Source: an uncultured Candidatus Saccharibacteria bacterium (GTDB lineage: Bacteria > Patescibacteriota > Minisyncoccia > Phycocordibacterales > JAKFXT01). Taken from it: a stretch of DNA of 64,000 bases. Positions 1 to 64,000 of this stretch are shown here, in pieces. The stretch covers positions 1,281 to 65,280 of the forward strand of contig CAYLPX010000002.1 in NCBI GenBank assembly GCA_964385825.1, in the 5' to 3' direction. Position numbers and translations under genes: made by a program. How positions within the stretch are numbered: position 1 is the stretch's first letter; the number at the start of each line of letters is the position of its first letter. The notes below the pieces were generated by a model. That model was given only the letters and a program-made list of their open reading frames with translations. It did not search any database and was not told where the DNA came from.

Positions 1-467
1 ATTGGTAGTTCAAGAGTTACTTCAAACAGAGTCATGTGAAGAGCTTGAAAAAGAGTGCTTTTCTCCTTAAGTCCCTCAACAGGTAGATTCTTCTTTATAT
101 ATTGAATAAGCACACGGTGGAAATCGTCCTCTAGCTGCGAATCACGCAAGTTTTCAATAACTGAAAGTGTATTCAAAACCCCCTTCACCTCCATAATCCC
201 AAGGAGCTCCTCCACCCTACTGTCAGTACTTTTGGGCATCAGATCTAGTACTATCTCCTCGTGCTCAGCTATAGAAAGTGGGTGCTCCAAGGTTTCTGAG
301 GGTACTCGAGTTTTGTGCTCTTCTATATTTGCTCGCACAATCTCATCACGTCGCGCGGGGGCACCTTCTGCTTTTAAACGCTCTTCATGACGCAAGACTT
401 CACTGCGAAGAAATTGTATTTCTTCTTCTGGAGTTTTAAATTTTGGTGCGTATCCCGCCTGTTCCAT
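1..467 (-). CDS. hypothetical protein, 5' part only (continues beyond window start)
   Basis: Manual translation of the minus strand from ATG at 465-467 gives an open frame to position 1: MEQAGYAPKFKTPEEEIQFLRSEVLRHEERLKAEGAPARRDEIV... It is missing from the ORF track because there is no stop inside the window. Helical and charged; no recognisable family. Confidence 0.45.
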   Translation of the reverse strand, partial: MEQAGYAPKFKTPEEEIQFLRSEVLRHEERLKAEGAPARRDEIVRANIEEHKTRVPSETLEHPLSIAEHEEIVLDLMPKSTDSRVEELLGIMEVKGVLNTLSVIENLRDSQLEDDFHRVLIQYIKKNLPVEGLKEKSTLFQALHMTLFEVTLELP

Positions 468-499
468 GAAAAAAGTATAGCATGGGCTCGTTATACTTT

Positions 500-874
500 T
501 TAAAAATTAACTAATTTTTTGATTTTACTTAAACTACCTCCTGCGCAAGTTTGATTAGTAGTAATTATCCCATCTTCATTAGTAGCAACATTCTTTCTAT
601 ATACTCGATTACAGCTTGTTTTAACTATAATCCACTCATTCTCAACATAAATTTTTTCAATATTATCTTCACAAAGATTAAGTGTAGCTATATGAAAATT
701 ATCATTAGCCCTTACAATTTCTTCTTGACCACAAAGACCATTTTCTTTAATACTCCTATGAGTAAAAATGTCCCCACTACTTAAAACTTGGTGCTTAGAT
801 GTATTTAAAAAGTAATAAATACTGAACAAAAGAGCTGAAGCGGTTAGAAATAATAGGATTTTAATAAATTTCAT
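500..874 (-). CDS. small secreted Cys-containing hypothetical protein
   Basis: 124 aa ORF. The N-terminal hydrophobic signal or anchor is MKFIKILLFLTASALLFSIYYF. There are six Cys. The gene is very AT-rich, about 30% GC. Confidence 0.5.
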   Translation of the reverse strand: MKFIKILLFLTASALLFSIYYFLNTSKHQVLSSGDIFTHRSIKENGLCGQEEIVRANDNFHIATLNLCEDNIEKIYVENEWIIVKTSCNRVYRKNVATNEDGIITTNQTCAGGSLSKIKKLVNF

Positions 875-879
875 AGTAT

Positions 880-1662
880 TTACTTACCGTGATAGCGAGT
901 TATAACTTCACAGCCATCTTCTGTAATAAGTACCGTGTGTTCAAAGTGAGCTGAGAGTTTACCGTCGGCTGTTTTAAAAGTATAGCCATCATTTTCAAGC
1001 ACTACATGCTTAGTACCAAGATTAATAATGGGCTCAAGAGCTAAAACCATTCCAGCTGCCATAGTTGGACCTTTCTCTTTCATACAAAAATTAGCAACGT
1101 AAGGCTCCTCATGCACTTTGTGTCCTACTCCATGCCCGCCCAATTCTTCTACTATAGAATACTTCTTCATAGGTTTTATATACGCCTCAATAGCACAGCC
1201 AATATCTCCCACCTTGTTCCCCGGCTTACAAACTGAAATTCCCACCTCAAGCGCTTCGCGCGTCACATCCATAAGCGCATATGCTTCTTTTGAAACCTCG
1301 CCAACCGCTACCGTTTCTGCCATATCCACAAATATACCGTTATGAGTGAGTACCAAATCAAGCCCTACAATGTCGCCTTCTTTAAACGTCTTCACGGTTT
1401 CATTCGGAATACCGTGCACTATTTCATCATTAATAGAAATACAAATAGTCGCTGGGTAAGGGCGGTTAGCACCGTAGGGCTTGTAGTTAAGGAGTGAAGG
1501 TTCATCCCCATATTCCGCAATGAGCTTAGTCGCAAGATCGTTAATATGGAGCGTTGTTTTCCCTACTTTCACGTGCTTTTTAAGCTCGTGCATAATAGCA
1601 CTTAGATGTTTCCCTCCCTCACGCAAAAACTTAATGTCTTGTTCGCTTTTTAACTTAGTCAT
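880..1662 (-). CDS. map: methionine aminopeptidase type I
   Basis: 260 aa. Pita-bread fold motifs are present (DIVGLDLV, HGIFVDMAETV, ELGGHGVGHKVHEEP, LEPIIN). The position after adk-secY is canonical. Confidence 0.9.
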   Translation of the reverse strand: MTKLKSEQDIKFLREGGKHLSAIMHELKKHVKVGKTTLHINDLATKLIAEYGDEPSLLNYKPYGANRPYPATICISINDEIVHGIPNETVKTFKEGDIVGLDLVLTHNGIFVDMAETVAVGEVSKEAYALMDVTREALEVGISVCKPGNKVGDIGCAIEAYIKPMKKYSIVEELGGHGVGHKVHEEPYVANFCMKEKGPTMAAGMVLALEPIINLGTKHVVLENDGYTFKTADGKLSAHFEHTVLITEDGCEVITRYHGK

Positions 1663-2248
1663 GGAACATGTTGCTTAGTAACTCTTTGCTTACCTCTTCT
1701 ACTGTTTGCTCCCCATTAATTTCAAGAAAATTGTAGTCGGAATTATCACGGAAAAAATTAATAGCAGGAATAACATCAGTATCAAACCAATTAAGACGCT
1801 TCTCAATATCATCACTATGATCATCCCCTCTTCCACGACCCAAAAGCCTCTCCCTAGACCACTCACGACTGACGTTGATATAAACTAGGTGTGGCTTAAC
1901 CCTTCCATAAAACTTCATAGCAGAATCAAACACAGGAGCCTCATGAAGGCGTCGTGGTGTCCCATCAATTATTAGATGCTCATTTTCCTTCATGCGATCA
2001 ACCAAAAGATGTGACCACGCCCAAACCGCCAAAAACTCTGGTTGCAATTCTCCAGAATCACTAACCTTTTTAGCTAAAGAGCCTGAGTACCCACCTTCCC
2101 CTATAAAATTACGAAAAGATTGGCCGGTCTCCAAATAATAAATTTCACGTGCTGGGTCTACTACCCGAAGATGATCAATGAGTAATTGCGCTTGAGTACC
2201 CTTACCGCACCCAGAGCGCCCGATAAAAATAGCTGTTTGTGGAGTCAT
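1655..2248 (-). CDS. adk: adenylate kinase
   Basis: 197 aa. P-loop GRSGCGKGTQA, IIDGTPRR, RGRGDDHSDDIEKRL. Sits in the canonical secY-adk-map position. Confidence 0.8.
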   Translation of the reverse strand: MTPQTAIFIGRSGCGKGTQAQLLIDHLRVVDPAREIYYLETGQSFRNFIGEGGYSGSLAKKVSDSGELQPEFLAVWAWSHLLVDRMKENEHLIIDGTPRRLHEAPVFDSAMKFYGRVKPHLVYINVSREWSRERLLGRGRGDDHSDDIEKRLNWFDTDVIPAINFFRDNSDYNFLEINGEQTVEEVSKELLSNMFHD

Positions 2249-2292
2249 AGTGGCTAGTGTATCGCAAAATAGATAAGTTGTAACGTCTCTTT

Positions 2293-2330
2293 AAAAACAC
2301 CAGCGATTCATTTCAATCGCTGGTGTTTTT
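2293..2330. terminator. bidirectional intrinsic terminator hairpin downstream of secY
   Basis: aaaaacaccagcgattcatttcaatcgctggtgttttt: a 10 bp stem flanked by an A-run and a T-run. Confidence 0.65.
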
Positions 2331-2358
2331 GCACTATGCCGGTGCTATTGCATGTTTA

Positions 2359-3630
2359 TTAGTACTCACGCATTGAGACTTGAGCGTCAATCTTGCGAAC
2401 AAGATCAAGCACCACTGACACCACAATAAGAAGTGAAGTTCCGCCGAGGGCTAGAGTTTGAATACCAGTAACACCTTGCATAATAAGTGGCAACACCGCA
2501 ATAAAGCCGAGGAACACAGCACCAACCAGCGTGATGCGGAGTACTATACGGCTGATATAGAGAGCAGTTGAAGTTCCGGGTCGTACTCCTGGGATAAAGG
2601 CGCCGTTTTTCTGGAGGTTTGTTGCGATTGTTTCTGGATCAAACGTTACTGCTGTATAGAAGTAAGTAAAAAGAAACACAAGAATAAAGTACGCGATACC
2701 ATAGAACCAGTGGTTAGCGATAAGGCCATTGAAGAACGTACCGATACGGTTAATCGTATCATTGTGAACGTAGGTCAAAATGTTGAAAAGCATTTGTGGG
2801 AACAAAAGAATAGAGAGTGCAAAGATAATCGGAATCACTCCAGCCTGGTTCATACGAAGTGGTAGGTAGGTAGAGATACCACCAAACACCTTGGAACCAC
2901 GAATGCGTTTAGCATACGTTACCGGAATTGGGCGCTCTGCCTCAGTTACCGCAACTACTGCCGCAATAATAGCGAGACCCACCACTATAAATCCTAGATA
3001 AAGTGGAATTTGTGAAGCTGTAAATGAGAAAGAGAGCTGAGCTAACTTAGTGGGTAGTGCTGCTACGATACCAGAGAAAATAATGAGTGAAACTCCATTT
3101 CCAATACCGAACTCAGTAATAAGTTCACCAAGCCACATAAGGAGAATAGACCCTGCAGCGATAATCAGCATGTTAAGTAGGAATGGGTAGAGCGTTAGAT
3201 GCTCTACGATACCCTGACGCTCAAGAAGCATAAGAAATGATGCCCCCTGAATGAACGCAAGTGGTACCGTGAGGAGGCGTGAGTACTGTGACATACGCTT
3301 GCGACCGAGCTCCCCTTCTTCTTGGTAAAGAGCCTTTAGACGAGGCGAGAGCATCGTAAGAAGCTGCATGATAATAGACCCCGTAATGTATGGACCAACT
3401 CCAAGCATCACGATAGAGAGGTTGGTAAGCCCACCACCTGAGAAAATATTAAGTAGTCCCAAAAGCTGGTTATTGGCAAGGAATGATTCAAGACGAGCAG
3501 TATCTACACCTGGAATCGGAATTGACGCTAAAATACGAAAAATAACAAGCGCCGCGAGTACGAAAAAGAGGCGTGAACGTAGTGAACTGTCTTTTATGAC
3601 CAGTGCTAATTTTCCGAATATATTTTTCAT
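2359..3630 (-). CDS. secY: preprotein translocase subunit SecY
   Basis: 423 aa polytopic membrane protein with SecY signature regions; follows rplO. Confidence 0.9.
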   Translation of the reverse strand: MKNIFGKLALVIKDSSLRSRLFFVLAALVIFRILASIPIPGVDTARLESFLANNQLLGLLNIFSGGGLTNLSIVMLGVGPYITGSIIMQLLTMLSPRLKALYQEEGELGRKRMSQYSRLLTVPLAFIQGASFLMLLERQGIVEHLTLYPFLLNMLIIAAGSILLMWLGELITEFGIGNGVSLIIFSGIVAALPTKLAQLSFSFTASQIPLYLGFIVVGLAIIAAVVAVTEAERPIPVTYAKRIRGSKVFGGISTYLPLRMNQAGVIPIIFALSILLFPQMLFNILTYVHNDTINRIGTFFNGLIANHWFYGIAYFILVFLFTYFYTAVTFDPETIATNLQKNGAFIPGVRPGTSTALYISRIVLRITLVGAVFLGFIAVLPLIMQGVTGIQTLALGGTSLLIVVSVVLDLVRKIDAQVSMREY

Positions 3631-3639
3631 AAAAAGAAA

Positions 3640-4083
3640 TTAGAGTGCGATAGTGCCTCCGGCCTTTTCTATCTTTTCTTTGGCAACGCTAGAAACGAGA
3701 CAATCCGAAACAATAAGTTTCTTGGTGATGTCCCCAGTTCCTAGGATCTTAACAGCAGCCGTACTTCCCTTGTTGATTGAAACGAGTTTCTTCTCTACAA
3801 GAATATCGCGTGAGACACTATCGCCTGAGGCAAAGTGCTTATCAAGTACAGAGAGGTTGATAACCACATTAGGAAGCACGATTGACTTTAGGAAGTTGCG
3901 TCCACGACCACGAAGTTTTGGAATCTTCTTAATGGTGTCACGCATCTGAGGACGTACCTTGTGTCCCGCACGAGCAAGCTGACCCTTAGTTCCACGGCCC
4001 GATGTCTTACCACGCTTACCACCACGCCCTACACGTGGCGCTTTGTGATTCTTTGTTGTTCTTTTAAGTTCGTGTATCTGCAT
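3640..4083 (-). CDS. rplO: 50S ribosomal protein L15
   Basis: 147 aa. The N-terminus is Gly/Arg/Lys-rich (GRGGKRGKTSGRGTKGQ). It sits between rpsE and secY. Confidence 0.85.
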   Translation of the reverse strand: MQIHELKRTTKNHKAPRVGRGGKRGKTSGRGTKGQLARAGHKVRPQMRDTIKKIPKLRGRGRNFLKSIVLPNVVINLSVLDKHFASGDSVSRDILVEKKLVSINKGSTAAVKILGTGDITKKLIVSDCLVSSVAKEKIEKAGGTIAL

Positions 4084-4084
4084 A

Positions 4085-4783
4085 TTAGTTGGTTGAAGTT
4101 ACTGCCTTTGGAGACTTACGGGTACGGATGGTTTCGAGAGCCTTGATAGTAGCGCGAGCATTGTTGATACCGTTCTTACTGCGAGAGAAAATCTTGCTGG
4201 TTACATCAGTTACCCCTCCAAGTTCAAGTACACTTCGCACAGCTCCTCCAGCTACAAGTCCGCGACCACGGCTTGGCACCAACATAGCAACTGAAGCTGA
4301 ATACTTAGCCTCAACATCATGAGGGATGGAACTATTCTTAGTAAGAGGAATGGTGATCATGTGCTTCTTTGCATCACGAAAAGCTTTTTCAATTGCTCCA
4401 GCTGTGTCCCCTGCCTTACCGGTTCCAACACCTACCTTACCTTTACGGTTTCCTGCTACAACCGCAACAGAGAAACTCATACGACGTCCACCGGCAACTA
4501 CACGAGTCACGCGACGGAGTGAGATAATCTTCTGGTCAAACTCTGGCTTTACACGTTCTTCACGACGATTGCCGCGGCGTGCTCCAGGACGTCCTCCCTT
4601 GCGAGTATCACGCTGTGTATTACGAGGGCGAAACTCAGGATTAGCAGCTGTTTTTGAAGCTGGCGCTCCTTCAGCAACAACTTCAGGTGTAGCCTCTTCC
4701 TCTGCCATAGTAAGAGGCGTAGCTTCAGCCACAACATCTGCTGCTGTCTCTACTGTTTCAGTTGTAATAATTTCGTCATTCAT
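4085..4783 (-). CDS. rpsE: 30S ribosomal protein S5 with low-complexity N-terminal extension
   Basis: The S5 core (VTRVVAGGRRMSFSVAVVAGNRKGKVGVGTGKA) is preceded by about 75 aa of acidic or Ala/Thr-rich extension. It directly abuts rplO, so there is no L30 gene. Confidence 0.85.
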   Translation of the reverse strand: MNDEIITTETVETAADVVAEATPLTMAEEEATPEVVAEGAPASKTAANPEFRPRNTQRDTRKGGRPGARRGNRREERVKPEFDQKIISLRRVTRVVAGGRRMSFSVAVVAGNRKGKVGVGTGKAGDTAGAIEKAFRDAKKHMITIPLTKNSSIPHDVEAKYSASVAMLVPSRGRGLVAGGAVRSVLELGGVTDVTSKIFSRSKNGINNARATIKALETIRTRKSPKAVTSTN

Positions 4784-4786
4784 ATA

Positions 4787-5149
4787 TTAAAAATTGAGTC
4801 CTCCCTTACGTGCCCCCTCTGCCACTGCCTTCACATTTCCGGTATATAGGAATCCGCCGCGATCAAAGACTACTGTTCCTACCTTCTTTGCGGTAAGTGC
4901 CTTAGCAATCTCTTCACCTACACGGAAAGACTTTTCAAGCATAGTCCCCTTCTTGTCTTTAAGTGAGGTTGCAGAAGCAAGTGTAACACCTTTTATGTCA
5001 TCAATCGCCTGCGCGTAAATATAACGATTGGACTTAAAGACTGCAAGACGAGGTGTTGTAGCAGACCCCTCCATGTGCGATCGACTCCGATTGTGACGTC
5101 GGATACGAGCGAGTGTTTTTGCATTAGTTGTAGTTTTAACGTAAGCCAT
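4787..5149 (-). CDS. rplR: 50S ribosomal protein L18
   Basis: 120 aa; basic N-terminus ARIRRHNRSRSH; operon position. Confidence 0.85.
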   Translation of the reverse strand: MAYVKTTTNAKTLARIRRHNRSRSHMEGSATTPRLAVFKSNRYIYAQAIDDIKGVTLASATSLKDKKGTMLEKSFRVGEEIAKALTAKKVGTVVFDRGGFLYTGNVKAVAEGARKGGLNF

Positions 5150-5164
5150 AAATAAAAAGTGGGA

Positions 5165-5698
5165 TTATACAGATTTCTTACCTTCCTTACGGCGGATAAC
5201 CTCATTGCGATAACGGAATCCCTTACCCTTGTATGGTTCTGGTTTCTTAAGCGCGCGAACTGAAGCAGAGAATGATCCGACCTCTTCTTTGTTAATACCA
5301 GAAATGGTAATAATGTTCTTTTCAGCCTTAACCGCAAGTGAAGCAGGTATTGGTACATGTACAAGATGAGAAAAACCAAGTGCAAGAATAAGTTCTGCCC
5401 CCTTCACTTCTGATTTAAAACCTACTCCTTCAAGAATAAGCTCCTTAGTGTATGGAGTATTAACACCCTGCACCATGTTCTTAATATGAGAAGCCGTTGT
5501 TCCCCAGAGAGAAATAGTCTGCTTATCCTCTTTCTTAGGACTTACCTTCACATGATCTCCCTCAACAATAATATTGAGCTCTGGACGAAAATCCCGAGTG
5601 AGTTCACCCTTAGGACCCTTAACCACAACAGTAATCCCAGAAACAGAGACTGTGGTTCCAGTTGGGATTCCGATAAGTTGTTTGCCGACGCGACTCAT
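5165..5698 (-). CDS. rplF: 50S ribosomal protein L6
   Basis: 177 aa. Starts MSRVGKQLIGIPTGTTVSVSG, like L6 (MSRIGKxPI). Two-domain L6 pattern. Confidence 0.9.
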   Translation of the reverse strand: MSRVGKQLIGIPTGTTVSVSGITVVVKGPKGELTRDFRPELNIIVEGDHVKVSPKKEDKQTISLWGTTASHIKNMVQGVNTPYTKELILEGVGFKSEVKGAELILALGFSHLVHVPIPASLAVKAEKNIITISGINKEEVGSFSASVRALKKPEPYKGKGFRYRNEVIRRKEGKKSV

Positions 5699-5722
5699 AA
5701 TGTTGAATATAAATATAGAAAA

Positions 5723-6115
5723 TTACCAGATTGAAAAGAGAGCCTCTCCACCGACCTTTTCCTTACGAGCCTCACGATCAGTCATAAGCCCCCTTGGAGT
5801 TGAAAGTACCATAATTCCCTGTCCGAACTTCACTGGGCGAATGTCGCGCACACCAAAGTACACACGCTTACCAAGCTTACTTACACGCTTAACTCCGCGG
5901 ACCTCAGGCTTAGTACCTTCGTACTTTACAGCAACCTCTAGATACTTCTTCACCTTCTTACCTTTTTTCTCAAAGGCAGTAATGAATCCCTCACGAAGTA
6001 GGATCTCCGCAATAGCCTGCTTCATCTTTGAGTGAGGTACGACAACAGTCGCCTTCCCTGCCATAGAAGCATTCTTAAGACGCGTTATGAAGTCTGCAAT
6101 AGGATCGCTTACCAT
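5723..6115 (-). CDS. rpsH: 30S ribosomal protein S8
   Basis: 130 aa; [21 protein letters not shown] matches the S8 N-terminus (DPIADMLTRIRNA). Confidence 0.9.
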
Positions 6116-6294
6116 GATGATTTTTTAATTCCTGGAATATTTCCATCATTAGCTAACTCGCGGAAACAAATGCGGCAAAGGTCAAAGTCACGCATATATC
6201 CACGCTTTCTTCCGCAACGAAAGCAACGATGAGTAGCCCGAGAAGAGAACTTCGGGGTCCGAGTTGAACGTACTACTGTTGATGTTTTTGCCAT
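6109..6294 (-). CDS. rpsN: 30S ribosomal protein S14 type Z (zinc-binding)
   Basis: 61 aa with CxxC...CxxC ([20 protein letters not shown]). Confidence 0.9.
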
Positions 6295-6475
6295 TGTGTA
6301 ATGTAGCTAACTACCACCAAGGATTTCTTGATGATTTTACTTGTTTTTTGGTAACCCAGCCACTAAAGAAACGGTGGTTTCTCTCGCGCTCCAGCATTAC
6401 CTCCAACAAAAAAGGCACTAAGTGCTTAGAGAGGATATTAGCAAGGATTATAGGGGGTGTCAAACAGGAGAACTT

Positions 6476-6501
6476 GTAGGGACAAACCGTAGGGACAAAC
6501 C
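6476..6501 (+). repeat. perfect tandem direct repeat gtagggacaaacc x2
   Basis: Read directly from the sequence: gtagggacaaacc gtagggacaaacc. It lies about 80 bp upstream of the island ORF at 6579. Confidence 0.9.
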
Positions 6502-6578
6502 TAAGAAATCTAGCTATTTTACAAGTGGTTTGCTAGAGTGCAGCCAGCTGTAAACATCCACCAATCGAAGGAGGTCGC

Positions 6579-7004
6579 ATGATCTACCAAGTAGGCAGTC
6601 ACACCTTCACTCCCGGTCTCTACATGAAACTGAAGACGGGTGAGCTTTTTCTCTTCCACCACGCCGTCCAAAACAGCCGCAAGGGCACCGGGGAGCCAGG
6701 TTCGACCAAGATGGTATATGTCTACTCGAACATTGCCGACGGGGACTTCATCTACCGACATCTTCCCTACTCACAGCTTCTTGCACCCAGCATCGCATTG
6801 CAGCTCTGCGACATGTGCAACCCAATGGACAAAGCGCTTGTAAGGATAGTGTACGATGCCTTCATGCAAAATACTGTTTTCGCGCGAAATTTTGCAAAGC
6901 CATTCGCCGAGTGGGCGAGCATGCACCGTATCCCGCTTTCGGTAAGCACCTCGATTGCAGGGATTCTGCATTTCGACACCCACCCCATGTTTCATGGGGT
7001 CTGA
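6579..7004 (+). CDS. hypothetical protein on GC-rich island, antisense to the ribosomal operon
   Basis: 141 aa ORF preceded by AGGAGG (gaaggaggtcgcATG). It has high GC and high GC3, unlike its neighbours. A GC-rich terminator follows. Confidence 0.5.
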   Translation: MIYQVGSHTFTPGLYMKLKTGELFLFHHAVQNSRKGTGEPGSTKMVYVYSNIADGDFIYRHLPYSQLLAPSIALQLCDMCNPMDKALVRIVYDAFMQNTVFARNFAKPFAEWASMHRIPLSVSTSIAGILHFDTHPMFHGV

Positions 7005-7010
7005 CTCATC

Positions 7011-7051
7011 CCCCCCCCCGCCGCGGAGTACCGCGGCGGGGACTATTTTTT
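7011..7051 (+). terminator. GC-rich hairpin plus T-run after the island ORF
   Basis: cccccccccgccgcggagtaccgcggcggggac followed by tatttttta. Confidence 0.65.
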
Positions 7052-7060
7052 ATATTCCTA

Positions 7061-7103
7061 AAACAAAAACTCCTCCCTAGTTTAGGGAGGAGTTTTTGTT
7101 TTG
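7061..7103. terminator. bidirectional intrinsic terminator immediately downstream of rplE
   Basis: aaaacaaaaactcctccctagtttagggaggagtttttgtttt: a perfect 10 bp stem with A/T runs on both sides. It falls between rplE and rpsN, which are normally co-transcribed. Confidence 0.75.
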
Positions 7104-7104
7104 C

Positions 7105-7662
7105 TTATTTCTTTGCAGCTTCTTTCTTAAAGGGAAAACCTAAGTGATCAAAGAAGGCCTTAGCTTCAGCGCGAGTCTTGGCAGTTGTTACAATAGTGAT
7201 AGCAAGACCGAATACATCTTTGATTTCTTCATCCACCACTTCTGGGAACACTACATGCTCCTTAAGACCGATGGTCATGTTACCGATATTGTCTACTCCA
7301 GAAGCATTAATGCCACGAAAGTCCTTAGTACGAGGAAGAGACACGTGGAGCAGTTTATCTAGAAAACCGATCATGCGGCTTCCGCGAATGGTTACCTGAT
7401 ATCCAATAGGGTCTCCAATACGAGTCTTGTAGCTCGCAATAGCTTGCTTAGCCTTACGAACTACTGGCTTCTGACCAGTGATTTTGGCAAGACGATCAGC
7501 AACCAGTTCTAGCTTTTTCTTATCCTTAAATGAACCAGTTCCAACTGAAACCACCACCTTAGTAAGACGAGGTGCCTGCATCACGTTCTTGTAGCCGAAC
7601 TGATCCTTCATTACCTTGAAGGATTCTTCACTTAATGTTTTTACGCTTTTGATAGTTGCCAT
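7105..7662 (-). CDS. rplE: 50S ribosomal protein L5
   Basis: 185 aa; L5 family (MQAPRLTKVVVSVG...); position between rplX and rpsN. Confidence 0.9.
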   Translation of the reverse strand: MATIKSVKTLSEESFKVMKDQFGYKNVMQAPRLTKVVVSVGTGSFKDKKKLELVADRLAKITGQKPVVRKAKQAIASYKTRIGDPIGYQVTIRGSRMIGFLDKLLHVSLPRTKDFRGINASGVDNIGNMTIGLKEHVVFPEVVDEEIKDVFGLAITIVTTAKTRAEAKAFFDHLGFPFKKEAAKK

Positions 7663-7697
7663 ACAATTTAAATTAGGACAGTTAGTCGGTTCAAGAA

Positions 7698-8012
7698 TTA
7701 TTTGCCAGAAATAGTCGCTCCACTCTTTGCTGCAACACGGCTACGCTTCCCTTCTTCACGTACGATACGCACGCGAGTAGCGCCACCCTTCTTTGGATCA
7801 ACAATACTTACATTTGAAACATGTATAGGCATAGCTTTCTCCACAATCTGCCCCTTAGATCCACCCTTACGTGCCTTCTGGTGACACTTCTTAACATTCA
7901 CACCATCGACGAGCACCATATCGCGACTTGGGAGCGCGCGAGAAACCGTCCCGGTCTTACCTTTGTCCTTACCAGAAGTCACTATGATGTTGTCGCCTTT
8001 TCTGATTTTCAT
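7698..8012 (-). CDS. rplX: 50S ribosomal protein L24
   Basis: KOW-motif L24 (MKIRKGDNIIVTSGKDKGKTG). The start is more likely the second Met of the tracked ORF. Confidence 0.85.
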   Translation of the reverse strand: MKIRKGDNIIVTSGKDKGKTGTVSRALPSRDMVLVDGVNVKKCHQKARKGGSKGQIVEKAMPIHVSNVSIVDPKKGGATRVRIVREEGKRSRVAAKSGATISGK

Positions 8013-8024
8013 ATGCATTAAAAA

Positions 8025-8396
8025 TTACACTACTTCTGGAGCTAGAGAAATAATCTTTTGGAATCCCATTTCAGAAAGTTCACGAGGAATAGGACCGAAT
8101 ACACGTCCGCCACGTGGCTCCTTACGCTCCTTATCGAGTACCACAACTGCATTCTCATCAAAACGAATGTAAGAACCATCCTTGCGGCGAAAATCTTTCT
8201 TAGTGCGAACTACAATAGCAGGAAGAATTTCCTTTTTCTTTACGCCCTTACGAGGCTCGGCGATTTGCACTGAGAGAATAACGATATCCCCAATACGAGC
8301 ATAGCGCTTCTTAGAGCCACCAAGCACCTTAAACACACGTCCGATTTTAGCTCCGGTGTTATCTGCTATTTTGACGATTGATCGTGGTTGAATCAT
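8025..8396 (-). CDS. rplN: 50S ribosomal protein L14
   Basis: 123 aa; MIQPRSIVKIADNTGAK matches the L14 N-terminus (MIQ..T.L.VADNSGA). Confidence 0.9.
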   Translation of the reverse strand: MIQPRSIVKIADNTGAKIGRVFKVLGGSKKRYARIGDIVILSVQIAEPRKGVKKKEILPAIVVRTKKDFRRKDGSYIRFDENAVVVLDKERKEPRGGRVFGPIPRELSEMGFQKIISLAPEVV

Positions 8397-8420
8397 ACGG
8401 TTTAGTTTATCTTAAAGTAG

Positions 8421-8699
8421 TTAGACTACCTTGAAGTGCTTATCTTTAGAAATTGGCGGACACTCAACGATAGTTACCGTATCCCCTAGCGCCTTAGTGT
8501 TCCCAACATCATGCGCCTTAAAACGCTTACTCTGCATAACGTACTTGTCGTACTTTGGGTGTTTTTCGTAACGGTCGATACGGACAACAATAGTGTCCTT
8601 CATCTTGGTAGACACAACAACCCCAGTAAGCTCACGAGGAGCTCCAGTTGTTACAACTACTTTAGTTGCGGCTGTTTGTTGTGTTTTCTTGGTTGCCAT
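8421..8699 (-). CDS. rpsQ: 30S ribosomal protein S17
   Basis: 92 aa; OB-fold S17 pattern; operon position. Confidence 0.85.
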   Translation of the reverse strand: MATKKTQQTAATKVVVTTGAPRELTGVVVSTKMKDTIVVRIDRYEKHPKYDKYVMQSKRFKAHDVGNTKALGDTVTIVECPPISKDKHFKVV

Positions 8700-8705
8700 A
8701 TGGTT

Positions 8706-8897
8706 TTACTTTGAAGTAACCGTACTGTCATTAAGAAGGGTCATGATATGTGCAATTGTCTTCTTAATACCACGGCCCTCGCGAACATTACGGGTTTTAC
8801 TCCCTGCAATACTGAAACGAAATACTCGCAAAGCCTCTCGCTTATCAGCAAGTAGCTTCATGAGTTCTGATTCAGTTTTGGTTCTAAGTTCCTTCAT
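8706..8897 (-). CDS. rpmC: 50S ribosomal protein L29
   Basis: 63 aa; MKELRTKTESELMKLLADKREAL is L29-like. Confidence 0.8.
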   Translation of the reverse strand: MKELRTKTESELMKLLADKREALRVFRFSIAGSKTRNVREGRGIKKTIAHIMTLLNDSTVTSK

Positions 8898-8927
8898 AAG
8901 TCCTTGATATTAGCCTCTTTTTAGTGC

Positions 8928-9353
8928 TTACGCAAGTTCGCGAGAAATCACCTTACACTTTACGGGAAGCTTAGCTCCAGCCTTGCGAAGTGCTTCACGA
9001 GCCTCTTTCTCTGGTACCCCATCAATCTCAAAAATGATACGTCCTGGGCGAGTTTCAAACTGGTATCCCTGAAGGTCTCCCTTACCCTTTCCCATACCTA
9101 CTTCAGCTGGCTTACCTGTATATGGGAAATCAGGGAAAATACGGATCCACATCTTACCAGTCTTACCAGCAGCACGTGATACTACCTTACGAGCTGCTTC
9201 AATCTGGTTAGAGCGAATACGAGCAGCTGTGGTAGCTTTGAGCCCAAAGGATCCAAAAGAAAGAGTCACGCCGCGAGTGTCCGCAGTCATACGCTTTGGG
9301 TTACGACGAGTTGTTTGTCGCTTTCGGTATTTAACTTTCTTTGGGACTAACAT
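8928..9353 (-). CDS. rplP: 50S ribosomal protein L16
   Basis: 141 aa; MLVPKKVKYRK..., the L16 family N-terminus. Confidence 0.9.
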   Translation of the reverse strand: MLVPKKVKYRKRQTTRRNPKRMTADTRGVTLSFGSFGLKATTAARIRSNQIEAARKVVSRAAGKTGKMWIRIFPDFPYTGKPAEVGMGKGKGDLQGYQFETRPGRIIFEIDGVPEKEAREALRKAGAKLPVKCKVISRELA

Positions 9354-9380
9354 AGTAGTGTAATTAAAAAATATCTAAAA

Positions 9381-10055
9381 TTATGAACGACGTTTCTTGT
9401 CCTCGGCGAACACCTCACCTTTGTAAATCCAAACCTTAATACCAAGGTCTCCATAAGGAAGGTGTGCACGCTCGCGAGCAAAGTCAATATCAGCACGGAA
9501 CGTCTGAAGTGGGATACGGCCACGCTTCAACTGCTCAGAGCGAGCAATATCTGTTCCACCAAGGCGTCCTCCGATTAAGATACGCACTCCCTTCACATCG
9601 CGGTTGGCTACTACCTTATCAATAGTCTGCTTGAGTACACGGCGGTATGGAAGACGCTTTTCAAGCCCTTCAACAATCATGAAAGCAACAATGTGTGCAT
9701 CAGATTCAGGTGAGCGAACTTCCTCTATATCCATCTTGAACTCTTTAGTCTTAGCTAGATTGTTCTTTTCAATAAACTTAGTGATGTCTTTGCGGAGCTT
9801 CTCTGATCCCTCACCGGAGCGACCGATAATCATACCAGGGCGTGAAGTCTTAATGATAAGACGCATCGTGTCTGCTCCACGCTCAATACCAACATCACTC
9901 ACAAAGAAACCACGAAGGCGTGTCGCTAAATACTTGCGAAGGAGTGTATCACTCTTAAGAAAATGCTTGTACGTGTCACCCACTCCAAACCAGCGGCTTT
10001 TCCAGTCGCGGATGATTCCAAGTCTATGTGCGTATGGGTGAACGGTGTGTGACAT
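9381..10055 (-). CDS. rpsC: 30S ribosomal protein S3
   Basis: 224 aa; KH domain; GIIRDWKSRWF motif. Confidence 0.9.
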   Translation of the reverse strand: MSHTVHPYAHRLGIIRDWKSRWFGVGDTYKHFLKSDTLLRKYLATRLRGFFVSDVGIERGADTMRLIIKTSRPGMIIGRSGEGSEKLRKDITKFIEKNNLAKTKEFKMDIEEVRSPESDAHIVAFMIVEGLEKRLPYRRVLKQTIDKVVANRDVKGVRILIGGRLGGTDIARSEQLKRGRIPLQTFRADIDFARERAHLPYGDLGIKVWIYKGEVFAEDKKRRS

Positions 10056-10069
10056 ACTTTATAAAATAA

Positions 10070-10495
10070 TTATTTATCGGTTTTCTTAGTTACTTTCTTA
10101 GCAGCCTTTTTTGGTGCAGCCTCTACAGCAGCTACCGCTACTTTCTTACTACCCTTCTTTGGAGCTTCCTTACGAGTATCAAGAACAACTGCAATATGGC
10201 TTGAACGCTTCTTGATAACGTACGCAGCTCCACGAGCACGAGGAGATACACGCTTAAGCACAAGCCCCTTGTTCACCGTAACACTCTTTACTACAAGCTT
10301 ATCAGCATCAATGCCGAGGTTTGCCTTAGCATTGGCGGCAGCAGAGGAAATGAGCTTATGCACTGGGTTAGCCCCACGCTTCACAAGAAAAGCAAGCTCG
10401 CCGAGCGCTTGAGGCACGCTCTTACCAGTTACGAGGTTAGCGATAAGGCGAACCTTGCGAGGAGACTGTCTGTAATTAGTAAGTTGTGCTTTCAT
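10070..10495 (-). CDS. rplV: 50S ribosomal protein L22 with Lys/Ala-rich C-terminal tail
   Basis: L22 core plus an AAVEAAPKKAAKKVTKKTDK tail. Confidence 0.9.
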   Translation of the reverse strand: MKAQLTNYRQSPRKVRLIANLVTGKSVPQALGELAFLVKRGANPVHKLISSAAANAKANLGIDADKLVVKSVTVNKGLVLKRVSPRARGAAYVIKKRSSHIAVVLDTRKEAPKKGSKKVAVAAVEAAPKKAAKKVTKKTDK

Positions 10496-10512
10496 AATAT
10501 TAAAATTCTAGC

Positions 10513-10860
10513 CTACTTCTTCTTAGCATCGGCTGTTGATGCAGTAGCGGCTTTAGCGGCAGCGATTTCGCTCTCCTTACGCTTCTGCTCTAGTTCCTTC
10601 TGCATCTTACCACCATGGCGAGTAAACTTCTTAGTTGGTGAAAACTCACCAAGGCGATGTCCCACCATGTCTTCAGTCACGAGTACAGCGATATGATCCT
10701 TACCGTTATGCACCCCGAAAGAAAAACCTACCATTTCAGGAGAAATCTGACTGCTGCGGTACCACGTCTTAATGACCCCAGTTTCCTGTGGCTTTTTGCC
10801 CTCAATTTTCTTGAGTAGCTTTGGTTCAACGTATGGACCTTTTTTAAGTGATCGTGACAT
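10513..10860 (-). CDS. rpsS: 30S ribosomal protein S19 with C-terminal extension
   Basis: [19 protein letters not shown]... FTRHGGKM; S19 family. Confidence 0.9.
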
Positions 10861-11027
10861 GAAAAATGTAAGTTTTTGGTTGGCTCAGCTTCTTTTTTGG
10901 CAATTAAAAAAACCTTATCGCTAAGGTCTCCAAGGCGCCAACCATGGAAGCTATAGGAGTAGACTATCAAACCCATACAAATTGTCAAACCCCCGCCATC
11001 CCCCCACCAAAAGTAGTAAATCATAAA

Positions 11028-11055
11028 TTGACAAAAACTATAAATGTGTTAGATT
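11028..11055 (+). promoter_or_regulatory. sigma70-like promoter candidate for the island ORF at 11126
   Basis: TTGACA (11028-11033), a 16 nt spacer, then TAGATT (11050-11055). A hairpin plus T-run follows at 11061-11087 (ccggttcacttaggtgaacgttttttg), and the SD and ATG follow that. Confidence 0.4.
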
Positions 11056-11125
11056 AAAAGCCGGTTCACTTAGGTGAACGTTTTTTGTTCCTCACAACGC
11101 CCCCCTAGGGGGAGAAAGGTAGCAC

Positions 11126-11695
11126 ATGCTTAGCAGGAAAAAATACCCCACCCTCGTGGGACTCATGGCCACCATTCCGGCTGTGAAAGTGGAAGTGGAG
11201 CAACTTCTCGCGGAGAAGTCCACTCCGAGCGGCGCCGCCGACAGGGCCGTGCACCAAATCGGTGCGGTGTTGGCCAAGCACGGCATGCTGAACGGCTTCG
11301 CGAAGTTGGCAGCAACCCCTCCGACCGCGCAAAGTACGGGTTCGGACGCTACCAGCTTCGGCTTCCCGATCGGCAACGATCGGCATGAACTCACCCGCCT
11401 GCGATTGCTTGCGGCCAAGGCTGAGGGCAACTACGATGAAGTGCGCGCCGAGGCCATGGCCACGCTTACGAACTGGGGAGGCAAGAGCCCCAGACGAGTC
11501 ACGGCCGGCCTCATCAGCCAAATCGTGGAAGGCACAGGGCGGCCCCGCTTCATTGCGGAACTGCTTGCCGCCAGCCCCACCGAACAGCATGGCGAGTTGC
11601 TGAAGCATGTCGCAGGCTACTACAGCAGAATCGGCCTGCGGGCTTCGCCCAAAAAGCTCCTCGCCGAGGCGCGGCAGGCAGGCTACCAGATCTAA
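11126..11695 (+). CDS. hypothetical protein on GC-rich island, antisense to the ribosomal operon
   Basis: 189 aa ORF with very high GC3 (gcc, ggc, ctg codons). SD ggggagaaaggtagcacATG. A strong terminator follows. The product is Ala/Leu-rich and helical. Confidence 0.5.
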   Translation: MLSRKKYPTLVGLMATIPAVKVEVEQLLAEKSTPSGAADRAVHQIGAVLAKHGMLNGFAKLAATPPTAQSTGSDATSFGFPIGNDRHELTRLRLLAAKAEGNYDEVRAEAMATLTNWGGKSPRRVTAGLISQIVEGTGRPRFIAELLAASPTEQHGELLKHVAGYYSRIGLRASPKKLLAEARQAGYQI

Positions 11696-11726
11696 GCTCT
11701 AGGCCGAGTAGGCCATGTTCTTCTCC

Positions 11727-11765
11727 GTCGGGAACCCTTCGTGGTTCCCGACTTTTTTATTTTTA
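11727..11765 (+). terminator. intrinsic terminator of the island ORF
   Basis: gtcgggaacccttcgtggttcccgac followed by ttttttattttt. Confidence 0.75.
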
Positions 11766-11897
11766 GAAAAATATTTGTAACCTTTTTTAAAATCTTCTAG
11801 TTTCATTAATACAAATTGATACTTGATGATTGCTAAGCCGAAAGTAGTTTAGCAGTCGCCAAGTGGAAATTTGGAAGTTTCCGTTTTGAATGCAAAT

Positions 11898-11925
11898 CCC
11901 CGCCGGCGCATGCGCGCCGGCGGGG
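11898..11925. repeat. perfect 28 bp GC palindrome
   Basis: ccccgccggcgcatgcgcgccggcgggg, sitting at the 3' end of the minus-strand island ORF. Confidence 0.85.
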
Positions 11926-11941
11926 TGTTCCGATGGCACCG

Positions 11942-12373
11942 CTACGAATGAGGTGCCGAACTGGTGTTGAAGAGTTCGGGGTCCGGCCAATCAAGCTTCG
12001 CCCCATCCAAAAGCGGCAAGGCCGCCTGGAAAAGATGGGCGATGTTGAAACACGCCGACTGGACGTCTTTTCCTGCCGTGTCGTCCTGCGCATCCTTCTG
12101 CAGAACGCGTATGAACATCTCCCCCACACGTATCCGACAGCGCCCCTCCTCACCTCGGCTCAAAACGCCTTGCCGAAAGGAAGCGGTGAGGATCTGGAGC
12201 AGTGTCTTGATTTCGTCACGATTCGGCCACGCTGAAGACTGAGCCCCAACCGATACCCTCTTCGTGAGTTGCTCAAGACGGTCCAGAATGAGCTCAACCA
12301 GAGTGTCCGCGACGCTCTTGATCGGCCGCTGCACGTACGCAACAGCCTCATTTATTTCAGGGTTTTCGTGCAC
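11942..12373 (-). CDS. hypothetical protein on GC-rich island
   Basis: 143 aa ORF with a GTG start preceded by GGAGGTG. High GC. The overlapping alternative ORFs on both strands make the coding call uncertain. Confidence 0.4.
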   Translation of the reverse strand: MHENPEINEAVAYVQRPIKSVADTLVELILDRLEQLTKRVSVGAQSSAWPNRDEIKTLLQILTASFRQGVLSRGEEGRCRIRVGEMFIRVLQKDAQDDTAGKDVQSACFNIAHLFQAALPLLDGAKLDWPDPELFNTSSAPHS

Positions 12374-12435
12374 GGGGCACCTCCAAGAAAAAAGGGTTAT
12401 ACAGCTCGCTTGAGCTTATACTCCACTAGTAAAAA

Positions 12436-12476
12436 GTCAAACGCCGCGGGCCTCCCGCGGCGTTTGACTTTTTGTT
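12436..12476. terminator. bidirectional intrinsic terminator immediately downstream of rplB
   Basis: gtcaaacgccgcgggcctcccgcggcgtttgac, flanked by aaaaa and tttttgttt. Confidence 0.75.
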
Positions 12477-12490
12477 TAATTTTTTCCGAA

Positions 12491-13333
12491 TTATCGCTTC
12501 TTTCCAACCTTGCGGCGAGAAACGATAAGGCGATTTGAGTATTTCTTTGGAGTTCGTGTCTTCTGACCCTTTCCAGTTGGGCGTCCCCACTTACTCTTAG
12601 CGCGGCGGAGTCCTCTTCCCTGACGTCCTTCACCTCCTCCATGTGGGTGATCAACTGGGTTCATAGCAGATCCGCGAACTGTTGGGCGAATACCCTTCCA
12701 GCGATTACGTCCTGCTTTACCAATCTTCTCGAGATGGTGTTCGTCATTAGATACTTCTCCAACTGATGCCCATGCAGTGTTGTGTACCTTACGAACTTCA
12801 GTTGATGGCATCTTAAGAAGGGTGTAGTCACCATCTTGCGCGATAACCTCAGCTGAGTTTCCGGCAGAGCGGCAAAGCTTAGCTCCACCTTCTGGCTTAA
12901 TTTCAATATTATAAACAAGCGTACCTACTGGCATAGCACCGAGCGGAAGACGGTTAGCAGCTGTAATAGGAGCCTTCTCTGCTGTTACAATCTCCTGTCC
13001 TACTACCACACTCTTTGGAGCCAACAGGTAACGCTTGTCACCATCCTTGTACCCAACAAGTGCAATAAAGCCTGTGCGGTTTGGGTCGTACTCAATAGTC
13101 AAAACCTTTCCCGGAACATTAAGTTTGTTCATCTTGAAATCAATAAGACGATACTGACGCTTGTGTCCTCCTCCCTTATGGCGAGTGGTGATGCGCCCAG
13201 CATTGTTGCGTCCTGATCCGCGGCGAAAACCCGTAAGGAGTGCCTTGTGCGGCTTATCCCCTGAAAGGAGATCACGATATGGAATCGTGGTCATGTTACG
13301 GCGTGATGGACTTGTTGGTCGGTACGTTTTCAT
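12491..13333 (-). CDS. rplB: 50S ribosomal protein L2
   Basis: 280 aa. The L2 signature (GGGEGRQGRG ... HPHGGGEG) is evident. Confidence 0.9.
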   Translation of the reverse strand: MKTYRPTSPSRRNMTTIPYRDLLSGDKPHKALLTGFRRGSGRNNAGRITTRHKGGGHKRQYRLIDFKMNKLNVPGKVLTIEYDPNRTGFIALVGYKDGDKRYLLAPKSVVVGQEIVTAEKAPITAANRLPLGAMPVGTLVYNIEIKPEGGAKLCRSAGNSAEVIAQDGDYTLLKMPSTEVRKVHNTAWASVGEVSNDEHHLEKIGKAGRNRWKGIRPTVRGSAMNPVDHPHGGGEGRQGRGLRRAKSKWGRPTGKGQKTRTPKKYSNRLIVSRRKVGKKR

Positions 13334-13347
13334 AGCTCTTTAATTAT

Positions 13348-13698
13348 CTATACAAATTCAATCTTATCTCCGTCCTTAAGATATACGTAGGCCTTGCGAG
13401 AAGCAGCGGTCTTACCACGCTTGCCACGAGCAACCACACGCTTAGCGGGAGTCTTCACAATAGCGATCTTAAGTGGGTGTACTTTGTAGAGTTTAAACAC
13501 TGCCTCCTCAACAGCCCCCTTAGTAGTTCCCTGTGGAATATCAAAGGTGTAGACGTTGCGTTCAGCAAGTACCGTTGCCTTCTCAGTGATACGAGGAATC
13601 ATACGAAAAGTAGCTTGGTTTACACCTGACTTTGCCTTAGTAGTAGCTTCTACTACTGCAGCTGATCCTTCTTCTTTTTTATTGGAGAAAATAGCCAT
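13348..13698 (-). CDS. rplW: 50S ribosomal protein L23
   Basis: 116 aa; operon position between rplD and rplB. Confidence 0.85.
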   Translation of the reverse strand: MAIFSNKKEEGSAAVVEATTKAKSGVNQATFRMIPRITEKATVLAERNVYTFDIPQGTTKGAVEEAVFKLYKVHPLKIAIVKTPAKRVVARGKRGKTAASRKAYVYLKDGDKIEFV

Positions 13699-13700
13699 AC

Positions 13701-14354
13701 CTATTTAGTTATACTCTTAACATAACTCTCTCCATCAACGATAGCCACATACTTGTAGTTAATGAGGTCTGCTACGTTTAAGTTACGGGCTTCAACAAGA
13801 GAAATATTACCAAAGTTGCGGAAACTCTTTTCAACAGCAGTGTCCTTCTTGGCAAGGGCCATCATAAGTGCGTTCTTACGCTTTGTTGGCATAGCTTCAA
13901 ACCCCTTAACGTTTCCAAGCTTGTTGAACACAGCCTTAGCTTCTTTTGTCTTGGCCTCAGGGAGAGCGATACTATCTAGGAAAAGCACTTCATTATCACG
14001 AACCTTTTGAGAAAGAAGTGTGTAGAGCGCCTTCTTACGCATCTTGTCGTTTACCTTACGATCATAGTTCTTATCATTCTTTGGACCGAAAGTTACACCT
14101 CCATGGCGCCAGATTGGCGAGCGCTTTGAACCATGACGTGCACGTCCTGTTCCCTTTTGCTGCCACGGCTTCTTGTTGCTACCTGCAACCTCTCCACGAT
14201 CTTTAGTGTGAGCCGTACCGTTGCGGCGACTTGAGAGCATAGAAGTTACTACTTGGTGAACCAAGTCAGCATTCCAAGGTAGTCCAAAAATGTCCTCAGG
14301 TAGTGTAAGAGTACCTGCTTTCTTTCCTTCTTGATTGTAAAGTGTTGCTTCCAT
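13701..14354 (-). CDS. rplD: 50S ribosomal protein L4
   Basis: KPWQQKGTGRARHGSKRSPIWRHGGVTFGPK motif. Confidence 0.9.
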   Translation of the reverse strand: MEATLYNQEGKKAGTLTLPEDIFGLPWNADLVHQVVTSMLSSRRNGTAHTKDRGEVAGSNKKPWQQKGTGRARHGSKRSPIWRHGGVTFGPKNDKNYDRKVNDKMRKKALYTLLSQKVRDNEVLFLDSIALPEAKTKEAKAVFNKLGNVKGFEAMPTKRKNALMMALAKKDTAVEKSFRNFGNISLVEARNLNVADLINYKYVAIVDGESYVKSITK

Positions 14355-14359
14355 ATGTT

Positions 14360-14968
14360 TTATTTTGCCTTGATCTCAAGTAAAGTACCGCGACGACCAG
14401 GAACAGCTCCTTTGATTATCATTTCATTCTTGTCAGTATCAATAGCAAGTACCTTAAGGTTACGCACCGTAATACGATCAGATCCCATGCGACCTCCCAT
14501 GCGCATACCCTTTGGTACGTGTGAGCGAAGTCCGCCTGAAATTGATCCTGGTTCACGCTCGGCGTGAGCATTACCGTGAGTGCGAGGACCTCCCGCGAAA
14601 CCATGGCGCTTAATAACACCCTGGAATCCCTTACCCTTAGAAATACCAGAAATCTCGAGTTTGTCCCCCACAGTAAAGTTAGCTAGCGTTACTTCATCTC
14701 CCACTTGCATAGTAGATTCTGCAGCAAGACGAACCTCAATAAGTTCTGAGAAGTTAGGAAGCTCCTTTAGGTGTCCTTTCATGGCCTTGTTTGCAGCTTT
14801 TTTACCGGGGAAACCACCGAGCTGAACAGCAAAATATCCGTCTGTCTTCTCGCCCTTCACTTGAGTAACAATAAGAGGGCTGATAGACACTACGGTACCA
14901 GCAGAAACACGCCCCTTCTCATCGAAGATCTGTGTCATCTCTTTCTTTTTACCAAGTAAGAATTTCAT
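14360..14968 (-). CDS. rplC: 50S ribosomal protein L3
   Basis: 202 aa; L3 family; follows the rpsJ region. Confidence 0.9.
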   Translation of the reverse strand: MKFLLGKKKEMTQIFDEKGRVSAGTVVSISPLIVTQVKGEKTDGYFAVQLGGFPGKKAANKAMKGHLKELPNFSELIEVRLAAESTMQVGDEVTLANFTVGDKLEISGISKGKGFQGVIKRHGFAGGPRTHGNAHAEREPGSISGGLRSHVPKGMRMGGRMGSDRITVRNLKVLAIDTDKNEMIIKGAVPGRRGTLLEIKAK

Positions 14969-15135
14969 TCTATAAAAAATGCGACCCCATAAAACTATAG
15001 TGTCGCCAGTAGAAAGGTCTCAAATACTAACCGAGGCCTTTTTGTCTGGCGGAACTTTCTCTCGGAATCCGAAAGTGTTCACAGAACGCAATAGAAGGCA
15101 TATTACACGACCCTAGAAAAAATGCAAATGTTAAA

Positions 15136-15158
15136 GCCGAGGCGCAGCGCGCCTCGGC
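15136..15158. repeat. GC-rich palindromic hairpin
   Basis: gccgaggcgcagcgcgcctcggc followed by cttttgggg. Confidence 0.7.
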
Positions 15159-15176
15159 CTTTTGGGGAACACCCCG

Positions 15177-15491
15177 CTACACACGAGGATTCTTGGGAAG
15201 CTGCGCGGAAAAGACGATAGGGGCTCCGCGTCCTCGACGAGGGGGCTTTTGGGAAACTCCAGCCCCCTCCTTTTTCGCAGCATTCTTCTGTGCCCGGGCC
15301 GCCCTTTCCGCCAACACCTTTGTCACATGTTGGGGTGCCAACACTTGCCCGGTTGCACTTTTCCATTTCTGATCTATCGGACTTAACCGATAGACCGTTC
15401 CATAATGCACGAGTTCATCTTTACGCATAAAAGCCCTCTCTAAACAATTCTTAAGAAACCTTATCACAACTATCTTTTTCACAAAAATCAA
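15177..15491 (-). CDS. possible small basic protein on GC-rich island (uncertain)
   Basis: 104 aa ORF. Its C-terminal half is GC-rich and basic (RAQKNAAKKEGAGVSQKPPRRGRG). The overlapping alternative frame means it could be noncoding. Confidence 0.25.
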   Translation of the reverse strand: MIFVKKIVVIRFLKNCLERAFMRKDELVHYGTVYRLSPIDQKWKSATGQVLAPQHVTKVLAERAARAQKNAAKKEGAGVSQKPPRRGRGAPIVFSAQLPKNPRV

Positions 15492-15570
15492 TTGACGTAT
15501 ATGAAGGATGAGGAGTACGCTTATTATTGGGTTAGTTCACCACACTGAAGTACCAACCAGGAGAAGAGCC

Positions 15571-15927
15571 ATGCCAGGAAGAGTGGTTGATACCTATAGT
15601 TCCCGCAGCATAGATGAGCTGCTTGCCATGATGACAGCAGACGTGGTCAATCGACCAAGGCCTACTGCTTCCCCCCTTTTTCAAGCTATTGAACACCGCG
15701 GACTACATCGCGGTGAAAAAGGAAAACCCGACAAGGTAACCCTGGCAGGGATCCTGAAGTACGCCAGGGCCCAACTGGAACAGGAAACTGAGACCAAGAT
15801 ACTTCTCGCCTTCGCCAAGCTCATCAATTCAATCCTAGACGACGTTGCCGATTTCGATGATGGGCTGCCGCGGCAATCCTTCGAGAAGGCTGTTGCGAAA
15901 ATTCCGCCACACTTGGCACAGAACTGA
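15571..15927 (+). CDS. hypothetical protein on GC-rich island, antisense to the ribosomal operon
   Basis: ATG at 15571 preceded by AGGAGA (ccaggagaagagccATG). It is the internal start of the tracked ORF 15508..15927. High GC; terminators follow. Confidence 0.45.
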   Translation: MPGRVVDTYSSRSIDELLAMMTADVVNRPRPTASPLFQAIEHRGLHRGEKGKPDKVTLAGILKYARAQLEQETETKILLAFAKLINSILDDVADFDDGLPRQSFEKAVAKIPPHLAQN

Positions 15928-15939
15928 TCTGTGCCAGCC

Positions 15940-15970
15940 CCCCCGCCCTAAGGCGGGGGTCGTTTTGTGC
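15940..15970 (+). terminator. GC hairpin plus T-run after the island ORF
   Basis: cccccgccctaaggcggggg followed by tcgttttgtg. Confidence 0.6.
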
Positions 15971-15986
15971 CACGAACTTCAAAAAA

Positions 15987-16029
15987 CAAAACCCCTCCCT
16001 CGCGTCGCGAGGGAGGGGTTTTGTTTTTT
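15987..16029. terminator. bidirectional intrinsic terminator immediately downstream of rpsJ
   Basis: aaaacccctccctcgcgtcgcgagggaggggttttgtttttt. Confidence 0.75.
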
Positions 16030-16042
16030 GATAATGCTTTAT

Positions 16043-16414
16043 TTACATCATCTTCACATCAATTGAAACACCGGAGGGAAGTGAGAGGTTGGTGAGCGCC
16101 TCTACAATCTTCGCTGTTGGGTTCACAATATCAATCAAACGCTTGTGCACTCTCATTTCAAACTGCTCACGAGCATTTTTGAAAATAAATGACGAACGAT
16201 TAACTGTATATTTCTTGATGGTCGTTGGGAGAGGAACTGGTCCTTCAATCTTGGCATCAAAACGCATTGCAGTGTCCATAATTTGCTTGACTGATGCGTC
16301 AAGAATCTTATGCTCATACGCCTGTACACGGAGACGAAGTTTACCCATATCCCCTCCTTCAGTAGCCTTAGCTTTTTTAGGAGCGGCTTTCTTTTTAGTG
16401 GTTACTTCGGCCAT
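16043..16414 (-). CDS. rpsJ: 30S ribosomal protein S10 with Lys-rich N-terminal extension
   Basis: S10 core (LRLRVQAYEHKILD ... FEMRVHKRLIDI) with an MAEVTTKKKAAPKKAKATEG leader. Confidence 0.9.
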   Translation of the reverse strand: MAEVTTKKKAAPKKAKATEGGDMGKLRLRVQAYEHKILDASVKQIMDTAMRFDAKIEGPVPLPTTIKKYTVNRSSFIFKNAREQFEMRVHKRLIDIVNPTAKIVEALTNLSLPSGVSIDVKMM

Positions 16415-16451
16415 ATAGTTTTAGGTTAAGGAATAATCCTTAGCACTTAAT

Positions 16452-17651
16452 TTAGGCAACGATCTTAGTAACAACTCCAGCACCAACTGTCTTACCTCCT
16501 TCACGGATAGCGAGACGCTGCTTTTCTTCAAGAGCAATAGGAGCTACAAGCTTTACCTTAAAGGTAACGGTGTCTCCCGGCATAACCATTTCAACACCTT
16601 CCTTAAGGGTTACTTCACCAGTTACGTCAGTAGTACGTACGTAGAACTGAGGCTTGTATCCAGAGAAGAATGGAGTGTGACGTCCTCCTTCCTCCTTACT
16701 TAGAATGTACACCTCAGCCTCAAACTCGGTGTGTGGATTAACAGATCCTGGCTTTGCAAGCACCTGTCCACGATGGATATCATCTTTCTTAAGACCGCGA
16801 ACAAGGAGTCCAGCATTATCTCCCGCCTGACCTTGCTGAAGACTCTTGTTGAACATTTCAACACCTGTAACGGTTGTCTTTACCGTGTCCTTAAGACCGA
16901 TAATTTCCACTTCTTCACCTACCTTGATAGTACCGCGTTCGATACGACCGGTTACTACCGTTCCTCTTCCTTCAATAGAGAAGATGTCTTCAACTGGCAT
17001 AAGGAATGGCTTATCAAGTTCACGTTCTGGAACTGGAATGTAGGTATCAAGCGCGTTAACGAGCTCAAGTACCTTCTTTGCCCACTCATCATCAGCAGAG
17101 GTTGCTTCAAGAGCCTTAAGACCTGATCCACGGATAACTGGGGCGTTAGCTCCATCAAATCCCTGTTTGGTCAAAAGCTCACGAACCTCTTCTTCCACAA
17201 GATCAAGCATATCCTTGTCATCCACCATGTCACACTTGTTGAGGAACACGATAATGCGAGGTACACCCACCTGCTTTGCAAGGAGCACGTGCTCACGAGT
17301 CTGAGGCATCACACCATCAGTTGCAGCTACCACAAGAACAGCACCGTCCATCTGAGCGGCACCAGTAATCATGTTCTTAATGTAGTCCGCGTGTCCTGGG
17401 GCATCAATGTGCGCATAGTGACGGGTGTCGCTAGCGTACTCGTTGTGCGAGATATTAATTGTAATACCGCGAGCCTTTTCTTCCGGTGCTGAGTCAATGT
17501 CATCAACTCCCTTCATTTTAACTTCTTTACCTGCAAGGTGAAGAACGTTAAGAATAGCCGCAGTAAGAGTGGTCTTACCGTGGTCTACGTGACCGATAGT
17601 ACCTACGTTTACGTGAGGCTTACTACGATCAAAAACTGCTGCTTCTGCCAT
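16452..17651 (-). CDS. tuf: elongation factor Tu
   Basis: 399 aa; [18 protein letters not shown] and NKCD GTPase motifs. Confidence 0.95.
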
Positions 17652-17892
17652 ATGTTAAAAGCTTATGCAAAACCCCTTCCGTTAAAAGAAGTGGTTTTAC
17701 TGGTTATTAATCCTTCCTCGCAAAGTTTTTCCTGTTTCGTCCCCTACTACAAGAGGTACTAAGGAATGGTCTCTCCAACATCTCCGAAAAGTGCTAGAAA
17801 CAGACAAAGAAAAACCTTATAAGCGATAGGGGCAATACTACCAGAGAGGTGTGAATAGTCAATATAAATGTCCTGGGGGTAAACATCAAAAA

Positions 17893-17927
17893 CCCCCGCA
17901 GGACTCCGTCCTGCGGGGATTTTCTTT
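17893..17927 (-). terminator. intrinsic terminator downstream of the 1175 aa giant gene
   Basis: On the minus strand: ccccgcaggacggagtcctgcggggg then tttttgatgttt. Confidence 0.7.
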
Positions 17928-17946
17928 ACGCTACTTTGTTTAACCC

Positions 17947-20900
17947 TTAGTGCTGACTTGCCTTAAGATCTTGAATAAGCTTAGCGAGGGCTGAAATGGC
18001 ATTTGCCATTTGATCCAACCGTTCGTCCTTGAGTGACGCCCCCACTGAACCAAAATCAGTGGCAGGAACAGGAGCAGCAGGAATTCCAATGTAGCCAATG
18101 TACTTGTTTGCACTAGCTCCTGTTGTAAAGCCCCAGAAAACCAAGTTTTGACCCCTATAAGCACTGGCGTCAAAACTAAAGCCGTGATAAAGCGTGGCCG
18201 TACTGCAAGCACTTGCTACAGACTGGGTCGATAAGAGGTTTGCATTTCCTGATCCAACAGCTTGATTGCCAACATAGGCTCCAAAAGTAATAGACTGATT
18301 AACTCCTTTTTCACACATCCAGCCCGTTACTATTCCATCCTGAGTAACATTATCAATAGAGCCCATAACAACCGGGGTGACAGCTGGAGCCACTGGAGCC
18401 TGAACCACTGGTGCTGGAGCCACTGGAGCCTGAACAGCTGAGGCCACCACCTTAACTGGAGTATTTGTTCTGAATAAATATGTATACCCATTAGAAGAGC
18501 CCGGTATTTTTTCAGTGAGATACACAACATCATAATCTCCAGCAACTGCTGGCGCTTTTATTGTTCCACTTCCTTGTAATTGCGCTTGAGTATAAACACC
18601 TGAGTACGAGAGGGCTGGATCCCACTGTTGTCCTGCCTTAGCAAACACAACTAAGTTAGATGGGCCAAGATATGAACTAGACAAATCCCTAACATCCCAC
18701 GTGACTGTAACAAGACCACCTGGCGCAACAGAGGCTGGGGTTGCGGTTAGTTTTAGTGGAATACCTGATTTTGCAGAAACGGGAGAGGATAAGGCACTCA
18801 CATTTCCCGCCGCATCATATGCTTCTACTGTATACGTATACAGAGTATCTGGGGCAAGTGGTCCATCAAGATAATTAAAATTATATGTTGTTACCCCTGT
18901 AATGTTTCCTGTGTCATACCCCGTCACACCCAATGCTGTACCGAGTGTTTTTACCAAAACGCCATTACGGTATATTTTATATCCTGCAACTCCGACATTA
19001 TCATCAGACCTGTTAACCACAACAGTCATGTTTAGATTATTTTCCGCCTTACTAAAGGCTGCTACAAGGGCAATACTTGGAGTAGTTGGGGCTTGTGTGT
19101 CACCAATAGTAGGATTTGTGGTTACAGTAAGAACATTTTTAAACCTCCTCAATTCACTTGGGGCGTTTTCTTGAGTCTGTCCTGTAAGGGGCCATATGGT
19201 ATACGTCGAAGAATATAAAACAATATCATATACACCCGGGGAAGTTGGGGCGTTTTGCTTAGCAGATCCTTTGAGTATGTTGTTCATTGAGATTAGAGGG
19301 AGTCCATTTTGAGCATCTGAGTTATACCCACGGGCAACAAAGCCCAGAAAAGGTTTCGACGGGCTACCGATAGTAGAGATGTCCCAGTCTACGGTAACCA
19401 AAGCGCCCGGCACCACAGAATTAGGAGATATCATTACTGATACTGGATTAATTTCAGTTGATATGAGGAGTGGAGATGATGCCATGGACATGTTTCCAGC
19501 AGCATCTAATGCCTTTATTTCATAATAATAACTTGTGCCTTTTGTAAGGGTACTGTCTGTATAGGTTGTAACGTTGCCAAGTGTGGTAACAAGTACTCCC
19601 CCACGATATAGCTTGTACCCCGTTACTCCCACATTATCAGTTGAAGGAGACCATGAAATAGTTACTGATGTCTGAGTGATACCCGACGAAACTACATTTG
19701 ATGGAATAGATGGTGCTTGAGTATCAGCAGTACCCACTGGACCAGTAATCCTTGTTGTAATGGGCATAATAGAAGACCTTGCTTCATTTCCTCTTGCATC
19801 GAACGCTACAACAATAAAATTATATTTCGTTCCGGGTGTTAAGCCGGATATTGCAATTGATGTAGATGTAGTAGTCCCAACAATAATATCATTTGCCGCA
19901 TTTGGGTCGGAGGAACCTTGCAGTACCCTGTACCCTACTACTCCTACATTATCCGTTGAAGCGGCCCAGGAGAAATTGAACCCTGTCTGTGAAAGACCTG
20001 ATGAAGATAATCCTGTTGGAGCAGTTGGTGGTTGTGTATCTGGGTTTGCACTAGTTGTTATAGTAAGGGGTGATGATTGTGATGAAAGATTCCCAGATGT
20101 ATCCTCAGCAGCTACTGTAAAACTGTATATAGTGCTGGGGGTTAACCCTAAAACGGTATAAAAGTTACCATTAATAACAGCAATCTGTTTTCCATTTTGA
20201 TATAATCTGTAATCTTTAATACCAACATTATCTGTTGATGATTGCCATTGGATAGTTGCGACCGAACCGAGCACATTGTATGAATTTACATTAGTTGGTA
20301 CCGATGGAGCTTGAGTATCATTATTAGCATTAGAAAGCAGTCCTATCTCTGGCGTAGCCACAAGAAAGGCTGTTGACTGAGAAGAAGTGTTACCAGCACT
20401 ATCCTGAGCGCTAACCGTAAAGCTGTAATTGTTTCCAGCAGAAAGACCGGTAACTGCATATGAGGTTGTTTGGGAAGATCCAATTTGAACACCATTCTTA
20501 TAAACCTTGTACACAACGGCCCCACTGTTTCCAATTGAAAATGAAGCGTTCCATGAAAGAGTTAAACTGGTTTGGGTTAAGTTAGATGCACTCAGATTTT
20601 GTGGAATTGATGGACCCTGAGGAACTAAAGCCTGATCCCGAAATCCTACACTACTAGTAGCTGCCACAGGCGCTACGGGAGCAGCAACGTTAGAAGCAAC
20701 TACACTTGCACTAGTTGTGACTGTAAGGCCAGATGACTGTGGAGAAACGTTACCAGCAGCATCAACCGCAGCAACAGAATACGTACCGGTAGTATTTGGC
20801 TGGAAACCAGAGAGCTGAATCTTATTTGAAACCGAAGAGCCAATAAAAGTTCCATTTCTAAAAATCCTATACCCTGTCACCCCAACATTATCAGAAGGGG

Positions 20901-21474
20901 TCGTCCACGTAAGACCGAAACTTACTGTTGTGATGTCAAAAGCACTGAGATTAGTTGGGATGCTTGGTGCTTGGGTATCAGAGGCACTGTTTGAAGCAGC
21001 TGGGGCAACTACAGATGAGGAAGTTGCTGCTACTGATTGCTGATTGTTCGATACCCCATTGTTTGCTGTGGCCACTGGAACCACTGCACCTGAAACGGTG
21101 TTTGAAACTGGTTGAGCAGAAGCCGAGGATGAAGAGCCGCAACTAAGCTCTTTTACCTTCGCCCGCGTAACCGGCCCCACATTACCAATAGGCGAAATAT
21201 TGTTAGCACTCTGGAAAGCTTGAACTGCCTTTTTAGTGAGTTTGCCGAAATAACCTGTTGGGTCAGCATCTAGATAATTAGTTTGAGCTAAGTACACCTG
21301 TAATTCTGTAACGTCTCCTCCCGTATTTTTGTCTCGTGAGCCGAGGACTAGGTTGTGTGTAATGGTAGTACATTCTACTTGTACAGCAGCATCGTTCACT
21401 AAGTCTTGAACTATGGCTTGTGCATTAGCTAGTAGTGGAGCTACTAAGATACTGCTAAGAGCAAAAGATACCAC
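17947..21474 (-). CDS. giant secreted surface protein (1175 aa): N-terminal peptidoglycan-binding-like domain plus multiple fibronectin type III repeats
   Basis: A signal peptide is followed by a PG_binding_1-like segment (TGYFGKLTKKAVQAFQSANNISPIG). Then about 8 FN3-like repeats with the recurring DTQAPSxPxNL ... SDNVGVxGYxxYRNG pattern. Confidence 0.8.
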   Translation of the reverse strand: MVSFALSSILVAPLLANAQAIVQDLVNDAAVQVECTTITHNLVLGSRDKNTGGDVTELQVYLAQTNYLDADPTGYFGKLTKKAVQAFQSANNISPIGNVGPVTRAKVKELSCGSSSSASAQPVSNTVSGAVVPVATANNGVSNNQQSVAATSSSVVAPAASNSASDTQAPSIPTNLSAFDITTVSFGLTWTTPSDNVGVTGYRIFRNGTFIGSSVSNKIQLSGFQPNTTGTYSVAAVDAAGNVSPQSSGLTVTTSASVVASNVAAPVAPVAATSSVGFRDQALVPQGPSIPQNLSASNLTQTSLTLSWNASFSIGNSGAVVYKVYKNGVQIGSSQTTSYAVTGLSAGNNYSFTVSAQDSAGNTSSQSTAFLVATPEIGLLSNANNDTQAPSVPTNVNSYNVLGSVATIQWQSSTDNVGIKDYRLYQNGKQIAVINGNFYTVLGLTPSTIYSFTVAAEDTSGNLSSQSSPLTITTSANPDTQPPTAPTGLSSSGLSQTGFNFSWAASTDNVGVVGYRVLQGSSDPNAANDIIVGTTTSTSIAISGLTPGTKYNFIVVAFDARGNEARSSIMPITTRITGPVGTADTQAPSIPSNVVSSGITQTSVTISWSPSTDNVGVTGYKLYRGGVLVTTLGNVTTYTDSTLTKGTSYYYEIKALDAAGNMSMASSPLLISTEINPVSVMISPNSVVPGALVTVDWDISTIGSPSKPFLGFVARGYNSDAQNGLPLISMNNILKGSAKQNAPTSPGVYDIVLYSSTYTIWPLTGQTQENAPSELRRFKNVLTVTTNPTIGDTQAPTTPSIALVAAFSKAENNLNMTVVVNRSDDNVGVAGYKIYRNGVLVKTLGTALGVTGYDTGNITGVTTYNFNYLDGPLAPDTLYTYTVEAYDAAGNVSALSSPVSAKSGIPLKLTATPASVAPGGLVTVTWDVRDLSSSYLGPSNLVVFAKAGQQWDPALSYSGVYTQAQLQGSGTIKAPAVAGDYDVVYLTEKIPGSSNGYTYLFRTNTPVKVVASAVQAPVAPAPVVQAPVAPAVTPVVMGSIDNVTQDGIVTGWMCEKGVNQSITFGAYVGNQAVGSGNANLLSTQSVASACSTATLYHGFSFDASAYRGQNLVFWGFTTGASANKYIGYIGIPAAPVPATDFGSVGASLKDERLDQMANAISALAKLIQDLKASQH

Positions 21475-21607
21475 TGCGAAACCTTGGACCCACGAAAAAT
21501 TTTAGTAATCATTGTGATTAAATACGGAAGAAAACATTATCTTAATAAGTATCTATAATTAAACCATAGGAAGATGGCGGAGTAAAACGAGCTTAGAGTA
21601 TAAGAAA

Positions 21608-21644
21608 CCCCCTACAAACCCGCTGGTTTGTAGGGGGTTTCTTT
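21608..21644 (-). terminator. intrinsic terminator downstream of the 171 aa gene
   Basis: ccccctacaaacccgctggtttgtaggggg, flanked by T-rich sequence on the minus strand. Confidence 0.65.
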
Positions 21645-21653
21645 AAAAACTTA

Positions 21654-22169
21654 CTATTTAACCTCAAAAAGAATGTCAAAATCATCCACATTATCAATAG
21701 CTCGCCACTTAGTCTTATCCCCCCTCCTCACAAATCCCTGTTCAAGTGAACGGGTCATGCCAAACTCCTTAATAACTGCAATCTCAGTAGTAGTTCCAAG
21801 GGAAGTACACACAATACCTGCCAATTCCCCCTTTAAATACTGGTAATTGGTGCCATTTACCACTTCACAGGTCCCATCATAGTGTCCCGCATCATACTTA
21901 GTACCGAGCTCGTTTAATGTAACAAGGGTTACCGGCTCCTCATGGTCTTCAAAACGAGGTAACTTAGTCAACTTCCAACTAAAAGAATCCCTGGTAATTG
22001 GCACAGGATCTTTTTTGAAACTAGATTTAAGAAAAGAGGAAATGTCGTCATTTTGCCAGACAAAATAATTTGTCCCTACAAGGAAAAAAAGGAGAAGGAT
22101 AAGAGCTCTATTATTTCGTATTCGCTCCTCATTCTTTCGTACAACTTCTTCAATACTCCTTTTACTCAT
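21654..22169 (-). CDS. membrane-anchored hypothetical protein
   Basis: 171 aa with an N-terminal TM anchor (ALILLLFFLVGTNYFVW). Located between the two giant genes. Confidence 0.5.
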   Translation of the reverse strand: MSKRSIEEVVRKNEERIRNNRALILLLFFLVGTNYFVWQNDDISSFLKSSFKKDPVPITRDSFSWKLTKLPRFEDHEEPVTLVTLNELGTKYDAGHYDGTCEVVNGTNYQYLKGELAGIVCTSLGTTTEIAVIKEFGMTRSLEQGFVRRGDKTKWRAIDNVDDFDILFEVK

Positions 22170-22200
22170 GTGGGTTAATTATACATACAAATATACAATT

Positions 22201-22228
22201 AACAGCTCACGTTAAAGCGTGAGCTGTT
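22201..22228 (-). terminator. hairpin downstream of the 2831 aa giant gene
   Basis: aacagctcacgttaaagcgtgagctgtt. Confidence 0.6.
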
Positions 22229-22250
22229 AATAATTAGGCTATGCCAGTAA

Positions 22251-25200
22251 TTATTTCAAGGTTTTAATAAAAGCTCGTGTTCCCGCACCAAAGAAGCCAC
22301 TCCCCCTCGTAAGCCCATTTGGGGTTAAAATCTCTGCTGTGTGAGCTTCTTGGAACTTTGCTAAAGCACGAGAGGTTGCAACACCAAAATAGGTAGTCTC
22401 ATTGCCGAGAGAACCTGCCCCACTACTTGCTACAGTAAATCCATGGATATTAAGGAATTGTTGAAGTAGTCGTACGTCCTCGCCGCGCATACCAACTTTT
22501 AGATTACGGGTAAATGAGCTGGCTGCACTAGTTTGCACTTGTGTTCCAACGGCAGAAGTGGGGGTGGCACTAACAGCCCCGCCACTTGCCGCATTTAATT
22601 TTGCACGAGTAAGCGGCCCCACTAAGCCATATCCTTCAACTGAGCTGTCACAGCCTAATCCTTGTGCACACTGGAACTTTCCAACAGCTGCTTTTGTGGC
22701 TACTCCATAAAAACCACTATCACTCCCAACTTCAAGATATCCAGTTTTAATCAAGAACTGTTGGAGCAACCGCACTTCATTGCTACGAAGCCCCACATAC
22801 AGAGGGTTTTTAAACACCGTGACATATACTACTGCCCCGCTACCAGTGCCAGTACTACCTGTTGATCCGCCAACTGCTCCTATGGCACCATTACCAAGGG
22901 AAAGTGATACACTTCCTCCTGCGCCCGCGTTACTTACTGTACCAGAAGAAGATCCTCCGCTACTTACAGAACCTCCCCCACTACTTCCCGAAGATCCCTT
23001 TACAGGAACTGTTACTGAAGTGGTGGTCATGTCTGAGAAATCACCAGTATCGTTGACTGAGAAAATACCATAATAGTATGTTCGACCCTCATTTACATTC
23101 ACATCAATCATGGTTGGTAGTGTTGTAGTTCCAACCACAATAGCCGCTGCATCATTTGGACCTGTTAGCGTTGAGTCACTTCTAATAACCTTAAAATACA
23201 CCGAACCATCAGGATAATCAGCTGCTGACCAGGAAAGGATAACACTACCAAACGTAACAGCTACAAGATTCGGCTTTGGTGGCAAAGCTTTAGTCTTCAC
23301 CGTGACTACGTTCGAAATCGGAGAGAGATTACCACTGTCGTCTTTTGTACGAACACCAATTGAATACGTAGTGCCCGGTAAAAGATTCTGAAGTTTTAGT
23401 GATTCAGTTAAACCAGCAGCTTCTGGTGCCTTAACTGCATTTGAAGGAAGTAGTGTAGCTGCTGTCCAGTTATCAACTGATATTACGTCATTTGCAATAT
23501 ACCGAACTTCATAAGCAGTTGGTTTTACGAACTGACCTGAGTTTGCTGGCGCACTCCAAGCCAATTGGAGTGCCTTTGCAGCTCGCTCTTTAATATTGAG
23601 GTTGTTAATCGGGGCTAAATTGCTATTAGCTGAAGCAAGAGTGGTGGTCTTAAAGGTACTGTCTTCCGAAACAAGTGGTGCTGTTACCCCATCAGTAATA
23701 CGCACCCTAAAGTGATATAGCGTCCCCGGAAGAAGATTTGGAATAGTCACCACACTACTCATAGCAGCAGCTGCTGATTGCACTTGTCCATATGAAGCTG
23801 TAATTCCGTATTCAACAGTTGCGGTAACTACTCTATCCGCTCCAATTGAAATAACGGCTCCGGTACTACTTGCTGAGGAATTCATACTAAGTAACTTAGG
23901 TGGAGTAACAACAATATTAGAGACAATTACTGAAACATTGCTTGATACTGTCTTATTACCAGCCGCATCACGCGCCTCAGCGGTCAAAACATGAGCGCCG
24001 TTTGTAACTGATTGAGTATTAAAGCTAAAAGTATATGGAGCTGAGACATCCTCAGTAAGTGCCTGTCCATCAACCTTAAGCACTACCCCAACAACGCCAA
24101 CATTGTCAGTTGCAACAGCTGTAACAGCGATAGTCCCGCTCAAACTACCACCAAGATTTGAGTTTGTGATAGATACTGATGGTGCTTGTGTATCACCCGC
24201 GGAAGACCCACCATTATTTACTGGTACAACTGGCACTACAGGTGCTGGTTGAGCTGGATTCCCAGGATTCGCAAAGTTTGGTTGAGTATACCCATTAGTA
24301 AGAGCCGAGGCACGAAGCTTAAACTGACAAGTGTTACCACATGAAAGATTGGAAAGTGTAACTGATTGTGCTGTGCCAGCAGATGCAACTTGAGGCATGT
24401 TTGGCACATTAGTGGCTGCCCAGAAAGCTATATTACTTGCAGGATCGAACTCATAGGTAAACGTGAGGCTATTAAAGTTAAGGTTTGGAACAATATTTTT
24501 ATTTGCATACTTGAGCTGGTACACATCCATACCCGCTGGGGCTGTCCAGGATATCCGGTATGTTCCACCACCAAGTGGTGTAACGTCGAGCGGAACAAAA
24601 CTTACTTTTACATCACCTGCATGAGCCACGTCATAAAGAAAACGTAGATTACCAATATCAGAGTTAGCGACGGTGTCTTGGTCCTTATCAACGTTAACTG
24701 CAAGCTGCTTACCAAGTGTGAGGAATGTTGAATCGCCAGTTGCTTCATAGGCAATAGATGCGCCACGACCAAAATCATAGGTACGTCCATCCTTTGACGT
24801 GTCTGGAACTGTTACATCATAGTCATATGCCACCCACGGCTTACCATTATTCGCAGGGTATCGATAACTCTCTTTTAGGTTAAAGTATCCAAGACCCTCA
24901 AGGAAATCCATGAGATCTTGTTTGGTATAACTTAGTCCTGGATAAGCAGCGTTCTGGTAGACATGCCCCTCTGGCGTATAGCGATACACTTCATAGAGCG
25001 TGGCCGGGAAATACGTTGTTGAGAACATAGAGTGCGATGCTTGTGGGTAGCCATTTACCGGAGCTGCAGTATAACCACGAGTAAGATTGCGTCCCACATC
25101 AGGCTTACCTGGATACTTAGTCTCGGTTGAAAGGAGATAATCTACATACCTATCAATCTTTGTTAGGTAGCGAGTGTTCCCTGTCAGCATGTAAGATTGT

Positions 25201-28200
25201 GCTGCAACTCTCGCGCCAGATAGTCCCAGTCTATACTCAATGTTTCCATCAGCTGCACCACCATAGCGATTATAAGCAGATTCGGCTAACTCAGTAACAG
25301 CGTCTTTATAACGCTCATCGCCCGTGAAGTAATACGACATGAACACGCTATACACCCAGATATGCTCAAAATCATCTTCCATCCCGTTTATTCCGCCATC
25401 AATTGGCTTGGTTGGCACTAAACGATTGTAATGATAATCATTTCTAGCTGTGCCAAAATCAAAGTCATCAGAGTACCAAGGGAACTGATCAGACACGAAG
25501 TGTGTTCGCTCAAGTGCATTTAACATTTGACCTGTGTTTCCATTTCGTACATACGTAAGTTGCCATGCAAGCGCAATATCACGCTGGTTAAGTGTCCCAC
25601 CCTGACTTGAATCCCAAAGACGAGTCACTGCACGGCTACTATTAGGGATAGTAAAGTTAGGCCGGCCATTAGCTGCAAAAATAGTCTGCTGTTCTTGCAT
25701 TGAGGCAAGACGCTTCTCACCAAAGAAAGCGCCAGAGTCACGATACTGCTCAAACGCCGCACGACCAAAAAGTGGTGTCTGGTTTTCAGTATTAATAGCT
25801 GCATTATCAACAGGAGTTGTGTGGAAGTTGAACATTAAATCACGTGACTCATGTACCCCCCAATCGATACCGAGCCCTGTTTTATTGTTACGTTTTGAGA
25901 ATATACCAACTGTTACCTCTCCATTCCCATTGAACTCAAGGCCGGATGGGAAGTAAGCGGCCATATTGCGATAGGCTACAGTAACCCCATCATCATTAGT
26001 ATCTTTAAGTTCTCCATAACCAAGTGCATAGTCAGTAAGATTATCAGCGATGAAATCTTTAACTACTGTTCCATTTTTTACAAACCGAGTTCCAATGTCG
26101 GTTGTGTAGTTAACTGGCGGTATGAAGTACCCACCTATATTCCATTGCCAAAAATCACTGTATGAAGTATCTGCTAGGCGCTTAGTGTACCCCTGGAAAA
26201 GATACACATTGTCACCACTTGCAAGCACCCCAGTTTGATTACCTTTACTTGTTGGCAAACTATATGAAAGGTTTTGTTTTAATGCAGTTCCTAAAACAAG
26301 TTCAAAGGAATTAATCGGGATAACCGAGTGGGTTGCATAGTATGCATTACGTAATACTGGAACCACTTTAACGCTGCTTGAGTTTTTGCTAAAGGTGAGA
26401 TAAAGGGTGTAGCCAAGTGGGGCCTGATTCCCTGCGGCATCCTTAAAACGACCTTCAACTTTTACTACTGATTTAGCTGGACCGTTTTCAGTAACGGTTA
26501 CGGTTGGCGTATCGTAAAGCGATGAGTAAGTTAAGTTACCCGGCAAAGTAAGTACTGCTCCTCCATTATTTCCTGATTCAACGAGTGTAGTACCATTCAC
26601 CACCACCTTATCAAAAATATTGAAACCATTTTTGCGAATAGTGAACTGAGCGACTCCCGTATCAACATTGACCGCATTACCCACGTCAACTGCCATGTTC
26701 GGTCCCCCACTACTACCGGAGCCATTGGTGAGAGTTACAGTAGCAGTCCCCCCTGCTGGAATATTTGCTAATGTATCAACCAAAACCCATTGCAAATTAC
26801 CGCTTGGATGATAACTGAGGGGTTTGAACTGATACACCGCAGCACCAGAAAGACCGAGCTGACTAACTGAACGAATATTATCTCCGTCCTTAAGTGGGAT
26901 ACCGAAAGAAGCTAGGCCGTTTGTTCGAGTTGTACCAGACTCTCCAGATGGAAGGAGTTCATTAATCGTAATAGGGATGTTAAGTGAACCTACATTCAAA
27001 TTAACTCCTGCAGTAACTACATTTGCAGATGTCGATTGAGCAGAATTATTCCCGGCAGCATCATAGGCTGAAACAGCATATGTATAAGACGTGGCAGGCG
27101 AAAGACCTGAATCGACATAGCTACTCGAAAGCGCTGTGCCGATCTGCACACCATTACGAAATACTTTGTAGCCAGTAACTGCTACATTGTCAGTTGCAGC
27201 TGTCCATGAAAGATTTGCTTGGAAAGATGAGGCGGCAGAAACAGAAAGACCTTGTGGGACCGTTGGAGCTTGAACATCCTGTGGCCCTTGATTTTGGTTC
27301 GCAGGCGGAACTTGGTTTACAACAGGAGCTGCTGCTAGAGTTGTAGTACTAACACTTGATGACTGAGCAGAATTATTCCCGGCAGCATCATAGGCTGAAA
27401 CTGTATACGTATACAGTGTTGAGGTGGCTAATCCCGTATCACTATAACTAGCCCCCTGAGAGGTACTAATCTGTGTACCATTACGAAATACTTTGTAACC
27501 AGTAACACCAACATTGTCAGTTGCAGCATTCCAAACAAGCGAAACAGCGTTTGGTGACGTGGGAGTAGTACGAAGATTCTGAGGAATACTTGGGGCCTGT
27601 GCATCGGGAGCACCAGGCTGAACCACCACAGGCGCTACCAATGCTCCGCCAGCCGATGCCCCAGCAGTTGCGGTAAGAGTAACTACTGACATAGTGCCAA
27701 TATTTCCAGCAGCATCATAGGGAATTACTGCGTATGAATATTTGGCCCCCGCTATTAAACCAGAATCTGTATAACTAGTGCCAGATGTTGTAATAGTTAC
27801 TAATTGCTGAGCATCAGCATGACGAGCAATCCTGTAACCAACAACTCCAACATTATCGGTTGCGGCGTTCCAAACAAGGCTTATGGAAGTATTTGAAGTG
27901 GCTTGTGCTGAAAGATTTGAGGCAGCGGAGGGAGCAACTTTATCACTTGGCACTACCCCTTTTACAGCGTTTGGATCTAGCTTATAGAAAAATACTGGCT
28001 CGTTCTTGTGATTATTCACCAAAATGAAAACATTTTTTGAAGGAATATAACTAAAACGAGAGAAGGTAGCATTGTTGGCCCCATTATTAAGAGCCCAGGA
28101 GTTCCTTGGAATGGAACTAAGCGCACTGGTGCCAATTCTTGTAACTGCAAACGTATCTGGATTAATAACGTATATATCCTCCGGCAAAATCACGTGATCG

Positions 28201-30746
28201 ATAGAAATATCTCCGTTTTCATCTGTCGCCTCCCCATTCCAGGCCACATACACATCATCAACTGAATCATAGGCAAAACCAGATCGCCTACCTTTTACAA
28301 TTTCTATGTCTCCCGTAAGAGGTCCTTTATTTACAGAAAGAATTCCAGACGCATTAAGATCGTACCAATAAAGTCCCCCTGCCCCAAAGCGAACAAAGCG
28401 ATGACGCTTAGTATCGATTACAGCAGTGTAGTAACCACTATCATTTTCATTAGGACCACGAACCACCCAAGAGTCAGTTAATGGGCTCCATTCTGAAAGC
28501 GTACCAATACCTGGCCAATTCCATACGTGGCCCGTTGCAGGATCTACAGCGGTACTTGGTACAACGCTACCCCCAAAGTAGGTCACATCTTTCTTTTGCT
28601 CCCAACGATTGTTGTTTATGTCGTAACAATTAAGCTGTTTAGTTGTTCTTTGTCCTGTTGGGTATGGAGCAGTCGTACCAAATCGACAAAAACGATCAAT
28701 AGCAGGAACATACTGTATATAGTTATACGAGTGCACAGAGCGAGGTTGCTGCAAATCAGGATTACCATTTGTATCTGGATAGTACCCCGAAGCCTCAATT
28801 GCGCTGTTAGGATCAACATCTAGACCTGGTTGCCGAATAGTTCTCCATTGAAGCGTGTTTATATCAAACGCATAAATCTCATTTCCATAATAATCATTAT
28901 GCCCCCCACCATGAATATAGAAACGATTACGAGTTGAGTCATAAGTTGCACTACTTTCTGTAAAATAATCGGTGTAGTTCCCCGAAGTTTGATTCCCCGG
29001 CCAAATGAAATCTATTTTCTTAATTTGTGAATTAGGAACGGCATACCATGTTCCTGGAGCCATGGCATCAAGCGGGTTGCTCGCAAGTGGAGCTAAAGTA
29101 GTTGCACCAACTGAGCCTGTTTGAGCTGATGTATTACCAACCATATCTCTCGCCTGTATAGCGTAGGTATAGTTTGTGTTGGCCGAAAGACCAGTATCTT
29201 GGAAATTCAAACTGGCCGTTGAAGCGATTTTGATACCATTTCGATAAATATCGTACATGACAATACCGGCTGCGACATTATCCCGAGCAATGTTCCACGT
29301 AAGATTTACTTGATCGTATGCAGCTCCAACTGCTGTAAGTCCGATTGGAGTTGCTGGAGCAACCGTATCCTGTGTTCCCGCAAGTGAAAGAGAAGACTCC
29401 TTAATCCAACCATCTCTACCTGTATCATTATCTACTTTCCAGAATCGCACGCCGGCAGTATCGGTAACGGGACCCCCCACAATTGAACCTGATATACTTG
29501 AAGCAAGTGTTGCAAAAAGATTTGGTGTATTAACCCCTGGAATCAGGCTTACTACCGAAGTAGGGTTAGCATAGAGAGATGCACCAGACCCACTCTGTAC
29601 CCTTGCTCCGTATGATAGAGCATTTATAGCACTTTGAATGTTGGCGGCCTGTGCCACTACTGCCGGAGCAGCTACTACGTTTTGAGCCACAGCCGCAATG
29701 ACTACAGCTTGAGCGGCAGCCGTAGTAGCAGAAGCAGCAGCAGACTGCCCACTTACATTTCCTGCAGCATCAAAAGCCTGCACTGTATAGGAATAAGATG
29801 TCCCAGCAGTAAGTCCTGTATTTGAATACGTTGTTGCCGCACCGAGTGTGGCAAGTAATACTCCACCACGATAAATCTTATAACCCGTAACCCCAACATT
29901 ATCAGACGAGGCACTCCATGAAAGATTTATTTGTGTAGATGAAATAGAGGAGGCAGTAACATTGGCTGGCACAGAAGGTGGAGTGACATCTGCTACAGCG
30001 GGAACTCCCTGAGAAACAACAACTTGGCCTGATGAAGTTTTACCAAATGCGTCCCACGTAGCGTTACCGTCATTAAGAGTAAAAGCAACACCATTAATGG
30101 GCCTACTCTCCAGCCCAACTAATGAAGCAGCAACTTCTAGCCGTACCCACTGTCCCTTAACTGGAAGTGGCCCCATATACCTGCGGCTAACCGTTCCATC
30201 GGCTCCCCAAGTAATAGTATTTGCCCCCCAATAAGCACGATGCTCCCAACTTCCATCATTAAACTGGAGCATTAACTCTGTGGGAGTATTCGTTGGATCA
30301 AGGTATACATAGACAAAAAGCTTATCTCCCACATTTGGAGTTAGCTTATTTGTTGCATTAGTAAAATAATGTTGATGTCTTCCCGCCTTATTGGCACCCT
30401 GATGAGCAGAGGAACCAGAAAATGGAGCTGGGTTGCTACTTACCCAAGTAAAAGAATCGTCCCCCCCTGCAGTAGCTCCCGCAGGAAGCGCGTCCTCTAT
30501 CCAAACGGTATCAGCAGAACTAATTGCGCCTGCAACTTGAGCCAAAAGTGCCTGCTTCCCACTTTGAGCAAGTAACTTATTAATGCTTTCTCGCAAAGAC
30601 TTAATTTTTGATTCAAGCTCCTCTAGTGTAGGGGGTGCTGACTTACTCTTGCTTATTGCCGCCAATGAAGTAACCGGGTTGATGAAAAAAGTAAACACAA
30701 AAACACTGACCAGTATGAGTTTAAGGATTTGTTTTGTGTTTTGCAT
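22251..30746 (-). CDS. giant secreted multidomain protein (2831 aa): FN3 repeats, Kelch-like beta-propeller, central polysaccharide lyase/hydrolase-like region, Ig-like domain, two C-terminal peptidoglycan-binding repeats
   Basis: Signal peptide MQNTKQILKLILVSVFVFTFFINPVTSLA. Repeated FN3 motifs (DNVGVTGYKxFRNG). A Kelch-like YIHGGGHNDYYGNEIYAFDINTLQWRT. A bacterial Ig-like VVGVVLKVDGQALTEDVSAPYTFSF. C-terminal PG_binding_1-like repeats (VRLLQQFLIKTGYL..GFYGVATKAAVGKFQ, and EDVRLLQQFLNIHGF..YFGVATSRALAKFQ). Confidence 0.8.
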   Translation of the reverse strand: MQNTKQILKLILVSVFVFTFFINPVTSLAAISKSKSAPPTLEELESKIKSLRESINKLLAQSGKQALLAQVAGAISSADTVWIEDALPAGATAGGDDSFTWVSSNPAPFSGSSAHQGANKAGRHQHYFTNATNKLTPNVGDKLFVYVYLDPTNTPTELMLQFNDGSWEHRAYWGANTITWGADGTVSRRYMGPLPVKGQWVRLEVAASLVGLESRPINGVAFTLNDGNATWDAFGKTSSGQVVVSQGVPAVADVTPPSVPANVTASSISSTQINLSWSASSDNVGVTGYKIYRGGVLLATLGAATTYSNTGLTAGTSYSYTVQAFDAAGNVSGQSAAASATTAAAQAVVIAAVAQNVVAAPAVVAQAANIQSAINALSYGARVQSGSGASLYANPTSVVSLIPGVNTPNLFATLASSISGSIVGGPVTDTAGVRFWKVDNDTGRDGWIKESSLSLAGTQDTVAPATPIGLTAVGAAYDQVNLTWNIARDNVAAGIVMYDIYRNGIKIASTASLNFQDTGLSANTNYTYAIQARDMVGNTSAQTGSVGATTLAPLASNPLDAMAPGTWYAVPNSQIKKIDFIWPGNQTSGNYTDYFTESSATYDSTRNRFYIHGGGHNDYYGNEIYAFDINTLQWRTIRQPGLDVDPNSAIEASGYYPDTNGNPDLQQPRSVHSYNYIQYVPAIDRFCRFGTTAPYPTGQRTTKQLNCYDINNNRWEQKKDVTYFGGSVVPSTAVDPATGHVWNWPGIGTLSEWSPLTDSWVVRGPNENDSGYYTAVIDTKRHRFVRFGAGGLYWYDLNASGILSVNKGPLTGDIEIVKGRRSGFAYDSVDDVYVAWNGEATDENGDISIDHVILPEDIYVINPDTFAVTRIGTSALSSIPRNSWALNNGANNATFSRFSYIPSKNVFILVNNHKNEPVFFYKLDPNAVKGVVPSDKVAPSAASNLSAQATSNTSISLVWNAATDNVGVVGYRIARHADAQQLVTITTSGTSYTDSGLIAGAKYSYAVIPYDAAGNIGTMSVVTLTATAGASAGGALVAPVVVQPGAPDAQAPSIPQNLRTTPTSPNAVSLVWNAATDNVGVTGYKVFRNGTQISTSQGASYSDTGLATSTLYTYTVSAYDAAGNNSAQSSSVSTTTLAAAPVVNQVPPANQNQGPQDVQAPTVPQGLSVSAASSFQANLSWTAATDNVAVTGYKVFRNGVQIGTALSSSYVDSGLSPATSYTYAVSAYDAAGNNSAQSTSANVVTAGVNLNVGSLNIPITINELLPSGESGTTRTNGLASFGIPLKDGDNIRSVSQLGLSGAAVYQFKPLSYHPSGNLQWVLVDTLANIPAGGTATVTLTNGSGSSGGPNMAVDVGNAVNVDTGVAQFTIRKNGFNIFDKVVVNGTTLVESGNNGGAVLTLPGNLTYSSLYDTPTVTVTENGPAKSVVKVEGRFKDAAGNQAPLGYTLYLTFSKNSSSVKVVPVLRNAYYATHSVIPINSFELVLGTALKQNLSYSLPTSKGNQTGVLASGDNVYLFQGYTKRLADTSYSDFWQWNIGGYFIPPVNYTTDIGTRFVKNGTVVKDFIADNLTDYALGYGELKDTNDDGVTVAYRNMAAYFPSGLEFNGNGEVTVGIFSKRNNKTGLGIDWGVHESRDLMFNFHTTPVDNAAINTENQTPLFGRAAFEQYRDSGAFFGEKRLASMQEQQTIFAANGRPNFTIPNSSRAVTRLWDSSQGGTLNQRDIALAWQLTYVRNGNTGQMLNALERTHFVSDQFPWYSDDFDFGTARNDYHYNRLVPTKPIDGGINGMEDDFEHIWVYSVFMSYYFTGDERYKDAVTELAESAYNRYGGAADGNIEYRLGLSGARVAAQSYMLTGNTRYLTKIDRYVDYLLSTETKYPGKPDVGRNLTRGYTAAPVNGYPQASHSMFSTTYFPATLYEVYRYTPEGHVYQNAAYPGLSYTKQDLMDFLEGLGYFNLKESYRYPANNGKPWVAYDYDVTVPDTSKDGRTYDFGRGASIAYEATGDSTFLTLGKQLAVNVDKDQDTVANSDIGNLRFLYDVAHAGDVKVSFVPLDVTPLGGGTYRISWTAPAGMDVYQLKYANKNIVPNLNFNSLTFTYEFDPASNIAFWAATNVPNMPQVASAGTAQSVTLSNLSCGNTCQFKLRASALTNGYTQPNFANPGNPAQPAPVVPVVPVNNGGSSAGDTQAPSVSITNSNLGGSLSGTIAVTAVATDNVGVVGVVLKVDGQALTEDVSAPYTFSFNTQSVTNGAHVLTAEARDAAGNKTVSSNVSVIVSNIVVTPPKLLSMNSSASSTGAVISIGADRVVTATVEYGITASYGQVQSAAAAMSSVVTIPNLLPGTLYHFRVRITDGVTAPLVSEDSTFKTTTLASANSNLAPINNLNIKERAAKALQLAWSAPANSGQFVKPTAYEVRYIANDVISVDNWTAATLLPSNAVKAPEAAGLTESLKLQNLLPGTTYSIGVRTKDDSGNLSPISNVVTVKTKALPPKPNLVAVTFGSVILSWSAADYPDGSVYFKVIRSDSTLTGPNDAAAIVVGTTTLPTMIDVNVNEGRTYYYGIFSVNDTGDFSDMTTTSVTVPVKGSSGSSGGGSVSSGGSSSGTVSNAGAGGSVSLSLGNGAIGAVGGSTGSTGTGSGAVVYVTVFKNPLYVGLRSNEVRLLQQFLIKTGYLEVGSDSGFYGVATKAAVGKFQCAQGLGCDSSVEGYGLVGPLTRAKLNAASGGAVSATPTSAVGTQVQTSAASSFTRNLKVGMRGEDVRLLQQFLNIHGFTVASSGAGSLGNETTYFGVATSRALAKFQEAHTAEILTPNGLTRGSGFFGAGTRAFIKTLK

Positions 30747-30870
30747 TGATGAATTAAAAAAATAAAACTAACTAAATTTTAACATTTACTGGCCATACAA
30801 CTAAAGCGGGGGTTGCATAATGCAATTCCCCCTCTTCCTATTTCTTAGTATATACACTTCAAAAGAAAAT

Positions 30871-30898
30871 ACACAGCCCCGCATATGCGGGGCTGTGT
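30871..30898 (-). terminator. intrinsic terminator downstream of fusA
   Basis: Perfect palindrome acacagccccgcatatgcggggctgtgt followed on the minus strand by attttcttttg. Confidence 0.75.
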
Positions 30899-30931
30899 AT
30901 AACTCCTTAAAAGCGCCCGTAATAACAGTTT

Positions 30932-33064
30932 CTACTGGCGACTTTCAATAATATCCTTAGCAACGTTCGCTGGGACAATATCGTAATGGTCAAACTCCAT
31001 AGTAGATGTACCACGTCCCTGAGTAAGTGAGCGGAGAGTGGTGGTATAACCGAACATTTCAGAAAGTGGCACTTTAGCCGAAACTACTTTAAGCCCTGAA
31101 CGATCTCCCATACCCTCAATCTGAGCACGCTTACTTGAAAGATGTCCTGAAATATCTCCCATAAACTGCTCTGGCACTAGTACTTCCACCTTCATAATAG
31201 GCTCAAGGATAACTGGGCCAGCCTTTTGTGCAGCCTCTTGGAGAGCCTGAGAAGCCGCGATCTTGAAAGCGATTTCTGAAGAGTCCACGTCGTGATATGA
31301 CCCATCGTAGAGCTCACAAGAAACATCTACCAGCTTAAAGTGCGCCACAATTCCGCGTTCCATCCCTTCCTTAATACCCTTTTCAACCGCTGGGATGTAT
31401 TCCTGAGGGATAACTCCTCCCTTAATGCTATTTACGAACTCAAAACCTTCAGAACGCTTAGTGTTACGAGGAAGTTCCTCTGGGGCTGGTTCAAGTGGTT
31501 TAATCTTAATCTTAACGTGTCCGTACTGTCCGCGACCTCCTGTCTGCTTCACATACTTAACTTCAGCTTCTGCAGGACGAGTAATAGTTTCTTTGTATGC
31601 TACCTGTGGCTTACCAACATTAGCCTCAACCCCGAACTCACGCTTCATGCGATCAACAATAATTTCAAGGTGAAGTTCACCCATTCCAGAAATAATAGTT
31701 TCGTTAGTTTCAGCGTCCGATGCTATACGGAATGTTGGATCTTCATCAGATAGTTTCTTAAGAGCCACACCCATTTTCTCCTGATCAGCCTTTGTTTTCG
31801 GTTCAATACGAAGAGAGATAACCGGCTCAGGGAATTTAATTTCTTCAAGAATAATAGGGTTCGCTTCATCACAAAAGGTATGTGAAGTACGAGCACTCTT
31901 AAGTCCTACCGCTGCTGCAATTTCTCCAGCGTACACCTTCTTCACTTCTTCGCGATCATTAGCTTGGAGTCGCACAATACGTCCCAAACGTTCCTTTTCT
32001 CCCGTGGTTGCATTGTAAATATATGATCCAGCTTCAATAGTTCCTGAATACACACGGAAGAAAGTAAGTTGTCCTACGAAAGGATCAGCCTGAAGTTTAA
32101 AAGCGAGGGCACAAAATGGCTCCTTGTCATCTGCATGGCGGAAAATTTCTTCGCCGGTGCGAGGATCAAGTCCCTTAATAGCTGGAATATCGAGTGGAGA
32201 AGGTAGAAAATCAACCACCGCATCAAGTACGAGCTGTACTCCCTTATTCTTAAGAGCAGACCCTGCGTATACTGGGAAAATTTCATTAGCAATAACGGCC
32301 TTGCGAAGCAGTGCCTTAAGACGAGGAAGATCAATTTCTTTTCCTTCAAGGTATTCAGTCATGGTAGCCTCATCGTGCTCCACGATACGTTCAACAAGCT
32401 CATGACGATACTTTTCAGCATCAGCTTTAAGATTTTCTGGTATTTCAGCTTCACGAATAGTGTTTCCCATTTCACCCTCAAAGTAGAAAGCTTTCATTTT
32501 AAGAAGGTCGATAACTCCCTCATGTGCATCTTCTTCACCAATAGGGATCTGGAGACGAACTGCCTTTTTATTGAGGCGATCAAGAATACTTGCGTATGAT
32601 CGTTCAAAAGATGCACCAGTACGATCAAGTTTGTTGATGAAACAAATACGTGGCACTGAAGCTTCGTCAGCATAACGCCAGTTAGTTTCTGATTGTGGCT
32701 CTACTCCTGCAACGCCGTCAAACACCACCACAGCTCCGTCTAGCACGCGAAGCGAGCGCTTCACTTCCACGGTGAAATCAATGTGTCCTGGGGTATCGAT
32801 AATATTGAAACGATACTTGGTATCATCCTTAGTCGCATCAGTCTTACCCCAAAAACAAGTGATGGCAGCAGCCGTAATAGTAATACCGCGCTCACGCTCC
32901 TGTTCCATCCAGTCAGTCACAGTCGCCCCATCGTGCACTTCTCCGATTTTATGAGTCATTCCTGTGTAGTAGAGAATGCGCTCAGAGGTAGTAGTCTTGC
33001 CCGCATCAATGTGGGCAATGATACCAAAGTTACGGACGTGCTCTAATGGATAATCGCGGTTCAT
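30932..33064 (-). CDS. fusA: elongation factor G
   Basis: 710 aa; GTPase motifs AHIDAGKTT and DTPGHIDF; EF-G domains IV and V. Confidence 0.95.
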
Positions 33065-33068
33065 ATAA

Positions 33069-33099
33069 TTAGTTTATAGTCTTTAGTTTATAGTCTATA
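33069..33099. repeat. tandem tagtttatagtct motif immediately upstream of the fusA start codon
   Basis: attagtttatagtctttagtttatagtctatag. A related agtttatagt...tagtcttatag motif recurs at 36021-36051, after rpmB. Confidence 0.7.
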
Positions 33100-33970
33100 G
33101 AAGCCCCACAAAAGAAAAAGCCCCTAGATAGGTAGCAAGCAGAATATCATCAAATATCCAAAAAAGAAAGCACGCCGACCCAAGTTTCCGGTCGGCGTGT
33201 AGCTCATGGTATTGGTATAGTCCAAAACTGCAGACTATTACTGTGCGCTCGGGGGGTACTTCATTTTCTTTGTACTCACTTCCTGTGAGGTACCCCCCCC
33301 TGTTCCCCCTATCTACCCAAGGGTAAGTTGGGGAACCCCCACTTCTGCTTTTGGCTTTCGCCTGGTCTGTCGTCTTGTCCGTTCGCACATACGCATATTG
33401 GGTAAGTAACGTTTCGGGAAACTACTAGGACTCTGGCGGACGTTGCGCCATTTTTCGCTTTGGGGTGTTGATCCCTCAACTTGACTCCATTGCCCGTCTT
33501 GAACTTACACGCCAATCGTCTTCTGGCCACAAGAGAGGTAAGGCCGAATCATGGCATACAATACAGGCAACCGACCACGAGTTTCTCTAAGGGGCACCCA
33601 GCAACATACTATACTATTTGCCCAAGATTGCACTGCCTCCAAGGGGCTACTTACTTTCCAAAAAATCAACAAGGGTAGGTTCGTTTTTCAAACTTGTATC
33701 AAGCTCTGTTTCTACTCCTGTGTGGGCTATATGATCAAAAACTGTTTCTGCGATGGTGTGATAGTTTGCGTTAAGGAGTTTCAGTAATAATGCTCTTAGC
33801 TCGTCCTTACACACATCAAGTTTAGGATTCTTAAATTTTGTTTCCATATTAGTTGCTACTAACAATACTACTCCTTAGATAAAAAGGTAAGGTTAAAAAT
33901 CTCGCGTAAGTTTAAGGCACAAAATTTCTGTAAGAAACCCTATTTTGAGATGCAGTACGAGGCGGGGAAT

Positions 33971-34011
33971 GAAAAAAGTCACTAGCTGTACAAGTAGTAC
34001 TGCTAGCGACT
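33971..34011 (-). terminator. intrinsic terminator downstream of rpsG
   Basis: Minus-strand hairpin (aagtcgctagcagtactacttgtacagctagtgactt, one mismatch) followed by tttttt. Confidence 0.6.
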
Positions 34012-34112
34012 TTTTCAAATTATTTAAAGTTATACTACCTATTCGTAACTTCAGAAAGTTCCTCAGGGCGCTCCATTTTGCAGTTGGAATTTACTTCGCT
34101 TGCGCTCGTAAA

Positions 34113-34583
34113 TTACCAAGCAAAATGGGCGAAGGCTTTGTTGGCTTCTGCCATTTTGTGAGTATTCTCGCGCTTCTTCATAGCCTCACCTTCATTCTTG
34201 AAAGCAGCCATAAGTTCATCAGCAAGCTTCTCAGCCATAGGCTTACCCTTCTTTGAAGAAGCCGCGTCAATGATCCAGCGGAAAGCAAGAGCTTGCTTAC
34301 GCTCTGGACGCACCTCACGAGGTACTTGATAGTTAGCTCCACCCACACGGCGTGAACGTACTTCCATGTTTGGTGCAACATTGCGAATAGCTGTTTCGAA
34401 AACTTCAAGAGGATTCTCCACCTTTGCCTTTTCCTTGATAGTATCGAGGGCTCCGTATACTACCTTAGTAGCAGTTACACGCTTACCATCCTTCATCACA
34501 CAGTTGATGAACTTCCCTACTACATCTGACTTGTAGGTAAGGTCGGGTTTTGCAATATTTCGATTTTTAACTTTTCGACGCAT
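34113..34583 (-). CDS. rpsG: 30S ribosomal protein S7
   Basis: 156 aa; S7 family; downstream of rpsL. Confidence 0.9.
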   Translation of the reverse strand: MRRKVKNRNIAKPDLTYKSDVVGKFINCVMKDGKRVTATKVVYGALDTIKEKAKVENPLEVFETAIRNVAPNMEVRSRRVGGANYQVPREVRPERKQALAFRWIIDAASSKKGKPMAEKLADELMAAFKNEGEAMKKRENTHKMAEANKAFAHFAW

Positions 34584-34602
34584 ATATAAAATTATTTACA
34601 GT

Positions 34603-35031
34603 TTACTTTTTAGCTACAGCTCCTTCCTTAGGACGCTTGTTACCGTATCGGCTGCGGGCCTGGCGACGCTTCTCAACACCTGAGGCATCAAGCACACCAC
34701 GAACAATGGTGTAACGAAGTCCGATATCCTTTACACGACCACCACGAATCATAACCACTGAGTGCTCTTGCAAGTTATGTCCTTCTCCTGGGATATAGGC
34801 AGTTACTTCCATACCATTAGTAAGACGTACACGCGCAATCTTACGAATAGCTGAGTTAGGTTTCTTAGGAGTTTTGGTAGTTACCTTAGTGCACACACCA
34901 CGCTTGAAAGGAGAAGCATAGAACATTGGCTTGTTTTTCACGAGGTTAAAACCACGTGTCAAAGCCACCGTTTTACTCTTACGGATTGGTGATTTGCGGG
35001 ATTTCCGCACAAGCTGGTTGATGGTAGACAT
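34603..35031 (-). CDS. rpsL: 30S ribosomal protein S12
   Basis: [13 protein letters not shown]...; S12 family with a C-terminal basic tail. Confidence 0.9.
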
Positions 35032-35110
35032 TACGAAATTAAAATAGAGCCCATAGCTCTTAGTAGGAAGTACTTTACTATAGAGGAGATTCTAATGCAA
35101 TAGCCTTTTC

Positions 35111-35719
35111 CTAACTGCCTATTATAAGGTGGGCAATAAAGCTAATAAGCGGGGTTACGTACTGCCAGAGGAAAAACACAAAGAAAATAAGGATGGCAAA
35201 ACTCCAGCGCTCAAGGGAGCGACTCCAGTGCTGGAAGCGGAAGGGTAAAAGGCCGAAAAGCACCTTAGAGCCATCAAGTGGTGGTATGGGAACTAGGTTA
35301 AAAACAGCCAAAAGCACGTTAATAAAGACGATGGCTGACGCAATATCTATAAAAGAAGCGGGTAGCGCTGCTCCAGCAAAACGAATAGTAAGGCCAAAAA
35401 TAATGGCCAAACAGAGGTTGGCAAAGGCGCCTGCCCCTGCCACAGCCACTTCGGCATACTTACCCCGCAGGTTATAGGGGTTATACGGCACCGGCTTAGC
35501 CCAGCCAAAGATAAAACCAGCGGAAAAGAAGGAAAGTATAGGTAAAATTACTGAGCCAAGAGGGTCAATATGGGAAATGGGGTTAATCGTAAGGCGCCCT
35601 GCCATACGAGCTGTTTTATCACCCAAGAAATCAGCCACGTATCCATGCGCTAGTTCATGGACAATAACTGACATAATAAGGATAGCTACCTCGAAAAAGA
35701 GTACTACTGGATCATTCAT
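35111..35719 (-). CDS. M50 family (site-2 protease-like) membrane metalloprotease
   Basis: 202 aa polytopic protein with HELAHGYVADFLGD (HExxH) inside a TM helix. Confidence 0.75.
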   Translation of the reverse strand: MNDPVVLFFEVAILIMSVIVHELAHGYVADFLGDKTARMAGRLTINPISHIDPLGSVILPILSFFSAGFIFGWAKPVPYNPYNLRGKYAEVAVAGAGAFANLCLAIIFGLTIRFAGAALPASFIDIASAIVFINVLLAVFNLVPIPPLDGSKVLFGLLPFRFQHWSRSLERWSFAILIFFVFFLWQYVTPLISFIAHLIIGS

Positions 35720-35774
35720 AGATATTGCGAAATTTCATGAGTAATGATAGCATAGCGTCTATTGTTTCAAACAT

Positions 35775-36017
35775 ATGGCAAAATCTTGCGCAATCACCAA
35801 TAAGACTTCAATCGTAGGCGGGGGCTACTCGAACGAGACTCGTGCTACCCAGTTCAACCCTACTGGCAAGCGTCGCCGCCATGTGAACCTCCAAAAGAAG
35901 CGTATTTTCATACCTGAACTCAACAAGAGTATGACCCTTACCCTCTCAACAGCTGCTATCCGTACTATCAACAAGAATGGGGCTTACGCCACACTCAAGA
36001 AGGCAGGACTCATCTAA
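35775..36017 (+). CDS. rpmB: 50S ribosomal protein L28
   Basis: 80 aa; MAKSCAITNKTSIVGGGYSNETRATQ...; L28 family. Confidence 0.8.
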   Translation: MAKSCAITNKTSIVGGGYSNETRATQFNPTGKRRRHVNLQKKRIFIPELNKSMTLTLSTAAIRTINKNGAYATLKKAGLI

Positions 36018-36060
36018 AACAGTTTATAGTTTTTAGTGGATAGTCTTATAGAAAACAAAA

Positions 36061-36097
36061 GCAAACTGCCGGCACGCGAAGCGTGCCGGCAGTTTGC
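36061..36097. terminator. bidirectional terminator after rpmB
   Basis: gcaaactgccggcacgcgaagcgtgccggcagtttgc followed by ttttcccc. Confidence 0.7.
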
Positions 36098-36173
36098 TTT
36101 TCCCCTTGACTCATTTTAAAACCGGCGTAAAGTTAATAGTGTCCCATTTCGGACTACACTCAAGGAGAGCATC

Positions 36174-36593
36174 ATGCAAAAGCATCGCCCGTCCCTGTGG
36201 AAATCGTTCTTCGCCAACCCCGCCAATGCGTTCGTCGGTATCGTGTCCCTGTTCGTCGGCATCCTCGCCTGGCTCGCCGAGCCCGATGCGCTGGCCGCGG
36301 CCTACACGACGTTCGACTTGCGTCCCTGGCTCGATCCGGTCCACGTCTTCGGCATGCTGTCGGCGTTTGGCCTCTTCCTGGTCGGCCTCGGTATTGCGTT
36401 CATCGTTGCGAAAACCGTCGCCCGGCACTACTTCAGCCACCGCCGGCCCGCGCTTCGCCAACTGTTGACCTTCGCCGTCGCCCAGACCAAAACTGCCTGG
36501 AAAAACCTGATCGCCATCGGCCACGCTACGGCCGCCATGATCGGCGCCGCGCTGCCGGCCTTCCGCCACCGCTCGGCTCCCCTGCTGAGCTGA
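36174..36593 (+). CDS. hypothetical small membrane protein on GC-rich island
   Basis: 139 aa. SD caaggagagcatcATG. GC3 is above 80%. Two or three predicted TM helices (FVGIVSLFVGILAWL; VFGMLSAFGLFLVGLGIAFIVA). Terminators follow. Confidence 0.55.
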   Translation: MQKHRPSLWKSFFANPANAFVGIVSLFVGILAWLAEPDALAAAYTTFDLRPWLDPVHVFGMLSAFGLFLVGLGIAFIVAKTVARHYFSHRRPALRQLLTFAVAQTKTAWKNLIAIGHATAAMIGAALPAFRHRSAPLLS

Positions 36594-36615
36594 CCGGTCG
36601 GCGTACTACAGTCCC

Positions 36616-36673
36616 GGCGCAACTGCGAGAGCTAGTTGCGCCAAAACCCCGCTTCGGCGGGGTTTTTTATTTT
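36616..36673 (+). terminator. tandem hairpins ending in a canonical intrinsic terminator
   Basis: ggcgcaactgcgagagctagttgcgcc, then aaaaccccgcttcggcggggttttttatttt. The T-run overlaps the stop codon of the convergent comEC-MBL gene. Confidence 0.8.
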
Positions 36674-37548
36674 ACCGAAACCTTACTACCATCAGAATCT
36701 ATTTCTATTCTCCCCAAGTTATCAGTGCGGAGAGTTTCAATATGAAGTGCATTAAACGTAGCAAGTGTTTCTTTATGTGGATGCCCATACCTATTATCCT
36801 TCCCCACCGATATCACCGCTATACTGGGGTGCACCGTTTGTACATACGTAGGATCACTCGAGGTGTGAGACCCATGATGCCCAGCTTTGAGCACGTCACT
36901 TTCTAAACCGGTTCCATCTAGCTGTGTTAGATGTTGCTCAATGTCTCTCGGTGCATCACCGCTAAATATAAAGTGGGTAGAGCCATACGTGAGACGCGCG
37001 ACAATTGAAGCTTCATTACTTTCTACATATGTCACATCTTTATCCGGATAGAGAATGTCTAGTGCTACTCCATCTTCCTCATCAAGTACCAGTCTCATCC
37101 CGCGTTTTGCAATAACTCTTTGATTCCCCAACTTTACTGCTTCAGTATCTAACCTCTTAAATGCCTGCGTATCTTTAGTTCTATTCCCCGACTCAAGAAA
37201 CATGCCTACTTTATAGCGTGACAATACTTCAGGTAACCCTCCCACATGATCTGCATCAGGGTGAGTTGCTATAACCACATCAATATCATGATCAAGTGGC
37301 GAAAGTACTGCTCCGAGTTCCGTGAGCACTTTATTATCTGTAGGACCTCCATCAATCAATACTTGATTTCCATTCGGTGCTTCAATAAGTGTGGCGTCTC
37401 CCTGTCCAATATTAAGATAAAAAACTTTCAAAGTAGTTTTTCTTGTTTGAGGGGAAAAAGCCTCTCGCCAAACAAAAACATTGCTGAACAATAAGATAAA
37501 TACTACCCCTGGCAATATATAATTTCGCACACTTCGCAGTTTATCCAT
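36667..37548 (-). CDS. ComEC-like MBL-fold metallo-hydrolase domain protein (stand-alone ComEC C-terminal domain)
   Basis: 293 aa. An N-terminal TM is followed by a metallo-beta-lactamase fold (HPDADHVGG; GHHGSHTSS). Confidence 0.7.
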   Translation of the reverse strand: MDKLRSVRNYILPGVVFILLFSNVFVWREAFSPQTRKTTLKVFYLNIGQGDATLIEAPNGNQVLIDGGPTDNKVLTELGAVLSPLDHDIDVVIATHPDADHVGGLPEVLSRYKVGMFLESGNRTKDTQAFKRLDTEAVKLGNQRVIAKRGMRLVLDEEDGVALDILYPDKDVTYVESNEASIVARLTYGSTHFIFSGDAPRDIEQHLTQLDGTGLESDVLKAGHHGSHTSSDPTYVQTVHPSIAVISVGKDNRYGHPHKETLATFNALHIETLRTDNLGRIEIDSDGSKVSVK

Positions 37549-37619
37549 CCCCTTAAGTATAGCTAAAACGTAGTAAGAAGGGATGTGTTAAAATACCCTT
37601 AAGTAACTAATATAAAAAC

Positions 37620-38213
37620 ATGCACCATTACGAACCACGAAAGTTTAATCTCCCAGAATTAGCTGGCATTTCAACTAAGCAGTTAGAAGTTCATATCAAA
37701 CTCTATGAGGGGTATGTGAAGTTCACTAACACCTTGCGCGATACTCTCGCTGAATTACGAAAAGACAGTGAGAAGAATGCTTATGCCATCAGCGAGGTCC
37801 TTCGCCGTTTCGGCTTTGAGTTTAACGGCATGCGCATGCACGAGTACTACTTTGAACAATTTGAAGGTGGGGCTACAGCAGCCAATACTGAAAGCACAGT
37901 AGCCAAGGCACTTATAGAAAAGTATGGATCATGGGATGACTTCATACTTCACTTTAAAAACACTGGTCTTATGCGCGGTATTGGCTGGACCATACTTGCC
38001 TACGATCCAATTGGCAAAACTCCACATATATACTGGGTAGCTGATCATGAATTGGGGCAACTTGCCGGACTTCCCGTCCTTCTTGCTATGGATATGTGGG
38101 AGCATGCCTACATGGTTGATTATGTACCAGCTGAAAAAGCAAAGTATGTTGAGGCTTTTCTTTCAAATGTGAACTGGTCCCATGTGCAAAATAGATTTGA
38201 TAAAATAGCCTAA
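37620..38213 (+). CDS. sod: Fe/Mn superoxide dismutase
   Basis: 197 aa; motif DMWEHAYMVDY (the D-x-WEHAYY signature) plus N-terminal His ligands. Confidence 0.85.
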   Translation: MHHYEPRKFNLPELAGISTKQLEVHIKLYEGYVKFTNTLRDTLAELRKDSEKNAYAISEVLRRFGFEFNGMRMHEYYFEQFEGGATAANTESTVAKALIEKYGSWDDFILHFKNTGLMRGIGWTILAYDPIGKTPHIYWVADHELGQLAGLPVLLAMDMWEHAYMVDYVPAEKAKYVEAFLSNVNWSHVQNRFDKIA

Positions 38214-38267
38214 ATAAGGTTAACTTGTTTTTAGTATCATCCGATCAACTATTGTGAGGAGTTCGGC

Positions 38268-38483
38268 ATGCGTTCCGCTCAAAATGAACAAAATGTCCGG
38301 GAGTTCGCTTTCGGATGCTCCCCGCCGGCAGTCAACAAGCCCGTACCACGAATGACCTTGCGGGAGATGGCGCAGAACGCCCGCATCGACAAGGTGAACG
38401 AGGCATGCCTTGGTGTCCTGCGCAATCTTCGGTCACGGGCCAAAGACAAAGGCGGCGCTTTCCCGGGAGTTCCGGGGTTCTGA
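38268..38483 (+). CDS. hypothetical small protein on GC-rich island
   Basis: 71 aa ORF; SD gtgaggagttcggcATG; about 58% GC; a terminator follows. Confidence 0.35.
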   Translation: MRSAQNEQNVREFAFGCSPPAVNKPVPRMTLREMAQNARIDKVNEACLGVLRNLRSRAKDKGGAFPGVPGF

Positions 38484-38494
38484 AAAATCCCGCA

Positions 38495-40021
38495 TTACAC
38501 GCCGGCAATTGCCGGCGTGTTTTTCTTTTGGAGTTTCCATAGGAAAATTCCAATACTTACATAGGAGAGGAACATGACCCAAGCTGGAAATTGCGGCACC
38601 GCAAAAGATGCAAAAGATAAGTTGCCAAATCTTTCAGCAATTAGTATTTCATAGTGAAGGAGCCAGTAGGTGACATATGCGAAGGGAGTTGCAATAGCAG
38701 TACTTATAAGAGCACATACTCCTGTAATAAATCCAAGAAGCATAGTGAGTGGGATGAGTGGCAAAACCAAAAGATTGGCAAGGAGAGCTACCACTGAAAA
38801 AGTCCCGATGCTGTAGAGAATAAATGGCAATACAAATAGCTGCGTTGAAAGTGTAGCTACTACTATCTCCTGCAGGCCAAACTTTCTCGGCACCACACGT
38901 AGATACCGCTCAAACAATGGTGAAACATAAATAAGCCCCACTGTTGAGAGAAATGATAATTGAAAAGAAAGATCAAATACTAAAATTTTGGGATTAATGA
39001 ACACCATAAGTACTCCTGCCAAAATAAGTGCTCGCGTGATGTCATAGTCTCGCCGAATAAATGTAGCGAGAAGTGCGAGTATTGCCATAACTGATGCGCG
39101 TACCACCGTTGCCGAACCTCCCGTCATAATAGCGAAAAGTAAAATCCCCACCACCCCGAAAAATATTCGTTTGCGAATAGCAAGAAACGAAAACAGAAAC
39201 ATGAATGCCGTTGCCACAATCGTGATGTTGTAACCCGAAAGCACAATGATGTGAACGAGCCCCGCACTGCGAAAACTATTTTGCAAATCTTTTGAAAGGG
39301 ATTGATTGCCACCAAGGAGTATCCCACCAAGAAATGAACTTTCGGGGGTTGTTATAACTCTATTAAGTCCACTTAAAAATTTCTGCTTAAGTAGAAAAAG
39401 ATTTCTCTTTAAGCTATTGCCCCCACCCTCCCCCACAACGGTAATACCGGGAAAGGTCATTTCATATAATATTCCTGACTTTGCTAAATAGGCTTCGTAG
39501 TTAAATATTCTCCCGTTTGATGTCTCGAAATTCTGTGGTTTCTTAAGAGTACCTACAATTGTTACTTCCTCGCCATAGTTATAGAGCGTCGGGGGAAGTG
39601 TGGTTATAAGTACTTTTTCTTTTACTGGATATGTTACTCCGCGATACTCCAATGTAGTAACTAAAACAGTGAGTCTTGTTGTTTTCTCACGATAGTCTGA
39701 CTCTTCAGTAATGAGTCCGTGAAATGCCGCTCTCGTACCTAAAGCCACTGCCATGCTATCTACCTGCGAAGTGTCATACTCAAATCGCAGTATTCCAAGG
39801 ACTGTCCCAAAAAGAAAAACACTCACTAGAAACGAGTGAGTGTTTTTCTTTTTAAGTATGAGACCGAGACCAAAGATTGCAAAAGCCAGAAGCAAAAGGC
39901 TATAAAGTATATACTCTGGGACATCATAGAGTGACCGAATAAAAATTCCGACTAAGAAACTCCCGAGTATGGAAAAAATAAGTCGATTCGTGCTCACAAA
40001 AATTATGTAGTTGTATCCCAC
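38495..40021 (-). CDS. comEC: competence protein ComEC (DUF4131 plus competence membrane domain; no MBL domain)
   Basis: 508 aa polytopic membrane protein with the ComEC/Rec2 architecture but no C-terminal lactamase domain. Confidence 0.75.
   Translation of the reverse strand: MGYNYIIFVSTNRLIFSILGSFLVGIFIRSLYDVPEYILYSLLLLAFAIFGLGLILKKKNTHSFLVSVFLFGTVLGILRFEYDTSQVDSMAVALGTRAAFHGLITEESDYREKTTRLTVLVTTLEYRGVTYPVKEKVLITTLPPTLYNYGEEVTIVGTLKKPQNFETSNGRIFNYEAYLAKSGILYEMTFPGITVVGEGGGNSLKRNLFLLKQKFLSGLNRVITTPESSFLGGILLGGNQSLSKDLQNSFRSAGLVHIIVLSGYNITIVATAFMFLFSFLAIRKRIFFGVVGILLFAIMTGGSATVVRASVMAILALLATFIRRDYDITRALILAGVLMVFINPKILVFDLSFQLSFLSTVGLIYVSPLFERYLRVVPRKFGLQEIVVATLSTQLFVLPFILYSIGTFSVVALLANLLVLPLIPLTMLLGFITGVCALISTAIATPFAYVTYWLLHYEILIAERFGNLSFASFAVPQFPAWVMFLSYVSIGIFLWKLQKKNTPAIAGV
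38497..38529 (+). terminator. GC palindrome plus T-run; the same sequence encodes the last 8 codons of comEC on the other strand
   Basis: acacgccggcaattgccggcgtgt followed by ttttctttt. Confidence 0.7.
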
Positions 40022-40686
40022 TCACGGATAAGTGCGTCCTCTTCCTCCTTACTAAGCACTTTTTTAAACTTTGCCCCCGTCCGCCCTTCCACCTTTTTCT
40101 TGCACGCGTCCCAAGTCGCGTGTCGTGTGATATGTCCATCTACCTTACTCACATACGAGTATGCCTTACCCTTCCTTGTACCACTCGCTTTGATAAGTCC
40201 CACTGCTTGATGCGGGTAATGCTTTTTGCTTCCGGTATACAGTTCTACTTCCTTACCACGCGCAAATGAGTTCGCAATAATGTCCACCCGCTCATTGAGA
40301 GCAATTCCAGCATGCCCCTTCACATGCACCCACTCAACCGTTCGGTCTTCCACAATAGCAAGGAGTTCCTCCCAAAGATCTTTGTTGAGAACTGGCTGCT
40401 TCAGCGATGTTTGCCAATTATTTTTCTTCCAACCAAAAATCCATTTGGTAATACCATTAATCACATACTGCGAATCAGCATGTAGTTTAATCTCACTATT
40501 TTTAGGCGTGACACGGAGACCTTCAATAGTTGCCTTAAGTTCCATTCTGTTATTGGTCGTGTGTGGCTCACTTCCCCCTAGCTCTACAATATGTGACCCA
40601 TCAGTAACATATGCCCCCCATCCTCCAGGACCCGGATTGCCGATTGCTCCCCCATCGCTATATATAGTGTATATGCTCATTGCCAT
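40003..40686 (-). CDS. rnhA: ribonuclease HI with C-terminal hybrid-binding (Cauli_VI/HBD-like) domain
   Basis: RNase H core (YSDGGAIGNPGPGGWG ... NNRMELKA ... HVKGHAGIALNERVD). The C-terminal roughly 60 aa is AYSYVSKVDGHITRHATWDACKKKVEGRTGAKFKKVLSKEEEDALIREW. This matches the HBD pattern (Y-x-V..G...TW.EC...V.G..GA.FKKF...EEA). Confidence 0.8.
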   Translation of the reverse strand: MAMSIYTIYSDGGAIGNPGPGGWGAYVTDGSHIVELGGSEPHTTNNRMELKATIEGLRVTPKNSEIKLHADSQYVINGITKWIFGWKKNNWQTSLKQPVLNKDLWEELLAIVEDRTVEWVHVKGHAGIALNERVDIIANSFARGKEVELYTGSKKHYPHQAVGLIKASGTRKGKAYSYVSKVDGHITRHATWDACKKKVEGRTGAKFKKVLSKEEEDALIREWDTTT

Positions 40687-40767
40687 CTACTATACCAAAT
40701 TGAATTATGATTGACTTCCCTTCTCTATATGATTGACTACAGAAAGACCCTAGAGAAGGAGATGGGC

Positions 40768-41142
40768 ATGAAACAGGAAGACAAGCATGTTGCCTTCGTT
40801 CGCTTCACTCCGGCTCGAAAACTGGAATGGGAAGCGAACAATCATCAGCTGGAGCTGAGCTTTGATACCGATGACACTATTGTCCCCGAAGTCGGGGCAA
40901 AACTCACGGTATACATCCCACGCGGAGCGCCTGACTCGGTACGCTATGTGTCCCGAGGCCTTGCTAGAGTAACCAAGGTTCACAGGAATGTGACTGGGAT
41001 TTTTGAGATCACCGTCTCTTACCAAGGAAACTCGGTTTCTGATCCGCCGCAACACACCGCGGCGGATCATTTGTTTATACAATATCGACAATACGCAATC
41101 GGATTTCTGGATATCGTCCAAAAGTTGATCGCTCCAGGTTAG
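40768..41142 (+). CDS. hypothetical ORF on moderately GC-enriched segment, overlapping the 3' end of recJ (uncertain)
   Basis: SD agaaggagatgggcATG. About 50% GC. An internal hairpin plus T-run lies at 41043-41080. It overlaps recJ by 68 bp, so the coding call is low confidence. Confidence 0.3.
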   Translation: MKQEDKHVAFVRFTPARKLEWEANNHQLELSFDTDDTIVPEVGAKLTVYIPRGAPDSVRYVSRGLARVTKVHRNVTGIFEITVSYQGNSVSDPPQHTAADHLFIQYRQYAIGFLDIVQKLIAPG

Positions 41143-42760
41143 CAATCAACGTTATTCTCTCGCCCTCCTTTACTTCTCTCGTGCTGAAAAATTCTATTGC
41201 TCTCACAAAATCCCCATTTGTTTTACGAAAAGTTAATTCCAAATGTTCCCCTGTTTTACCAAACATTCGTGCCTTCTCCGGCACAATATTCTGGAGCATA
41301 AAAATAGGTTTTGGGTTCCCCATTCCAAAAGGAGCAAGGGGTTCAATAGCTCGCCAAGTCGCCATGTTCACTTCATCGAGTGGAATAATACTATCAACAA
41401 AAACTTCTTCGCTTTCCCCAACCTCCTTAACTGTCATATAAGCCTTAGAAAGTTCTTCTTCAAGGAGATGGACATATTCTTGCGCTACCTGAAAACCACC
41501 CGAGGCTGCGTGACCCCCAAACTCAAGAAACAAATCTTTCGGTACCGCCCCCATAAGAGCTACTAAGTCCACCGTCCCATCGGAGCGGCAAGAACCTTTG
41601 AGAGTTTCTCCTCCTTCTCGTCCCCAGAGAAACACTGGGCGACTATGTTCTTCAACTAACGTGTTGGCAGCGAGTCCCAAAAGTCCTGGACGCCAATTCG
41701 GGTTCCCTAACACAATAACCTCGCGGAGCTCCTCGCGCTCTGAAAGGTTGTGCTTCATTTCTTTAACCATAGAAGCCACTACTCCTTTCCGAGTGTCATT
41801 TAATTTTTGTAACTCTTTAGCTAGGGTCTCACCATTTCCTCCCTCACTCGCGGAAAGTAAATCAAAAGCAAGACGAGGATCACCCATACGTGAGGCAGCG
41901 TTGATGCGTGGCGCTATCATAAAGCCAATGTCATCCTCTGTGATAGTAGCTTGATTCATTTTCATCACACGCAAAAGTTTCTGTAGTCCAGGACGAGGCG
42001 ACTTACGAAGTACTTTTAATCCATAATGTGCAAAGACTCTATTCTCTCCAGTAAGTGGGACCATATCCGCCACGGTTGAAATACCTACTAAGTCGAGTAG
42101 CCATTTCTCCCACCCTTCTACTAAATTAAAATTTCCTTTGGCAATAAGGGCTTGTACTAGTTTGTAAGCAACAGCTGCACCACAAAGCATGTCATAGGCG
42201 TACTCACAATCTTCTTGTTTACTATTAAGTATGGCGAACGCTGGGGGTAATTCGCCGTGTGGCAAATGGTGGTCAGAAATAATTACATCCATCCCAAGTT
42301 CATTGGCTCTCGTTACTGGCAGGACATCAGTGATACCACAATCAACAGTGATAATAAGCGTTGTTCCCTCTTTTGCTAACGTCTCCATCGCCTTCACATT
42401 CATCCCATACCCTTCGGTATACCTATGGGGAATGTAGTTAGTGAAATTGGCATACCCAATCTTTTTAAAAAAATCATGAAGGATGACTCCACCCGGTATT
42501 CCATCATGATCATAATCACTATAGATAGTGATACGCTCCGCGTTTTCTATTGCCTTAAGTATCCGAATAACTGACTTCTCCATGCCAAGAATAGAAAGTG
42601 GGTCGTGAGTATGATCTTCATACGAAGGCTGCAAAAACTTTTGTGCGTCCTCTAGGGTAGTAACCCCTCGCGAGACTAAAAGTGATTGCTGAAGTGGGTG
42701 AAATATTGAGAGTGCTTCATGGGATATTTGGGGAGGTTGTTTAAGGGAGTACTTTCGCAT
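41075..42760 (-). CDS. recJ: single-stranded-DNA-specific exonuclease RecJ
   Basis: 561 aa; DHH family motifs (DYDHDGIPG, ISDHHLPH) plus a DHHA1 region. Confidence 0.9.
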   Translation of the reverse strand: MRKYSLKQPPQISHEALSIFHPLQQSLLVSRGVTTLEDAQKFLQPSYEDHTHDPLSILGMEKSVIRILKAIENAERITIYSDYDHDGIPGGVILHDFFKKIGYANFTNYIPHRYTEGYGMNVKAMETLAKEGTTLIITVDCGITDVLPVTRANELGMDVIISDHHLPHGELPPAFAILNSKQEDCEYAYDMLCGAAVAYKLVQALIAKGNFNLVEGWEKWLLDLVGISTVADMVPLTGENRVFAHYGLKVLRKSPRPGLQKLLRVMKMNQATITEDDIGFMIAPRINAASRMGDPRLAFDLLSASEGGNGETLAKELQKLNDTRKGVVASMVKEMKHNLSEREELREVIVLGNPNWRPGLLGLAANTLVEEHSRPVFLWGREGGETLKGSCRSDGTVDLVALMGAVPKDLFLEFGGHAASGGFQVAQEYVHLLEEELSKAYMTVKEVGESEEVFVDSIIPLDEVNMATWRAIEPLAPFGMGNPKPIFMLQNIVPEKARMFGKTGEHLELTFRKTNGDFVRAIEFFSTREVKEGERITLIANLERSTFGRYPEIRLRIVDIV

Positions 42761-42787
42761 CAGCGCATTTTACCATATACTCACTTC

Positions 42788-43198
42788 ATGGACTCGAACT
42801 GTATTTTTTGCAAAATTGTCGCTGGAGAGATCCCCGCAACCAAAGTATACGAAGATGAACTAACGTTTGCTTTTTTGGATATCAACCCAGTAAACCTAGG
42901 TCACACTCTTGTTATCCCTAAAAAACACTTAGTCAATCTATACGAACTAGAAGAAGCCTCAAGGAACGCACTCCTTGCAACCGCACAAAAAGTAGCCAAA
43001 GCTATAAAAAGTGAGCTTAAGGCTGATGGTGTCAATCTTGGCATGAACAATGATAGTGCAGCGGGACAAATTATTTTCCACGCCCACCTGCATGTTATCC
43101 CCCGCTTCAACAATGATGGACTAGTCCACTGGGGACACGCTAAAGTAACGCCAGAACAACTCACAGAAACCGGAGAAAAACTAAAGGGGGTTTTATAA
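42788..43198 (+). CDS. HIT family (histidine triad) hydrolase
   Basis: MDSNCIFCKIVAGEIPA..., HTLVIPKKH, HAHLHVIPR (the HxHxHxx motif). The start is taken at the internal Met of the tracked ORF. Confidence 0.85.
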   Translation: MDSNCIFCKIVAGEIPATKVYEDELTFAFLDINPVNLGHTLVIPKKHLVNLYELEEASRNALLATAQKVAKAIKSELKADGVNLGMNNDSAAGQIIFHAHLHVIPRFNNDGLVHWGHAKVTPEQLTETGEKLKGVL

Positions 43199-43456
43199 AA
43201 CAAAAACAGCCTGCACTACCCCGTGAGGTTAAGTGCAGGCCGGGCTCCAATCGCAGATTCCTACTAAAAGCGTGTGGTATTTCAACGTCGGCTCCACCCA
43301 TCCCGGAAGCAGGGTTTCAAAGCCTCCCACATATCCTACACCCTCTTTTTTCACAATCTTTGACCACTGCAAGGAGTCGAACCTTGCACCATGTGCGGTA
43401 CCGTAGTGTTGTTACGAGCCAGAAGGAGTATACCCCCTCAACTTTAAAAAGTAAAA

Positions 43457-44575
43457 TTATTTCAAAGCCTCAATCCCCACTAAAGTTCCGTTAGCGAGAA
43501 AATCAAGCATAGCCCCGCCTCCTGTTGAAATAAAGGAGAGGCGATCAGTTAAACCGAGGGACTCAATAGCAGCAATAGTATCCCCTCCTCCAACTATAGA
43601 GCGGGCCGAGCTTTCAGCAAGCATAGTAGCAACAGCTTTCGTTGCATGATCATATCCTTTTTCATAAAAGCCTAAGGGGCCATTCCACAGTACAAGTTTT
43701 GCATGCATGATATGCTCGCGGAGCATTTCGAGTGTGTGACTCCCAGCATCGCTTACTATTTCATTCGGCAGAATTTCGGTTGGCGCACGTAGCACTCTTC
43801 GACCATCACTTCCTCGCACCACCACATCACTTGGTAACAGTAATTTTCCATTAGTTACAACCTCTTCCTCAGGCATTTTCCCTGAGACAATGGAGCCGCC
43901 AATTTCATACCCCTTCACTTTAAAAAAATCATTTCCGAGCGCCCCTCCTACAAAGACATGATCAGCAACCTCTAAAAACTTTTTTATTAACGGCTCTTTT
44001 GTTTCAAACTTAGCTCCGCCCAATATAAAAAGAAATGGGTGCGGGGGATTAAAAGCACGCGAAAGTTCCGTAACTTCATGTTCAACTAAAAACCCAGCAT
44101 AATGTGGCAGAAACTTAGGTACCCCCACAACCGATGCGTGCTTGCGATGCGAAACCGCAAAAGCATCATTCACGTATATATCAGCAAGTTGTGCCAACTC
44201 TTTAGCGAACTTTTCATCGTTCTCTTTTTCTTCCTTGAAACGGCGAATATTCTCAAGGAGTACAATTTGCCCGCCTTGTGCTTTAGCTACCTCCTCCTTA
44301 ATTACAGTCAGCTCACTCTCCTTAACAAAGGTAAGCGGTAATCCCTTTTGTTTTAAAAACTCTGATACCGGCAGCAATGTTTCTCCCTCATCATTTTCAA
44401 TGTGACTCACTAAAATAACCACAGCCCGCTTTTCCAAAAGAAAATTGATAGTGGGTAGTGCTTTTTCTATACGGAACGTATCAACAAGTGCTCCGTCTTT
44501 AACCGGCACATTGAAGTCTACCCGCACAAGTACTCGTACTCCTTCCTGTATTTCTGCGTCTTTAAGTATGTGCAT
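43457..44575 (-). CDS. pgk: phosphoglycerate kinase
   Basis: 372 aa; PGK N-terminal (RVDFNVP) and C-terminal (GGGDT) signatures. Confidence 0.9.
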   Translation of the reverse strand: MHILKDAEIQEGVRVLVRVDFNVPVKDGALVDTFRIEKALPTINFLLEKRAVVILVSHIENDEGETLLPVSEFLKQKGLPLTFVKESELTVIKEEVAKAQGGQIVLLENIRRFKEEKENDEKFAKELAQLADIYVNDAFAVSHRKHASVVGVPKFLPHYAGFLVEHEVTELSRAFNPPHPFLFILGGAKFETKEPLIKKFLEVADHVFVGGALGNDFFKVKGYEIGGSIVSGKMPEEEVVTNGKLLLPSDVVVRGSDGRRVLRAPTEILPNEIVSDAGSHTLEMLREHIMHAKLVLWNGPLGFYEKGYDHATKAVATMLAESSARSIVGGGDTIAAIESLGLTDRLSFISTGGGAMLDFLANGTLVGIEALK

Positions 44576-44578
44576 ATG

Positions 44579-45349
44579 TTAGGCTCTGCGTACACCAGCA
44601 ATAATCTCAGCAAAATTCTTTGATTTAAGGCTCTGATGCCCCACTAAGAGTCCATCTACTTCCCCCTCACGCACAAGTGTCTCGGCATTTTCTGGTGCTA
44701 CCGCCCCACCATAGAGAACCCTTGTTTCTTTGGCACTAGTACCGAAGTTTTCAATTAAGATTTTTCGAATAAGGAGTGAAGTTTGATGAAGGCTGTGTCC
44801 ATCCATCGCTTCACTTGCCGACCTACCAATGGCCCAAATGGGTTCGTAGGCTATTACTACTTCTTTAATAGAGTTTTTTGGTAACAATGAAAGCGAAGAT
44901 AGAAGCTGGCTCTTAAGTGTTTCAAGATATGCACCATGAGTATCCCGTTCATGTTCCCCAATACAAATAATGGGAGTGAGTTTGGCTTTTTTTACCATAA
45001 GTGCCTTACGGGCAACTATCTCATCCCCTTCCCCCATAGCCCTACGTTCTGAATGTCCGACAATCACATAGGTAATGCCGAAATTTTTACCCATGGAGAG
45101 TGACGTTTCTCCCGTATGTGCCCCCTCATCATATTCGGAAATATTTTGTAGCCCGAGAGTCATCCCCTTCTTTATCTTAGTCTTTGCAATAAGCGGTAGA
45201 TACACTGCCGGTGGACATACCACAACCTCGAGGGCCCCTCCGATACTTTTGACGGTTTCCTTATAGATAGAGAGAGCTTCTGCTGTAGTGCTTGGATTCA
45301 TTTTCCAATTAGCTACTACCAGTTTTCTTAATTTCTTTGTTTTTTGCAT
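44579..45349 (-). CDS. tpiA: triosephosphate isomerase
   Basis: VVANWKMN start, IAYEPIWAIG, GGAVAPENA. The start is taken at the internal Met (MQKTKKLRKLVVANWKMN); the tracked ORF carries a spurious N-terminal extension. Confidence 0.85.
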   Translation of the reverse strand: MQKTKKLRKLVVANWKMNPSTTAEALSIYKETVKSIGGALEVVVCPPAVYLPLIAKTKIKKGMTLGLQNISEYDEGAHTGETSLSMGKNFGITYVIVGHSERRAMGEGDEIVARKALMVKKAKLTPIICIGEHERDTHGAYLETLKSQLLSSLSLLPKNSIKEVVIAYEPIWAIGRSASEAMDGHSLHQTSLLIRKILIENFGTSAKETRVLYGGAVAPENAETLVREGEVDGLLVGHQSLKSKNFAEIIAGVRRA

Positions 45350-45381
45350 ACGTCTTATTTTATCATGTAGGCAGAAAGTCA

Positions 45382-45421
45382 CCACAAAGAAAGCCGGCTT
45401 TGTAGCCGACTTTCTTTGTGG
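45382..45421 (-). terminator. possible terminator hairpin downstream of the pilus operon
   Basis: ccacaaagaaagccggctttgtagccgactttctttgtgg: an imperfect stem with a weak U-run. Confidence 0.4.
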
Positions 45422-45426
45422 TGAAG

Positions 45427-46923
45427 CTATTTTATCTCCTGCCAATACAAGGTTTGATACTGATCAGAGAGTAGTGGGAAAGAAGGCGGTGGGCTATAAA
45501 GCAGATTAGGATCGTAGTAAGAAATCTGTGTTTGATACCCACTTATAATGGTTCCATTATTATCCCAAGCAAAACCACCACTTTGATTCGTTGCCTGCAT
45601 CCCATAAAGCGTTAGTAGCGTTCGCAAATCTGTCTGGCAACTATTTGAGCCATAGTAATATCGGCCTATCCATTCATTTTGAGCAATCATAGCAGCATCG
45701 ATACGCATCGTATCAGCACTGCGGAGTCCTATGAGCACTTTTCCCTGTGCAATAAGTGCGATTGTATCCTGACCGTCGGTATTGGTATACCGCAAATTAT
45801 CATTAACAATAATATTCGTATAAGTAGCACTACTTACTGGGAACCTTCCAGAAGCAATCGTAACTCGAGCAGAATTTATAGTCCCGTCAACCCACACATG
45901 ATCTTCAAAAAACATAACTCCATTTGAAGGAAAGGCGTAATTACCAAGTAATGTTTGTGCCCCACCTGTTGTTCCAACACTCCAAGAACCCCACCCAGGC
46001 TGACTACTAGAATTGGAACTATTGGAACATCCATTGCCCGGGTTAACTAAACTATTAACCTTATAAAGATCGAAAGTATCATTGGTCTTTAAAACAACGT
46101 GATACCCCGCCACCCCGGAAGAAGCTCGATAGAAACCGGCTGCTTGTGCTTTTGTTTTATAATCCTGCAGGTTATTAGTAATACCGCTGAAATCGACCGC
46201 AGGAACTGGAAATTGTCGACCCCCCACAAACACATCACTACGCGAAGGAACTGGATTAGGAGGGGCCTCAAGAGGGCGGAAACTCTGAACCGTAGAAGCT
46301 CCTCCTGGTGGAGGATTCCTGTGCGTATGTACAGCAAATTCTTTGTTCGTATCATTGTGTACAGGATCGTCATAGGAGGAAATTGCGCTTGAAACCGTGT
46401 TGTAAGCAATACCGTCAACCCTTACTCCTGAATTACTGTGTACCGGCCCATATATTGTTTCCGATATTCCAAACCAAATCCCTGCATTTGATACTGCTGC
46501 GTATTTTGCCCATGAGGGTTTTGCGAATTGTACTTCAACCGTACGAGTAGCCCCCGTATCAGCAAAAACTTCCCCCTTAGATCGAACAGTTACTTTAGTT
46601 GATCCAATAGAAGGAGGCGTGATAGTTAATGTGTAGCGTCCAATAGTAGCACCATAGAGATCAAGAAATGAGTGAACATAGGGACCCGCCGCCCCCGTTC
46701 CATCCTGATAGTCTGTTGGCGCATGGGCTAAATGCCAACGATAGTAATCAATTCCTGCTTCAGCTATTTGAAATGCCTGCTCTCTATAGAGAGCATGTTT
46801 GGCTGAGCGTACTGATACACCAGCCCAACCAATGAGTGCAGTTAGAGCTAGAACTGCAATACCAGCAAACACCAATGTCTGCAGTAGCATGAAACCTCTC
46901 TGCTTTGAAATTTTTGTAAACAT
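45427..46923 (-). CDS. large prepilin-like (pseudopilin) protein
   Basis: 498 aa. The N-terminus KQRGFMLLQTLVFAGIAVLAL resembles a class III (type IV pilin) leader plus hydrophobic helix. Confidence 0.6.
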   Translation of the reverse strand: MFTKISKQRGFMLLQTLVFAGIAVLALTALIGWAGVSVRSAKHALYREQAFQIAEAGIDYYRWHLAHAPTDYQDGTGAAGPYVHSFLDLYGATIGRYTLTITPPSIGSTKVTVRSKGEVFADTGATRTVEVQFAKPSWAKYAAVSNAGIWFGISETIYGPVHSNSGVRVDGIAYNTVSSAISSYDDPVHNDTNKEFAVHTHRNPPPGGASTVQSFRPLEAPPNPVPSRSDVFVGGRQFPVPAVDFSGITNNLQDYKTKAQAAGFYRASSGVAGYHVVLKTNDTFDLYKVNSLVNPGNGCSNSSNSSSQPGWGSWSVGTTGGAQTLLGNYAFPSNGVMFFEDHVWVDGTINSARVTIASGRFPVSSATYTNIIVNDNLRYTNTDGQDTIALIAQGKVLIGLRSADTMRIDAAMIAQNEWIGRYYYGSNSCQTDLRTLLTLYGMQATNQSGGFAWDNNGTIISGYQTQISYYDPNLLYSPPPSFPLLSDQYQTLYWQEIK

Positions 46924-46924
46924 A

Positions 46925-47539
46925 TTAATAATTATCTTTAAGATTACGCAGTGAAACCTGACTTGAAACTACAATTGGAACGGGAGAACGATTGGGATCA
47001 TTGTCCAAAGTAACATCTATTTTAACTAGACGTACTGCAGCTATATCTACCGGCTGGGAAAGTGCCGCACTCGTTCCAGTATAATTTTTATCAAAATAGC
47101 TAAAAATTGAAGTTCCATTAACGACATTACTAATAACCGTTGATGTAGTACTCGCATTTTCATTGTATGCAAGTGGGGCACCAGTTGGCTTAAGCACTGC
47201 TTTTTTAAGTGTTTTCCCATCAGAAGCTATGTAGTATTGAACCTCCTCTTTGACTCCATCACCTTCAAGATCACTAAAAAATCGCACCCGGGTGGGTAGT
47301 GTTTCTATAATTGGGTACGAACCTGTATTGGAGATAGAAGCTGTACGGAGCTCCTTTACTATCTGACGAAGCACTACGCGTGCATTCTCCTGGGCAGACA
47401 AAGAGCCACTCAATGTTGCATTTAATGAAAAAACATCCTTACTAAAAAGTGTAATGACGTTAAAAAGTATAACAACGAGACCAACACTTAGAAGTGTTTC
47501 AAGTAATGTAAAACCTTTTTTGAGTACGATTTTTTTCAT
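46925..47539 (-). CDS. type IV pilin-like protein (prepilin N-terminal cleavage/methylation domain)
   Basis: MKKIVLKKGFTLLETLLSVGLVVIL: the G/FTLLE prepilin peptidase site. Confidence 0.7.
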   Translation of the reverse strand: MKKIVLKKGFTLLETLLSVGLVVILFNVITLFSKDVFSLNATLSGSLSAQENARVVLRQIVKELRTASISNTGSYPIIETLPTRVRFFSDLEGDGVKEEVQYYIASDGKTLKKAVLKPTGAPLAYNENASTTSTVISNVVNGTSIFSYFDKNYTGTSAALSQPVDIAAVRLVKIDVTLDNDPNRSPVPIVVSSQVSLRNLKDNY

Positions 47540-47543
47540 AGGG

Positions 47544-49349
47544 CTAATTTACTTGTAGCGGGACATCAAGGTTCTGCCGAGTTGACGAGATGGTAAGGGT
47601 ACCGGTAAAGGTTTGATACCCTGTTCTTGTAATAGTATACGAGTAATTCCCACTTGAAAGGTTAGTAAACAGTACTTGCCCAGGTGGCACGCAGGCTGAG
47701 GTAAAGGTAAATGAAACATCCGAAATTGTTGGTGTTTTACTAGTATCGTCAGTTGCTAAAAACATTTTATATCGTAAATATCGATCTCCATTGTGAGACG
47801 TAGAAATATTTTGGTTACTTGCACTGTAGTATGTACCAGAAGTTCCATCAGGTCCCTTGTAGACCCATGTGGCATTATCATTGTTGGTGGCAATCTGAAA
47901 CCGCACACTATTTAACCCTACACCCTGTGGTTGCGAACCAGGGTTCCATAATAACTGGTGGAAATTACTAGCTGAACCTGTATCAAAAGTTGAAGATGTT
48001 AATACTCCAGAGGATTGATATATACCTAGAATTGATTTCAAACTAACCACCCCTGGCGTTGCTATATATTCAACATTGCCATCTGAACTCAAGAATTTGG
48101 TTTCATCATTGGCAAAATTAGTTTGACTATCTCCCCCCGACCAATCTGTTTGCTTAAGAAAGCCCCGGTCTGTGATAAAAGACTGATTGTATTCATCATT
48201 ATCGGTTAAATTAACTGTAGCATCAGTAAGTGGAAGTCCTGTAGCGGCATCTTTCACGGTAACCAAAAGTGCATTGGGGTCTTTCGCTTGAACTACCAAA
48301 GTTACATTTTGAGTACTATTCGGTGCCAGGTTTACCGGAAGCGGTGAAATAGTTCCCGCCAAGTCATATGCGGTATCCAAAAAATTTACATTATATGTAT
48401 CCCATTCAAGACTTGAAAGAGTTTTAAGTCCTCCACTGTCAGTAACAAAATTATTATTATATTTGTAAACCGTACTCCCACTATTAGTCCCCTTAACCTT
48501 AGCCCCCGTAAGATTAAAATTGATATTCCCCACAGGAGCACAGTTACTCTTTACGCTATTAACATTAATGGTACTTGTTTTATCAATAAAGAAACTATTT
48601 TGAGTTACCTGCTGTACGAGCACAGTTGAATCGGGGTTAGCGGGATTGCTAAGACCAACACCATTTAAGGGATATGTCTGGTCCGTTGAGTAGCCAGCCT
48701 TACTCACCACGACATGATACCCATTAGCTGCAGGTGGGGTATCAATAAGATCGTACAAACCATTGGTGTCAGTTACGTCGCTAATAGAAATCCCGGCAGC
48801 TGTGTTAGTGATTAAAACATTGGCATTACTGACCGGAGTGCCATTAGCATCAAATGCACGTATAAAAAGTGATCCATTAGTTGAAGCAGCTTCTACATCT
48901 TTAGGGTTAATTCGACCGGTAAAGGTCATTGGCTGAAAATTAACACAGGTTGAACACCCAATAATAATTTCCATCTCTTTGTAGTCCGCCGGTGAAGTAT
49001 CATTCGGAACACCTCCCGCTACACCATCAAAAGGATCGTCCATATTCTGAATACTAGTAGTAGCTTGAAAGGTAACGCCATCACGCACCAATGTTTGGGT
49101 TCTAGAAAGCACACCTGCTGGAACACCATTAATGAGTCCAACCGAGGCGTACGGTAGATTTCGGGCTATTTCAAACTGTTCATTAGCCAAGTTCGTTGCA
49201 GTAATTTTAACTCGTGAAATCCTCACAAGCTCAAGTGTTTTAGAGTATGTTGCATAAACTGATAGGGCAATGAAAAGAAATACTGCCGCCGAAATCAAGA
49301 CTTCAATCAGTGTCATTCCCTTTTGCCTATGTAACATGTGAAGATTCAT
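47544..49349 (-). CDS. large type IV pilin-like protein
   Basis: 601 aa. HRQKGMTLIEVLISAAVFLFIAL: the canonical G/MTLIE prepilin N-terminus. Confidence 0.7.
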   Translation of the reverse strand: MNLHMLHRQKGMTLIEVLISAAVFLFIALSVYATYSKTLELVRISRVKITATNLANEQFEIARNLPYASVGLINGVPAGVLSRTQTLVRDGVTFQATTSIQNMDDPFDGVAGGVPNDTSPADYKEMEIIIGCSTCVNFQPMTFTGRINPKDVEAASTNGSLFIRAFDANGTPVSNANVLITNTAAGISISDVTDTNGLYDLIDTPPAANGYHVVVSKAGYSTDQTYPLNGVGLSNPANPDSTVLVQQVTQNSFFIDKTSTINVNSVKSNCAPVGNINFNLTGAKVKGTNSGSTVYKYNNNFVTDSGGLKTLSSLEWDTYNVNFLDTAYDLAGTISPLPVNLAPNSTQNVTLVVQAKDPNALLVTVKDAATGLPLTDATVNLTDNDEYNQSFITDRGFLKQTDWSGGDSQTNFANDETKFLSSDGNVEYIATPGVVSLKSILGIYQSSGVLTSSTFDTGSASNFHQLLWNPGSQPQGVGLNSVRFQIATNNDNATWVYKGPDGTSGTYYSASNQNISTSHNGDRYLRYKMFLATDDTSKTPTISDVSFTFTSACVPPGQVLFTNLSSGNYSYTITRTGYQTFTGTLTISSTRQNLDVPLQVN

Positions 49350-49350
49350 A

Positions 49351-50571
49351 CTAAATATTAGAAAGTACTGAATAGGTAGGTGAGATCATGGCAACCGCAA
49401 AGAATCCAACTCCCGCACCAATGAAAAGCATAAGGAATGGCTCAATAATGGTTGAGAGATCTTTAGTCCTCTGATCAACTTCTGTTTCATAAAAAAGTGC
49501 AAGTTTAGCGAGCATATCAGCCAAAGCGCCTGTTTCCTCTCCTACACTCATCATTTCTCCCACAAGAATTGGGAAAATATTTTCGTGCCGCATGAACACA
49601 GCCGACATGGGGGCACCTTTCTCAATCTCTTTCTGTGCCTCATCGAGCACTTCCTTATAGTAAGTGTTATCAAGCACATCACGCGTAATGGTGAGCGCTG
49701 TCACCACCTCAACTCCCGCTTGAAGCAAGGAAGCTAAGGTACGAGAGGTTCGGGCTGCGTATGCTTCCTGTACAATTCCGCCAATGATTGGGAATCGTGG
49801 GGTTATGTAATCAAGCCCACGATTGCCCCATGTAGTTTTGGCCATTGAAATGAGGCCTGCGATACTTCCACCCAAAAGGAAGATGAAGAGGAAAAGGTGG
49901 TTTTTAAGAAAATCACTCACTCCAATAATTATTTTAGTGCTCGTTGGTAGTTGCACATTCAGTTCCTTAAACGTGGCTGTGAGTGATGGAACCACGAAGA
50001 TCATCATAAGCACTCCGATCAAAATCATGGCTGAAATAATAATGGCAGGATAAATCATTGCTCCTTTAATTTTCTTGATGAGCATGTAGGTTTTTTCCAT
50101 CTGATCAGCTACCACCACAAGTGTGTCGCTTAGTCCTCCACTCTCTTCACCTGCCCGCACCATAGAAACGAAAAGATTAGAGAAAATCTTCGGGAACTTA
50201 GCGAGTGCACTTGAAAAAGTTGCTCCCTTTCCTATTTCTTCGTTGATTTGCTGTAAAACAGTTTTAAATTTCTTATTCTTTGTTTGCCTTTCCATGATGG
50301 AAATCGCTCGCGAGAGAGCAAGTCCTGCAGCAAGCATAGCGGCGACATTGCGAGCAAAAGTAATACGATCTTGAAGTTTTACAGAACCAAGAAAGTTGTT
50401 TATTTTCTCCATGATCATATCAAGCCCCGCTTGATTGAGTTCATGAGAAGATACGAGACGCTGCCCGTCCTGACGCACCTGTTCATAGAGCGCTGTTTTA
50501 TTCGCCGCCTCAAGTGTTCGCGTTTCGATGGCCCCTTCTTTAGTTAGTACTTTTACTTCAAATTGCGCCAT
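49351..50571 (-). CDS. pilC: type IV pilus / type II secretion platform protein (GspF/PilC family)
   Basis: 406 aa. Two GspF repeats and three TM segments. Adjacent to the pilB ATPase. Confidence 0.85.
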   Translation of the reverse strand: MAQFEVKVLTKEGAIETRTLEAANKTALYEQVRQDGQRLVSSHELNQAGLDMIMEKINNFLGSVKLQDRITFARNVAAMLAAGLALSRAISIMERQTKNKKFKTVLQQINEEIGKGATFSSALAKFPKIFSNLFVSMVRAGEESGGLSDTLVVVADQMEKTYMLIKKIKGAMIYPAIIISAMILIGVLMMIFVVPSLTATFKELNVQLPTSTKIIIGVSDFLKNHLFLFIFLLGGSIAGLISMAKTTWGNRGLDYITPRFPIIGGIVQEAYAARTSRTLASLLQAGVEVVTALTITRDVLDNTYYKEVLDEAQKEIEKGAPMSAVFMRHENIFPILVGEMMSVGEETGALADMLAKLALFYETEVDQRTKDLSTIIEPFLMLFIGAGVGFFAVAMISPTYSVLSNI

Positions 50572-50572
50572 A

Positions 50573-52330
50573 TTATTCTGAATTAACTACACGAAGCACT
50601 TCCTCTATAGTAGTGAAGCCTTGCGCTGCCATAAAAATTCCATCCTCAAGCATGCTCATCATTTTCTCTTTCTTAGCCTGCGCTTCCAGCTCATCTGATG
50701 ACACCCCTTTAATGATAAGATCGCGAATAGCGGGTGACATTTTAAGCACCTCATGAATACTAACGCGTCCACCATACCCATCCTCACAATCCTTTGAAGG
50801 TTTGGCCTTAAAGAAAGGAACTTTTTCCCATGTTGTAGTGGGCCCAACAACTTTTTCTTCTCGCAGGAACCCGAGCACACGGTCCATGTCTACATTTTTT
50901 GCAAGTTGCGCCAACTCATCTTTATTCAAATAGTACTGCTCCTTGCTAGCACACAATCTACGTACCAATCGTTGTGCAATAATCACTTTAATAGTTGAAA
51001 CGAGTAGGAATGGTTCTACTTTCATATCAACAAGGCGCGGAATAGCTCCAGCAGCAGAGTTAGTGTGCAGTGTTGAAAGCACTAAGTGGCCAGTTAACGC
51101 CGCATTCACAGCCAAAGAAGCTGTCTCTTCATCTCGGATTTCACCCACCATGATAATGTCTGGGTCCTGACGTACGAGTGTGCGCAATCCCTGCGCAAAA
51201 GTAAAACCGATTTCTGGTTTTACCTGCGTTTGGTTAATACGCGCTACTTGATATTCAATAGGATCTTCAATAGTTGAAATATTAACGTCCGGTGTATTCA
51301 AAAGATCGAGCAGTGTATAAAGTGTTGTGGTTTTACCAGACCCTGTTGGACCAGTGGTTAGAATAAGTCCGTTGGCAAGACGCGTTGCTTCGTGCACTCG
51401 CTCGAGCCCTTCACCATGAAGTCCTAAACCTTCAAGCGAGAATCCTCCAGCATTCTCCTTAAGGAGACGCATTACCGTCTTCTCACCGAAGTAAGTAGGT
51501 AGCACAGAAACACGGAATGAAACCTTTTGTGAATCAGATTCTATTTTAAAGCGCCCATCTTGGGGGAGACGCTTTTCATCAAGCTTTAAATTAGAGAGAA
51601 CTTTAATACGGGCGGTAATAGAGTTCCCAGCACTTTTAGGGAGCACCATAGCGTCGCGAAGTATTCCATCTATGCGATACCGAATAAGTACCTGAGTTTC
51701 CATCGGCTCAATATGGATATCAGAAGCATCCTGCAAAATAGCATGATGCAGCAATGAGTCCACAATGCGCACAACTGGCAAATCTTCCGCTAACTTTTTA
51801 AGATCCGAGGCTGACTCTTCTCCCCCGCCAGTGTCTTCCACCAACGTCTTCAGCGAATCAGTTTCTTTTTGGATAATGTCACCAAACTCAGCCTTCAGAC
51901 TTTTCTGATACTGAAGTAACACACTCTTCATAGACTCCGTATCGGTAAGGCGAGGCAATACCTTAAGTCCCACCTTCTTTTTAACGAAATCAATAGCCCC
52001 CAAATCCTCTGCATCAAGCATCGCTACCTCTATAGAGTCCTCTGTCTTTCTGAAGGCAACAATATTGTGATTACGCGCAATAGGTTCTGGAATCAGCGTT
52101 AAAATATCAAAATCAATTTTTTGTCCCTTAAGGTTTACAAAAGGGATACCGAGAATATAGGCCTGCACACGACGCAGATCATCCTCTGACATCTTGCCTT
52201 CCGCGATTAAAATATGACCAACACTTTGATCACGTGCTATGGCCTCAGCTTCAGCTGCATCCAAATCAGTACGCGATACAAGTCCTGAATCAAGTATGAA
52301 CTCCTTTAGTTGATCATCTTTAATGTGCAT
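50573..52330 (-). CDS. pilB: type IV pilus assembly ATPase (GspE/PilB family)
   Basis: 585 aa; Walker A GPTGSGKTTT; N-terminal GSPII_E_N-like domains. Confidence 0.9.
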   Translation of the reverse strand: MHIKDDQLKEFILDSGLVSRTDLDAAEAEAIARDQSVGHILIAEGKMSEDDLRRVQAYILGIPFVNLKGQKIDFDILTLIPEPIARNHNIVAFRKTEDSIEVAMLDAEDLGAIDFVKKKVGLKVLPRLTDTESMKSVLLQYQKSLKAEFGDIIQKETDSLKTLVEDTGGGEESASDLKKLAEDLPVVRIVDSLLHHAILQDASDIHIEPMETQVLIRYRIDGILRDAMVLPKSAGNSITARIKVLSNLKLDEKRLPQDGRFKIESDSQKVSFRVSVLPTYFGEKTVMRLLKENAGGFSLEGLGLHGEGLERVHEATRLANGLILTTGPTGSGKTTTLYTLLDLLNTPDVNISTIEDPIEYQVARINQTQVKPEIGFTFAQGLRTLVRQDPDIIMVGEIRDEETASLAVNAALTGHLVLSTLHTNSAAGAIPRLVDMKVEPFLLVSTIKVIIAQRLVRRLCASKEQYYLNKDELAQLAKNVDMDRVLGFLREEKVVGPTTTWEKVPFFKAKPSKDCEDGYGGRVSIHEVLKMSPAIRDLIIKGVSSDELEAQAKKEKMMSMLEDGIFMAAQGFTTIEEVLRVVNSE

Positions 52331-52445
52331 AGAAAAAACAGAAGCCGATCACAAAGCAAACGTTTCCGTGACGACACTTCTTATACAAGAAGTATAACAG
52401 TAGAGTGCCGAAATATTTTCAAAAGTAATACACAACGCAAACTCC

Positions 52446-52853
52446 CTACCTTTTTATGTTACCTCTCCCACCAAAGAACATAATGAAAAGTAAAAAAAGT
52501 ACTGTAACAAAATAACTTCCTAACAACTTTGGCCAAACCAAGCTAAATGGCACAAGATCCTGATGCTGATAAAAAAAGAAAGATACTCCACCAAAAACAA
52601 GTGTTACTATAGCCACAATATGTGCTGCACCAAAATTAATTCCATGAGTTACTCCATACTGATAAGCGAGGGTGACCTCTTTGTGACTAAAAAATGGGAT
52701 GACTATTAAAACAAGCGTTATATATAAAATAAGGGGAATAACTACATATAAAAATATCGAGGCATACTCATTATTTCTAAAAAAAAGAATATGAAATAAG
52801 ACCAAAAAACAAAGTGGACCAAGAATTAATGAGCGGGCGGTACGTGTTTCCAT
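52446..52853 (-). CDS. hypothetical integral membrane protein
   Basis: 135 aa; four predicted TM helices; AT-rich. Confidence 0.4.
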   Translation of the reverse strand: METRTARSLILGPLCFLVLFHILFFRNNEYASIFLYVVIPLILYITLVLIVIPFFSHKEVTLAYQYGVTHGINFGAAHIVAIVTLVFGGVSFFFYQHQDLVPFSLVWPKLLGSYFVTVLFLLFIMFFGGRGNIKR

Positions 52854-53012
52854 GACTAAAGTATACCTTCTCTTAGTTTATACAGAGCATGTACCCACAG
52901 TTGACAACCACCCCTCTCTCTGCTATCGTATTCTCTGTTAGTGGTCAGTCCGGGTCTCCCCGGGCTTTTTTAATAGCCACTTTTCATACTATCTATATAT
53001 AAACCTAAACCT

Positions 53013-54173
53013 ATGTTTGATCTAAAAGTAATTAATTCAGTATTAGCTGAACTAGAACAAGAGCGTGGTATCCCTCGTGAAAGAATCATTGAGGCTATTG
53101 AAGCTGCCCTAGCTACCGCCTACCGTAAGGAGTACGGAAAGAAGGGGCAAATTGTTCGCGCCCACTTTGACCTTTCTGTAGGAGGAGTTGTTTTTGAACA
53201 AATTAAGAGCGTGGTTGATGAAACCCGAGTAAAAATGCCCGAGGAAGTAGAGGCCGAGATTTCAGGTGAGAAGGAAGTAGACCCAGAGGACTTCCGCCCT
53301 CGCTACAATGAAGACCACCACATCCTTATCGGAGATGCAAAGCGTATTAAGCGGGATGTTGAACTTGATGACGAAATTACCTTCCCCCTTGAAACTAAGG
53401 CTGACTTCGGTCGTATTGCTGCTCAAACTGCAAAGCAAGTTATTATCCAGAAAATCCGTGAAGCTGAGAAGACTGCTATGGTTTCTGAGTACGGTAAGAA
53501 AGAGGGTGAAATCGTCACTGGTACAGTAGAGCGTGTAGAGCGCGGTACCATTTTCCTAAACCTAGGCCGCGCTGTTGGACAGCTTGCCTATGAGGAACAG
53601 ATTCCAGGAGAGCGCTATAAGCAAGGAGAGCGCGTACGAGCCTACCTATACGCTATTGAAGAGAGTCCTCGTGGCGTATTCCTCAAGCTTTCTCGCTCAC
53701 ATCCTAAGTTTTTAACCAAACTTTTTGAGCAAGAGACCCCTGAGCTAGCAAGCGGCGTTGTAGAACTTAAGGCCATTGCCCGTGAAGCAGGTTCTCGCTC
53801 CAAAATTGCCGTACTCTCTAGCGACTCACATATTGATCCTGTTGGTTCTCTTGTGGGTCAGCGTGGGGTACGTGTATCTACTGTTATGAGTGAGCTTGGC
53901 GGCGAGAAGATTGATGTTATTGAGTGGTCCGAGGATCCAAAGAAGTTTATTGAGGATGCTCTCTCCCCTGCTAAAGTGCTTTCAGTTGAGACTGATATTG
54001 AAAACCACCAAGCAAAAGTAACCGTAACTGAGGACCAGCAGTCACTTGCAATCGGTAAGGGCGGACAAAATGTACGCCTCGCAGCAAAGCTGACTGGCTG
54101 GAGAATTGATATCACCTCCCTTGGAGGAGAGAATGTTGTCTCCGCTACCGAAGACGGTGCCGAATTAATCTAA
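53013..54173 (+). CDS. nusA: transcription termination/antitermination factor NusA
   Basis: 386 aa. N-terminal domain, S1 domain (GEIVTGTVERVERGTIFLNLG) and two KH domains (GSRSKIAV...GQRGVRV...; GKGGQNVRLAAKLTGWRIDI). Confidence 0.85.
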   Translation: MFDLKVINSVLAELEQERGIPRERIIEAIEAALATAYRKEYGKKGQIVRAHFDLSVGGVVFEQIKSVVDETRVKMPEEVEAEISGEKEVDPEDFRPRYNEDHHILIGDAKRIKRDVELDDEITFPLETKADFGRIAAQTAKQVIIQKIREAEKTAMVSEYGKKEGEIVTGTVERVERGTIFLNLGRAVGQLAYEEQIPGERYKQGERVRAYLYAIEESPRGVFLKLSRSHPKFLTKLFEQETPELASGVVELKAIAREAGSRSKIAVLSSDSHIDPVGSLVGQRGVRVSTVMSELGGEKIDVIEWSEDPKKFIEDALSPAKVLSVETDIENHQAKVTVTEDQQSLAIGKGGQNVRLAAKLTGWRIDITSLGGENVVSATEDGAELI

Positions 54174-54197
54174 ACTAATTTAGAAAGATCTAAAAAA

Positions 54198-54227
54198 GAA
54201 CCCCTCCCTGCTTGCAGGGAGGGGTTC
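54198..54227 (+). terminator. intrinsic terminator after nusA
   Basis: gaacccctccctgcttgcagggaggggttc followed by ttgcttc. Confidence 0.65.
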
Positions 54228-54288
54228 TTGCTTCTCCACTATTTAGACTATATATTAGCCTTATTATTTCTAATTCTAATTACATACT

Positions 54289-54813
54289 ATGAACTTGTGG
54301 CACGATATTGAACCTGGAACCCCCGAAGAGATGAATGTTATTGTCGAAATCAATAAAGGATCTAACAATAAATACGAAATTGATAAAAAAACTGGGCTTA
54401 TTGCCCTCGACCGCGTTTCTCACACCGCCCAAAGTTTTCCTTTCGACTATGGCTTTGTACCTCAAACTCTTTGGGAAGACGGGGATGCCCTTGATGTAAT
54501 CCTTTTAACTACATATCCCCTATTTCCTGGAGTATTAGTCCGCGCCCGTCCCGTCGCCATTATGCATATGGTTGATTCAGGTGAAGGAGATGATAAGGTC
54601 ATAGCCGTACCAGCAGACGATCCACGTTGGAATGACATTAAAGACCTGGCTGACGTCAACAAGCACACCCTCAAAGAAATAGAGCACTTCTACAGCACGT
54701 ACAAAAAACTACAAAACAAGGTAGTTGAAATTAAAGGCTTTAGTGGAAAAGACGAAGCAACAAAAGCTTTCCAAAAATCACTCACTCTCTACAAGGAAAA
54801 ATTCCAGAAATAA
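54289..54813 (+). CDS. ppa: inorganic pyrophosphatase (family I)
   Basis: 174 aa; EIDKKTGLIALDRV, DYGFVPQTLWEDGDALDVILL motifs. Confidence 0.85.
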   Translation: MNLWHDIEPGTPEEMNVIVEINKGSNNKYEIDKKTGLIALDRVSHTAQSFPFDYGFVPQTLWEDGDALDVILLTTYPLFPGVLVRARPVAIMHMVDSGEGDDKVIAVPADDPRWNDIKDLADVNKHTLKEIEHFYSTYKKLQNKVVEIKGFSGKDEATKAFQKSLTLYKEKFQK

Positions 54814-54958
54814 AAACGGTGAGCTAAGACCTGTTTTTATCCCCAACGCCTCTCCCTCACTTGTGAAGGAGAGGCGGTATACTTTACAGCAAGAGAAAGC
54901 TTTTTAGTTAGCTTTGGGCTTTTCTTTCTATTAGCTTATACAATTTAAAAAAATAATT

Positions 54959-55948
54959 ATGAACAAACGTACTGTATCGTTCCTCGTTGGAACAGCCCTT
55001 GCCAGCACCCTCACACTTGGTGCTGCTGGCCTTGTATTCGCGCAAGACAATGATGGTGCACTGCCCCCTCCAAATGAGGGTTCACGTCCACCACTACGTG
55101 GTCAAGTAAGAGATATTCAACAGCTAAAGAGAACTGATGTAGCTGGTATGCGCGCTTCAACCACCGCACAAATCAAGGGAATTCGTACTGACGCCCGTGG
55201 TGCCATTAAAAACGAGCGTGAAGATATGAAGGCGGCCATGATGAATGCCACCACAACCGATGCGCGCATGGGACTTCGTGACAAGCGCGACCAAATGCAT
55301 GAAGACATTCAAGATATTCGTCGTGCAGCCGTCGCTTCAACTACTGATCTCCGCCAAAAAATGCGCCTCGAGATAGAAGATCGCCGTGACGAGGCAAAAG
55401 ATGACATTATGGAAGCGGTACGTGAGCGCAACATGCGCCTTGCTAGTTCTACTGAAAAAATGATGCGTATGGGTAGTACCTCTCCTCGTATGAACACTGG
55501 AACCTCAACTGACGCTGAAAAAGCAAAGCGCGCTGCAAAAGCAGTAGAGCAAGCTGCAAAATTCGCCGCTCAAGCAGTAGATCGTATGGGCGCAGCGATT
55601 GACCGTATGAATACTATTGTTGCTCGTCTTCAAAGCCGTATAGATAAAGTAACAGCTGCTGGTGGCAACACCACAGCAGCTAAAGCAGCTCTTGCTGATG
55701 CTCAAACTAAAATAACAGCAGCAAAAGATGGTATTACCACTGTTTCAGCAACCTTTGCCGAAGTAGCGACCCTTAGTAACCCCAAGGATGGCGCTTCTAA
55801 AGTAGAAACTGCTATGAAAAATGAACAGGCTCTTATGAAAGCTGCACAAGATGCCCTTATGAAAGTAGTAGGAACTCTTATTGGCCAAAAGGGAGCTGAC
55901 ACACCAGCTACGCCAGTTACTACGGGAACCACCACTTCTTCGATTTAA
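54959..55948 (+). CDS. secreted low-complexity coiled-coil protein (Ala/Thr/Arg/Met-rich)
   Basis: 329 aa. Signal peptide MNKRTVSFLVGTALASTLTLGAAGLVFA. Repetitive helical body. Confidence 0.5.
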   Translation: MNKRTVSFLVGTALASTLTLGAAGLVFAQDNDGALPPPNEGSRPPLRGQVRDIQQLKRTDVAGMRASTTAQIKGIRTDARGAIKNEREDMKAAMMNATTTDARMGLRDKRDQMHEDIQDIRRAAVASTTDLRQKMRLEIEDRRDEAKDDIMEAVRERNMRLASSTEKMMRMGSTSPRMNTGTSTDAEKAKRAAKAVEQAAKFAAQAVDRMGAAIDRMNTIVARLQSRIDKVTAAGGNTTAAKAALADAQTKITAAKDGITTVSATFAEVATLSNPKDGASKVETAMKNEQALMKAAQDALMKVVGTLIGQKGADTPATPVTTGTTTSSI

Positions 55949-55972
55949 AAATTAATAATGTAATACACACGT

Positions 55973-64000: not shown

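Follow-up and report, generated by a model that had tools for sequence, protein, structure and literature searches.

Dispersed GC-rich orphan minigenes between core transcription units of a candidate-phyla-radiation bacterium

Here we describe GC-rich islands dispersed over ~35 kb of a 64-kb stretch of DNA (the window) from the chromosome of a small-genome, Paceibacteria-like bacterium of the candidate phyla radiation (CPR; Patescibacteria). The islands hold a total of about eight minigenes with a common anatomy of SD, small ORF, and predicted terminator. Their products are orphan proteins without kinship from one island to another, and most have syntenic, hyperdivergent orthologs in a sister species that conserve the elevated GC3. 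With about even confidence, we read these units as moron-like accessory minigenes that evolve under weak constraint and whose origin is probably old and foreign.

Setting and anatomy of the islands

The GC-rich segments were delimited by sliding GC in 150-nt windows. An initial annotation had placed at least seven segments at roughly 60-65% GC on a background of about 40%, but the whole window measures 44.4%. Four segments are strong at 56-61% (11083-11770, 60.6%; 11831-12390, ~57%; 36130-36709, 60.7% with a peak of 72%; 38234-38540, 55.7%), and three average only 49-51% (6300-7100, 49.1%; 15100-16040, 51.0%; 40740-41150, 49.9%), peaking locally at 0.57-0.63. The islands themselves are real, though uneven in strength. 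They lie, as described earlier, in spacers, here the gaps separating core transcription units, with ribosomal proteins, EF-Tu/EF-G, sodA, comEC, rnhA, and recJ as neighbors. The plus strand carries six of the seven island ORFs, as claimed, but not all neighbors are on the minus strand, because rpmB (35775-36017) and sodA (37620-38213) are both on the plus strand. Perfect palindromic terminators are predicted to close the core units after rpsJ, rplB, rplE, and rpmB. The features are listed below; promoters and terminators throughout are consensus-based predictions.

6579-7004, plus strand: island 1 minigene (i1), 141-aa orphan ORF, SD AAGGAGG
7016-7041, plus strand: predicted i1 intrinsic terminator, 11-bp all-GC stem, then T-run
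7060-7102, no strand: perfect 20-bp palindrome, predicted bidirectional terminator closing the rplE unit
11028-11055, plus strand: i2 promoter-like site, TTGACA-16-TGTTAGATT
11126-11695, plus strand: island 2 minigene (i2), 189 aa, C-terminal half helical
11727-11752, plus strand: predicted i2 intrinsic terminator, from hairpin scan
11774-11882, no strand: non-coding element that separates islands 2 and 3, conserved by cross-genome identity
11898-11925, minus strand: predicted i3 terminator, 12-bp all-GC stem
11942-12373, minus strand: island 3 minigene (i3), 143 aa, predicted four-helix bundle, GTG start after GGAGGTG
12431-12473, no strand: perfect 20-bp palindrome, predicted terminator closing the rplB unit
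15177-15428, minus strand: island 4a gene, 83-aa basic small protein, same strand as the ribosomal genes, GC3s 0.49
15571-15927, plus strand: island 4b minigene (i4), 118 aa from an AGGAGA-led ATG, 139 aa if from 15508
15940-15959, plus strand: predicted i4 (4b) terminator, from hairpin scan
15979-16031, no strand: perfect 26-bp palindrome, predicted terminator closing the rpsJ unit
36058-36100, no strand: perfect palindrome, predicted terminator after rpmB
36106-36133, plus strand: i5 promoter-like site, TTGACT-16-TAAAGT
36174-36593, plus strand: island 5 minigene (i5), 139 aa
36643-36666, plus strand: predicted i5 terminator, from hairpin scan
38268-38483, plus strand: island 6 minigene (i6), 71 aa, SD GAGGAG
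38497-38520, plus strand: predicted i6 terminator, overlapping the comEC stop codon
40768-41142, plus strand: island 7 minigene (i7), 124 aa, SD GAAGGAG, tail overlapping the recJ 3' end

The earlier picture of one SD-led small ORF with a terminator per island is largely borne out. An SD, read in the sequence, precedes all seven ORFs (71-189 codons), and terminator scans place a GC-rich hairpin with a T-run 3' of six; the sole terminator-like hairpin of i7 (41040-41069) is inside the ORF. The proposal of autonomous SD-ORF-terminator cassettes is supported, and promoter-like sites precede two ORFs, i2 and i5. The i2 site diverges from a minus-strand TTGACA/TAGTCT site for rpsS (read by eye). 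Both hexamer pairs are kept in the related genome L170, and the spacer carrying them is 74-76% identical in L170 and in the sister species L010. The non-coding element at 11774-11882 is 88% identical in L010 and falls within an 89.5%-identical block in L170, with a fold z-score of just -1.1; the ORF bodies flanking it do not align. Island 4 contributes two small genes, of which 4a is followed by a hairpin (15136-15158) and shares 48-49% aa identity with its L010 ortholog. In i5, hydrophobic stretches read by eye look membrane-spanning.

Codon usage, orphan status, and orthologs

The codon usage of the island ORFs looks foreign, as the initial annotation had proposed. Against host genes at GC3s 0.363 ± 0.046 (maximum 0.484), five of the seven ORFs are extreme outliers (0.64-0.85): i5 at 0.85 (z 10.6), i2 at 0.75 (z 8.5), i3 and i6 at 0.65 (z 6.2 each), and i1 at 0.64 (z 6.1). 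The very high third-position GC claimed for every ORF is milder in i4 (GC3s 0.53, GC3 0.53-0.54, z 3.7) and i7 (GC3s 0.51, GC3 0.51-0.52, z 3.2); GC3 is far from uniform between island ORFs and host genes. Their CAI relative to ribosomal genes is 1.7-4.4 sd under that of other host genes, their proteins have more Ala, Arg, and Pro and fewer Lys, Ile, and Asn, and GC1 and GC2 are shifted too.

None of the island ORFs has a match in Pfam, NCBIfam, PHROG, PADLOC, Rfam, or PDB, consistent with the earlier inability to assign the products to known families. The i1, i4, i6, and i7 ORFs were compared with family libraries only (for i1, Pfam, PHROG, PADLOC, and NCBIfam gave no match). For i2, i3, and i5, collections of 5.8 billion and 1.84 billion proteins gave no matches beyond a few CPR contigs. 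Plasmid and phage collections gave none for i5 and i3, viral contigs had no match, and PHROG yielded nothing significant. With four relatives only, i2 is the founder of a tiny CPR-only family, whose domain is fused in-frame in P0005.

The sister species has ribosomal proteins 90-99% identical to those of the window, while 4-fold sites are only 57-64% identical. Its contig ends at i1, and the comparison covers i2-i7. Five of these six testable islands (i2, i4, i5, i6, and i7) have orthologs in the same slot, on the same strand, and of the same size, at 24-45% aa identity. The i5 ortholog is 45% identical (GC3 0.85 in both), the i6 ortholog has 59 aa and 36% identity (GC3 0.65 in both), the i2 pair has GC3 of 0.75 and 0.69, and the i7 counterpart is 41% identical across 82 residues and stops before recJ. 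The i4b slot holds a 116-aa ORF with 24% identity (pairwise E 8e-6), and both its promoter region and its terminator are conserved. Only i3 shows presence/absence: it is missing from L010, and in L170 it is 89.5% identical, whereas the L170 i2 allele is just 38-42% identical.

The initial annotation had suggested comparison with sister genomes lacking the inserts, and this holds for i3, but the other five islands are present there and equally GC-rich. At 24-45% aa identity, neither are they the identical, ordinary conserved genes that would have spoken against foreign cassettes. Since a sister this distant at 4-fold sites holds syntenic orthologs of the same composition, the islands appear to be old residents, not fresh imports. 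The S10-L3, L2-S19, and L5-S14 gaps are just 5-31 nt in several relatives (e.g., L031, L046, and L043), and the island DNA in them is added relative to such genomes. Relatives also carry a second GC-rich orphan cassette (GC3 0.77 in L022), which sits in different slots in L022 and L042 and travels with its own 5' UTR.

Old import or native genes

Morons are defined by their own promoter and terminator and by deviant GC (PMC3594210). Like the morons of Juhala and Hendrix (PMC3594210), the islands are independent units with their own predicted terminators (six of seven) and, at two of them, a promoter-like site. They too are single small ORFs without assigned function and frequently orphans; GC differs from that of the neighbors (GC3s z 6-10.6 in five ORFs and 3.2-3.7 in two), and the DNA is inserted between genes adjacent in related genomes. 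Morons, however, reside in phages or prophages and are sporadic, whereas the islands belong to the core chromosome, where they interrupt the ribosomal-protein superoperon and other housekeeping regions, and most keep their position from one species to the other. Islets acquired by horizontal transfer, as in the Lawrence-Ochman amelioration model, similarly show deviant GC3 and codon usage, shifted amino acids, orphan status, and presence/absence polymorphism, the last seen here in one unit. The islands differ from these in having no donor, mobility genes, tRNA, or repeat boundaries in the parts examined (the tRNAs of the window are only at 61.6-64 kb), and their composition has not relaxed to that of the host despite near-saturated synonymous divergence.

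The data show the anatomy, the coding and orphan status, the lack of kinship between islands, and the synteny, hyperdivergence, and conserved GC3 of the orthologs; we infer the foreign origin, the way in, and any part played at the cell surface or toward a host or phage. The units most likely started as moron-like additions out of a high-GC gene pool. Entry may have been through competence machinery encoded in the window, which includes comEC (38495-40021), PilB/PilC-type genes of a type IV pilus, and a gene whose product bears an N-terminal methylation motif of the pilin type; transfer and competence have been reported for Patescibacteria (PMC12455944). Most units would have been in place before the split from the sister species and then inherited vertically, with whole units occasionally gained or lost (island 3). 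The products are small proteins restricted to the lineage, predicted helical bundles plus one that looks membrane-embedded, and they evolve very fast under weak purifying selection. This old-import reading is weakened by the lack of a donor homolog in the protein, phage, plasmid, and viral collections searched; five of six testable islands are also common to the sister, so that the sporadic presence expected of acquired DNA is largely missing.

A possible, though doubtful, alternative is that the islands hold native small-protein genes, specific to the lineage and evolving fast, with no import at any time. Their GC3 would be upheld locally, through either GC-biased gene conversion (gBGC) at cassette slots prone to recombination or selection that favors GC-rich or rare codons or stable mRNA. 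Tracts of gBGC are best known in mammals and have been proposed for bacteria. The islands resemble such tracts in raised GC3, raised dN/dS (0.3-0.6, an effect gBGC can give), and rapid divergence, against the background of an evident recombination mosaic; in the close sister-clade genomes L190 and L195, dS of neighboring genes varies over 0.15-0.59. The near-equal GC3 of orthologs at 24-45% aa identity also favors native genes, as does the i2-family domain of P0005, with GC3 0.59 vs 0.44 in the remainder of the gene. An F81 neutral-decay estimate (4-fold identity 0.57-0.64, GC4 ~0.26) gives GC3 of at most ~0.75 even from a start of 1.0. Because i5 stands at 0.85 in both orthologs, some force seems to hold GC up, a pattern that fits a process in situ at least as well as old import. 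Polarized changes in i5 run 9 GC→AT to 5 AT→GC (18 unpolarizable), far below the ~16:1 expected of a decaying sequence, but this crude polarization comprises only 14 sites with a saturated outgroup. Against native genes, the amino-acid composition, GC1, and GC2 are shifted as after a long stay in a high-GC genome, and other gap ORFs in 37 relatives have no GC3 excess (mean difference +0.009). Bacterial gBGC effects, as Lassalle et al. 2015 reportedly described them, are far smaller than a shift from 0.36 to 0.85; the island shift (0.36 to 0.65-0.85) is far above reported bacterial effects as a whole, and only a few single-gene units show it.

The initial annotation proposed that the cassettes came from a high-GC source, for instance a host organism; a recent acquisition of this kind now looks unlikely. 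The foreign-looking codon usage, the absence of island 3 from L010, and its high identity in L170 beside a divergent i2 allele are all consistent with it. For five islands, however, it is contradicted by the hyperdivergent syntenic orthologs, and the tested ORFs have no donor homolog beyond the handful of CPR contigs.

Coding status, kinship, and the persistence of GC3

It is very improbable that the islands are structured non-coding RNA or DNA elements whose ORFs are a by-product of few stop codons. GC-rich DNA does yield long ORFs in several frames (for example, antisense 167 aa and 152 aa, the antisense frame being annotated by some gene callers), and fold z-scores are -3.4 and -2.3 with terminators included. 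Rfam covariance models, however, gave no gathering-level match in any island, and permissive matches were terminator-like hairpins only. The island ORFs are protein-coding, as codon periodicity and dN/dS of 0.3-0.6 indicate. Composition follows a frame-specific order of GC3 > GC1 > GC2, with three-position periodicity at p = 2e-5 (i1) to 8e-10 (i5) across i1, i2, i3, and i5, in agreement with the genuine coding periodicity claimed earlier. The i3 comparison with L170 gives dN 0.061 and dS 0.198, and that of i5 between L190 and L195 gives dN 0.087, dS 0.145, and dN/dS 0.60. The i2 protein is conserved where the DNA is no longer alignable, and orthologs keep start, SD, stop, and length, in addition to the in-frame fusion in P0005.

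A single dispersed selfish family with its own mobility, or a set of integron-type cassettes, is hardly credible and largely refuted, although the intergenic dispersal and the palindromes at cassette ends would suit it. In an all-against-all BLASTP no match joins different islands, the sole match at E<0.1 pairing two frames that overlap on opposite strands within island 1; the ORFs are unrelated and therefore not the family that the initial annotation suggested. Positions 6000-16500 contain no shared DNA repeats, inverted or direct terminal repeats, or target-site duplications, and the island 3 insertion junction has no duplication. Neither the scanned window proteins nor the genes called in 26-46 kb include an integrase, transposase, or recombinase. 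The palindromes form perfect stems that carry T-runs and so are predicted terminators, and the slots are stable between species. Integron cassettes likewise consist of single small ORFs, often orphan and variable in GC, with an inverted repeat behind them. They are arrayed, however, whereas the islands are dispersed, with their own SD and in two cases a promoter-like site; in place of attC sites they have what by form are predicted perfect GC terminator hairpins with T-runs, and no intI integrase was seen among the window proteins examined.

Joining of high-GC DNA by assembly chimera or contamination is ruled out, even though many of the short contigs stop within or close to islands, because the junctions were assembled independently in >10 samples, with identical island and flank sequence from four sources (JGI, Logan, ENA, and NCBI), and orthologous islands occur in genomes of other species.

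Alongside the moron-like reading, we tentatively raise the possibility that a locus-specific GC-enriching force holds the GC3 of these minigenes, which are orphans without kinship and under weak constraint, at 0.65-0.85. The force might be biased gene conversion where cassette slots are prone to recombine, or selection favoring GC-rich codons or mRNA. If so, the force would act across near-saturated synonymous divergence in a genome whose other genes have GC3 of 0.36, and the composition would be an evolved, maintained trait of the minigenes rather than the fading mark of a foreign origin.

Organization and composition of the islands

On its minus strand, the window carries tuf, rpsJ, rplC-D-W-B, the run from rpsS to rplE, rpsN and rpsH, together with rpsL, rpsG, fusA, comEC, rnhA, recJ, type IV pilus genes and the genes of two giant fibronectin-repeat surface proteins. 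By ribosomal protein L2, its nearest genomes are MAGs of uncultured Patescibacteria/Paceibacteria. A phage origin of the window was ruled out: the sequence is chromosomal CPR DNA that includes ribosomal operons, and nothing in the phage collection matches it closely. Perfect palindromic terminators of 20-26 bp (7060-7102, 12431-12473, 15979-16031 and 36058-36100) close the core genes just upstream of the islands, and the ribosomal superoperon is therefore split into separate units. The tuf gene, two promoter-like sites and the island ORFs are located as follows.

16452-17651, minus strand: tuf
6463-6435: promoter-like site for rpsN, from a scan
Opposite the island 2 promoter at 11028-11055: promoter-like site for rpsS, from by-eye reading
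6579-7004, plus strand: island 1 ORF (i1), GC3s 0.64
11126-11695, plus strand: island 2 ORF (i2), GC3s 0.75
11942-12373, minus strand: island 3 ORF (i3), GC3s 0.65
15571-15927, plus strand: island 4 ORF (i4), GC3s 0.53
15177-15428, minus strand: 83-aa ORF of island 4
36174-36593, plus strand: island 5 ORF (i5), GC3s 0.85
38268-38483, plus strand: island 6 ORF (i6), GC3s 0.65
40768-41142, plus strand: island 7 ORF (i7), GC3s 0.51

The initial annotation was right that the islands exist and gave a good account of their anatomy; of its further suggestions, a gene family was not confirmed, mobility could not be demonstrated, and the proposed import is not recent, except possibly in island 3. Sequence reading and scans located a small ORF with an SD in each island and, after six of the seven ORFs, a predicted terminator made of a GC stem and a T-run. 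The GC anomaly is genuine but uneven, with sustained 56-61% GC in four segments (11083-11770, 11831-12390, 36130-36709 and 38234-38540) and a mean of only 49-51% with brief peaks in the other three islands, against a background of 44.4%, the overall GC of the window. Codon usage of the island ORFs is far from that of host genes, whose GC3s averages 0.363 ± 0.046 and peaks at 0.484, and their CAI lies 1.7-4.4 sd under that of other host genes. The proposed coding periodicity was confirmed for i1, i2, i3 and i5 (p = 2e-5 to 8e-10). The GC3 > GC1 > GC2 order typical of high-GC coding sequence appears in the sense frames and is absent from long antisense ORFs, and amino acid use in the island proteins is shifted to Ala, Arg and Pro. 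AlphaFold2 predicts a helical C-terminal half for the i2 protein and a four-helix bundle for the i3 protein, the latter confident in only one of five models.

The islands are also not products of chimeric assembly, since their junctions recur identically in independent assemblies: JGI contigs from five or more samples, several Logan runs, a 127.7 kb contig of an ENA assembly and NCBI sequence all have the same island-plus-flank stretch. The longest recorded contig with these ORFs spans 178.7 kb. Exact-protein look-ups with S12 and S19 returned the same population only. In one otherwise identical population contig (L173), the differences from window 7019-7093 are concentrated in the pair of terminator hairpins that follow island 1 and rplE; another (L174), compared over 7432-7621, is ~15% divergent at its end inside rplE. 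Many population contigs break at or near islands. These clustered differences and breaks hint at strain variation or assembly difficulty.

Homologs and genomic context

The island proteins have no similarity to one another in an all-against-all BLASTP, at odds with a dispersed gene family. Mobility or selfishness could not be demonstrated either: the region scanned for shared DNA repeats (6000-16500) contains none, and there is no duplication at the island 3 junction in the sister species. No island ORF has a match in Pfam, PHROGs, PADLOC or NCBIfam, and i2, i3 and i5 returned only self-matches from 5.8 billion proteins. An exhaustive HMMER search of 1.84 billion representatives with i2 yielded four relatives: its own cluster representative, the sister ortholog, a 193-aa protein on a relative's contig (L170, from SRR34691368), and the C-terminal domain of the 483-aa protein P0005 (L171, 8001-9452), which adjoins rpsO in another CPR genome of ~43% GC. 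A PDB sequence search with this fused relative gave no match. The two parts of P0005 differ in GC3, at 0.59 in the i2-type C-terminal domain versus 0.44 in the remainder. The P0005 gene lies ~4 kb from a XerC/D-type tyrosine recombinase, amid hypothetical genes.

A viral reservoir was rejected, with no IMG/VR relatives for the i2 family or i5, as was a plasmid or phage reservoir, with no tblastn match for i3 or i5. A metagenome scan with the neighboring MBL-fold gene found only distant relatives (≤ 48% identity) of no use for synteny. Known RNA families were likewise rejected for the islands, where Rfam at gathering level and two permissive scans gave hairpin noise only. Elsewhere in the window, 82 nt at 43266-43347 (minus strand) match 23S rRNA positions 2130-2211 (53.8 bits; gathering score 50), the region of the L1 stalk; the match probably reflects an L1-binding mimic in an mRNA leader and not a piece of rRNA.

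Many Paceibacteria have inserts of 0.5-6.4 kb in the S10-L3, L2-S19 and L5-S14 gaps. By eye these are ordinary genes, for example dgkA, a phosphoribosyltransferase, pyrF and a sigma factor, and 101 gap ORFs of relatives have no GC3 excess (mean difference +0.009). A targeted insertion hot spot at these three ribosomal-operon gaps was therefore rejected, and the gaps are simply permissive operon breaks. Strong GC3 outliers are confined to the clade of the window and one further stretch, L022. A second GC-rich orphan cassette family occurs in related genera (L022, 2329-2841; L042, 11023-11739). L022, from a genome of 44% GC, has a 170-aa orphan with a GC3 of 0.77 in the S10-L3 gap and L042 has its homolog in the L2-S19 gap, making this one example of a GC-rich cassette with a changed slot. 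Both cassettes have a common 5' UTR motif (ACCGGCAGnnCCGG...ACATT), and the family has no Pfam or NCBIfam match.

Conservation and divergence in the sister species

We compared the window with two stretches (L010 and L190) of one sister-species contig, CAZIPS010000006.1 (GCA_964541455.1); the synteny comparison leaves out island 1, where this contig ends. Ribosomal proteins are 77-99% identical, mostly >90%, while identity at 4-fold degenerate sites is 57% for ribosomal genes and 64% for the large surface protein (GC4 ~0.26). The DNA aligns at 73-88% across genes and regulatory spacers, breaks off at the island ORF bodies and restarts at their terminators. For i2, i4-i7 and the 83-aa ORF, the sister slot contains a same-strand ORF of similar length with protein-level homology.

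Island ORFs and their sister-species counterparts (window/sister)
i2: 189/188 aa, 38% aa identity, GC3 0.75/0.69
i4: 118/116 aa, 24% aa identity, GC3 0.54/0.61
i5: 139/129 aa, 45% aa identity, GC3 0.85/0.85
i6: 71/59 aa, 36% aa identity, GC3 0.65/0.65
i7: 124/94 aa, 41% aa identity, GC3 0.52/0.63
83-aa ORF of island 4: 83/about 83 aa, 49% aa identity, GC3 0.51/0.41

Because the sister holds these same-slot orthologs, recent import from a high-GC donor is not borne out, except possibly for island 3 (11883-12490), in whose place the sister has 70 nt. Island 3 is present in L170 at 89.5% nucleotide identity. For i2 and i4, the promoter regions and terminators are conserved in relatives. Between islands 2 and 3 lies a conserved non-coding element of ~108 nt (11774-11882), 88-89% identical in two other species, with a hairpin inside (fold z-score -1.1, not significant); the flanking ORF bodies do not align.

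Two further differences from the sister lie outside the islands. The gene for a 1175-aa fibronectin-III/peptidoglycan-binding surface protein (17947-21474) is missing in the sister, where 22216 joins 18210 directly. Between rpsG and fusA, the window has a ~700-nt insertion (33165-33890, minus strand; gap of 1048 nt versus 339 nt in the sister) that contains a 66-aa ORF (33647-33847), AT-rich and unremarkable in composition, and a ~480-nt non-coding stretch of ~50% GC ending in a strong terminator. The latter is a candidate structured RNA (minimum free energy z-score -2.8; no Rfam match).

The island ORFs are weakly constrained. For i3, window versus L170 gives a dN of 0.061 and a dS of 0.198 (dN/dS ~0.31); for i5, the close pair L190 and L195 (the latter from DRR685535) gives 0.087 and 0.145 (dN/dS 0.60), versus dN/dS ≤ 0.06 in its neighbors. 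With a window-sister background dS of ~0.6-0.9 and a dN/dS of 0.3-0.6, vertical descent alone accounts for the 24-45% amino acid identity. Identity at 4-fold sites of island ORFs is 0.42 (59/142) versus a background of 0.57-0.64, approximately as predicted by greater G/C-site mutability. Since G/C sites are expected to change faster under AT-biased mutation, and neither i5 nor i6 has excess divergence between L190 and L195, allele replacement, cassette swapping and hypermutation are not needed as explanations. Over ~4.9 kb around rpmB-comEC, the same pair has a dS of 0.15 in rpmB, 0.59 in the MBL-fold gene and 0.26 in sodA, with just 1.4% nucleotide difference in comEC; these several-fold jumps between adjacent genes indicate that recombination has made these CPR populations mosaic on a fine scale.

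Origin and significance of the high GC3

The most fitting description of the units is that of moron-like orphan minigenes set between the core operons of a CPR chromosome, long vertically inherited, fast-evolving and weakly constrained. The origin we prefer, at about an even chance, is that they were acquired long ago from a gene pool of high GC. The serious rival, a rather unlikely but more interesting possibility, is that these are native genes whose GC is locally maintained. We estimated decay under an F81 model, with host 4-fold sites assumed near neutral (identity 0.57-0.64, GC4 ~0.26). Excess GC3 should have fallen to ~0.62-0.69 of its value per lineage since the split, so that even an ancestral GC3 of 1.0 would give ~0.75 today; i5 is at 0.85 in both species, and i2 at 0.75 and 0.69. 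Crude polarization of 14 i5 sites, with a saturated outgroup, gave 9 GC->AT versus 5 AT->GC changes, where decay expects ~16:1. Together with the GC3 of the P0005 domain, this suggests, and does not prove, that GC in the island ORFs is being held up. Given the hydrophobic, apparently membrane-spanning stretches of i5 and the rapid evolution, we conjecture from sequence that the island proteins may act at the cell surface or in host/phage interaction.

Atypical GC is routinely read as a sign of recent horizontal transfer. Here, foreign-looking single-gene units are common to species with near-saturated synonymous sites, in matching locations and with matching GC3, and composition-based island callers would mislabel them. 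Such mislabeling may be part of why translation genes are reported as enriched in the genomic islands of Patescibacteria (PMC12455944). The S10/spc ribosomal superoperon, normally contiguous, consists in this CPR clade of several terminator-bounded units alternating with orphan minigenes. If their GC is not actively maintained, the minigenes are simply old moron-like additions of modest interest; if it is, they would offer a rare example, for bacteria, of strong local GC drive or of specific genes whose composition is under selection.

Follow-up and report, generated by a model that had tools for sequence, protein, structure and literature searches.

The 64-kb window, the whole stretch of DNA that was analyzed, comes from the genome of an uncultured, Paceibacteria-like CPR (Patescibacteria) bacterium and carries the S10-spc ribosomal protein cluster on its minus strand. 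A Pfam search and precomputed Pfam calls on identical contigs showed that the gene order from rpsJ to secY is canonical, in agreement with the initial annotation. The cluster lacks a gene for L30, which is the usual state in CPR bacteria. Between rpsJ and secY it matches the str-S10-spc-alpha cluster of E. coli and Bacillus (PMC6735719, PMC8046335) in gene content and order, and it likewise adjoins tuf and the str genes. The genes form four blocks, all on the minus strand. Unit 1 (16043–17651) comprises tuf (16452–17651) and, 37 bp away, rpsJ (16043–16414), assigned by Pfam Ribosomal_S10 and, on the identical contig L081, by GTP_EFTU. Unit 2 (12491–14968, assigned by Pfam, internal gaps of 2–14 bp) comprises rplC (14360–14968), rplD (13701–14354), rplW (13348–13698), and rplB (12491–13333). 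Unit 3 (7105–10860, internal gaps of 6–35 bp) runs from rpsS (10513–10860) through rplV, rpsC, rplP, rpmC, rpsQ, rplN, and rplX to rplE (7105–7662), and the start of unit 4 (2359–6294, from Pfam and the gene calls of contig L093) holds rpsN (6109–6294), rpsH, rplF, rplR, rpsE, rplO, and secY. The start of rpsS had earlier been placed near 11024; it lies at 10860, and the ORF at 10728–11024 is not S19. The units are separated by gap 1 between rplE and rpsN (6295–7104, 810 bp), gap 2 between rplB and rpsS (10861–12490, 1630 bp), and gap 3 between rpsJ and rplC (14969–16042, 1074 bp); all remaining cluster junctions in the window measure 37 bp or less. The inserts in the gaps reach a GC content of 0.64, compared with a window mean of 0.444.

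Strong intrinsic terminators had been proposed after rpsJ, rplB, and rplE, and perfect palindromes were indeed found at these places, each a predicted bidirectional terminator. T3 (15979–16031) follows the rpsJ stop codon directly and has 26-nt perfect arms with an A-tract and a T-tract (MFE −44.4 kcal/mol, z −11.7 on both strands). T2 (12431–12473; −35.2 kcal/mol, z −8.7 on both strands) and T1 (7060–7102; −29.5 kcal/mol, z −7.9 on both strands) follow the stop codons of rplB and rplE, respectively, each with 20-nt perfect arms. All three are among the four longest perfect inverted repeats of the 64-kb window. In a sister species (L001), the T3 hairpin is preserved through two compensatory double substitutions, and a bidirectional terminator lies at the same place as T2. 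With such terminators after rpsJ, rplB, and rplE, the earlier view that four or more transcription units very probably make up the cluster is upheld as a prediction. The inserts are not, as had been described, bracketed by bidirectional terminators, which are present only at the end of each insert that adjoins the upstream ribosomal gene; at the opposite end there is an AT-rich region of promoter and 5′ UTR. Each antisense ORF described below is also followed by a plus-strand hairpin: at 15940–15959 in gap 3 (terminator scan, −18.7 kcal/mol), at 11727–11752 in gap 2 (−19.2 kcal/mol, then a T-tract), and at 7016–7041 in gap 1 (terminator scan, −27.5 kcal/mol). T1–T3 resemble the bidirectional Rho-independent terminators known from other convergent genes, both in lying between genes of convergent orientation and in being a perfect GC-rich palindrome with an A-tract and a T-tract, but their arms of 20–26 bp, including the A and T tracts, are unusually long, and a second, unidirectional hairpin doubles them in two gaps; their activity is a prediction here.

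Five ORFs occupy the inserts, three antisense to the operon and two on its strand, so that the description of the inserts as antisense and GC-rich holds for the GC content and for three of the five ORFs, but not for those at 11942–12373 and 15180–15428. In gap 1, a 141-aa antisense ORF (6579–7004, plus strand, GC3 0.66) is preceded by GGAGG. It matched only itself among 5.8 billion proteins, was always in the rplE–rpsN context in the 10 contigs shown of 15 found, and gave an unusable AF2 model (pLDDT 47.7). Gap 2 holds an antisense ORF (11126–11695, plus strand, GC 63%) of 189 aa from the first ATG, or 176 aa in its database form starting at 11165, which is predicted to be all-helical. It also holds a 143-aa ORF on the operon strand (11942–12373, minus strand, GC3 0.66) with GGAGGTG, then GTG, at its start and a hairpin of its own (11898–11925). 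This second ORF is among the genes called on four independent contigs, had no match in Pfam, NCBIfam, PHROG, or PADLOC family searches, and together with its hairpin forms a clean presence/absence difference from the sister species. In gap 3, an antisense ORF (15508–15927, plus strand; 139 aa from the first ATG, 118 aa from 15571 in its database form) likewise had no Pfam, NCBIfam, PHROG, or PADLOC match and returned only itself and two weak matches among 1.84 billion representatives; it is 24% identical to its positional counterpart in the sister species (pairwise E 1e−5). A basic 83-aa ORF with a Lys/Arg-rich tail (15180–15428, minus strand, GAGAGGG upstream) is found in three clusters only, all from this genus, with 48–60% identity, and T3 lies between it and rpsJ. 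On the basis of homology searches, which covered the insert ORFs other than the 143-aa one in the large databases and returned this genus only, the insert genes are considered genus-restricted orphans.

By composition the inserts are foreign, as had been claimed: GC3 is 0.51–0.76 in the insert ORFs and 0.36–0.44 in the core genes. No donor of the GC-rich insert genes was found anywhere, and no repeats, integrase, or transposase were found for the inserts. High GC3 persists in both species, which a simple account of recent transfer fails to explain. The three insert ORFs with counterparts in the sister species (the gap 2 and gap 3 antisense ORFs and the 83-aa ORF) are far more diverged than their flanks, with protein identities of 24–38% for insert ORFs against 94% for L2 and third-position identities of 0.24–0.38 against 0.60–0.63 in flanking genes. 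Despite this extreme divergence, the gap 2 and gap 3 genes hold the same positions in both species.

We considered whether the GC-rich stretches might be structured noncoding RNA or other non-protein sequence in which the ORFs are chance frames. GC-rich islands are a classic signature of noncoding RNA when the genome is AT-rich, no protein homologs or domains were found beyond the genus, the structure models are of low confidence, and several frames are open in the 11.1–11.7-kb region. The pattern of divergence, however, is that of coding sequence. The proteins remain similar in stretches where the DNA is unalignable, codon positions 1 and 2 are more conserved than position 3 (0.41/0.52/0.24 for the gap 3 antisense ORF and 0.59/0.65/0.33 for the 83-aa ORF), and the annotated frame scores best, at 84.7 bits against 52 for a shadow frame. 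Furthermore, four of the five ORFs show the coding-type order GC3 > GC1 > GC2, Shine–Dalgarno-like sequences precede the starts, ORF length is kept in both species, and no Rfam family matched except terminator look-alikes. A noncoding origin is thus highly improbable.

The initial annotation placed the promoters of the downstream units inside foreign DNA, but the candidates lie in conserved AT-rich blocks outside the GC-rich ORFs. Leaders and promoters are about 95% conserved with the sister species, beside ORFs that cannot be aligned; the comparison spans gaps 2 and 3, as the L001 contig ends at gap 1. Upstream of rplC, the region 14969–15135 is mostly near-invariant in the alignment of the two species and contains a candidate minus-strand promoter, TTGCAT (15127–15122) and TAATAT (15105–15100) separated by 16 nt, followed by a 5′ leader of about 125 nt. 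This region matched L001 only in nhmmer (E 8e−25), and the leader matched no Rfam family. The conserved TTGCAT-16-TAATAT scores below the threshold of the promoter scan, and CPR promoters are poorly characterized; the element that the scan proposed instead, TTGAGA-18-TATAGT (15023–14994), is not conserved in L001. In gap 2, the promoter scan and the alignment with L001 point to a divergent promoter region (10861–11125, both strands). The candidate sigma70 promoter at 11028–11055 (TTGACA-16-TAGATT), previously assigned to rpsS, is on the plus strand and faces the antisense ORF (start at 11126 or 11165), and a minus-strand TTGACA at about 10985–10980 lies upstream of the rpsS leader of about 100–120 nt. 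This leader contains an invariant 50-nt block with a short hairpin and a T7 run, and its region again matched L001 only (nhmmer, E 7e−15). Upstream of rpsN (6295–6578, minus strand), the scan found a promoter-like TTGACA-17-TAATAT with a TG extension (6463–6435, 10 of 12 matches) and a leader of about 140 nt. Candidates thus exist for rplC, rpsS, and rpsN, as expected if each downstream unit has its own promoter, with conservation seen for rplC and rpsS. The AT-rich divergent region between the two gap 3 ORFs (15442–15521, both strands) is 80% identical to L001 while both flanking ORFs are unalignable at the nucleotide level, and it probably holds promoters. A further noncoding element of about 85 nt in gap 2 (11799–11882, minus strand), present in these two species only, is about 95% identical to L001, compared with about 80% for adjacent coding DNA; its fold is not significant (z −1.1). 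The 5′ regions of rplC and rpsS resemble ribosomal protein autoregulatory leaders (the L4–S10 leader and the S8–spc site; PMC3616713) in being noncoding and more conserved than the surrounding coding sequence, but they do not lie where the regulatory sites of E. coli do, no Rfam family matched, and only two sequences of each exist.

The layout is highly reproducible. The junction sequences were recovered at 99.7–100% identity in at least 10 independent assemblies (JGI, ENA, Logan, and NCBI), and eight assemblies of the sister species show the same architecture. A number of contigs stop at the gaps or close to them, and one end of contig L081 is chimeric with the sister species, as might be expected of an assembly artefact or of chimeric contamination with DNA from a GC-rich organism. 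The breaks near the gaps are nevertheless accounted for by a poly-C tract and strong hairpins: the tract (7010–7019, plus strand), just past the gap 1 antisense ORF, varies from 9 to 14 nt across assemblies, and several contigs stop nearby. Given the agreement among the assemblies and the architecture shared by the sister species, an artefact, which the initial annotation had named as a possible refutation, can be practically discounted.

To place these breaks in context, gap sizes were extrapolated from tblastn ends in 37 related CPR loci, relatives being defined by L2 identity and record titles rather than by phylogeny, and a gap of at least 400 bp was counted as large. Large gaps occurred between rpsJ and rplC in 11 of 30 loci, between rplB and rpsS in 13 of 28, and between rplE and rpsN in 5 of 17, against a single one at the other 18 junctions in total. 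The corresponding numbers in non-relatives were 4/37, 0/41, and 0/32. Interruption of this operon is therefore rare in bacteria generally (0/41 and 0/32), as had been stated, but not in this clade. An independent metagenome set replicated the large gap between rplB and rpsS (6/12); in this small sample, those at rpsJ–rplC (1/13) and rplE–rpsN (0/6) were not reproduced. Of the relatives with a large gap, 7 of 11 have a bidirectional terminator immediately behind rpsJ and 8 of 13 immediately behind rplB. The cargo of the relatives includes DgkA, OMP decarboxylase, a phosphoribosyltransferase domain, NUDIX, NTP transferase, a sigma-70 family factor, RelB, AbiEii, PemK, an AIR-synthase-like protein, DUF2238, and orphans, and cargo ORFs of at least 100 aa are sense in 28 cases and antisense in 6. 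One cargo family occupies the rpsJ slot in locus L013 and the rplB slot in locus L033. Because the same junctions are enlarged in many CPR relatives with unrelated cargo, the breaks are characteristic of the lineage rather than three insertions private to this genome. Ancestral breaks with subsequent loss and repeated independent gain are inseparable on these data.

The proposal of three foreign antisense cassettes in an otherwise intact operon, with convergent transcription interfering with or regulating ribosomal protein expression, draws on the foreign composition of the inserts, on the three antisense ORFs that converge on upstream ribosomal genes, and on the plus-strand promoter at 11028–11055, which adjoins the rpsS promoter region in back-to-back orientation and makes divergent-promoter coupling conceivable. 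It agrees poorly with the relatives, in which the cargo is unrelated and mostly sense, and with the downstream units, whose candidate promoters and leaders lie in conserved AT-rich rather than foreign DNA. None of the antisense ORFs overlaps any ribosomal gene. In gaps 1 and 3, two elements lie beyond the antisense ORF, first its own hairpin and then T1 or T3, respectively; in gap 2, the antisense ORF is separated from rplB by a terminator, the 143-aa gene, and T2. Because two terminators in series would shield the ribosomal genes, antisense regulation is unlikely, and this proposal as a whole is improbable; the doubled terminators probably insulate the ribosomal genes from the antisense ORFs, whose orientation is most likely incidental. 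About equally doubtful is the idea that the orphan proteins are lineage-specific factors associated with or regulating the ribosome, kept in the cluster for co-expression or co-inheritance. Its leading candidate would be the basic 83-aa protein, encoded on the operon strand and conserved within the genus; the gap 2 and gap 3 genes keep their positions, and some universal proteins are reported to be missing from CPR ribosomes (PMC9297842). In contrast, the families are absent outside one genus, evolve faster than would be expected of ribosome components, at 24–38% identity versus 94% for L2, and have a foreign GC3 that points to acquired genes, T3 separates the 83-aa gene from rpsJ, and the same slots in more distant relatives hold functionally unrelated cargo.

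Known insertions in this region are of a different kind. In the Gammaproteobacteria and Bacilli that were studied, those discussed separate whole operons, such as rpoBC from str or str from S10 (Brandis et al., PMC6735719, PMC8046335), whereas the breaks described here fall inside the S10 and spc operons of E. coli, after rpsJ, rplB, and rplE, are marked by strong terminators, and are found repeatedly within a CPR clade. A closer parallel is the hotspots of horizontal transfer free of mobile genetic elements, with recombination at flanking core genes (Oliveira, Touchon, Cury and Rocha 2017, PMC5635113), in which the same flanks also enclose different accessory content in each genome and there is no integrase or transposase. 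The DNA uptake machinery is encoded here as well, a ComEC competence gene lying in the window, and exchange by homologous recombination in the flanks is plausible, as in the hotspots. Those hotspots concern within-species pangenomes, whereas the turnover seen here is between species and genera, and the present slots, situated within a ribosomal protein cluster, are very small (0.8–1.6 kb, one or two genes).

We consider it probable (at about 0.68) that the three gaps are lineage-typical sub-operon boundaries acting as accessory-gene slots whose contents turn over. In this lineage, the S10-spc cluster would be split at three fixed junctions, rpsJ–rplC, rplB–rpsS, and rplE–rpsN, to give sub-operons that are transcribed separately. 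At each junction the upstream unit would end in a very strong bidirectional intrinsic terminator and the downstream unit would start from its own candidate promoter with a 5′ leader of about 100–140 nt; actual termination and promoter use at these junctions are predictions from the sequence. The slots in this genome would hold five small orphan protein genes of foreign, GC-rich codon composition. The gap 2 and gap 3 antisense genes are more diverged than their flanks even at third positions, which suggests that recombination in the conserved flanks has exchanged the genes for old or foreign alleles. Occupation of the slots in both species, on the other hand, could mean that the orphan genes have a function that depends on where they lie. 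Because the junctions would already be transcriptional boundaries between extremely conserved genes, they may tolerate extra genes and so serve this lineage as slots with continuing turnover of content.

The S10–spc gene order from rpsJ to secY was conserved on the − strand of the window, on the basis of Pfam matches and the gene calls on identical public contigs. Membership of the cluster was defined by the set rpsJ, rplC, rplD, rplW, rplB, rpsS, rplV, rpsC, rplP, rpmC, rpsQ, rplN, rplX, rplE, rpsN, rpsH, rplF, rplR, rpsE, (rpmD), rplO, and secY, of which rpmD is absent here. The genes tuf (16452–17651) and rpsJ (16043–16414) are followed by rplC, rplD, rplW, and rplB (14968–12491), rpsS (10860–10513), then rplV, rpsC, rplP, rpmC, rpsQ, rplN, rplX, and rplE (ending at 7105), and finally rpsN (6294–6109) with rpsH, rplF, rplR, rpsE, rplO, and secY. 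S19 is encoded by the 115-aa ORF beginning at 10860, which replaces the rpsS start assigned in the initial annotation; the ORF at 10728–11024 lacks an S19 domain and is apparently open by chance. Three junctions are enlarged, namely rplE|rpsN (gap 1; 6295–7104, 810 bp), rplB|rpsS (gap 2; 10861–12490, 1630 bp), and rpsJ|rplC (gap 3; 14969–16042, 1074 bp), and all other junctions of the cluster measure 37 bp or less. The GC content of the gaps reaches 0.64, compared with a window mean of 0.444. In the E. coli-type S10 and spc operons, each a single transcript, intergenic distances are short, and the stretches from rpsJ to rpsQ and from rplN to the end of spc contain no terminator or promoter; with its gaps of 810–1630 bp containing hairpins and T-tracts, the window is not predicted from its sequence to follow this organization.

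Directly 3′ of the upstream stop codon, each large gap starts with a perfect palindrome, A-tract and T-tract included: T3 at the start of gap 3 (15979–16031; 26-nt arms, −44.4 kcal/mol, z −11.7), T2 at the start of gap 2 (12431–12473; 20-nt arms, −35.2 kcal/mol, z −8.7), and T1 at the start of gap 1 (7060–7102; 20-nt arms, −29.5 kcal/mol, z −7.9). The folds are as stable on one strand as on the other, and the four longest perfect inverted repeats of the 64 kb include all three. Their stable GC-rich hairpins with a U-tract on both strands are those expected of bidirectional intrinsic terminators, and we predict this function for them. T3 differs from its counterpart in the sister species (loci L001 and L085, CAZIPS010000006.1; 94% identity in L2, the rplB product, and ~80–88% DNA identity to the window) by two compensatory double substitutions, with zero disruptive changes. 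Where relatives have a large gap, rpsJ is directly followed by a bidirectional terminator in 7/11 and rplB in 8/13. The proposal that the inserts are bracketed by bidirectional terminators holds on the side of the upstream ribosomal gene, but the opposite side has none.

The gaps had been described as three purely antisense inserts; in fact, they contain three antisense and two sense ORFs. In gap 3, a second hairpin (15940–15959), the predicted + strand terminator of the antisense ORF, precedes that ORF (+ strand; 118 aa from 15571 or 139 aa from 15508, up to 15927), a divergent AT-rich region (15442–15521), a basic 83-aa ORF on the operon strand (15428–15180, −) with GAGAGGG upstream, a hairpin (15133–15161), and a noncoding block of ~165 nt (15135–14969) that reaches the rplC start. 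Gap 2 begins with a 143-aa ORF on the operon strand (12373–11942, −; GGAGGTG, then GTG) and its hairpin (11925–11898), followed by a conserved 85-nt noncoding element (11882–11799, −), the predicted terminator of the antisense ORF (11727–11752, +), the antisense ORF itself (+ strand, 11695 back to 11165 or 11126; 176 or 189 aa), and a predicted divergent promoter region with the rpsS leader (11125–10861). The candidate promoter at 11028–11055, placed in the rpsS upstream island by the initial annotation, lies on the + strand and faces the antisense ORF. Gap 1 contains a second hairpin (7016–7041) beside a poly-C tract, an antisense 141-aa ORF (7004–6579, +) with GGAGG upstream, and a region upstream of rpsN with TTGACA-17-TAATAT and a TG extension (6463–6435), followed by a leader of ~140 nt.

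The identity profile against the sister species was 75–91% in most core-gene windows (lowest 0.66) and 43–53% over the antisense ORFs, and short blocks within the gaps reached ~95% identity. In the block upstream of rplC, TTGCAT-16-TAATAT at 15127–15100 is perfectly conserved and is followed by a leader of ~125 nt; in the block upstream of rpsS, a TTGACA is kept on each strand, and an invariant 50-nt segment contains a small hairpin and a T7 run. We infer promoter and leader roles for these upstream blocks. The 85-nt element in gap 2 is also ~95% identical between the two species, above the adjoining coding DNA, and in the sister species a bidirectional terminator comes after it; its fold is not significant. 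With nhmmer, the leaders and the 85-nt element matched the sister species alone, i.e., they are confined to two species. Rfam searches of the gap sequences, at the gathering threshold and at E-values up to 5, yielded nothing beyond terminator look-alikes; none of the Rfam ribosomal-protein leader models matched the rplC and rpsS leaders, of which two sequences are available.

The same arrangement was found at 99.7–100% identity in at least 10 independent assemblies (JGI, ENA, Logan, and NCBI), which excludes an assembly artefact. The sister species shows the layout as well (8 assemblies). A number of contigs terminate at the gaps or close to them. The poly-C tract at 7010–7019, just 3′ of the stop codon of the 141-aa ORF, varies from C9 to C14 among assemblies, with several contig ends close by, and the breaks near the gaps are plausibly explained by this range of tract length and the adjoining strong hairpins. 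Because the assemblies are nearly identical, there was no evidence of hypervariation of the inserts within the species; an apparent variant (L093) was rejected as true variation, since its dense cluster of changes at the poly-C tract and hairpins looks like sequence error. In one JGI contig (L081), positions 1–235, corresponding to rplE at 7429–7663 of the window, are 98% identical to the sister species, and over its other 10 kb the contig matches the window exactly. Either the contig is a chimeric join or rplE contains a recombination tract; the match suggests that both species were present in one sample.

The nearest genomes are Paceibacteria/Nomurabacteria-type CPR metagenome-assembled genomes. 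To survey the junctions, the 22 cluster proteins of the window (21 junctions) were located in 80 fetched loci, and every junction was measured, with a large gap defined as ≥400 bp, in the 37 closest loci (L2 identity 53–94%) and in 43 more distant bacteria. Large gaps occurred at rpsJ–rplC in 11/30 close and 4/37 distant loci, at rplB–rpsS in 13/28 and 0/41, and at rplE–rpsN in 5/17 and 0/32; the other 18 junctions together gave one case among the close loci (rplR–rpsE) and six among the distant ones. These enlarged junctions indicate that the breaks are a recurring feature of the clade and do not belong to this genome alone. When 19 close relatives from independent metagenomes, free of duplicates, were measured, the large rplB|rpsS gap was reproduced (6/12), and the other two were not clearly reproduced in these small numbers (rpsJ|rplC, 1/13; rplE|rpsN, 0/6). 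A metagenome scan for intermediate species found none between 94% and 70% L2 identity.

The cargo of these junctions in relatives was heterogeneous: DgkA in five genomes, OMP decarboxylase, a phosphoribosyltransferase-domain protein, NUDIX, an NTP transferase, a sigma-70 family factor, an AIR-synthase-like protein, DUF2238, and many orphans, with RelB, AbiEii, and PemK/MazF in some relatives. Among the relatives’ ORFs of ≥100 aa, 28 were sense and 6 antisense. Homologous unannotated cargo (30% identity, pairwise E-value 4e−15) was seen at rpsJ|rplC in one relative (L013, 2329–2841) and at rplB|rpsS in another (L033, 11023–11739). The 143-aa ORF with its hairpin is a clean presence/absence difference between the window and the sister species. 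Thus, the junctions have the same flanking core genes and variable gene content, as in a hotspot, in a comparison between species rather than within a species pangenome. A mobile element as the source of the inserts was rejected: there were no direct or inverted repeats shared among the gaps, flanking them, or in common with the rest of the window, the insert regions had no transposase or integrase match in Pfam or NCBIfam, and the inserts do not show the hallmarks (a transposase or integrase gene, terminal inverted repeats, a target-site duplication or attC, and repeated copies) by which insertion sequences, transposons, MITEs, and integron cassettes are recognized.

The five insert ORFs and their sister-species counterparts had zero matches in Pfam, NCBIfam, and PADLOC and a single weak match in PHROGs (E-value 0.039), so that no toxin–antitoxin or defence assignment was obtained for the window ORFs from Pfam, PADLOC, or PHROGs at E-value <0.01. 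Homologs were sought among 5.8 billion proteins by a word-indexed search and among 1.84 billion representatives by exhaustive HMMER. In the former, the 176-aa protein matched itself and its sister-species counterpart only, the 141-aa protein matched itself alone, and the 83-aa protein gave three clusters, every one inside the genus; in the latter, the 118-aa protein matched itself and two further proteins weakly (E-value ~3e−4). Viral contigs contained no relatives of the 176-aa or 141-aa proteins, and the insert ORFs are not paralogous to one another. Several lines of sequence evidence indicate that these ORFs code for protein. The gap-2 antisense pair is 35–38% identical (E-value 7e−24) between the two species even though the DNA cannot be aligned, and the annotated frame scored 84.7 bits, with 52 for the next-best frame. 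By codon position (1/2/3), identity was 0.54/0.55/0.38 in the gap-2 antisense ORF, 0.41/0.52/0.24 in the gap-3 antisense ORF, and 0.59/0.65/0.33 in the 83-aa ORF, and SD-like motifs lie upstream of the starts.

The composition of the insert ORFs is foreign, with a GC3 of 0.51–0.76 compared with 0.36–0.44 in core genes. Third-position identity between the two species was 0.24–0.38 in the insert genes versus 0.60–0.63 in rplB and rpsS, and the insert alleles have therefore diverged further than neutral sites in the genes that flank them. Accelerated protein evolution by itself would not yield such third-position divergence, which fits either allele replacement from an old or foreign source or a local mutation rate that is much higher. 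A fourth GC-rich orphan of this type is a membrane-like 139-aa ORF (36174–36593, +; GC 65%, GC3 0.85) in the region 36016–36700; it is flanked by two predicted bidirectional terminators (36057–36101 and 36643–36666) downstream of an L28-like gene (~35776–36015, recognized by visual inspection of its translation).

Interruptions also affect the str genes, with a 1-kb gap after rpsL and rpsG. The rpsG|fusA gap (33065–34112) contains a 72-aa ORF with no Pfam match and then ~490 nt without ORFs (33160–33650, −); this stretch (MFE z −2.8), a candidate structured RNA, ends in a hairpin with a T-tract and has no Rfam match. The genes fusA and tuf are separated by ~13 kb (17947–30746) encoding a 2831-aa giant, a 171-aa orphan, and a 1175-aa protein, and ~4 kb of this interval (18210–22216) is absent from the sister species. 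The 2831-aa ORF was considered as a fused rpoBC and proved by Pfam to be a giant fn3/Ig/peptidoglycan-binding surface protein. Elsewhere, between pgk and a HIT-family gene, a free-standing 82-nt segment (43266–43347, −; context 43180–43470) matches positions 2130–2211 of bacterial 23S rRNA, in the L1-stalk region (RF02541, 53.8 bits, E-value 3e−13); preceded by a tRNA T-arm-like GGTTCGACTCC and followed by a terminator hairpin, it may be an element that mimics rRNA or else a relic fragment. The interval that separates a superoxide dismutase gene from comEC contains a short GC-rich island (38251–38501; context 38214–38494) and a terminator-like hairpin (38497–38520).

The best-supported reading is that, in this lineage, the S10–spc cluster would be organized as at least four terminator-bounded sub-operons (tuf–rpsJ, rplC to rplB, rpsS to rplE, and rpsN onward), whose three boundaries would tolerate the gain, loss, and replacement of small accessory genes and serve as permissive slots for them, and that in this genome the slots hold genus-restricted orphans of foreign composition. 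On this reading, the ribosomal cluster is split in a way typical of its lineage and carries accessory-gene slots, a variant of split ribosomal clusters and of core-flanked hotspots of horizontal gene transfer. The initial annotation was largely right about the gene order, the three gaps, and the terminators, but its view of the inserts as antisense elements that interfere with or regulate ribosomal protein expression was not supported. The antisense ORFs overlap no ribosomal gene and are separated from them by predicted terminators, and the two predicted terminators in series in gaps 1 and 3 would shield the ribosomal genes, a layout that favors insulation over interference; the antisense orientation is probably incidental. 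The back-to-back candidate promoters at 10980–11055 could interact.

Exchange could plausibly proceed by recombination in the highly conserved flanks, given the ComEC gene in the window (38495–40021) and the hotspots free of mobile elements, with flank recombination, that are known from other bacteria (PMC5635113). Indirect hints of such recombination in the flanking core genes are the low third-position identity of the insert ORFs relative to their flanks and the chimeric or recombinant end of contig L081. For Gammaproteobacteria and Bacilli, studies describe multigene insertions that separate whole operons (PMC6735719, PMC8046335); for CPR, our literature search turned up no report of intra-operon breaks that recur. 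A more far-reaching reading, which we consider unlikely as a whole (roughly one chance in five), is that in Paceibacteria-like CPR the three junctions are dedicated gene-exchange slots. The ultra-conserved ribosomal genes would then provide cross-species homology arms for DNA imported via ComEC, small accessory genes with alleles older than the species would cross lineages without a mobile element, the GC-rich orphans might be host-interaction, defence, or ribosome-targeting factors, and the sub-operon terminators and leaders would have evolved to render the exchange harmless.

In practical terms, these junctions, with their poly-C tract and strong hairpins, are where several phylogenetic-marker contigs end in metagenome assemblies. 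The S10–spc cluster is a textbook example of gene order preserved by selection. If clade-wide breaks at three internal junctions were shown, this rule would have to be qualified, because each junction has terminators, an apparent promoter and leader of its own, and exchangeable cargo. If the interpretation is correct, lineage-specific CPR genes would accumulate in small loci that are easy to find because universal marker genes flank them, and the stoichiometry of ribosomal proteins in these reduced bacteria would be set by at least four separately controlled units.

Follow-up and report, generated by a model that had tools for sequence, protein, structure and literature searches.

The 64-kb window analysed here (the whole stretch of DNA under study) carries on its minus strand, between positions 2359 and 16414, the genes for SecY, L15, S5, L18, L6, S8, S14, L5, L24, L14, S17, L29, L16, S3, L22, S19 and further proteins, with a gap between S14 and L5 (ORF list; Pfam on identical contigs). 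This order is that of the classical S10-spc cluster. The GC content of the host is ~44%, and the nearest genomes are MAGs that bear the labels Candidatus Paceibacterota or Taylorbacteria, or the automatic label 'Saccharibacteria'; the host is an uncultured, Paceibacterota-like member of the Patescibacteria/CPR. Comparisons were made mainly with a sister species, whose L5 protein is 93% identical and which is represented by the strains L034 and L045. The gap between S14 and L5 is occupied by an open reading frame of 141 codons (ORF141), which is encoded on the strand opposite to its neighbours rpsN and rplE; it converges on the rplE unit and diverges from the rpsN promoter. The features of the interval are the following, the promoters and terminators being predictions:

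6109..6294, minus strand: rpsN, coding for S14 of the short 61-aa zinc-ribbon type (ORF list; PF00253 on the L042 orthologue; 95% identical to the sister protein), the gene with which the downstream r-protein transcription unit is predicted to begin
6295..6428, minus strand: native rpsN 5' leader of ~130 nt, in the flank aligned with the sister, with a local hairpin AGAGAAAC-CACC-GUUUCUUU
6435..6463, minus strand: predicted rpsN promoter, with -35 TTGACA (6463-6458), a 17-nt spacer ending in TG, and -10 TAATAT (6440-6435)
6476..6501, no strand assigned: perfect tandem of GTAGGGACAAACC x2, between two divergent promoters
6531..6539, plus strand: predicted extended -10 of ORF141, TGcTAGAGT, conserved in three alleles and resembling the clade rpsN -10 consensus
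6568..6575, plus strand: Shine-Dalgarno sequence AAGGAGGT, 3-4 nt before the ATG of ORF141
6579..7004, plus strand: ORF141, an orphan protein-coding gene of 141 aa with an ATG start (codon-position composition; sister homologue; dN/dS)
7011..7051, plus strand: predicted intrinsic terminator of ORF141, with a C10 run, an 11-bp all-GC stem and a T6 run
7060..7102, both strands: predicted bidirectional terminator, A-tract-CTCCTCCCTA / TAGGGAGGAG-T-tract, a perfect palindrome with 20-nt arms
7105..7662, minus strand: rplE, coding for L5 (ORF list; Pfam PF00281 and PF00673; homologues), predicted last gene of the upstream r-protein unit

The same DNA was found on 10 contigs from several samples. 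The nine that were aligned are identical except for the length of the C-run (9-14 nt) and for a noisy low-coverage assembly around the hairpins of the junction, at which contig ends recur in the assemblies. The r-proteins of the window species and of the sister species are 93-97% identical, and a blastn comparison with the sister locus L034 aligned both flanks at ~80% identity. The alignment of the left flank (4182-6472) ends at window position 6472 and resumes at 7091, which delimits a non-native segment of 618 nt (6473-7090). A previous reading of this DNA from its letters alone (the sequence-only reading) had described the whole interval 6295-7104 as an island. Non-native DNA is indeed present, but only from 6473 to 7090; the ~180 nt at 6295-6472 are conserved rpsN leader and promoter, and are considered native because the flank alignment to the sister reaches position 6472.

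ORF141 is a genuine protein-coding gene under selection. Indeed (i) its composition differs by codon position (GC3 0.67, GC1 0.52, GC2 0.38; chi-square p = 2.7e-5), and the order GC3 > GC1 > GC2 is typical of a coding sequence that comes from a background GC-richer than the host (overall GC of ORF141, 0.525; GC3 of host genes, 0.395 +/- 0.089), (ii) a homologue of 135 aa (P0122, encoded by ORF135, L034 4279-4686) occupies the same rplE-rpsN junction in the sister, where it is likewise antisense to the operon, and matches ORF141 with E = 1e-16 in an exhaustive HMMER search of 1.84 billion representatives, with 37% full-length identity and only two gaps, one of five residues and one of a single residue, and (iii) 39 of 405 nt differ between the alleles of L034 and L045 (6/4/29 at the first, second and third codon positions), i.e. 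29 synonymous and 10 non-synonymous differences (dN/dS 0.07, binomial p = 1.5e-12), and this signal of purifying selection is frame-specific and strongest in the annotated frame. The status of ORF141 as a gene stands on these three lines of evidence. An open frame of at least 141 codons from the given start has, moreover, a chance probability of ~0.001 at this composition. The sequence-only reading had proposed an AGGAGG-driven ORF of 141 aa at 6579..7004, and had named failure in codon-periodicity tests as a ground for abandoning it; the coordinates proved exact, the composition by codon position differs as given above, and the coding assignment is supported by the syntenic homologue with its purifying selection.

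The gene appears to be a complete monocistronic cassette, with its own promoter, Shine-Dalgarno sequence, ORF and terminator. A predicted -35 element (TAGCTA, 6511-6516) is weak, and a simple consensus scan did not pick up a promoter for ORF141. The motif TTTGCTA(G/A)AGT, which includes the putative extended -10, is the same in all three alleles (also in the longer form GCTATTT...TTTGCTA(G/A)AGT) while its surroundings diverge, and it resembles the TGCTAGnAT consensus of the rpsN promoters of the clade. The upstream element TTTGCTAGAGT is conserved with the sister. At the position of the Shine-Dalgarno sequence, which was confirmed at 6568-6575 as previously noted, the sister alleles have GAAGG and AGAGG. 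Downstream of the ORF, the hairpin reported earlier at 7011-7051 is present and its stem could be refined to 7016-7041 (CCCCGCCGCGG-AGTA-CCGCGGCGGGG, with the C10 run at 7011-7020 before it and ACTATTTTTT after it). This stem is kept base for base after the sister ORF135 and ORF134 (100% conservation), with the loop inverted (TACT vs AGTA), and the C-run before it varies from 9 to 14 nt across assemblies. Both 7016-7041 and 7060-7102 display the GC-rich stem-loop and U-tract expected of rho-independent terminators, and the two hairpins together have a predicted folding energy of -57.9 kcal/mol (z = -10.2 vs shuffles). Thus, inside the non-native 618 nt, the upstream element, the Shine-Dalgarno sequence and the C-run with its GC hairpin are conserved with the sister despite 63% protein divergence. 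The conservation of the promoter and terminator sequences is an observation; their activity is predicted from these signatures.

The second hairpin is a palindrome (arms 7060-7079 and 7083-7102) with an A-tract on one side and a T-tract on the other, and because of this design it reads alike on both strands. It probably ends the rplE unit on the minus strand and backs up the terminator of ORF141 on the plus strand, in agreement with the initial proposal that it is shared with rplE: as T-tracts follow the palindrome on both strands, it is predicted to be bidirectional. A palindromic hairpin of the same design and of another sequence lies at an equal distance after rplE in the sister. On the other side of the cassette, the predicted rpsN promoter scores 10/12 in a consensus scan and has, in addition, an extended -10 (TGcTAATAT); its hexamers and the TG are unchanged in the sister. 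Relatives show a terminator hairpin, then TTGAC-N17-TGCTAGGAT (present in many of them), then a leader upstream of rpsN, and a promoter function of this element is inferred from these sequence features. The fold of the rpsN leader in the window is unexceptional (z = -1.4). The leader belongs to no Rfam family, and a search of 6200-7200 against Rfam returned only sub-threshold hairpin noise. A covariance model of the leader RNA was built from relatives, with AAUC...GAU closing pairs and two covarying helices; it finds 11 relatives (E 2e-16 to 6.5e-6), and the window and the sister are unmatched at E <= 10.

From the bidirectional terminator after rplE and the separate promoter and leader of rpsN, the cluster is predicted to comprise at least two transcription units, and would be split at this point. 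The gene order L14-L24-L5-S14-S8-L6-L18-S5-L15-SecY is the same as in the spc operon of the E. coli type (rplN-rplX-rplE-rpsN-rpsH...). However, the latter is one transcript, whereas at least two units with an antisense gene between them are predicted here. In E. coli, the spc operon is autoregulated by S8 at rplE. A literature search yielded nothing relevant on the L5-S14 junction or on an S14 leader in CPR bacteria.

The same junction was then compared across relatives. In a census of 23 related loci, sampled by L5 similarity and with gaps extrapolated, the median L5-S14 gap is 766 nt and 13 of 19 gaps are longer than 300 nt, while in two more loci no S14 is present over about 4 kb. The remaining junctions between L16 and S5 all have medians of at most 33 nt, and none exceeds 300 nt except L24-L5 in 2/22. 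The cargo at L5-S14 differs between relatives and includes PG-binding proteins, type IV pilin-like proteins, a LigT 2'-5' RNA ligase, a Rce1-like protease, a 1060-aa NHL propeller and orphan ORFs. Even the two sister species differ: the sister island is 1.49 kb long and has three ORFs (a low-GC membrane-like ORF of 129 aa, ORF135 and an ORF of 113 aa), and that of the window is 0.62 kb long with one ORF. The L5-S14 junction is therefore an accessory-gene hot spot across the sampled relatives of the clade. It resembles the accessory hot spots ('regions of genome plasticity') found at operon boundaries or terminators in having a fixed site between core genes, unrelated cargo of atypical composition, and a content that differs even between sister species. 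It departs from them in lying inside the normally contiguous S10-spc cluster, in having no integrase, tRNA or transposase mark, and in holding here just one gene, an antisense orphan that has expression signals of its own. No integrase or transposase ORF was detected between 3 and 11 kb of the window, so that neither a mobile element nor an integron was recognised there, and no target-site duplication, terminal inverted repeats or flanking repeats beyond chance were found.

The product of ORF141 had been described as having no obvious family, and this was borne out by searches of Pfam, PHROGs, NCBIfam, PADLOC and the PDB. The family has two members only in searches of about 5.8 and 1.8 billion proteins; in the larger set, a word-indexed search matched ORF141 to itself only. 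No Pfam family matched ORF141 at E <= 10 or P0122 at E <= 1, and ORF141 has no PHROGs, NCBIfam or PADLOC model and no sequence match in the PDB. A profile of ORF141 and P0122 found no further protein members, and scans of viral contigs and metagenome loci were empty. No phage match was obtained and the plasmid matches are at chance level (E ~0.5). ORF141, P0122 and the neighbouring island ORFs have no defence or toxin-antitoxin match in PADLOC or Pfam, and no island ORF has a paralogue within the window or the fetched loci. Two further proteins matched by HMMER (P0123 and P0124) are highly repetitive and were judged spurious as homologues because their scores are sums over repeats. In a tblastn search, ORF141 weakly matched the Fe-S region of AcnD, in the reading frame of the annotated acnD gene (CxxC, RNF and PLVV motifs; 37 bits, database E ~0.5). 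An assignment as aconitase (AcnD/AcnA domain 3) was rejected because the motifs are not kept in the homologue, P0122 having lost the second Cys and the RNF; nor does the Pfam Aconitase model match.

The residues invariant between ORF141 and P0122 include H27, C77, D93, E111, H116 and the block AP....QLC.M.NPM...L.R.V.D.FM.N. AlphaFold2 models of ORF141 reach a pLDDT of 47.7 from the single sequence, and a pLDDT of 52 with a pTM of 0.51 from the two-sequence alignment. In the latter, the beta-rich N-terminal ~78 residues score 50-79 per 10-residue block and the helical C-terminal half less than 50. Foldseek searches of the model against BFVD repeatedly returned DUF1653 proteins (E 0.04-0.1), and an hhalign comparison with a DUF1653-like consensus aligned the PG-Y...G-L segment with E = 0.057 over only 24 columns. 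With low confidence, the fold may be an SH3-like N-terminal beta-barrel followed by a helical C-terminal half. The resemblance to DUF1653 (PF07866; PDB 3be3) is a lead and not a membership, ORF141 having no match to this Pfam family at E <= 10. Furthermore, in comparison with DUF1653 and other SH3-like small beta-barrels (eL14, KOW, bL19), ORF141 has an extra helical C-terminal half of ~75 residues, which carries the best-conserved motifs. By inspection, no signal peptide or membrane segment is present, and the product would be a cytoplasmic protein of ~16 kDa. The modelled barrel tentatively suggests a binding role; as a best guess, the product would be a small accessory or conflict factor that binds nucleic acids or proteins, and not a core component of the ribosome.

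The ORF has also diverged far more than its surroundings. Between the sister strains, the ORF and its promoter are 77-88% identical vs 96-100% around them, and within the sister the dS of the ORF is 0.46 (0.72 in the 5' half) vs 0.03-0.14 in the neighbouring genes. Between species, its dN is 0.6 vs 0.02-0.12 for the flanking r-proteins. As this peak of allele divergence is combined with strong purifying selection within the species, it suggests diverged allele lineages exchanged by recombination and not simple vertical descent, although a locally raised mutation rate could be an alternative. By its composition (GC3 0.67 vs 0.40), ORF141 may be of foreign origin. No donor lineage or mobility gene was found for ORF141, and the restriction of the family to two species limits comparative power. 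As a side observation, an antisense orphan at the rpsS-rplB junction (ORF189) follows the same pattern, being 38% identical to its syntenic counterpart in the sister.

The perfect 13-bp tandem at 6476-6501, an exact repeat as first described, lies at about -48 to -73 from the predicted start site of rpsN and -45 to -70 from that of ORF141. It is the top-scoring perfect short tandem in the window, where other perfect tandems of 9-10 nt x2 occur, and it is fixed in the 10 sampled population contigs. Copies of the 13-mer elsewhere had been suggested as something to look for; the sole other match in the 64-kb window has two mismatches and is at chance level. The sister has one degenerate copy, TAGGACAAAAAAC, adjoining the rpsN promoter: the site beside the rpsN -35 reads cTAGGACAAAAAAC-ATAAG and is followed by the terminator and body of the extra 113-aa gene and then by the ORF135 promoter, so that the copy and this promoter are ~480 nt apart with the 113-aa gene intervening. 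Because the single degenerate copy of the sister stays with the rpsN promoter, the tandem seems to have arisen in this lineage by duplication of 13 bp of native spacer beside that promoter and, if tied to anything, belongs to the upstream region of the rpsN promoter. When metagenomes were scanned for pairs of copies at most 30 nt apart, the 13-mer was found as the GTAG-headed 5' arm of REP-like hairpins on three unrelated contigs. REP/BIME elements are GTAG-headed palindromes recognised by RAYT transposases. The 13-mer shares the GTAG start and is identical to the REP-like 5' arm in the three contigs, but no complementary arm lies nearby, the 64-kb window has no other copy and no RAYT gene, and the sister has one degenerate copy; the tandem was not classified as REP because the window has no complementary arm.

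The sequence-only reading had regarded the tandem as a plausible operator, and a broader version of this idea would be that it is an operator or activator site through which one regulator controls the divergent ORF141 and rpsN promoters together. The perfect 2 x 13 bp repeat, its fixation in all 10 contigs and its symmetric placement at about -45 to -73 from both predicted starts, typical of class I activator sites, agree with such a role. Nevertheless, the single degenerate copy of the sister is cut off from the ORF135 promoter by the 113-aa gene and its terminator, the window holds no further copies, no regulator gene is adjacent, the 13-bp period is off the helical repeat, and the other short perfect tandems of the window are consistent with slippage. 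Joint control of the two promoters thus seems improbable, and an operator for ORF141 in particular is not supported, given the distance of the sister copy from the ORF promoter.

Taken together, these results are best explained, with a probability of about 0.7, by ORF141 being a real, lineage-restricted accessory gene, carried as a self-contained antisense cassette at an operon break in the S10-spc cluster, at a site that is a hot spot. According to this explanation, the upstream unit (...L14-L24-L5) would stop at the bidirectional palindromic terminator and the downstream unit (S14-S8-L6...) would restart at its own consensus promoter. DNA inserted at the break would have no polar effect on r-protein synthesis, because a terminator would shield one side of the break and a promoter the other. 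Tolerance of such non-polar insertions would explain why L5-S14, and only L5-S14, became the accessory hot spot of the clade. ORF141 itself would be of foreign origin, and its alleles would have been replaced by recombination. The feature would then be of an ordinary kind, namely lineage-specific accessory DNA at a permissive site, in an unusual place.

That ORF141 is not a gene at all, but a non-coding spacer, a decayed pseudogene (e.g. of aconitase) or a relic of a mobile element, is extremely improbable. It is true that the family is an orphan with two clusters only among billions of proteins, that the weak in-frame tblastn similarity to AcnD spans CxxC, RNF and PLVV, and that REP-like elements elsewhere have the 13-mer as their 5' arm. 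However, the frame-specific purifying selection and its dN/dS largely refute this explanation, the length of the ORF is kept at 37% identity, the aconitase-like motifs are lost in the homologue and Pfam Aconitase is unmatched, the gene is accompanied by neither a transposase or integrase nor a target-site duplication or terminal inverted repeats, and the 13-mer has no palindromic partner. If the gene is accepted, its position could reflect its function, the product being a lineage-specific ribosome- or RNA-associated SH3/KOW-like barrel (cf. eL14, bL19, OapB). Its presence at the same r-protein junction in two species fits with this, but the structural model is of low confidence, the gene runs antisense under a predicted promoter and terminator of its own, its product retains 37% identity between two species that share 93-97% in their r-proteins, none of the other relatives has the gene (they carry unrelated cargo at this site), and its GC3 is foreign; a ribosomal partner is therefore considered doubtful at best.

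A conflict gene (immunity, antitoxin, anti-phage or anti-host), whose alleles are kept by diversifying or balancing selection, is a less remote idea, although still an unlikely one. The alleles have diverged far more than the flanks and are mosaic in the 5' half (dS 0.72 vs 0.07-0.14) under strong ongoing purifying selection, which agrees with such a gene, as does the fast turnover of the islands between sister species, and ORF189, 38% identical to its sister counterpart, behaves alike. On the other hand, neither ORF141 nor its neighbours match PADLOC, Pfam, PHROGs or NCBIfam, the island of the window has no partner toxin gene, and no phage or plasmid homologues were found. A more far-reaching interpretation, which we regard as speculative and hold to be somewhat less likely still, would combine rplE-rpsN with the similar breaks of this genome at rpsS-rplB, rplC-rpsJ and fusA-tuf into a clade-wide landing pad in the translation super-operon of Paceibacterota; small antisense orphan cassettes would persist there as old allele lineages that recombine, with their conserved promoter and terminator flanks as recombination anchors, and would form a hidden conflict or host-interaction system within the genome's most conserved region, or else ORF141 would be a new lineage-specific SH3-barrel partner of the ribosome or of RNA.

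In summary, ORF141 is a validated two-member orphan family, alone of modest interest. For uncultured CPR bacteria, the r-protein super-operon is relied upon as the constant backbone on which phylogeny, binning and synteny are based. In one group of Paceibacterota, this backbone appears to be cut into separate units, and its L5-S14 junction systematically gathers strain-specific cargo. For assembly and annotation, this means that contigs break repeatedly at the L5-S14 hairpins and, for operon models, that the spc genes, expected to form one transcript, are here probably distributed over two or more units. For accessory genes, the junction shows where episymbiotic bacteria with tiny genomes keep genes of fast turnover.

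Besides the site of ORF141, the orphan gene between rplE and rpsN, the ribosomal protein cluster holds a second island at the rpsS/rplB junction (window 10861-12490), with two GC-rich orphan ORFs that each have their own GC-hairpin terminator, and a third island at the rplC/rpsJ junction (window 14969-16042). The features of these two islands are the following:

11028-11055, promoter TTGACA-16-TGtTAGATT (rpsS/rplB island)
11126-11695, + strand, ORF189, GC 0.63, GC3 0.75
11727-11752, GC-hairpin terminator of ORF189
11925-11898, GC-hairpin terminator of ORF143
11942-12373, - strand, ORF143, GC 0.57
12431-12473, A/T-flanked palindrome adjoining rplB
15177-15491, - strand, ORF104 (rplC/rpsJ island)
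15508-15927, + strand, ORF139, GC 0.51 (rplC/rpsJ island)
15940-15959, GC hairpin (rplC/rpsJ island)

Searches of Pfam and PADLOC returned nothing significant for the ORF189/ORF143 island and zero matches for the ORFs of the rplC/rpsJ island. At the equivalent site of the sister species (L5 93% identical), an antisense homologue of ORF189 is encoded (L036, 29-541; 38% identity). Another GC-rich ORF, of 152 aa, is found at window 36111-36569 (- strand), with a GC content of 0.62 against 44% for the genome; it has no match in Pfam and, given its Gly/Asp/Glu/Arg-rich translation, may not be a real gene.

Hairpins also mark the points at which the ORF141 locus is interrupted in assemblies. The C-run on the 5' side of the ORF141 terminator (window 7011-7020) varies from 9 to 14 nt among the assemblies carrying this DNA (L001-L010), a palindrome 58 nt past rplE is the exact end point of four independent sister-species assemblies, and one MAG contig stops at a GC hairpin 54 nt past the stop codon of ORF134, a sister-species homologue of ORF141. 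The corresponding sites in the sister species are L034 (about 4268-4279) and the contig ends of L036-L040 and L045. The variation of the C-run and the contig ends could reflect true heterogeneity or artefacts of hairpins and homopolymers; whichever the cause, assemblies of the locus are systematically broken by these hairpins.

Three unrelated metagenome contigs (L046, 359-395; L047, 4821-4866; L048, 9503-9599) contain REP/BIME-like hairpin arrays whose GTAG-headed 5' arm is the exact 13-mer of the tandem repeat at window 6476-6501, GTAGGGACAAACC. In the window this 13-mer stands in tandem without the hairpin.

In related Paceibacterota, the sequence between a consensus promoter and rpsN encodes a structured leader RNA some 110 nt long, at these loci:

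L022, 4443-4556; L031, 5290-5401; L018, 5675-5788; L025, 5334-5446
L021, 4731-4865; L029, 7058-7186; L030, 6792-6923; L027, 2401-2540
L020, 4888-4997; L028, 6298-6410; L017, 7959-8067

Its closing pairs, AUC...GAU, are invariant, and it has two helices; compensatory changes occur at 22 of the 26 predicted pairs in an alignment of eight sequences, and a search with its covariance model (R1) added three instances. No Rfam family reached the gathering score or a convincing E-value at these leaders, and a literature search found no matching paper. This leader is a candidate new ribosomal protein autoregulatory leader, perhaps responding to S8 or S14. Neither the window nor the sister species matches R1.

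No rRNA operon is present within the window; a solitary match of 82 nt to the bacterial 23S rRNA model (RF02541 positions 2130-2211; 53.8 bits, gathering score 50) is intergenic, between two ORFs assigned by inspection only:

42719-43198, + strand, 159-aa ORF, HIT-like
43266-43347, - strand, 23S rRNA match
43457-44575, - strand, 372-aa ORF, pgk-like

The str operon is also split, with cargo at window 17947-30746 between fusA (30932-33064) and tuf (16452-17651), namely two proteins of 2830 and 1174 aa that both contain fn3, Ig-like and PG_binding_1 domains, as well as an orphan ORF of 170 aa. The translation super-operon thus holds about 13 kb of cell-surface cargo between fusA and tuf.

Follow-up and report, generated by a model that had tools for sequence, protein, structure and literature searches.

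Phage morons are defined by a deviant GC content and by a promoter and terminator of their own (PMC3594210). The HK97 gene 15 element, for example, is a single extra gene of deviant GC with its own promoter and terminator, lying between two genes of a conserved operon of co-oriented genes and missing from relatives (PMC3594210). Integration hotspots, or genomic islets, hold unrelated accessory genes of atypical composition at the same junctions. ORFans under relaxed selection are found in narrow clades and encode short proteins. In the leaders of E. coli ompA and B. subtilis aprE, 5′-terminal stem-loops are known to stabilise the mRNA.

ORF189 is an orphan gene located between the ribosomal protein genes rplB and rpsS in a Patescibacteria (CPR) genome, within a 64-kb stretch of DNA referred to here as the window. 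At the sequence level it resembles a moron, with its own promoter and terminator, a deviant composition and the appearance of an addition to a conserved gene order. Nevertheless, it sits in a cellular r-protein operon instead of a phage late operon, it runs antisense to the genes there, and no phage genes or PHROG matches lie near it. At least three genomes have also kept the cassette, its alleles reshuffled. Residence in a phage or prophage was not seen, the flanks being r-protein genes. As at integration hotspots, unrelated accessory genes of atypical composition occupy the same junctions. Unlike those hotspots, the site is within the S10 cluster, a cluster that hardly varies elsewhere (intact in 47 of 47 distant genomes), and the islets are only 1–1.6 kb long with one or two genes.

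The 5′ leader of ORF189 has, like those of ompA and aprE, a small hairpin upstream of a strong Shine–Dalgarno sequence (SD), only a few nucleotides from where the mRNA is predicted to begin. It differs in being followed by a U-run and in being a perfect palindrome as DNA, so that a terminator or operator role may apply. With ORFans under relaxed selection ORF189 shares its narrow clade, its short helical product with a disordered linker and a dN/dS of about 0.35–0.4. It is set apart from them by unusually complete and conserved regulatory signals, by a GC3 far above that of the host despite saturated synonymous divergence, and by a distant homologue fused as a domain of a 483-aa protein. The explanation that we favour, with a probability of roughly 55%, is that ORF189 would be an accessory cassette akin to a moron, transcribed autonomously and sitting at an insertion hotspot specific to its clade.

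The island between rplB and rpsS

The island covers positions 10861–12490 (1630 bp) and separates two genes that are normally adjacent, with ORF189 antisense to both. It also contains a second GC-rich orphan, ORF143, on the minus strand and a 24-bp RNA hairpin, element B (Table 1). Its GC content is 61–65%, compared with a background of 44% (window mean). The original prediction had placed ORF189 upstream of rpsS; it had missed that the insertion splits rplB from rpsS and extends to 12490 with ORF143 and element B, and it could not have seen how much faster ORF189 diverges than its flanks between close relatives.

Copies of the island are 100% identical in more than 20 contigs, which come from many samples and from assemblies by JGI, ENA and Logan. 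Since the junctions are identical in all these contigs and across three pipelines, the island is no chimera. Assembly chimerism or contamination is ruled out on this ground and by the homologous layout in a sister species. Many contig ends do fall within ORF189.

The L2-to-S19 gap was at most 186 nt in all 47 more distant bacteria, while 12 of 21 close Paceibacteria-like relatives had a gap of at least 450 nt with unrelated genes inside. Both the L2|S19 and the S10|L3 junctions carry differing, unrelated accessory genes in related genomes. The ORF189 family occurs at the rplB–rpsS site only in the window genome and in the sister genome L014; in a third genome, L094, the contig is too short to display the flanks of the ORF189 locus. 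No gene relationship was detected between the two islands. A search of the literature gave no description of insertions into the CPR S10 cluster.

No direct repeats or target-site duplication were found at the island ends, and no integrase, tRNA or repeat boundaries at the islet. PHROG profiles and phage and plasmid tblastn searches gave no phage, plasmid, integrase or transposase genes that would mark the island as mobile. An integron cassette was considered and rejected: ORF189 has its own promoter, the 11812–11873 hairpin and its flanks lack GTTRRRY, and no integrase is visible around the island.

Table 1. Features of the rplB–rpsS island and its flanks (window positions)
Feature	Position	Strand	Evidence or remark
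rpsS (ribosomal protein S19)	10513..10860	-	ORF and Pfam Ribosomal_S19 on identical contigs; downstream flank
rpsS 5′ leader block, hairpin CCUUA-GCGA-UAAGG then U7	10905..10952	-	96% identical to sister genome L014
Candidate rpsS promoter, TTGACA-16-TAGTCT	10961..10988	-	-35 at 10988..10983, -10 at 10966..10961; alignment
Putative ORF189 promoter, TTGACA-16-(TGn)TAGATT	11028..11055	+	Scan, 10/12 matches; TG one base upstream of -10
5′ leader hairpin, GTTCAC-TTAG-GTGAAC + T6	11064..11086	+	Terminator scan; kept in three genomes
CCCCC/GGGGG hairpin, predicted to hide the 5′ part of the SD GGGGGAGAAAGG	11100..11119	+	MFE and centroid folds
ORF189, 189 aa, basic all-helical orphan (predicted)	11126..11695	+	SD, frame conservation; GC 63%, GC3 75%
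Predicted intrinsic terminator of ORF189	11727..11765	+	10-bp perfect stem, then T6AT5
Element B, 24-bp imperfect hairpin (62 nt)	11812..11873	+	3′ of the ORF189 terminator; about 95% identical in three genomes
Terminator-like G+C hairpin after ORF143	11898..11925	-	12 G–C pairs, poor U tail
ORF143, second GC-rich orphan gene	11942..12373	-	GTG start, GGAGG SD; convergent with ORF189
Bidirectional terminator hairpin	12431..12473	.	20-bp stem with A5 and T5 on its sides, immediately 3′ of the rplB stop
rplB (ribosomal protein L2)	12491..13333	-	Upstream flank of the insertion

Coding frame and protein

The GC content of ORF189 by codon position is 0.632/0.495/0.753, compared with 0.59/0.48/0.40 for rplB and 0.65/0.37/0.40 for tuf. 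A GC3 of about 75% had been predicted, and 0.753 was measured against about 0.40 in host genes. The original prediction had named a frame-independent GC distribution as grounds for rejecting the gene; the values of 0.63/0.50/0.75 are a coding pattern, and 0.74/0.49/0.64 is its shadow.

High-GC DNA opens frames on both strands, and the minus-strand ORF167 (11105–11608, 167 aa), which runs in the direction of the operon, is stop-free and was called in the ENA annotation (L005). On these grounds ORF189 might be no gene at all, either as a by-product of a GC-rich insert or chimera or with ORF167 as the true gene. This is largely refuted and has very little probability left, given the shared island junctions and the coding pattern described above. 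Moreover, conservation is highest in the sense frame (97 and 85 bits; other frames reach at most 62 and 52), whereas the antisense open frame scores 37 and 18 bits and has three stops in L014. ORF167 was rejected as a true gene for the same reasons, and the opposite-strand ORFs are explained, as foreseen, as by-products of high GC. In addition, pN (0.45) is below pS (0.70), and the SD, promoter and terminator are all on the plus strand. By its sequence features, ORF189 is a real gene in the sense frame.

The SD supports the start at 11126, as do P0009 and P0011, whose N-termini are conserved; the JGI start call corresponds to M14. The product contains 14.8% Ala and 11.1% Leu, with a pI of 9.9 (range 9.3–10.4), and includes a disordered linker. 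An AF2 model with a mean pLDDT of 67 shows an all-helical fold of 11 helices, in keeping with the Ala/Leu-rich helical protein anticipated from the translation. The product is best read as a soluble, basic, two-domain helical protein.

Predicted promoter, leader and terminator of ORF189

The near-consensus sigma70 promoter of the original prediction is present, and the motif recurs in L094 (10/12 matches) and L014 (11/12). Across the three genomes the -35 element TTGACA is invariant, the -10 element is TAnATT and the spacer is variable. Taken by itself, the match is no better than chance: nine 10/12 matches were observed in the window on both strands, compared with about 15 in Markov simulations. 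Nevertheless, the promoter and leader features stand above chance because the same order of promoter, hairpin with T-run and terminator was returned by the same scan at the homologous locus of the two other genomes; the SD hairpin is also kept. Neutral sites among the three genomes are near saturation, with a dS of 0.6–1.4 in the flanking r-protein genes.

The leader hairpin has a 6-bp stem at 11064–11079 followed by GTTTTTTG. It begins 7–8 nt past the -10 element, roughly at the inferred +1 to +3, and as DNA it forms a perfect palindrome over the inferred start site. Its loop is invariant in the three genomes, and the single A-to-G change in L094 retains a G.U pair. The hairpin and U-run (T6) had been proposed as a possible attenuator, which would abort most transcripts after about 25 nt unless relieved. 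The structure itself was confirmed, and with its run of T5–6 it passes the terminator scan in all three genomes, the stem in L094 being kept through a G.U-compatible change. The attenuator role was the weakest part of the prediction and seems doubtful: the stem has three G–C pairs and a ΔG of −7.2 to −8.5 kcal/mol, compared with −16 to −19 kcal/mol for the three 3′ terminators. Furthermore, the 64-nt leader displays no anti-terminator pairing or leader peptide, its whole-region fold is nothing unusual (z = −0.26), and the hairpin sits where 5′ stem-loops generally stabilise mRNA.

A strong SD precedes ORF189, as expected. The CCCCC/GGGGG hairpin that would cover part of it has a ΔG of −9.1 kcal/mol (−6.3 kcal/mol in the L014 variant) and is kept in the alignment. 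At the 3′ end, the perfect terminator was found where it had been predicted: the stem at 11727–11752 has 10 perfect pairs, seven of them G–C, and is followed by TTTTTTATTT. The fold of the terminator region, −29.5 kcal/mol (z = −4.09), was equalled by none of 200 shuffles. In L094 and L014 the stem sequences differ and the TTTTTTATT tail is the same. Promoter, leader, SD, ORF and terminator together support, in terms of sequence, the idea of a self-contained transcription unit antisense to rpsS.

A candidate opposing rpsS promoter

The same spacer had been expected to carry the rpsS promoter on the other strand. A candidate was found that is conserved in the three genomes, with an invariant -35 element, -10 elements of TAGTCT, TAGTCT and TAAGCT, and a variable spacer. 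It falls below the scan threshold, and its assignment is drawn from this three-genome conservation. The candidate stands back to back with the ORF189 promoter, 34 bp apart. The identity of the rpsS leader block with that of L014 holds despite a dS of about 1; the block folds with z = −2.1 and its hairpin has a ΔG of −8.8 kcal/mol.

Two conserved promoters arranged in this way would suit a DNA-binding regulator divergent from the rpsS operon. As such, ORF189 would bind GTTCAC-N4-GTGAAC for autoregulation, perhaps coupling itself to r-protein expression. The perfect 6+6 palindrome with its invariant loop, 7–8 nt past the -10 element in three genomes, would be the operator; the protein is basic and helical in the range of pI given above, and residues 38–62 (11237–11311) form a helix-turn-helix-like stretch. 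Nevertheless, this role is improbable: ORF189 gave no hit to an HTH or to any other family or fold that binds DNA, a protein identity of 37–38% fits poorly with an identical operator, and the family is missing from most relatives, which still express rpsS.

Element B and ORF143

Element B has an MFE of −27.6 kcal/mol (z = −4.25) on the plus strand compared with −18.3 kcal/mol on the minus strand. Because it contains four G.U pairs, the plus strand is favoured. One compensatory change, U-A to A-U, is seen in L014. It has no match in Rfam and is present as a single copy in the window. Covariance models of Rfam 15, run over 10861–12400 with E up to 1, gave no matches; weak ones fell only on the rplB terminator hairpin.

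ORF143 is 89% identical to its L094 copy, with an omega of 0.31 and 9/8/20 substitutions by codon position. The G+C hairpin that follows it (−33.8 kcal/mol) is kept with substitutions in L094. ORF143 is missing from the sister genome (L014/L097), where ORF189 stays. Co-transcribed partners, as in a TA or defence pair, were not seen: ORF189 and ORF143 are convergent and have separate terminators.

Homologues of ORF189

Homology searches and structure prediction had been proposed for the 189-aa protein. Only four members of its family were found among 1.84 billion cluster representatives. ORF189 had no match in Pfam, NCBIfam, PHROG, PADLOC, PDB or a fold library, nor in phage tblastn, plasmid tblastn or BFVD fold searches; a PDB sequence search also returned nothing. 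PADLOC families gave no hit to ORF189 or ORF143 at E up to 1, and PHROG gave none of significance for the island proteins (best E = 0.039). A word-indexed search of 5.8 billion proteins with ORF189, ORF143 and the family profile returned self matches only. Profile scans of viral and metagenome contigs yielded nothing, and neither did searches for the exact patterns of element B and the leader. No GC-rich donor homologue was present in any database searched.

The distant homologue P0011 carries its ORF189-like part as the C-terminal domain of the 483-aa fusion. It adjoins rpsO, among orphan genes near a tyrosine recombinase, and these neighbours have no family matches in Pfam, PHROG or PADLOC. 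Its AF2 model from a single sequence was unusable (pLDDT 39.5); our guess is that the N-terminal half is Rossmann- or methyltransferase-like. Nothing marks ORF189 as a ribosomal protein or ribosome-associated factor: it matches nothing in Pfam, NCBIfam or PDB, is one of a four-member family, runs antisense and has its own promoter. In our view it is an accessory or conflict-type gene that the cell can do without, and not part of the translation apparatus. That the island is dispensable is suggested by the absence of ORF143 from the sister species.

Divergence of the alleles

The ORF189 alleles of the three genomes are 34–38% identical (37–38% between the window and its two relatives), compared with 94–99% for the flanking r-proteins. 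Between the window and L094, dS is about 2.1 in ORF189 and 0.20 in the adjacent ORF143, a tenfold jump. The DNA of this pair is a mosaic: the promoter and leader are conserved, the ORF body is unalignable, and identity is 89.5% from 11764 on. One segment of the ORF, 11237–11311, is conserved also in DNA. The family is best read as being under moderate purifying selection, with deeply divergent alleles that would have been reshuffled by recombination between conserved flanks. A DGR target was rejected, no part of 11061–11900 having a second copy in the window; the divergence also spans the whole ORF, unlike the short C-terminal repeat of a DGR target.

Some observations speak against the favoured reading. 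GC3 is high in all alleles although their synonymous sites are saturated, and a simple one-off horizontal transfer fails to explain its persistence. The conservation of ORF189 and its signals over a dS of about 1–2 suggests a lineage function rather than a passenger. The same is suggested by P0011, since it likewise adjoins a ribosomal gene.

Divergence of this kind would be expected of a conflict-system gene (immunity, anti-phage or anti-defence, or symbiont–host) kept polymorphic by diversifying or balancing selection, possibly with ORF143. The low allele identity beside nearly invariant r-proteins, the synonymous step-up against ORF143, the position at an insertion hotspot and the setting of P0011 near a recombinase are all consistent with it. 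So is the second island, where the antisense gene is 24% and the sense gene 48% identical to the sister species. We nevertheless hold this function unlikely: neither ORF189, ORF143 nor the P0011 neighbours match PADLOC, PHROG or Pfam, and ORF143 is neither co-transcribed with ORF189 nor retained in the sister species. The overall dN/dS, below 1 from three alleles only, fits relaxed constraint alone. This alternative concerns function and is compatible with the anatomy of the cassette.

A more speculative proposal, to which we likewise give a low probability, is a ‘hot-swap’ locus. The GC-rich body and terminator stem (about 11157–11752) would be swapped among CPR lineages by recombination in conserved AT-rich flanks, and the locus would serve in a conflict, for example in phage, host-cell or kin discrimination. 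On the left, the flank would reach from the promoter over the 5′ hairpin and SD to the tenth codon; on the right, it would comprise the T-run and the hairpin at 11812–11873. Ancient divergent alleles of a new family would then be kept inside an r-protein cluster, and the high GC3 might stem from GC-biased gene conversion or from a GC-rich reservoir not yet sampled.

Proposed expression of the cassette

For the moron-like cassette that we prefer, RNA polymerase is expected to start near 11062. The first 20 nt or so of the transcript would form the small stem-loop, which is likelier to be a 5′-terminal stabiliser or a DNA operator than a terminator. Translation would begin at 11126 from an SD partly sequestered in the CCCCC/GGGGG hairpin, and transcription would end at 11727–11765. 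The terminators of ORF189, rplB and ORF143 probably keep the island insulated from its ribosomal neighbours. A conserved promoter (10988..10961) and leader of their own would serve rpsS and the genes that follow it.

Significance

The adjacency of rplB and rpsS ranks with the most conserved ones in bacteria. In this clade of ultra-small CPR organisms, insertions are tolerated at that junction and at rpsJ–rplC, and they cut the S10 cluster into units that each have a promoter and a terminator. The genes inserted are orphans whose regulatory signals are complete, whose GC3 exceeds that of the host by about 35 points and whose sequences diverge extremely between close relatives. Both the ORF189 protein family and the 62-nt hairpin are missing from current databases. 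The locus could show how symbionts with streamlined genomes gain accessory genes and turn them over, and how an r-protein operon is re-wired around insertions through a new rpsS promoter and leader. It could also show whether local recombination holds a gene far from the GC equilibrium of its genome.

An insertion at the rplB–rpsS junction

The minus strand of the window encodes an S10/spc cluster in the order rplC, rplD, rplW, rplB, rpsS, rplV and rpsC onward. The 1630 bp separating rplB from rpsS constitute an insertion, a context that the original prediction had not seen. GC content reaches 61-65% at 11100-11700 and about 57-62% at 11900-12300, compared with a window mean of 44% (sd 4.6% in 300-bp windows). 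The island is 100% identical across JGI, ENA and Logan contigs from many different samples, one contig showing two gaps, and an assembly artefact was rejected because of this identity in three assembly sources. Many contigs from different assemblies break inside the GC-rich gene ORF189 (L006-L013 and L105-L109; about 11230-11540); the ribosomal flanks assemble cleanly. Allele polymorphism between strains, or a loss of coverage at high GC, could account for such ends.

Eighty genomes fetched by an rplB query were compared. Among the more distant genomes whose locus includes both genes, all 47 have rplB and rpsS no more than 186 nt apart. Of the 21 closest genomes (L2 identity of 60% or more; labeled Paceibacterota, Nomurabacteria, Parcubacteria or, for TPA assemblies, Saccharibacteria), 12 show a spacing of 450-2900 nt. 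As wide gaps occur in close relatives only and hold unrelated genes (dgkA-like, pilin-like or unknown), the rplB–rpsS junction is, on this comparison, a clade-specific insertion hotspot; the rpsJ–rplC junction is interpreted in the same way. Among Patescibacteria, inserts were seen between rplB and rpsS in L018, L020, L021, L027, L029, L031, L033, L034, L036, L037 and L046, and between rpsJ and rplC in L018, L026, L027, L028, L036, L037, L041, L044 and L074. They include a diacylglycerol-kinase-like gene (L021, L034, L036, L037), a pilin-like gene (L034) and a four-gene block (L018). Insert GC exceeded that of the flanks in L014, L020, L026, L027 and L046.

Features of the rplB–rpsS island and of the other GC-rich islets
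Feature	Position	Strand	Remarks
rpsS	10513-10860	-	
rpsS leader block	10905-10952		small minus-strand hairpin and U7
Candidate rpsS promoter	10961-10988	-	TTGACA-16-TAGTCT
ORF189 promoter	11028-11055	+	TTGACA-16-TAGATT; TG one base before -10
Leader hairpin	11064-11079	+	6 bp, then T6
ORF167	11105-11608	-	open antisense frame
ORF189	11126-11695	+	189 aa
ORF189 terminator	11727-11752	+	perfect 10-bp hairpin, then TTTTTTATTT
Element B	11812-11873	+	24-bp imperfect hairpin, downstream of ORF189 terminator
Hairpin after ORF143	11925..11898	-	12 G-C pairs
ORF143	11942-12373	-	GTG start, GGAGG SD; convergent with ORF189
Bidirectional terminator	12431-12473	both	20-bp; directly past rplB stop codon
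rplB	12491-13333	-	
Island 2	14969-16042		rpsJ–rplC; 1074 bp
Possible rplC promoter	15023..14994		TTGAGA-18-TATAGT
ORF83/104	15177-15428/15491	-	island 2
ORF139	15508-15927	+	island 2; likely start M22 at 15571, AGGAGAAG SD ahead
rpmB (L28)	35775-36017		
Third islet	36018-36670		directly past rpmB
Third-islet ORF	36174-36593		139 aa, membrane-like in appearance

ORF189 as the coding frame

The predicted high-GC3 ORF was found, with GC of 0.632/0.495/0.753 by codon position; GC3 of rplB, rplC and tuf is 0.38-0.40. The open antisense frame ORF167, called by the ENA annotation, shows the mirror image of this profile, a "shadow" pattern of 0.74/0.49/0.64. In an all-frame translation of the homologous DNA of a 1.6-kb contig (L094) and of a sister species (L014), the ORF189 frame scored 97 and 85 bits, and the fully open antisense frame 37 and 18 bits, with three stops in L014. 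ORF167 was rejected as a true gene on these grounds, in agreement with the view that opposite-strand ORFs are by-products of high GC. Between ORF189 alleles, pN is 0.45-0.47 and pS 0.66-0.70. ORF189, with a GC1/2/3 profile of the coding type, is therefore taken from sequence as the coding frame.

Public annotations of the locus disagree. The ENA-derived annotation of L005 has the 167-aa shadow ORF at 3766-4269 and leaves ORF189 uncalled, and the JGI annotation shortens ORF189 to 176 aa. The start at 11126 was preferred over JGI's M14, as an SD (GGGGGAGAAAGG) lies six bases upstream and the N-termini of two relatives (P0009 and P0011) are conserved.

Transcription signals and structured elements

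The promoter, leader hairpin with U-run and perfect terminator of the original prediction were all recovered by consensus scan. The terminator region folds far more stably than its shuffles (z = -4.09). The promoter has 10/12 matches, which is not rare: 9 such sites were observed on both strands of the window, against about 15 in Markov simulations. The leader taken whole does not fold unusually (z = -0.26). Considered alone, the promoter and leader hairpin are thus not beyond chance, and their support comes from conservation.

Synonymous divergence (dS) between the window and L014 is 0.6-1.4 in the flanking r-protein genes, so neutral DNA should align poorly. Nevertheless, several short blocks are conserved. 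In the window, L094 and L014, AAATTGACAAA of the ORF189 promoter is invariant and the -10 reads TAnATT, with a variable spacer. The hairpin GGTTCAC-TTAG-GTGAAC is invariant 7-8 nt past the -10, followed by the T-run; a single A-to-G substitution in L094 leaves a G.U pair in place. Also conserved is a CCCCC/GGGGG hairpin overlapping the SD, which suggests translational damping. The leader hairpin is weak (-7 to -8.5 kcal/mol) and would begin at about +1 to +3. 5'-terminal stem-loops act as stabilizers in the ompA and aprE leaders. Such a role is ranked first here, ahead of a DNA operator and, last, a transcription attenuator. Each of the three alleles has its own terminator, with entirely different stems (-19.2, -18.3 and -16.0 kcal/mol) and a common tail, TTTTTTATT.

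Element B lies in a further block (11800-11882) with about 95% identity among the three genomes. Its MFE is -27.6 kcal/mol on the plus strand (z = -4.25) and -18.3 on the minus strand, owing to four pairs that are G.U on the plus strand; these point to the plus strand. The stem differs in L014 at two positions only, and the two changes compensate each other, turning a U-A pair into A-U. Element B is single-copy within the window, matches no Rfam family and lacks a conserved promoter. Possible identities are a new small RNA, an insulator or processing structure, and a recombination site.

The spacer had also been expected to carry the rpsS promoter on its other strand, and a plausible candidate was located: TTGACA (10988..10983), 16 nt, then TAGTCT, TAGTCT and TAAGCT in the three genomes, with variable spacer. 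With the rpsS leader block (96% identical), it could form a new promoter and autoregulatory leader of the rpsS-rplV-rpsC block, arisen from the operon split. One arm of the leader hairpin (10913-10924) is a perfect complement to 12 nt within rplV (10437-10448), which may be chance.

The ORF189 protein family

Homology searches yielded few relatives. ORF189 had no match in Pfam, NCBIfam or PADLOC, a single non-significant match in PHROGs (E = 0.039), and only itself in a word-indexed search of 5.8 billion proteins. With HMMER, 1.84 billion cluster representatives were scanned exhaustively, which yielded three relatives: P0009 (193 aa, 38% identity), P0010 (170 aa, 40%) and P0011 (483 aa, of which the C-terminal 185 residues are homologous, 33%). 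In the sister species (L2 94% identical, tuf dN 0.009), whose genome is without ORF143, P0010 occupies the same rplB/rpsS site and is likewise antisense. P0009 lies on the 1.6-kb contig with an ORF143 copy 89% identical to that of the window. P0011 (L095 8001-9452), from another CPR-like genome, adjoins rpsO in a region with four orphan ORFs and a tyrosine recombinase of Xer/phage type; its neighbors gave no family matches. Its gene has a GC of 0.50 against about 0.42 locally, and its 290-aa N-terminal part has no assigned fold.

All three stand-alone proteins have a basic pI (9.3-10.4) and a high content of Ala, Leu and Gly. The AF2 model of ORF189, from a four-sequence alignment, is all-helical as anticipated (mean pLDDT 67, pTM 0.50); residues 57-77 form a disordered linker, and the C-terminal half is better defined.

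Divergence and recombination

As DNA, the ORF189 body can be aligned only at 11237-11311 (residues 38-62) and over a short segment around 11539-11577. Divergence among the three stand-alone alleles is roughly equal in all pairs (34-38% identity, dN 0.70-0.74, dS 1.6-2.1). For ORF143, window versus L094, dS is 0.20, dN 0.06 and omega 0.31, with 9/8/20 substitutions by codon position. This tenfold step in synonymous divergence over about 250 bp means that the island halves differ in history. Recombination has evidently occurred, with a breakpoint placed between the terminator stem and the T-run. GC3 is 0.67-0.76 in all ORF189 alleles, in hosts of about 44% GC. A single old transfer is insufficient as its source, because high GC3 is retained despite saturated synonymous sites; its persistence requires recurrent import from a GC-rich pool not yet sampled, a recombination hotspot with GC-biased gene conversion, or selection.

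Other GC-rich islets

Island 2 has GC of up to 57%, two divergent orphan genes without Pfam matches and three terminator-like hairpins, and is likewise bracketed by terminators. Compared with the sister species, its sense gene is 48% identical and its antisense gene only 24%. The third islet (66% GC) has the cassette design of ORF189: besides a terminator hairpin, it shows a promoter-like site (TTGACT), an SD (AAGGAG) and a strong terminator. Its ORF has no Pfam match.

Implications

At the sequence level, ORF189 forms an autonomous promoter–leader–SD–ORF–terminator unit, antisense within the operon, with predicted terminators after rplB, ORF143 and ORF189. Its transcription would start near 11062 and end near 11760. 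The S10 cluster would be split into separately promoted units, [rplC-rplB] and [rpsS and downstream genes] with rpsJ apart, and the island would be insulated transcriptionally from the ribosomal genes.

In architecture the unit fits the definition of a phage moron, namely deviant GC with its own promoter and terminator (PMC3594210). In contrast to morons, it sits in a ribosomal operon of a cell, with nothing phage-like nearby. An accessory or conflict-type role is the best guess for the protein, with regulator and conflict-system readings as rivals.

Hotspot orphan accessory genes and moron-like cassettes are already known kinds, and a literature search found no account of this locus type. What appears new is the location within the rplB–rpsS junction, the complete set of conserved signals flanking a gene that diverges fast and stays GC-rich, the mosaic produced by recombination, the undescribed protein family and the undescribed 62-nt structured element. 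The ORF189 locus amounts to an evolutionary and genomic oddity of moderate interest, not a breakthrough.
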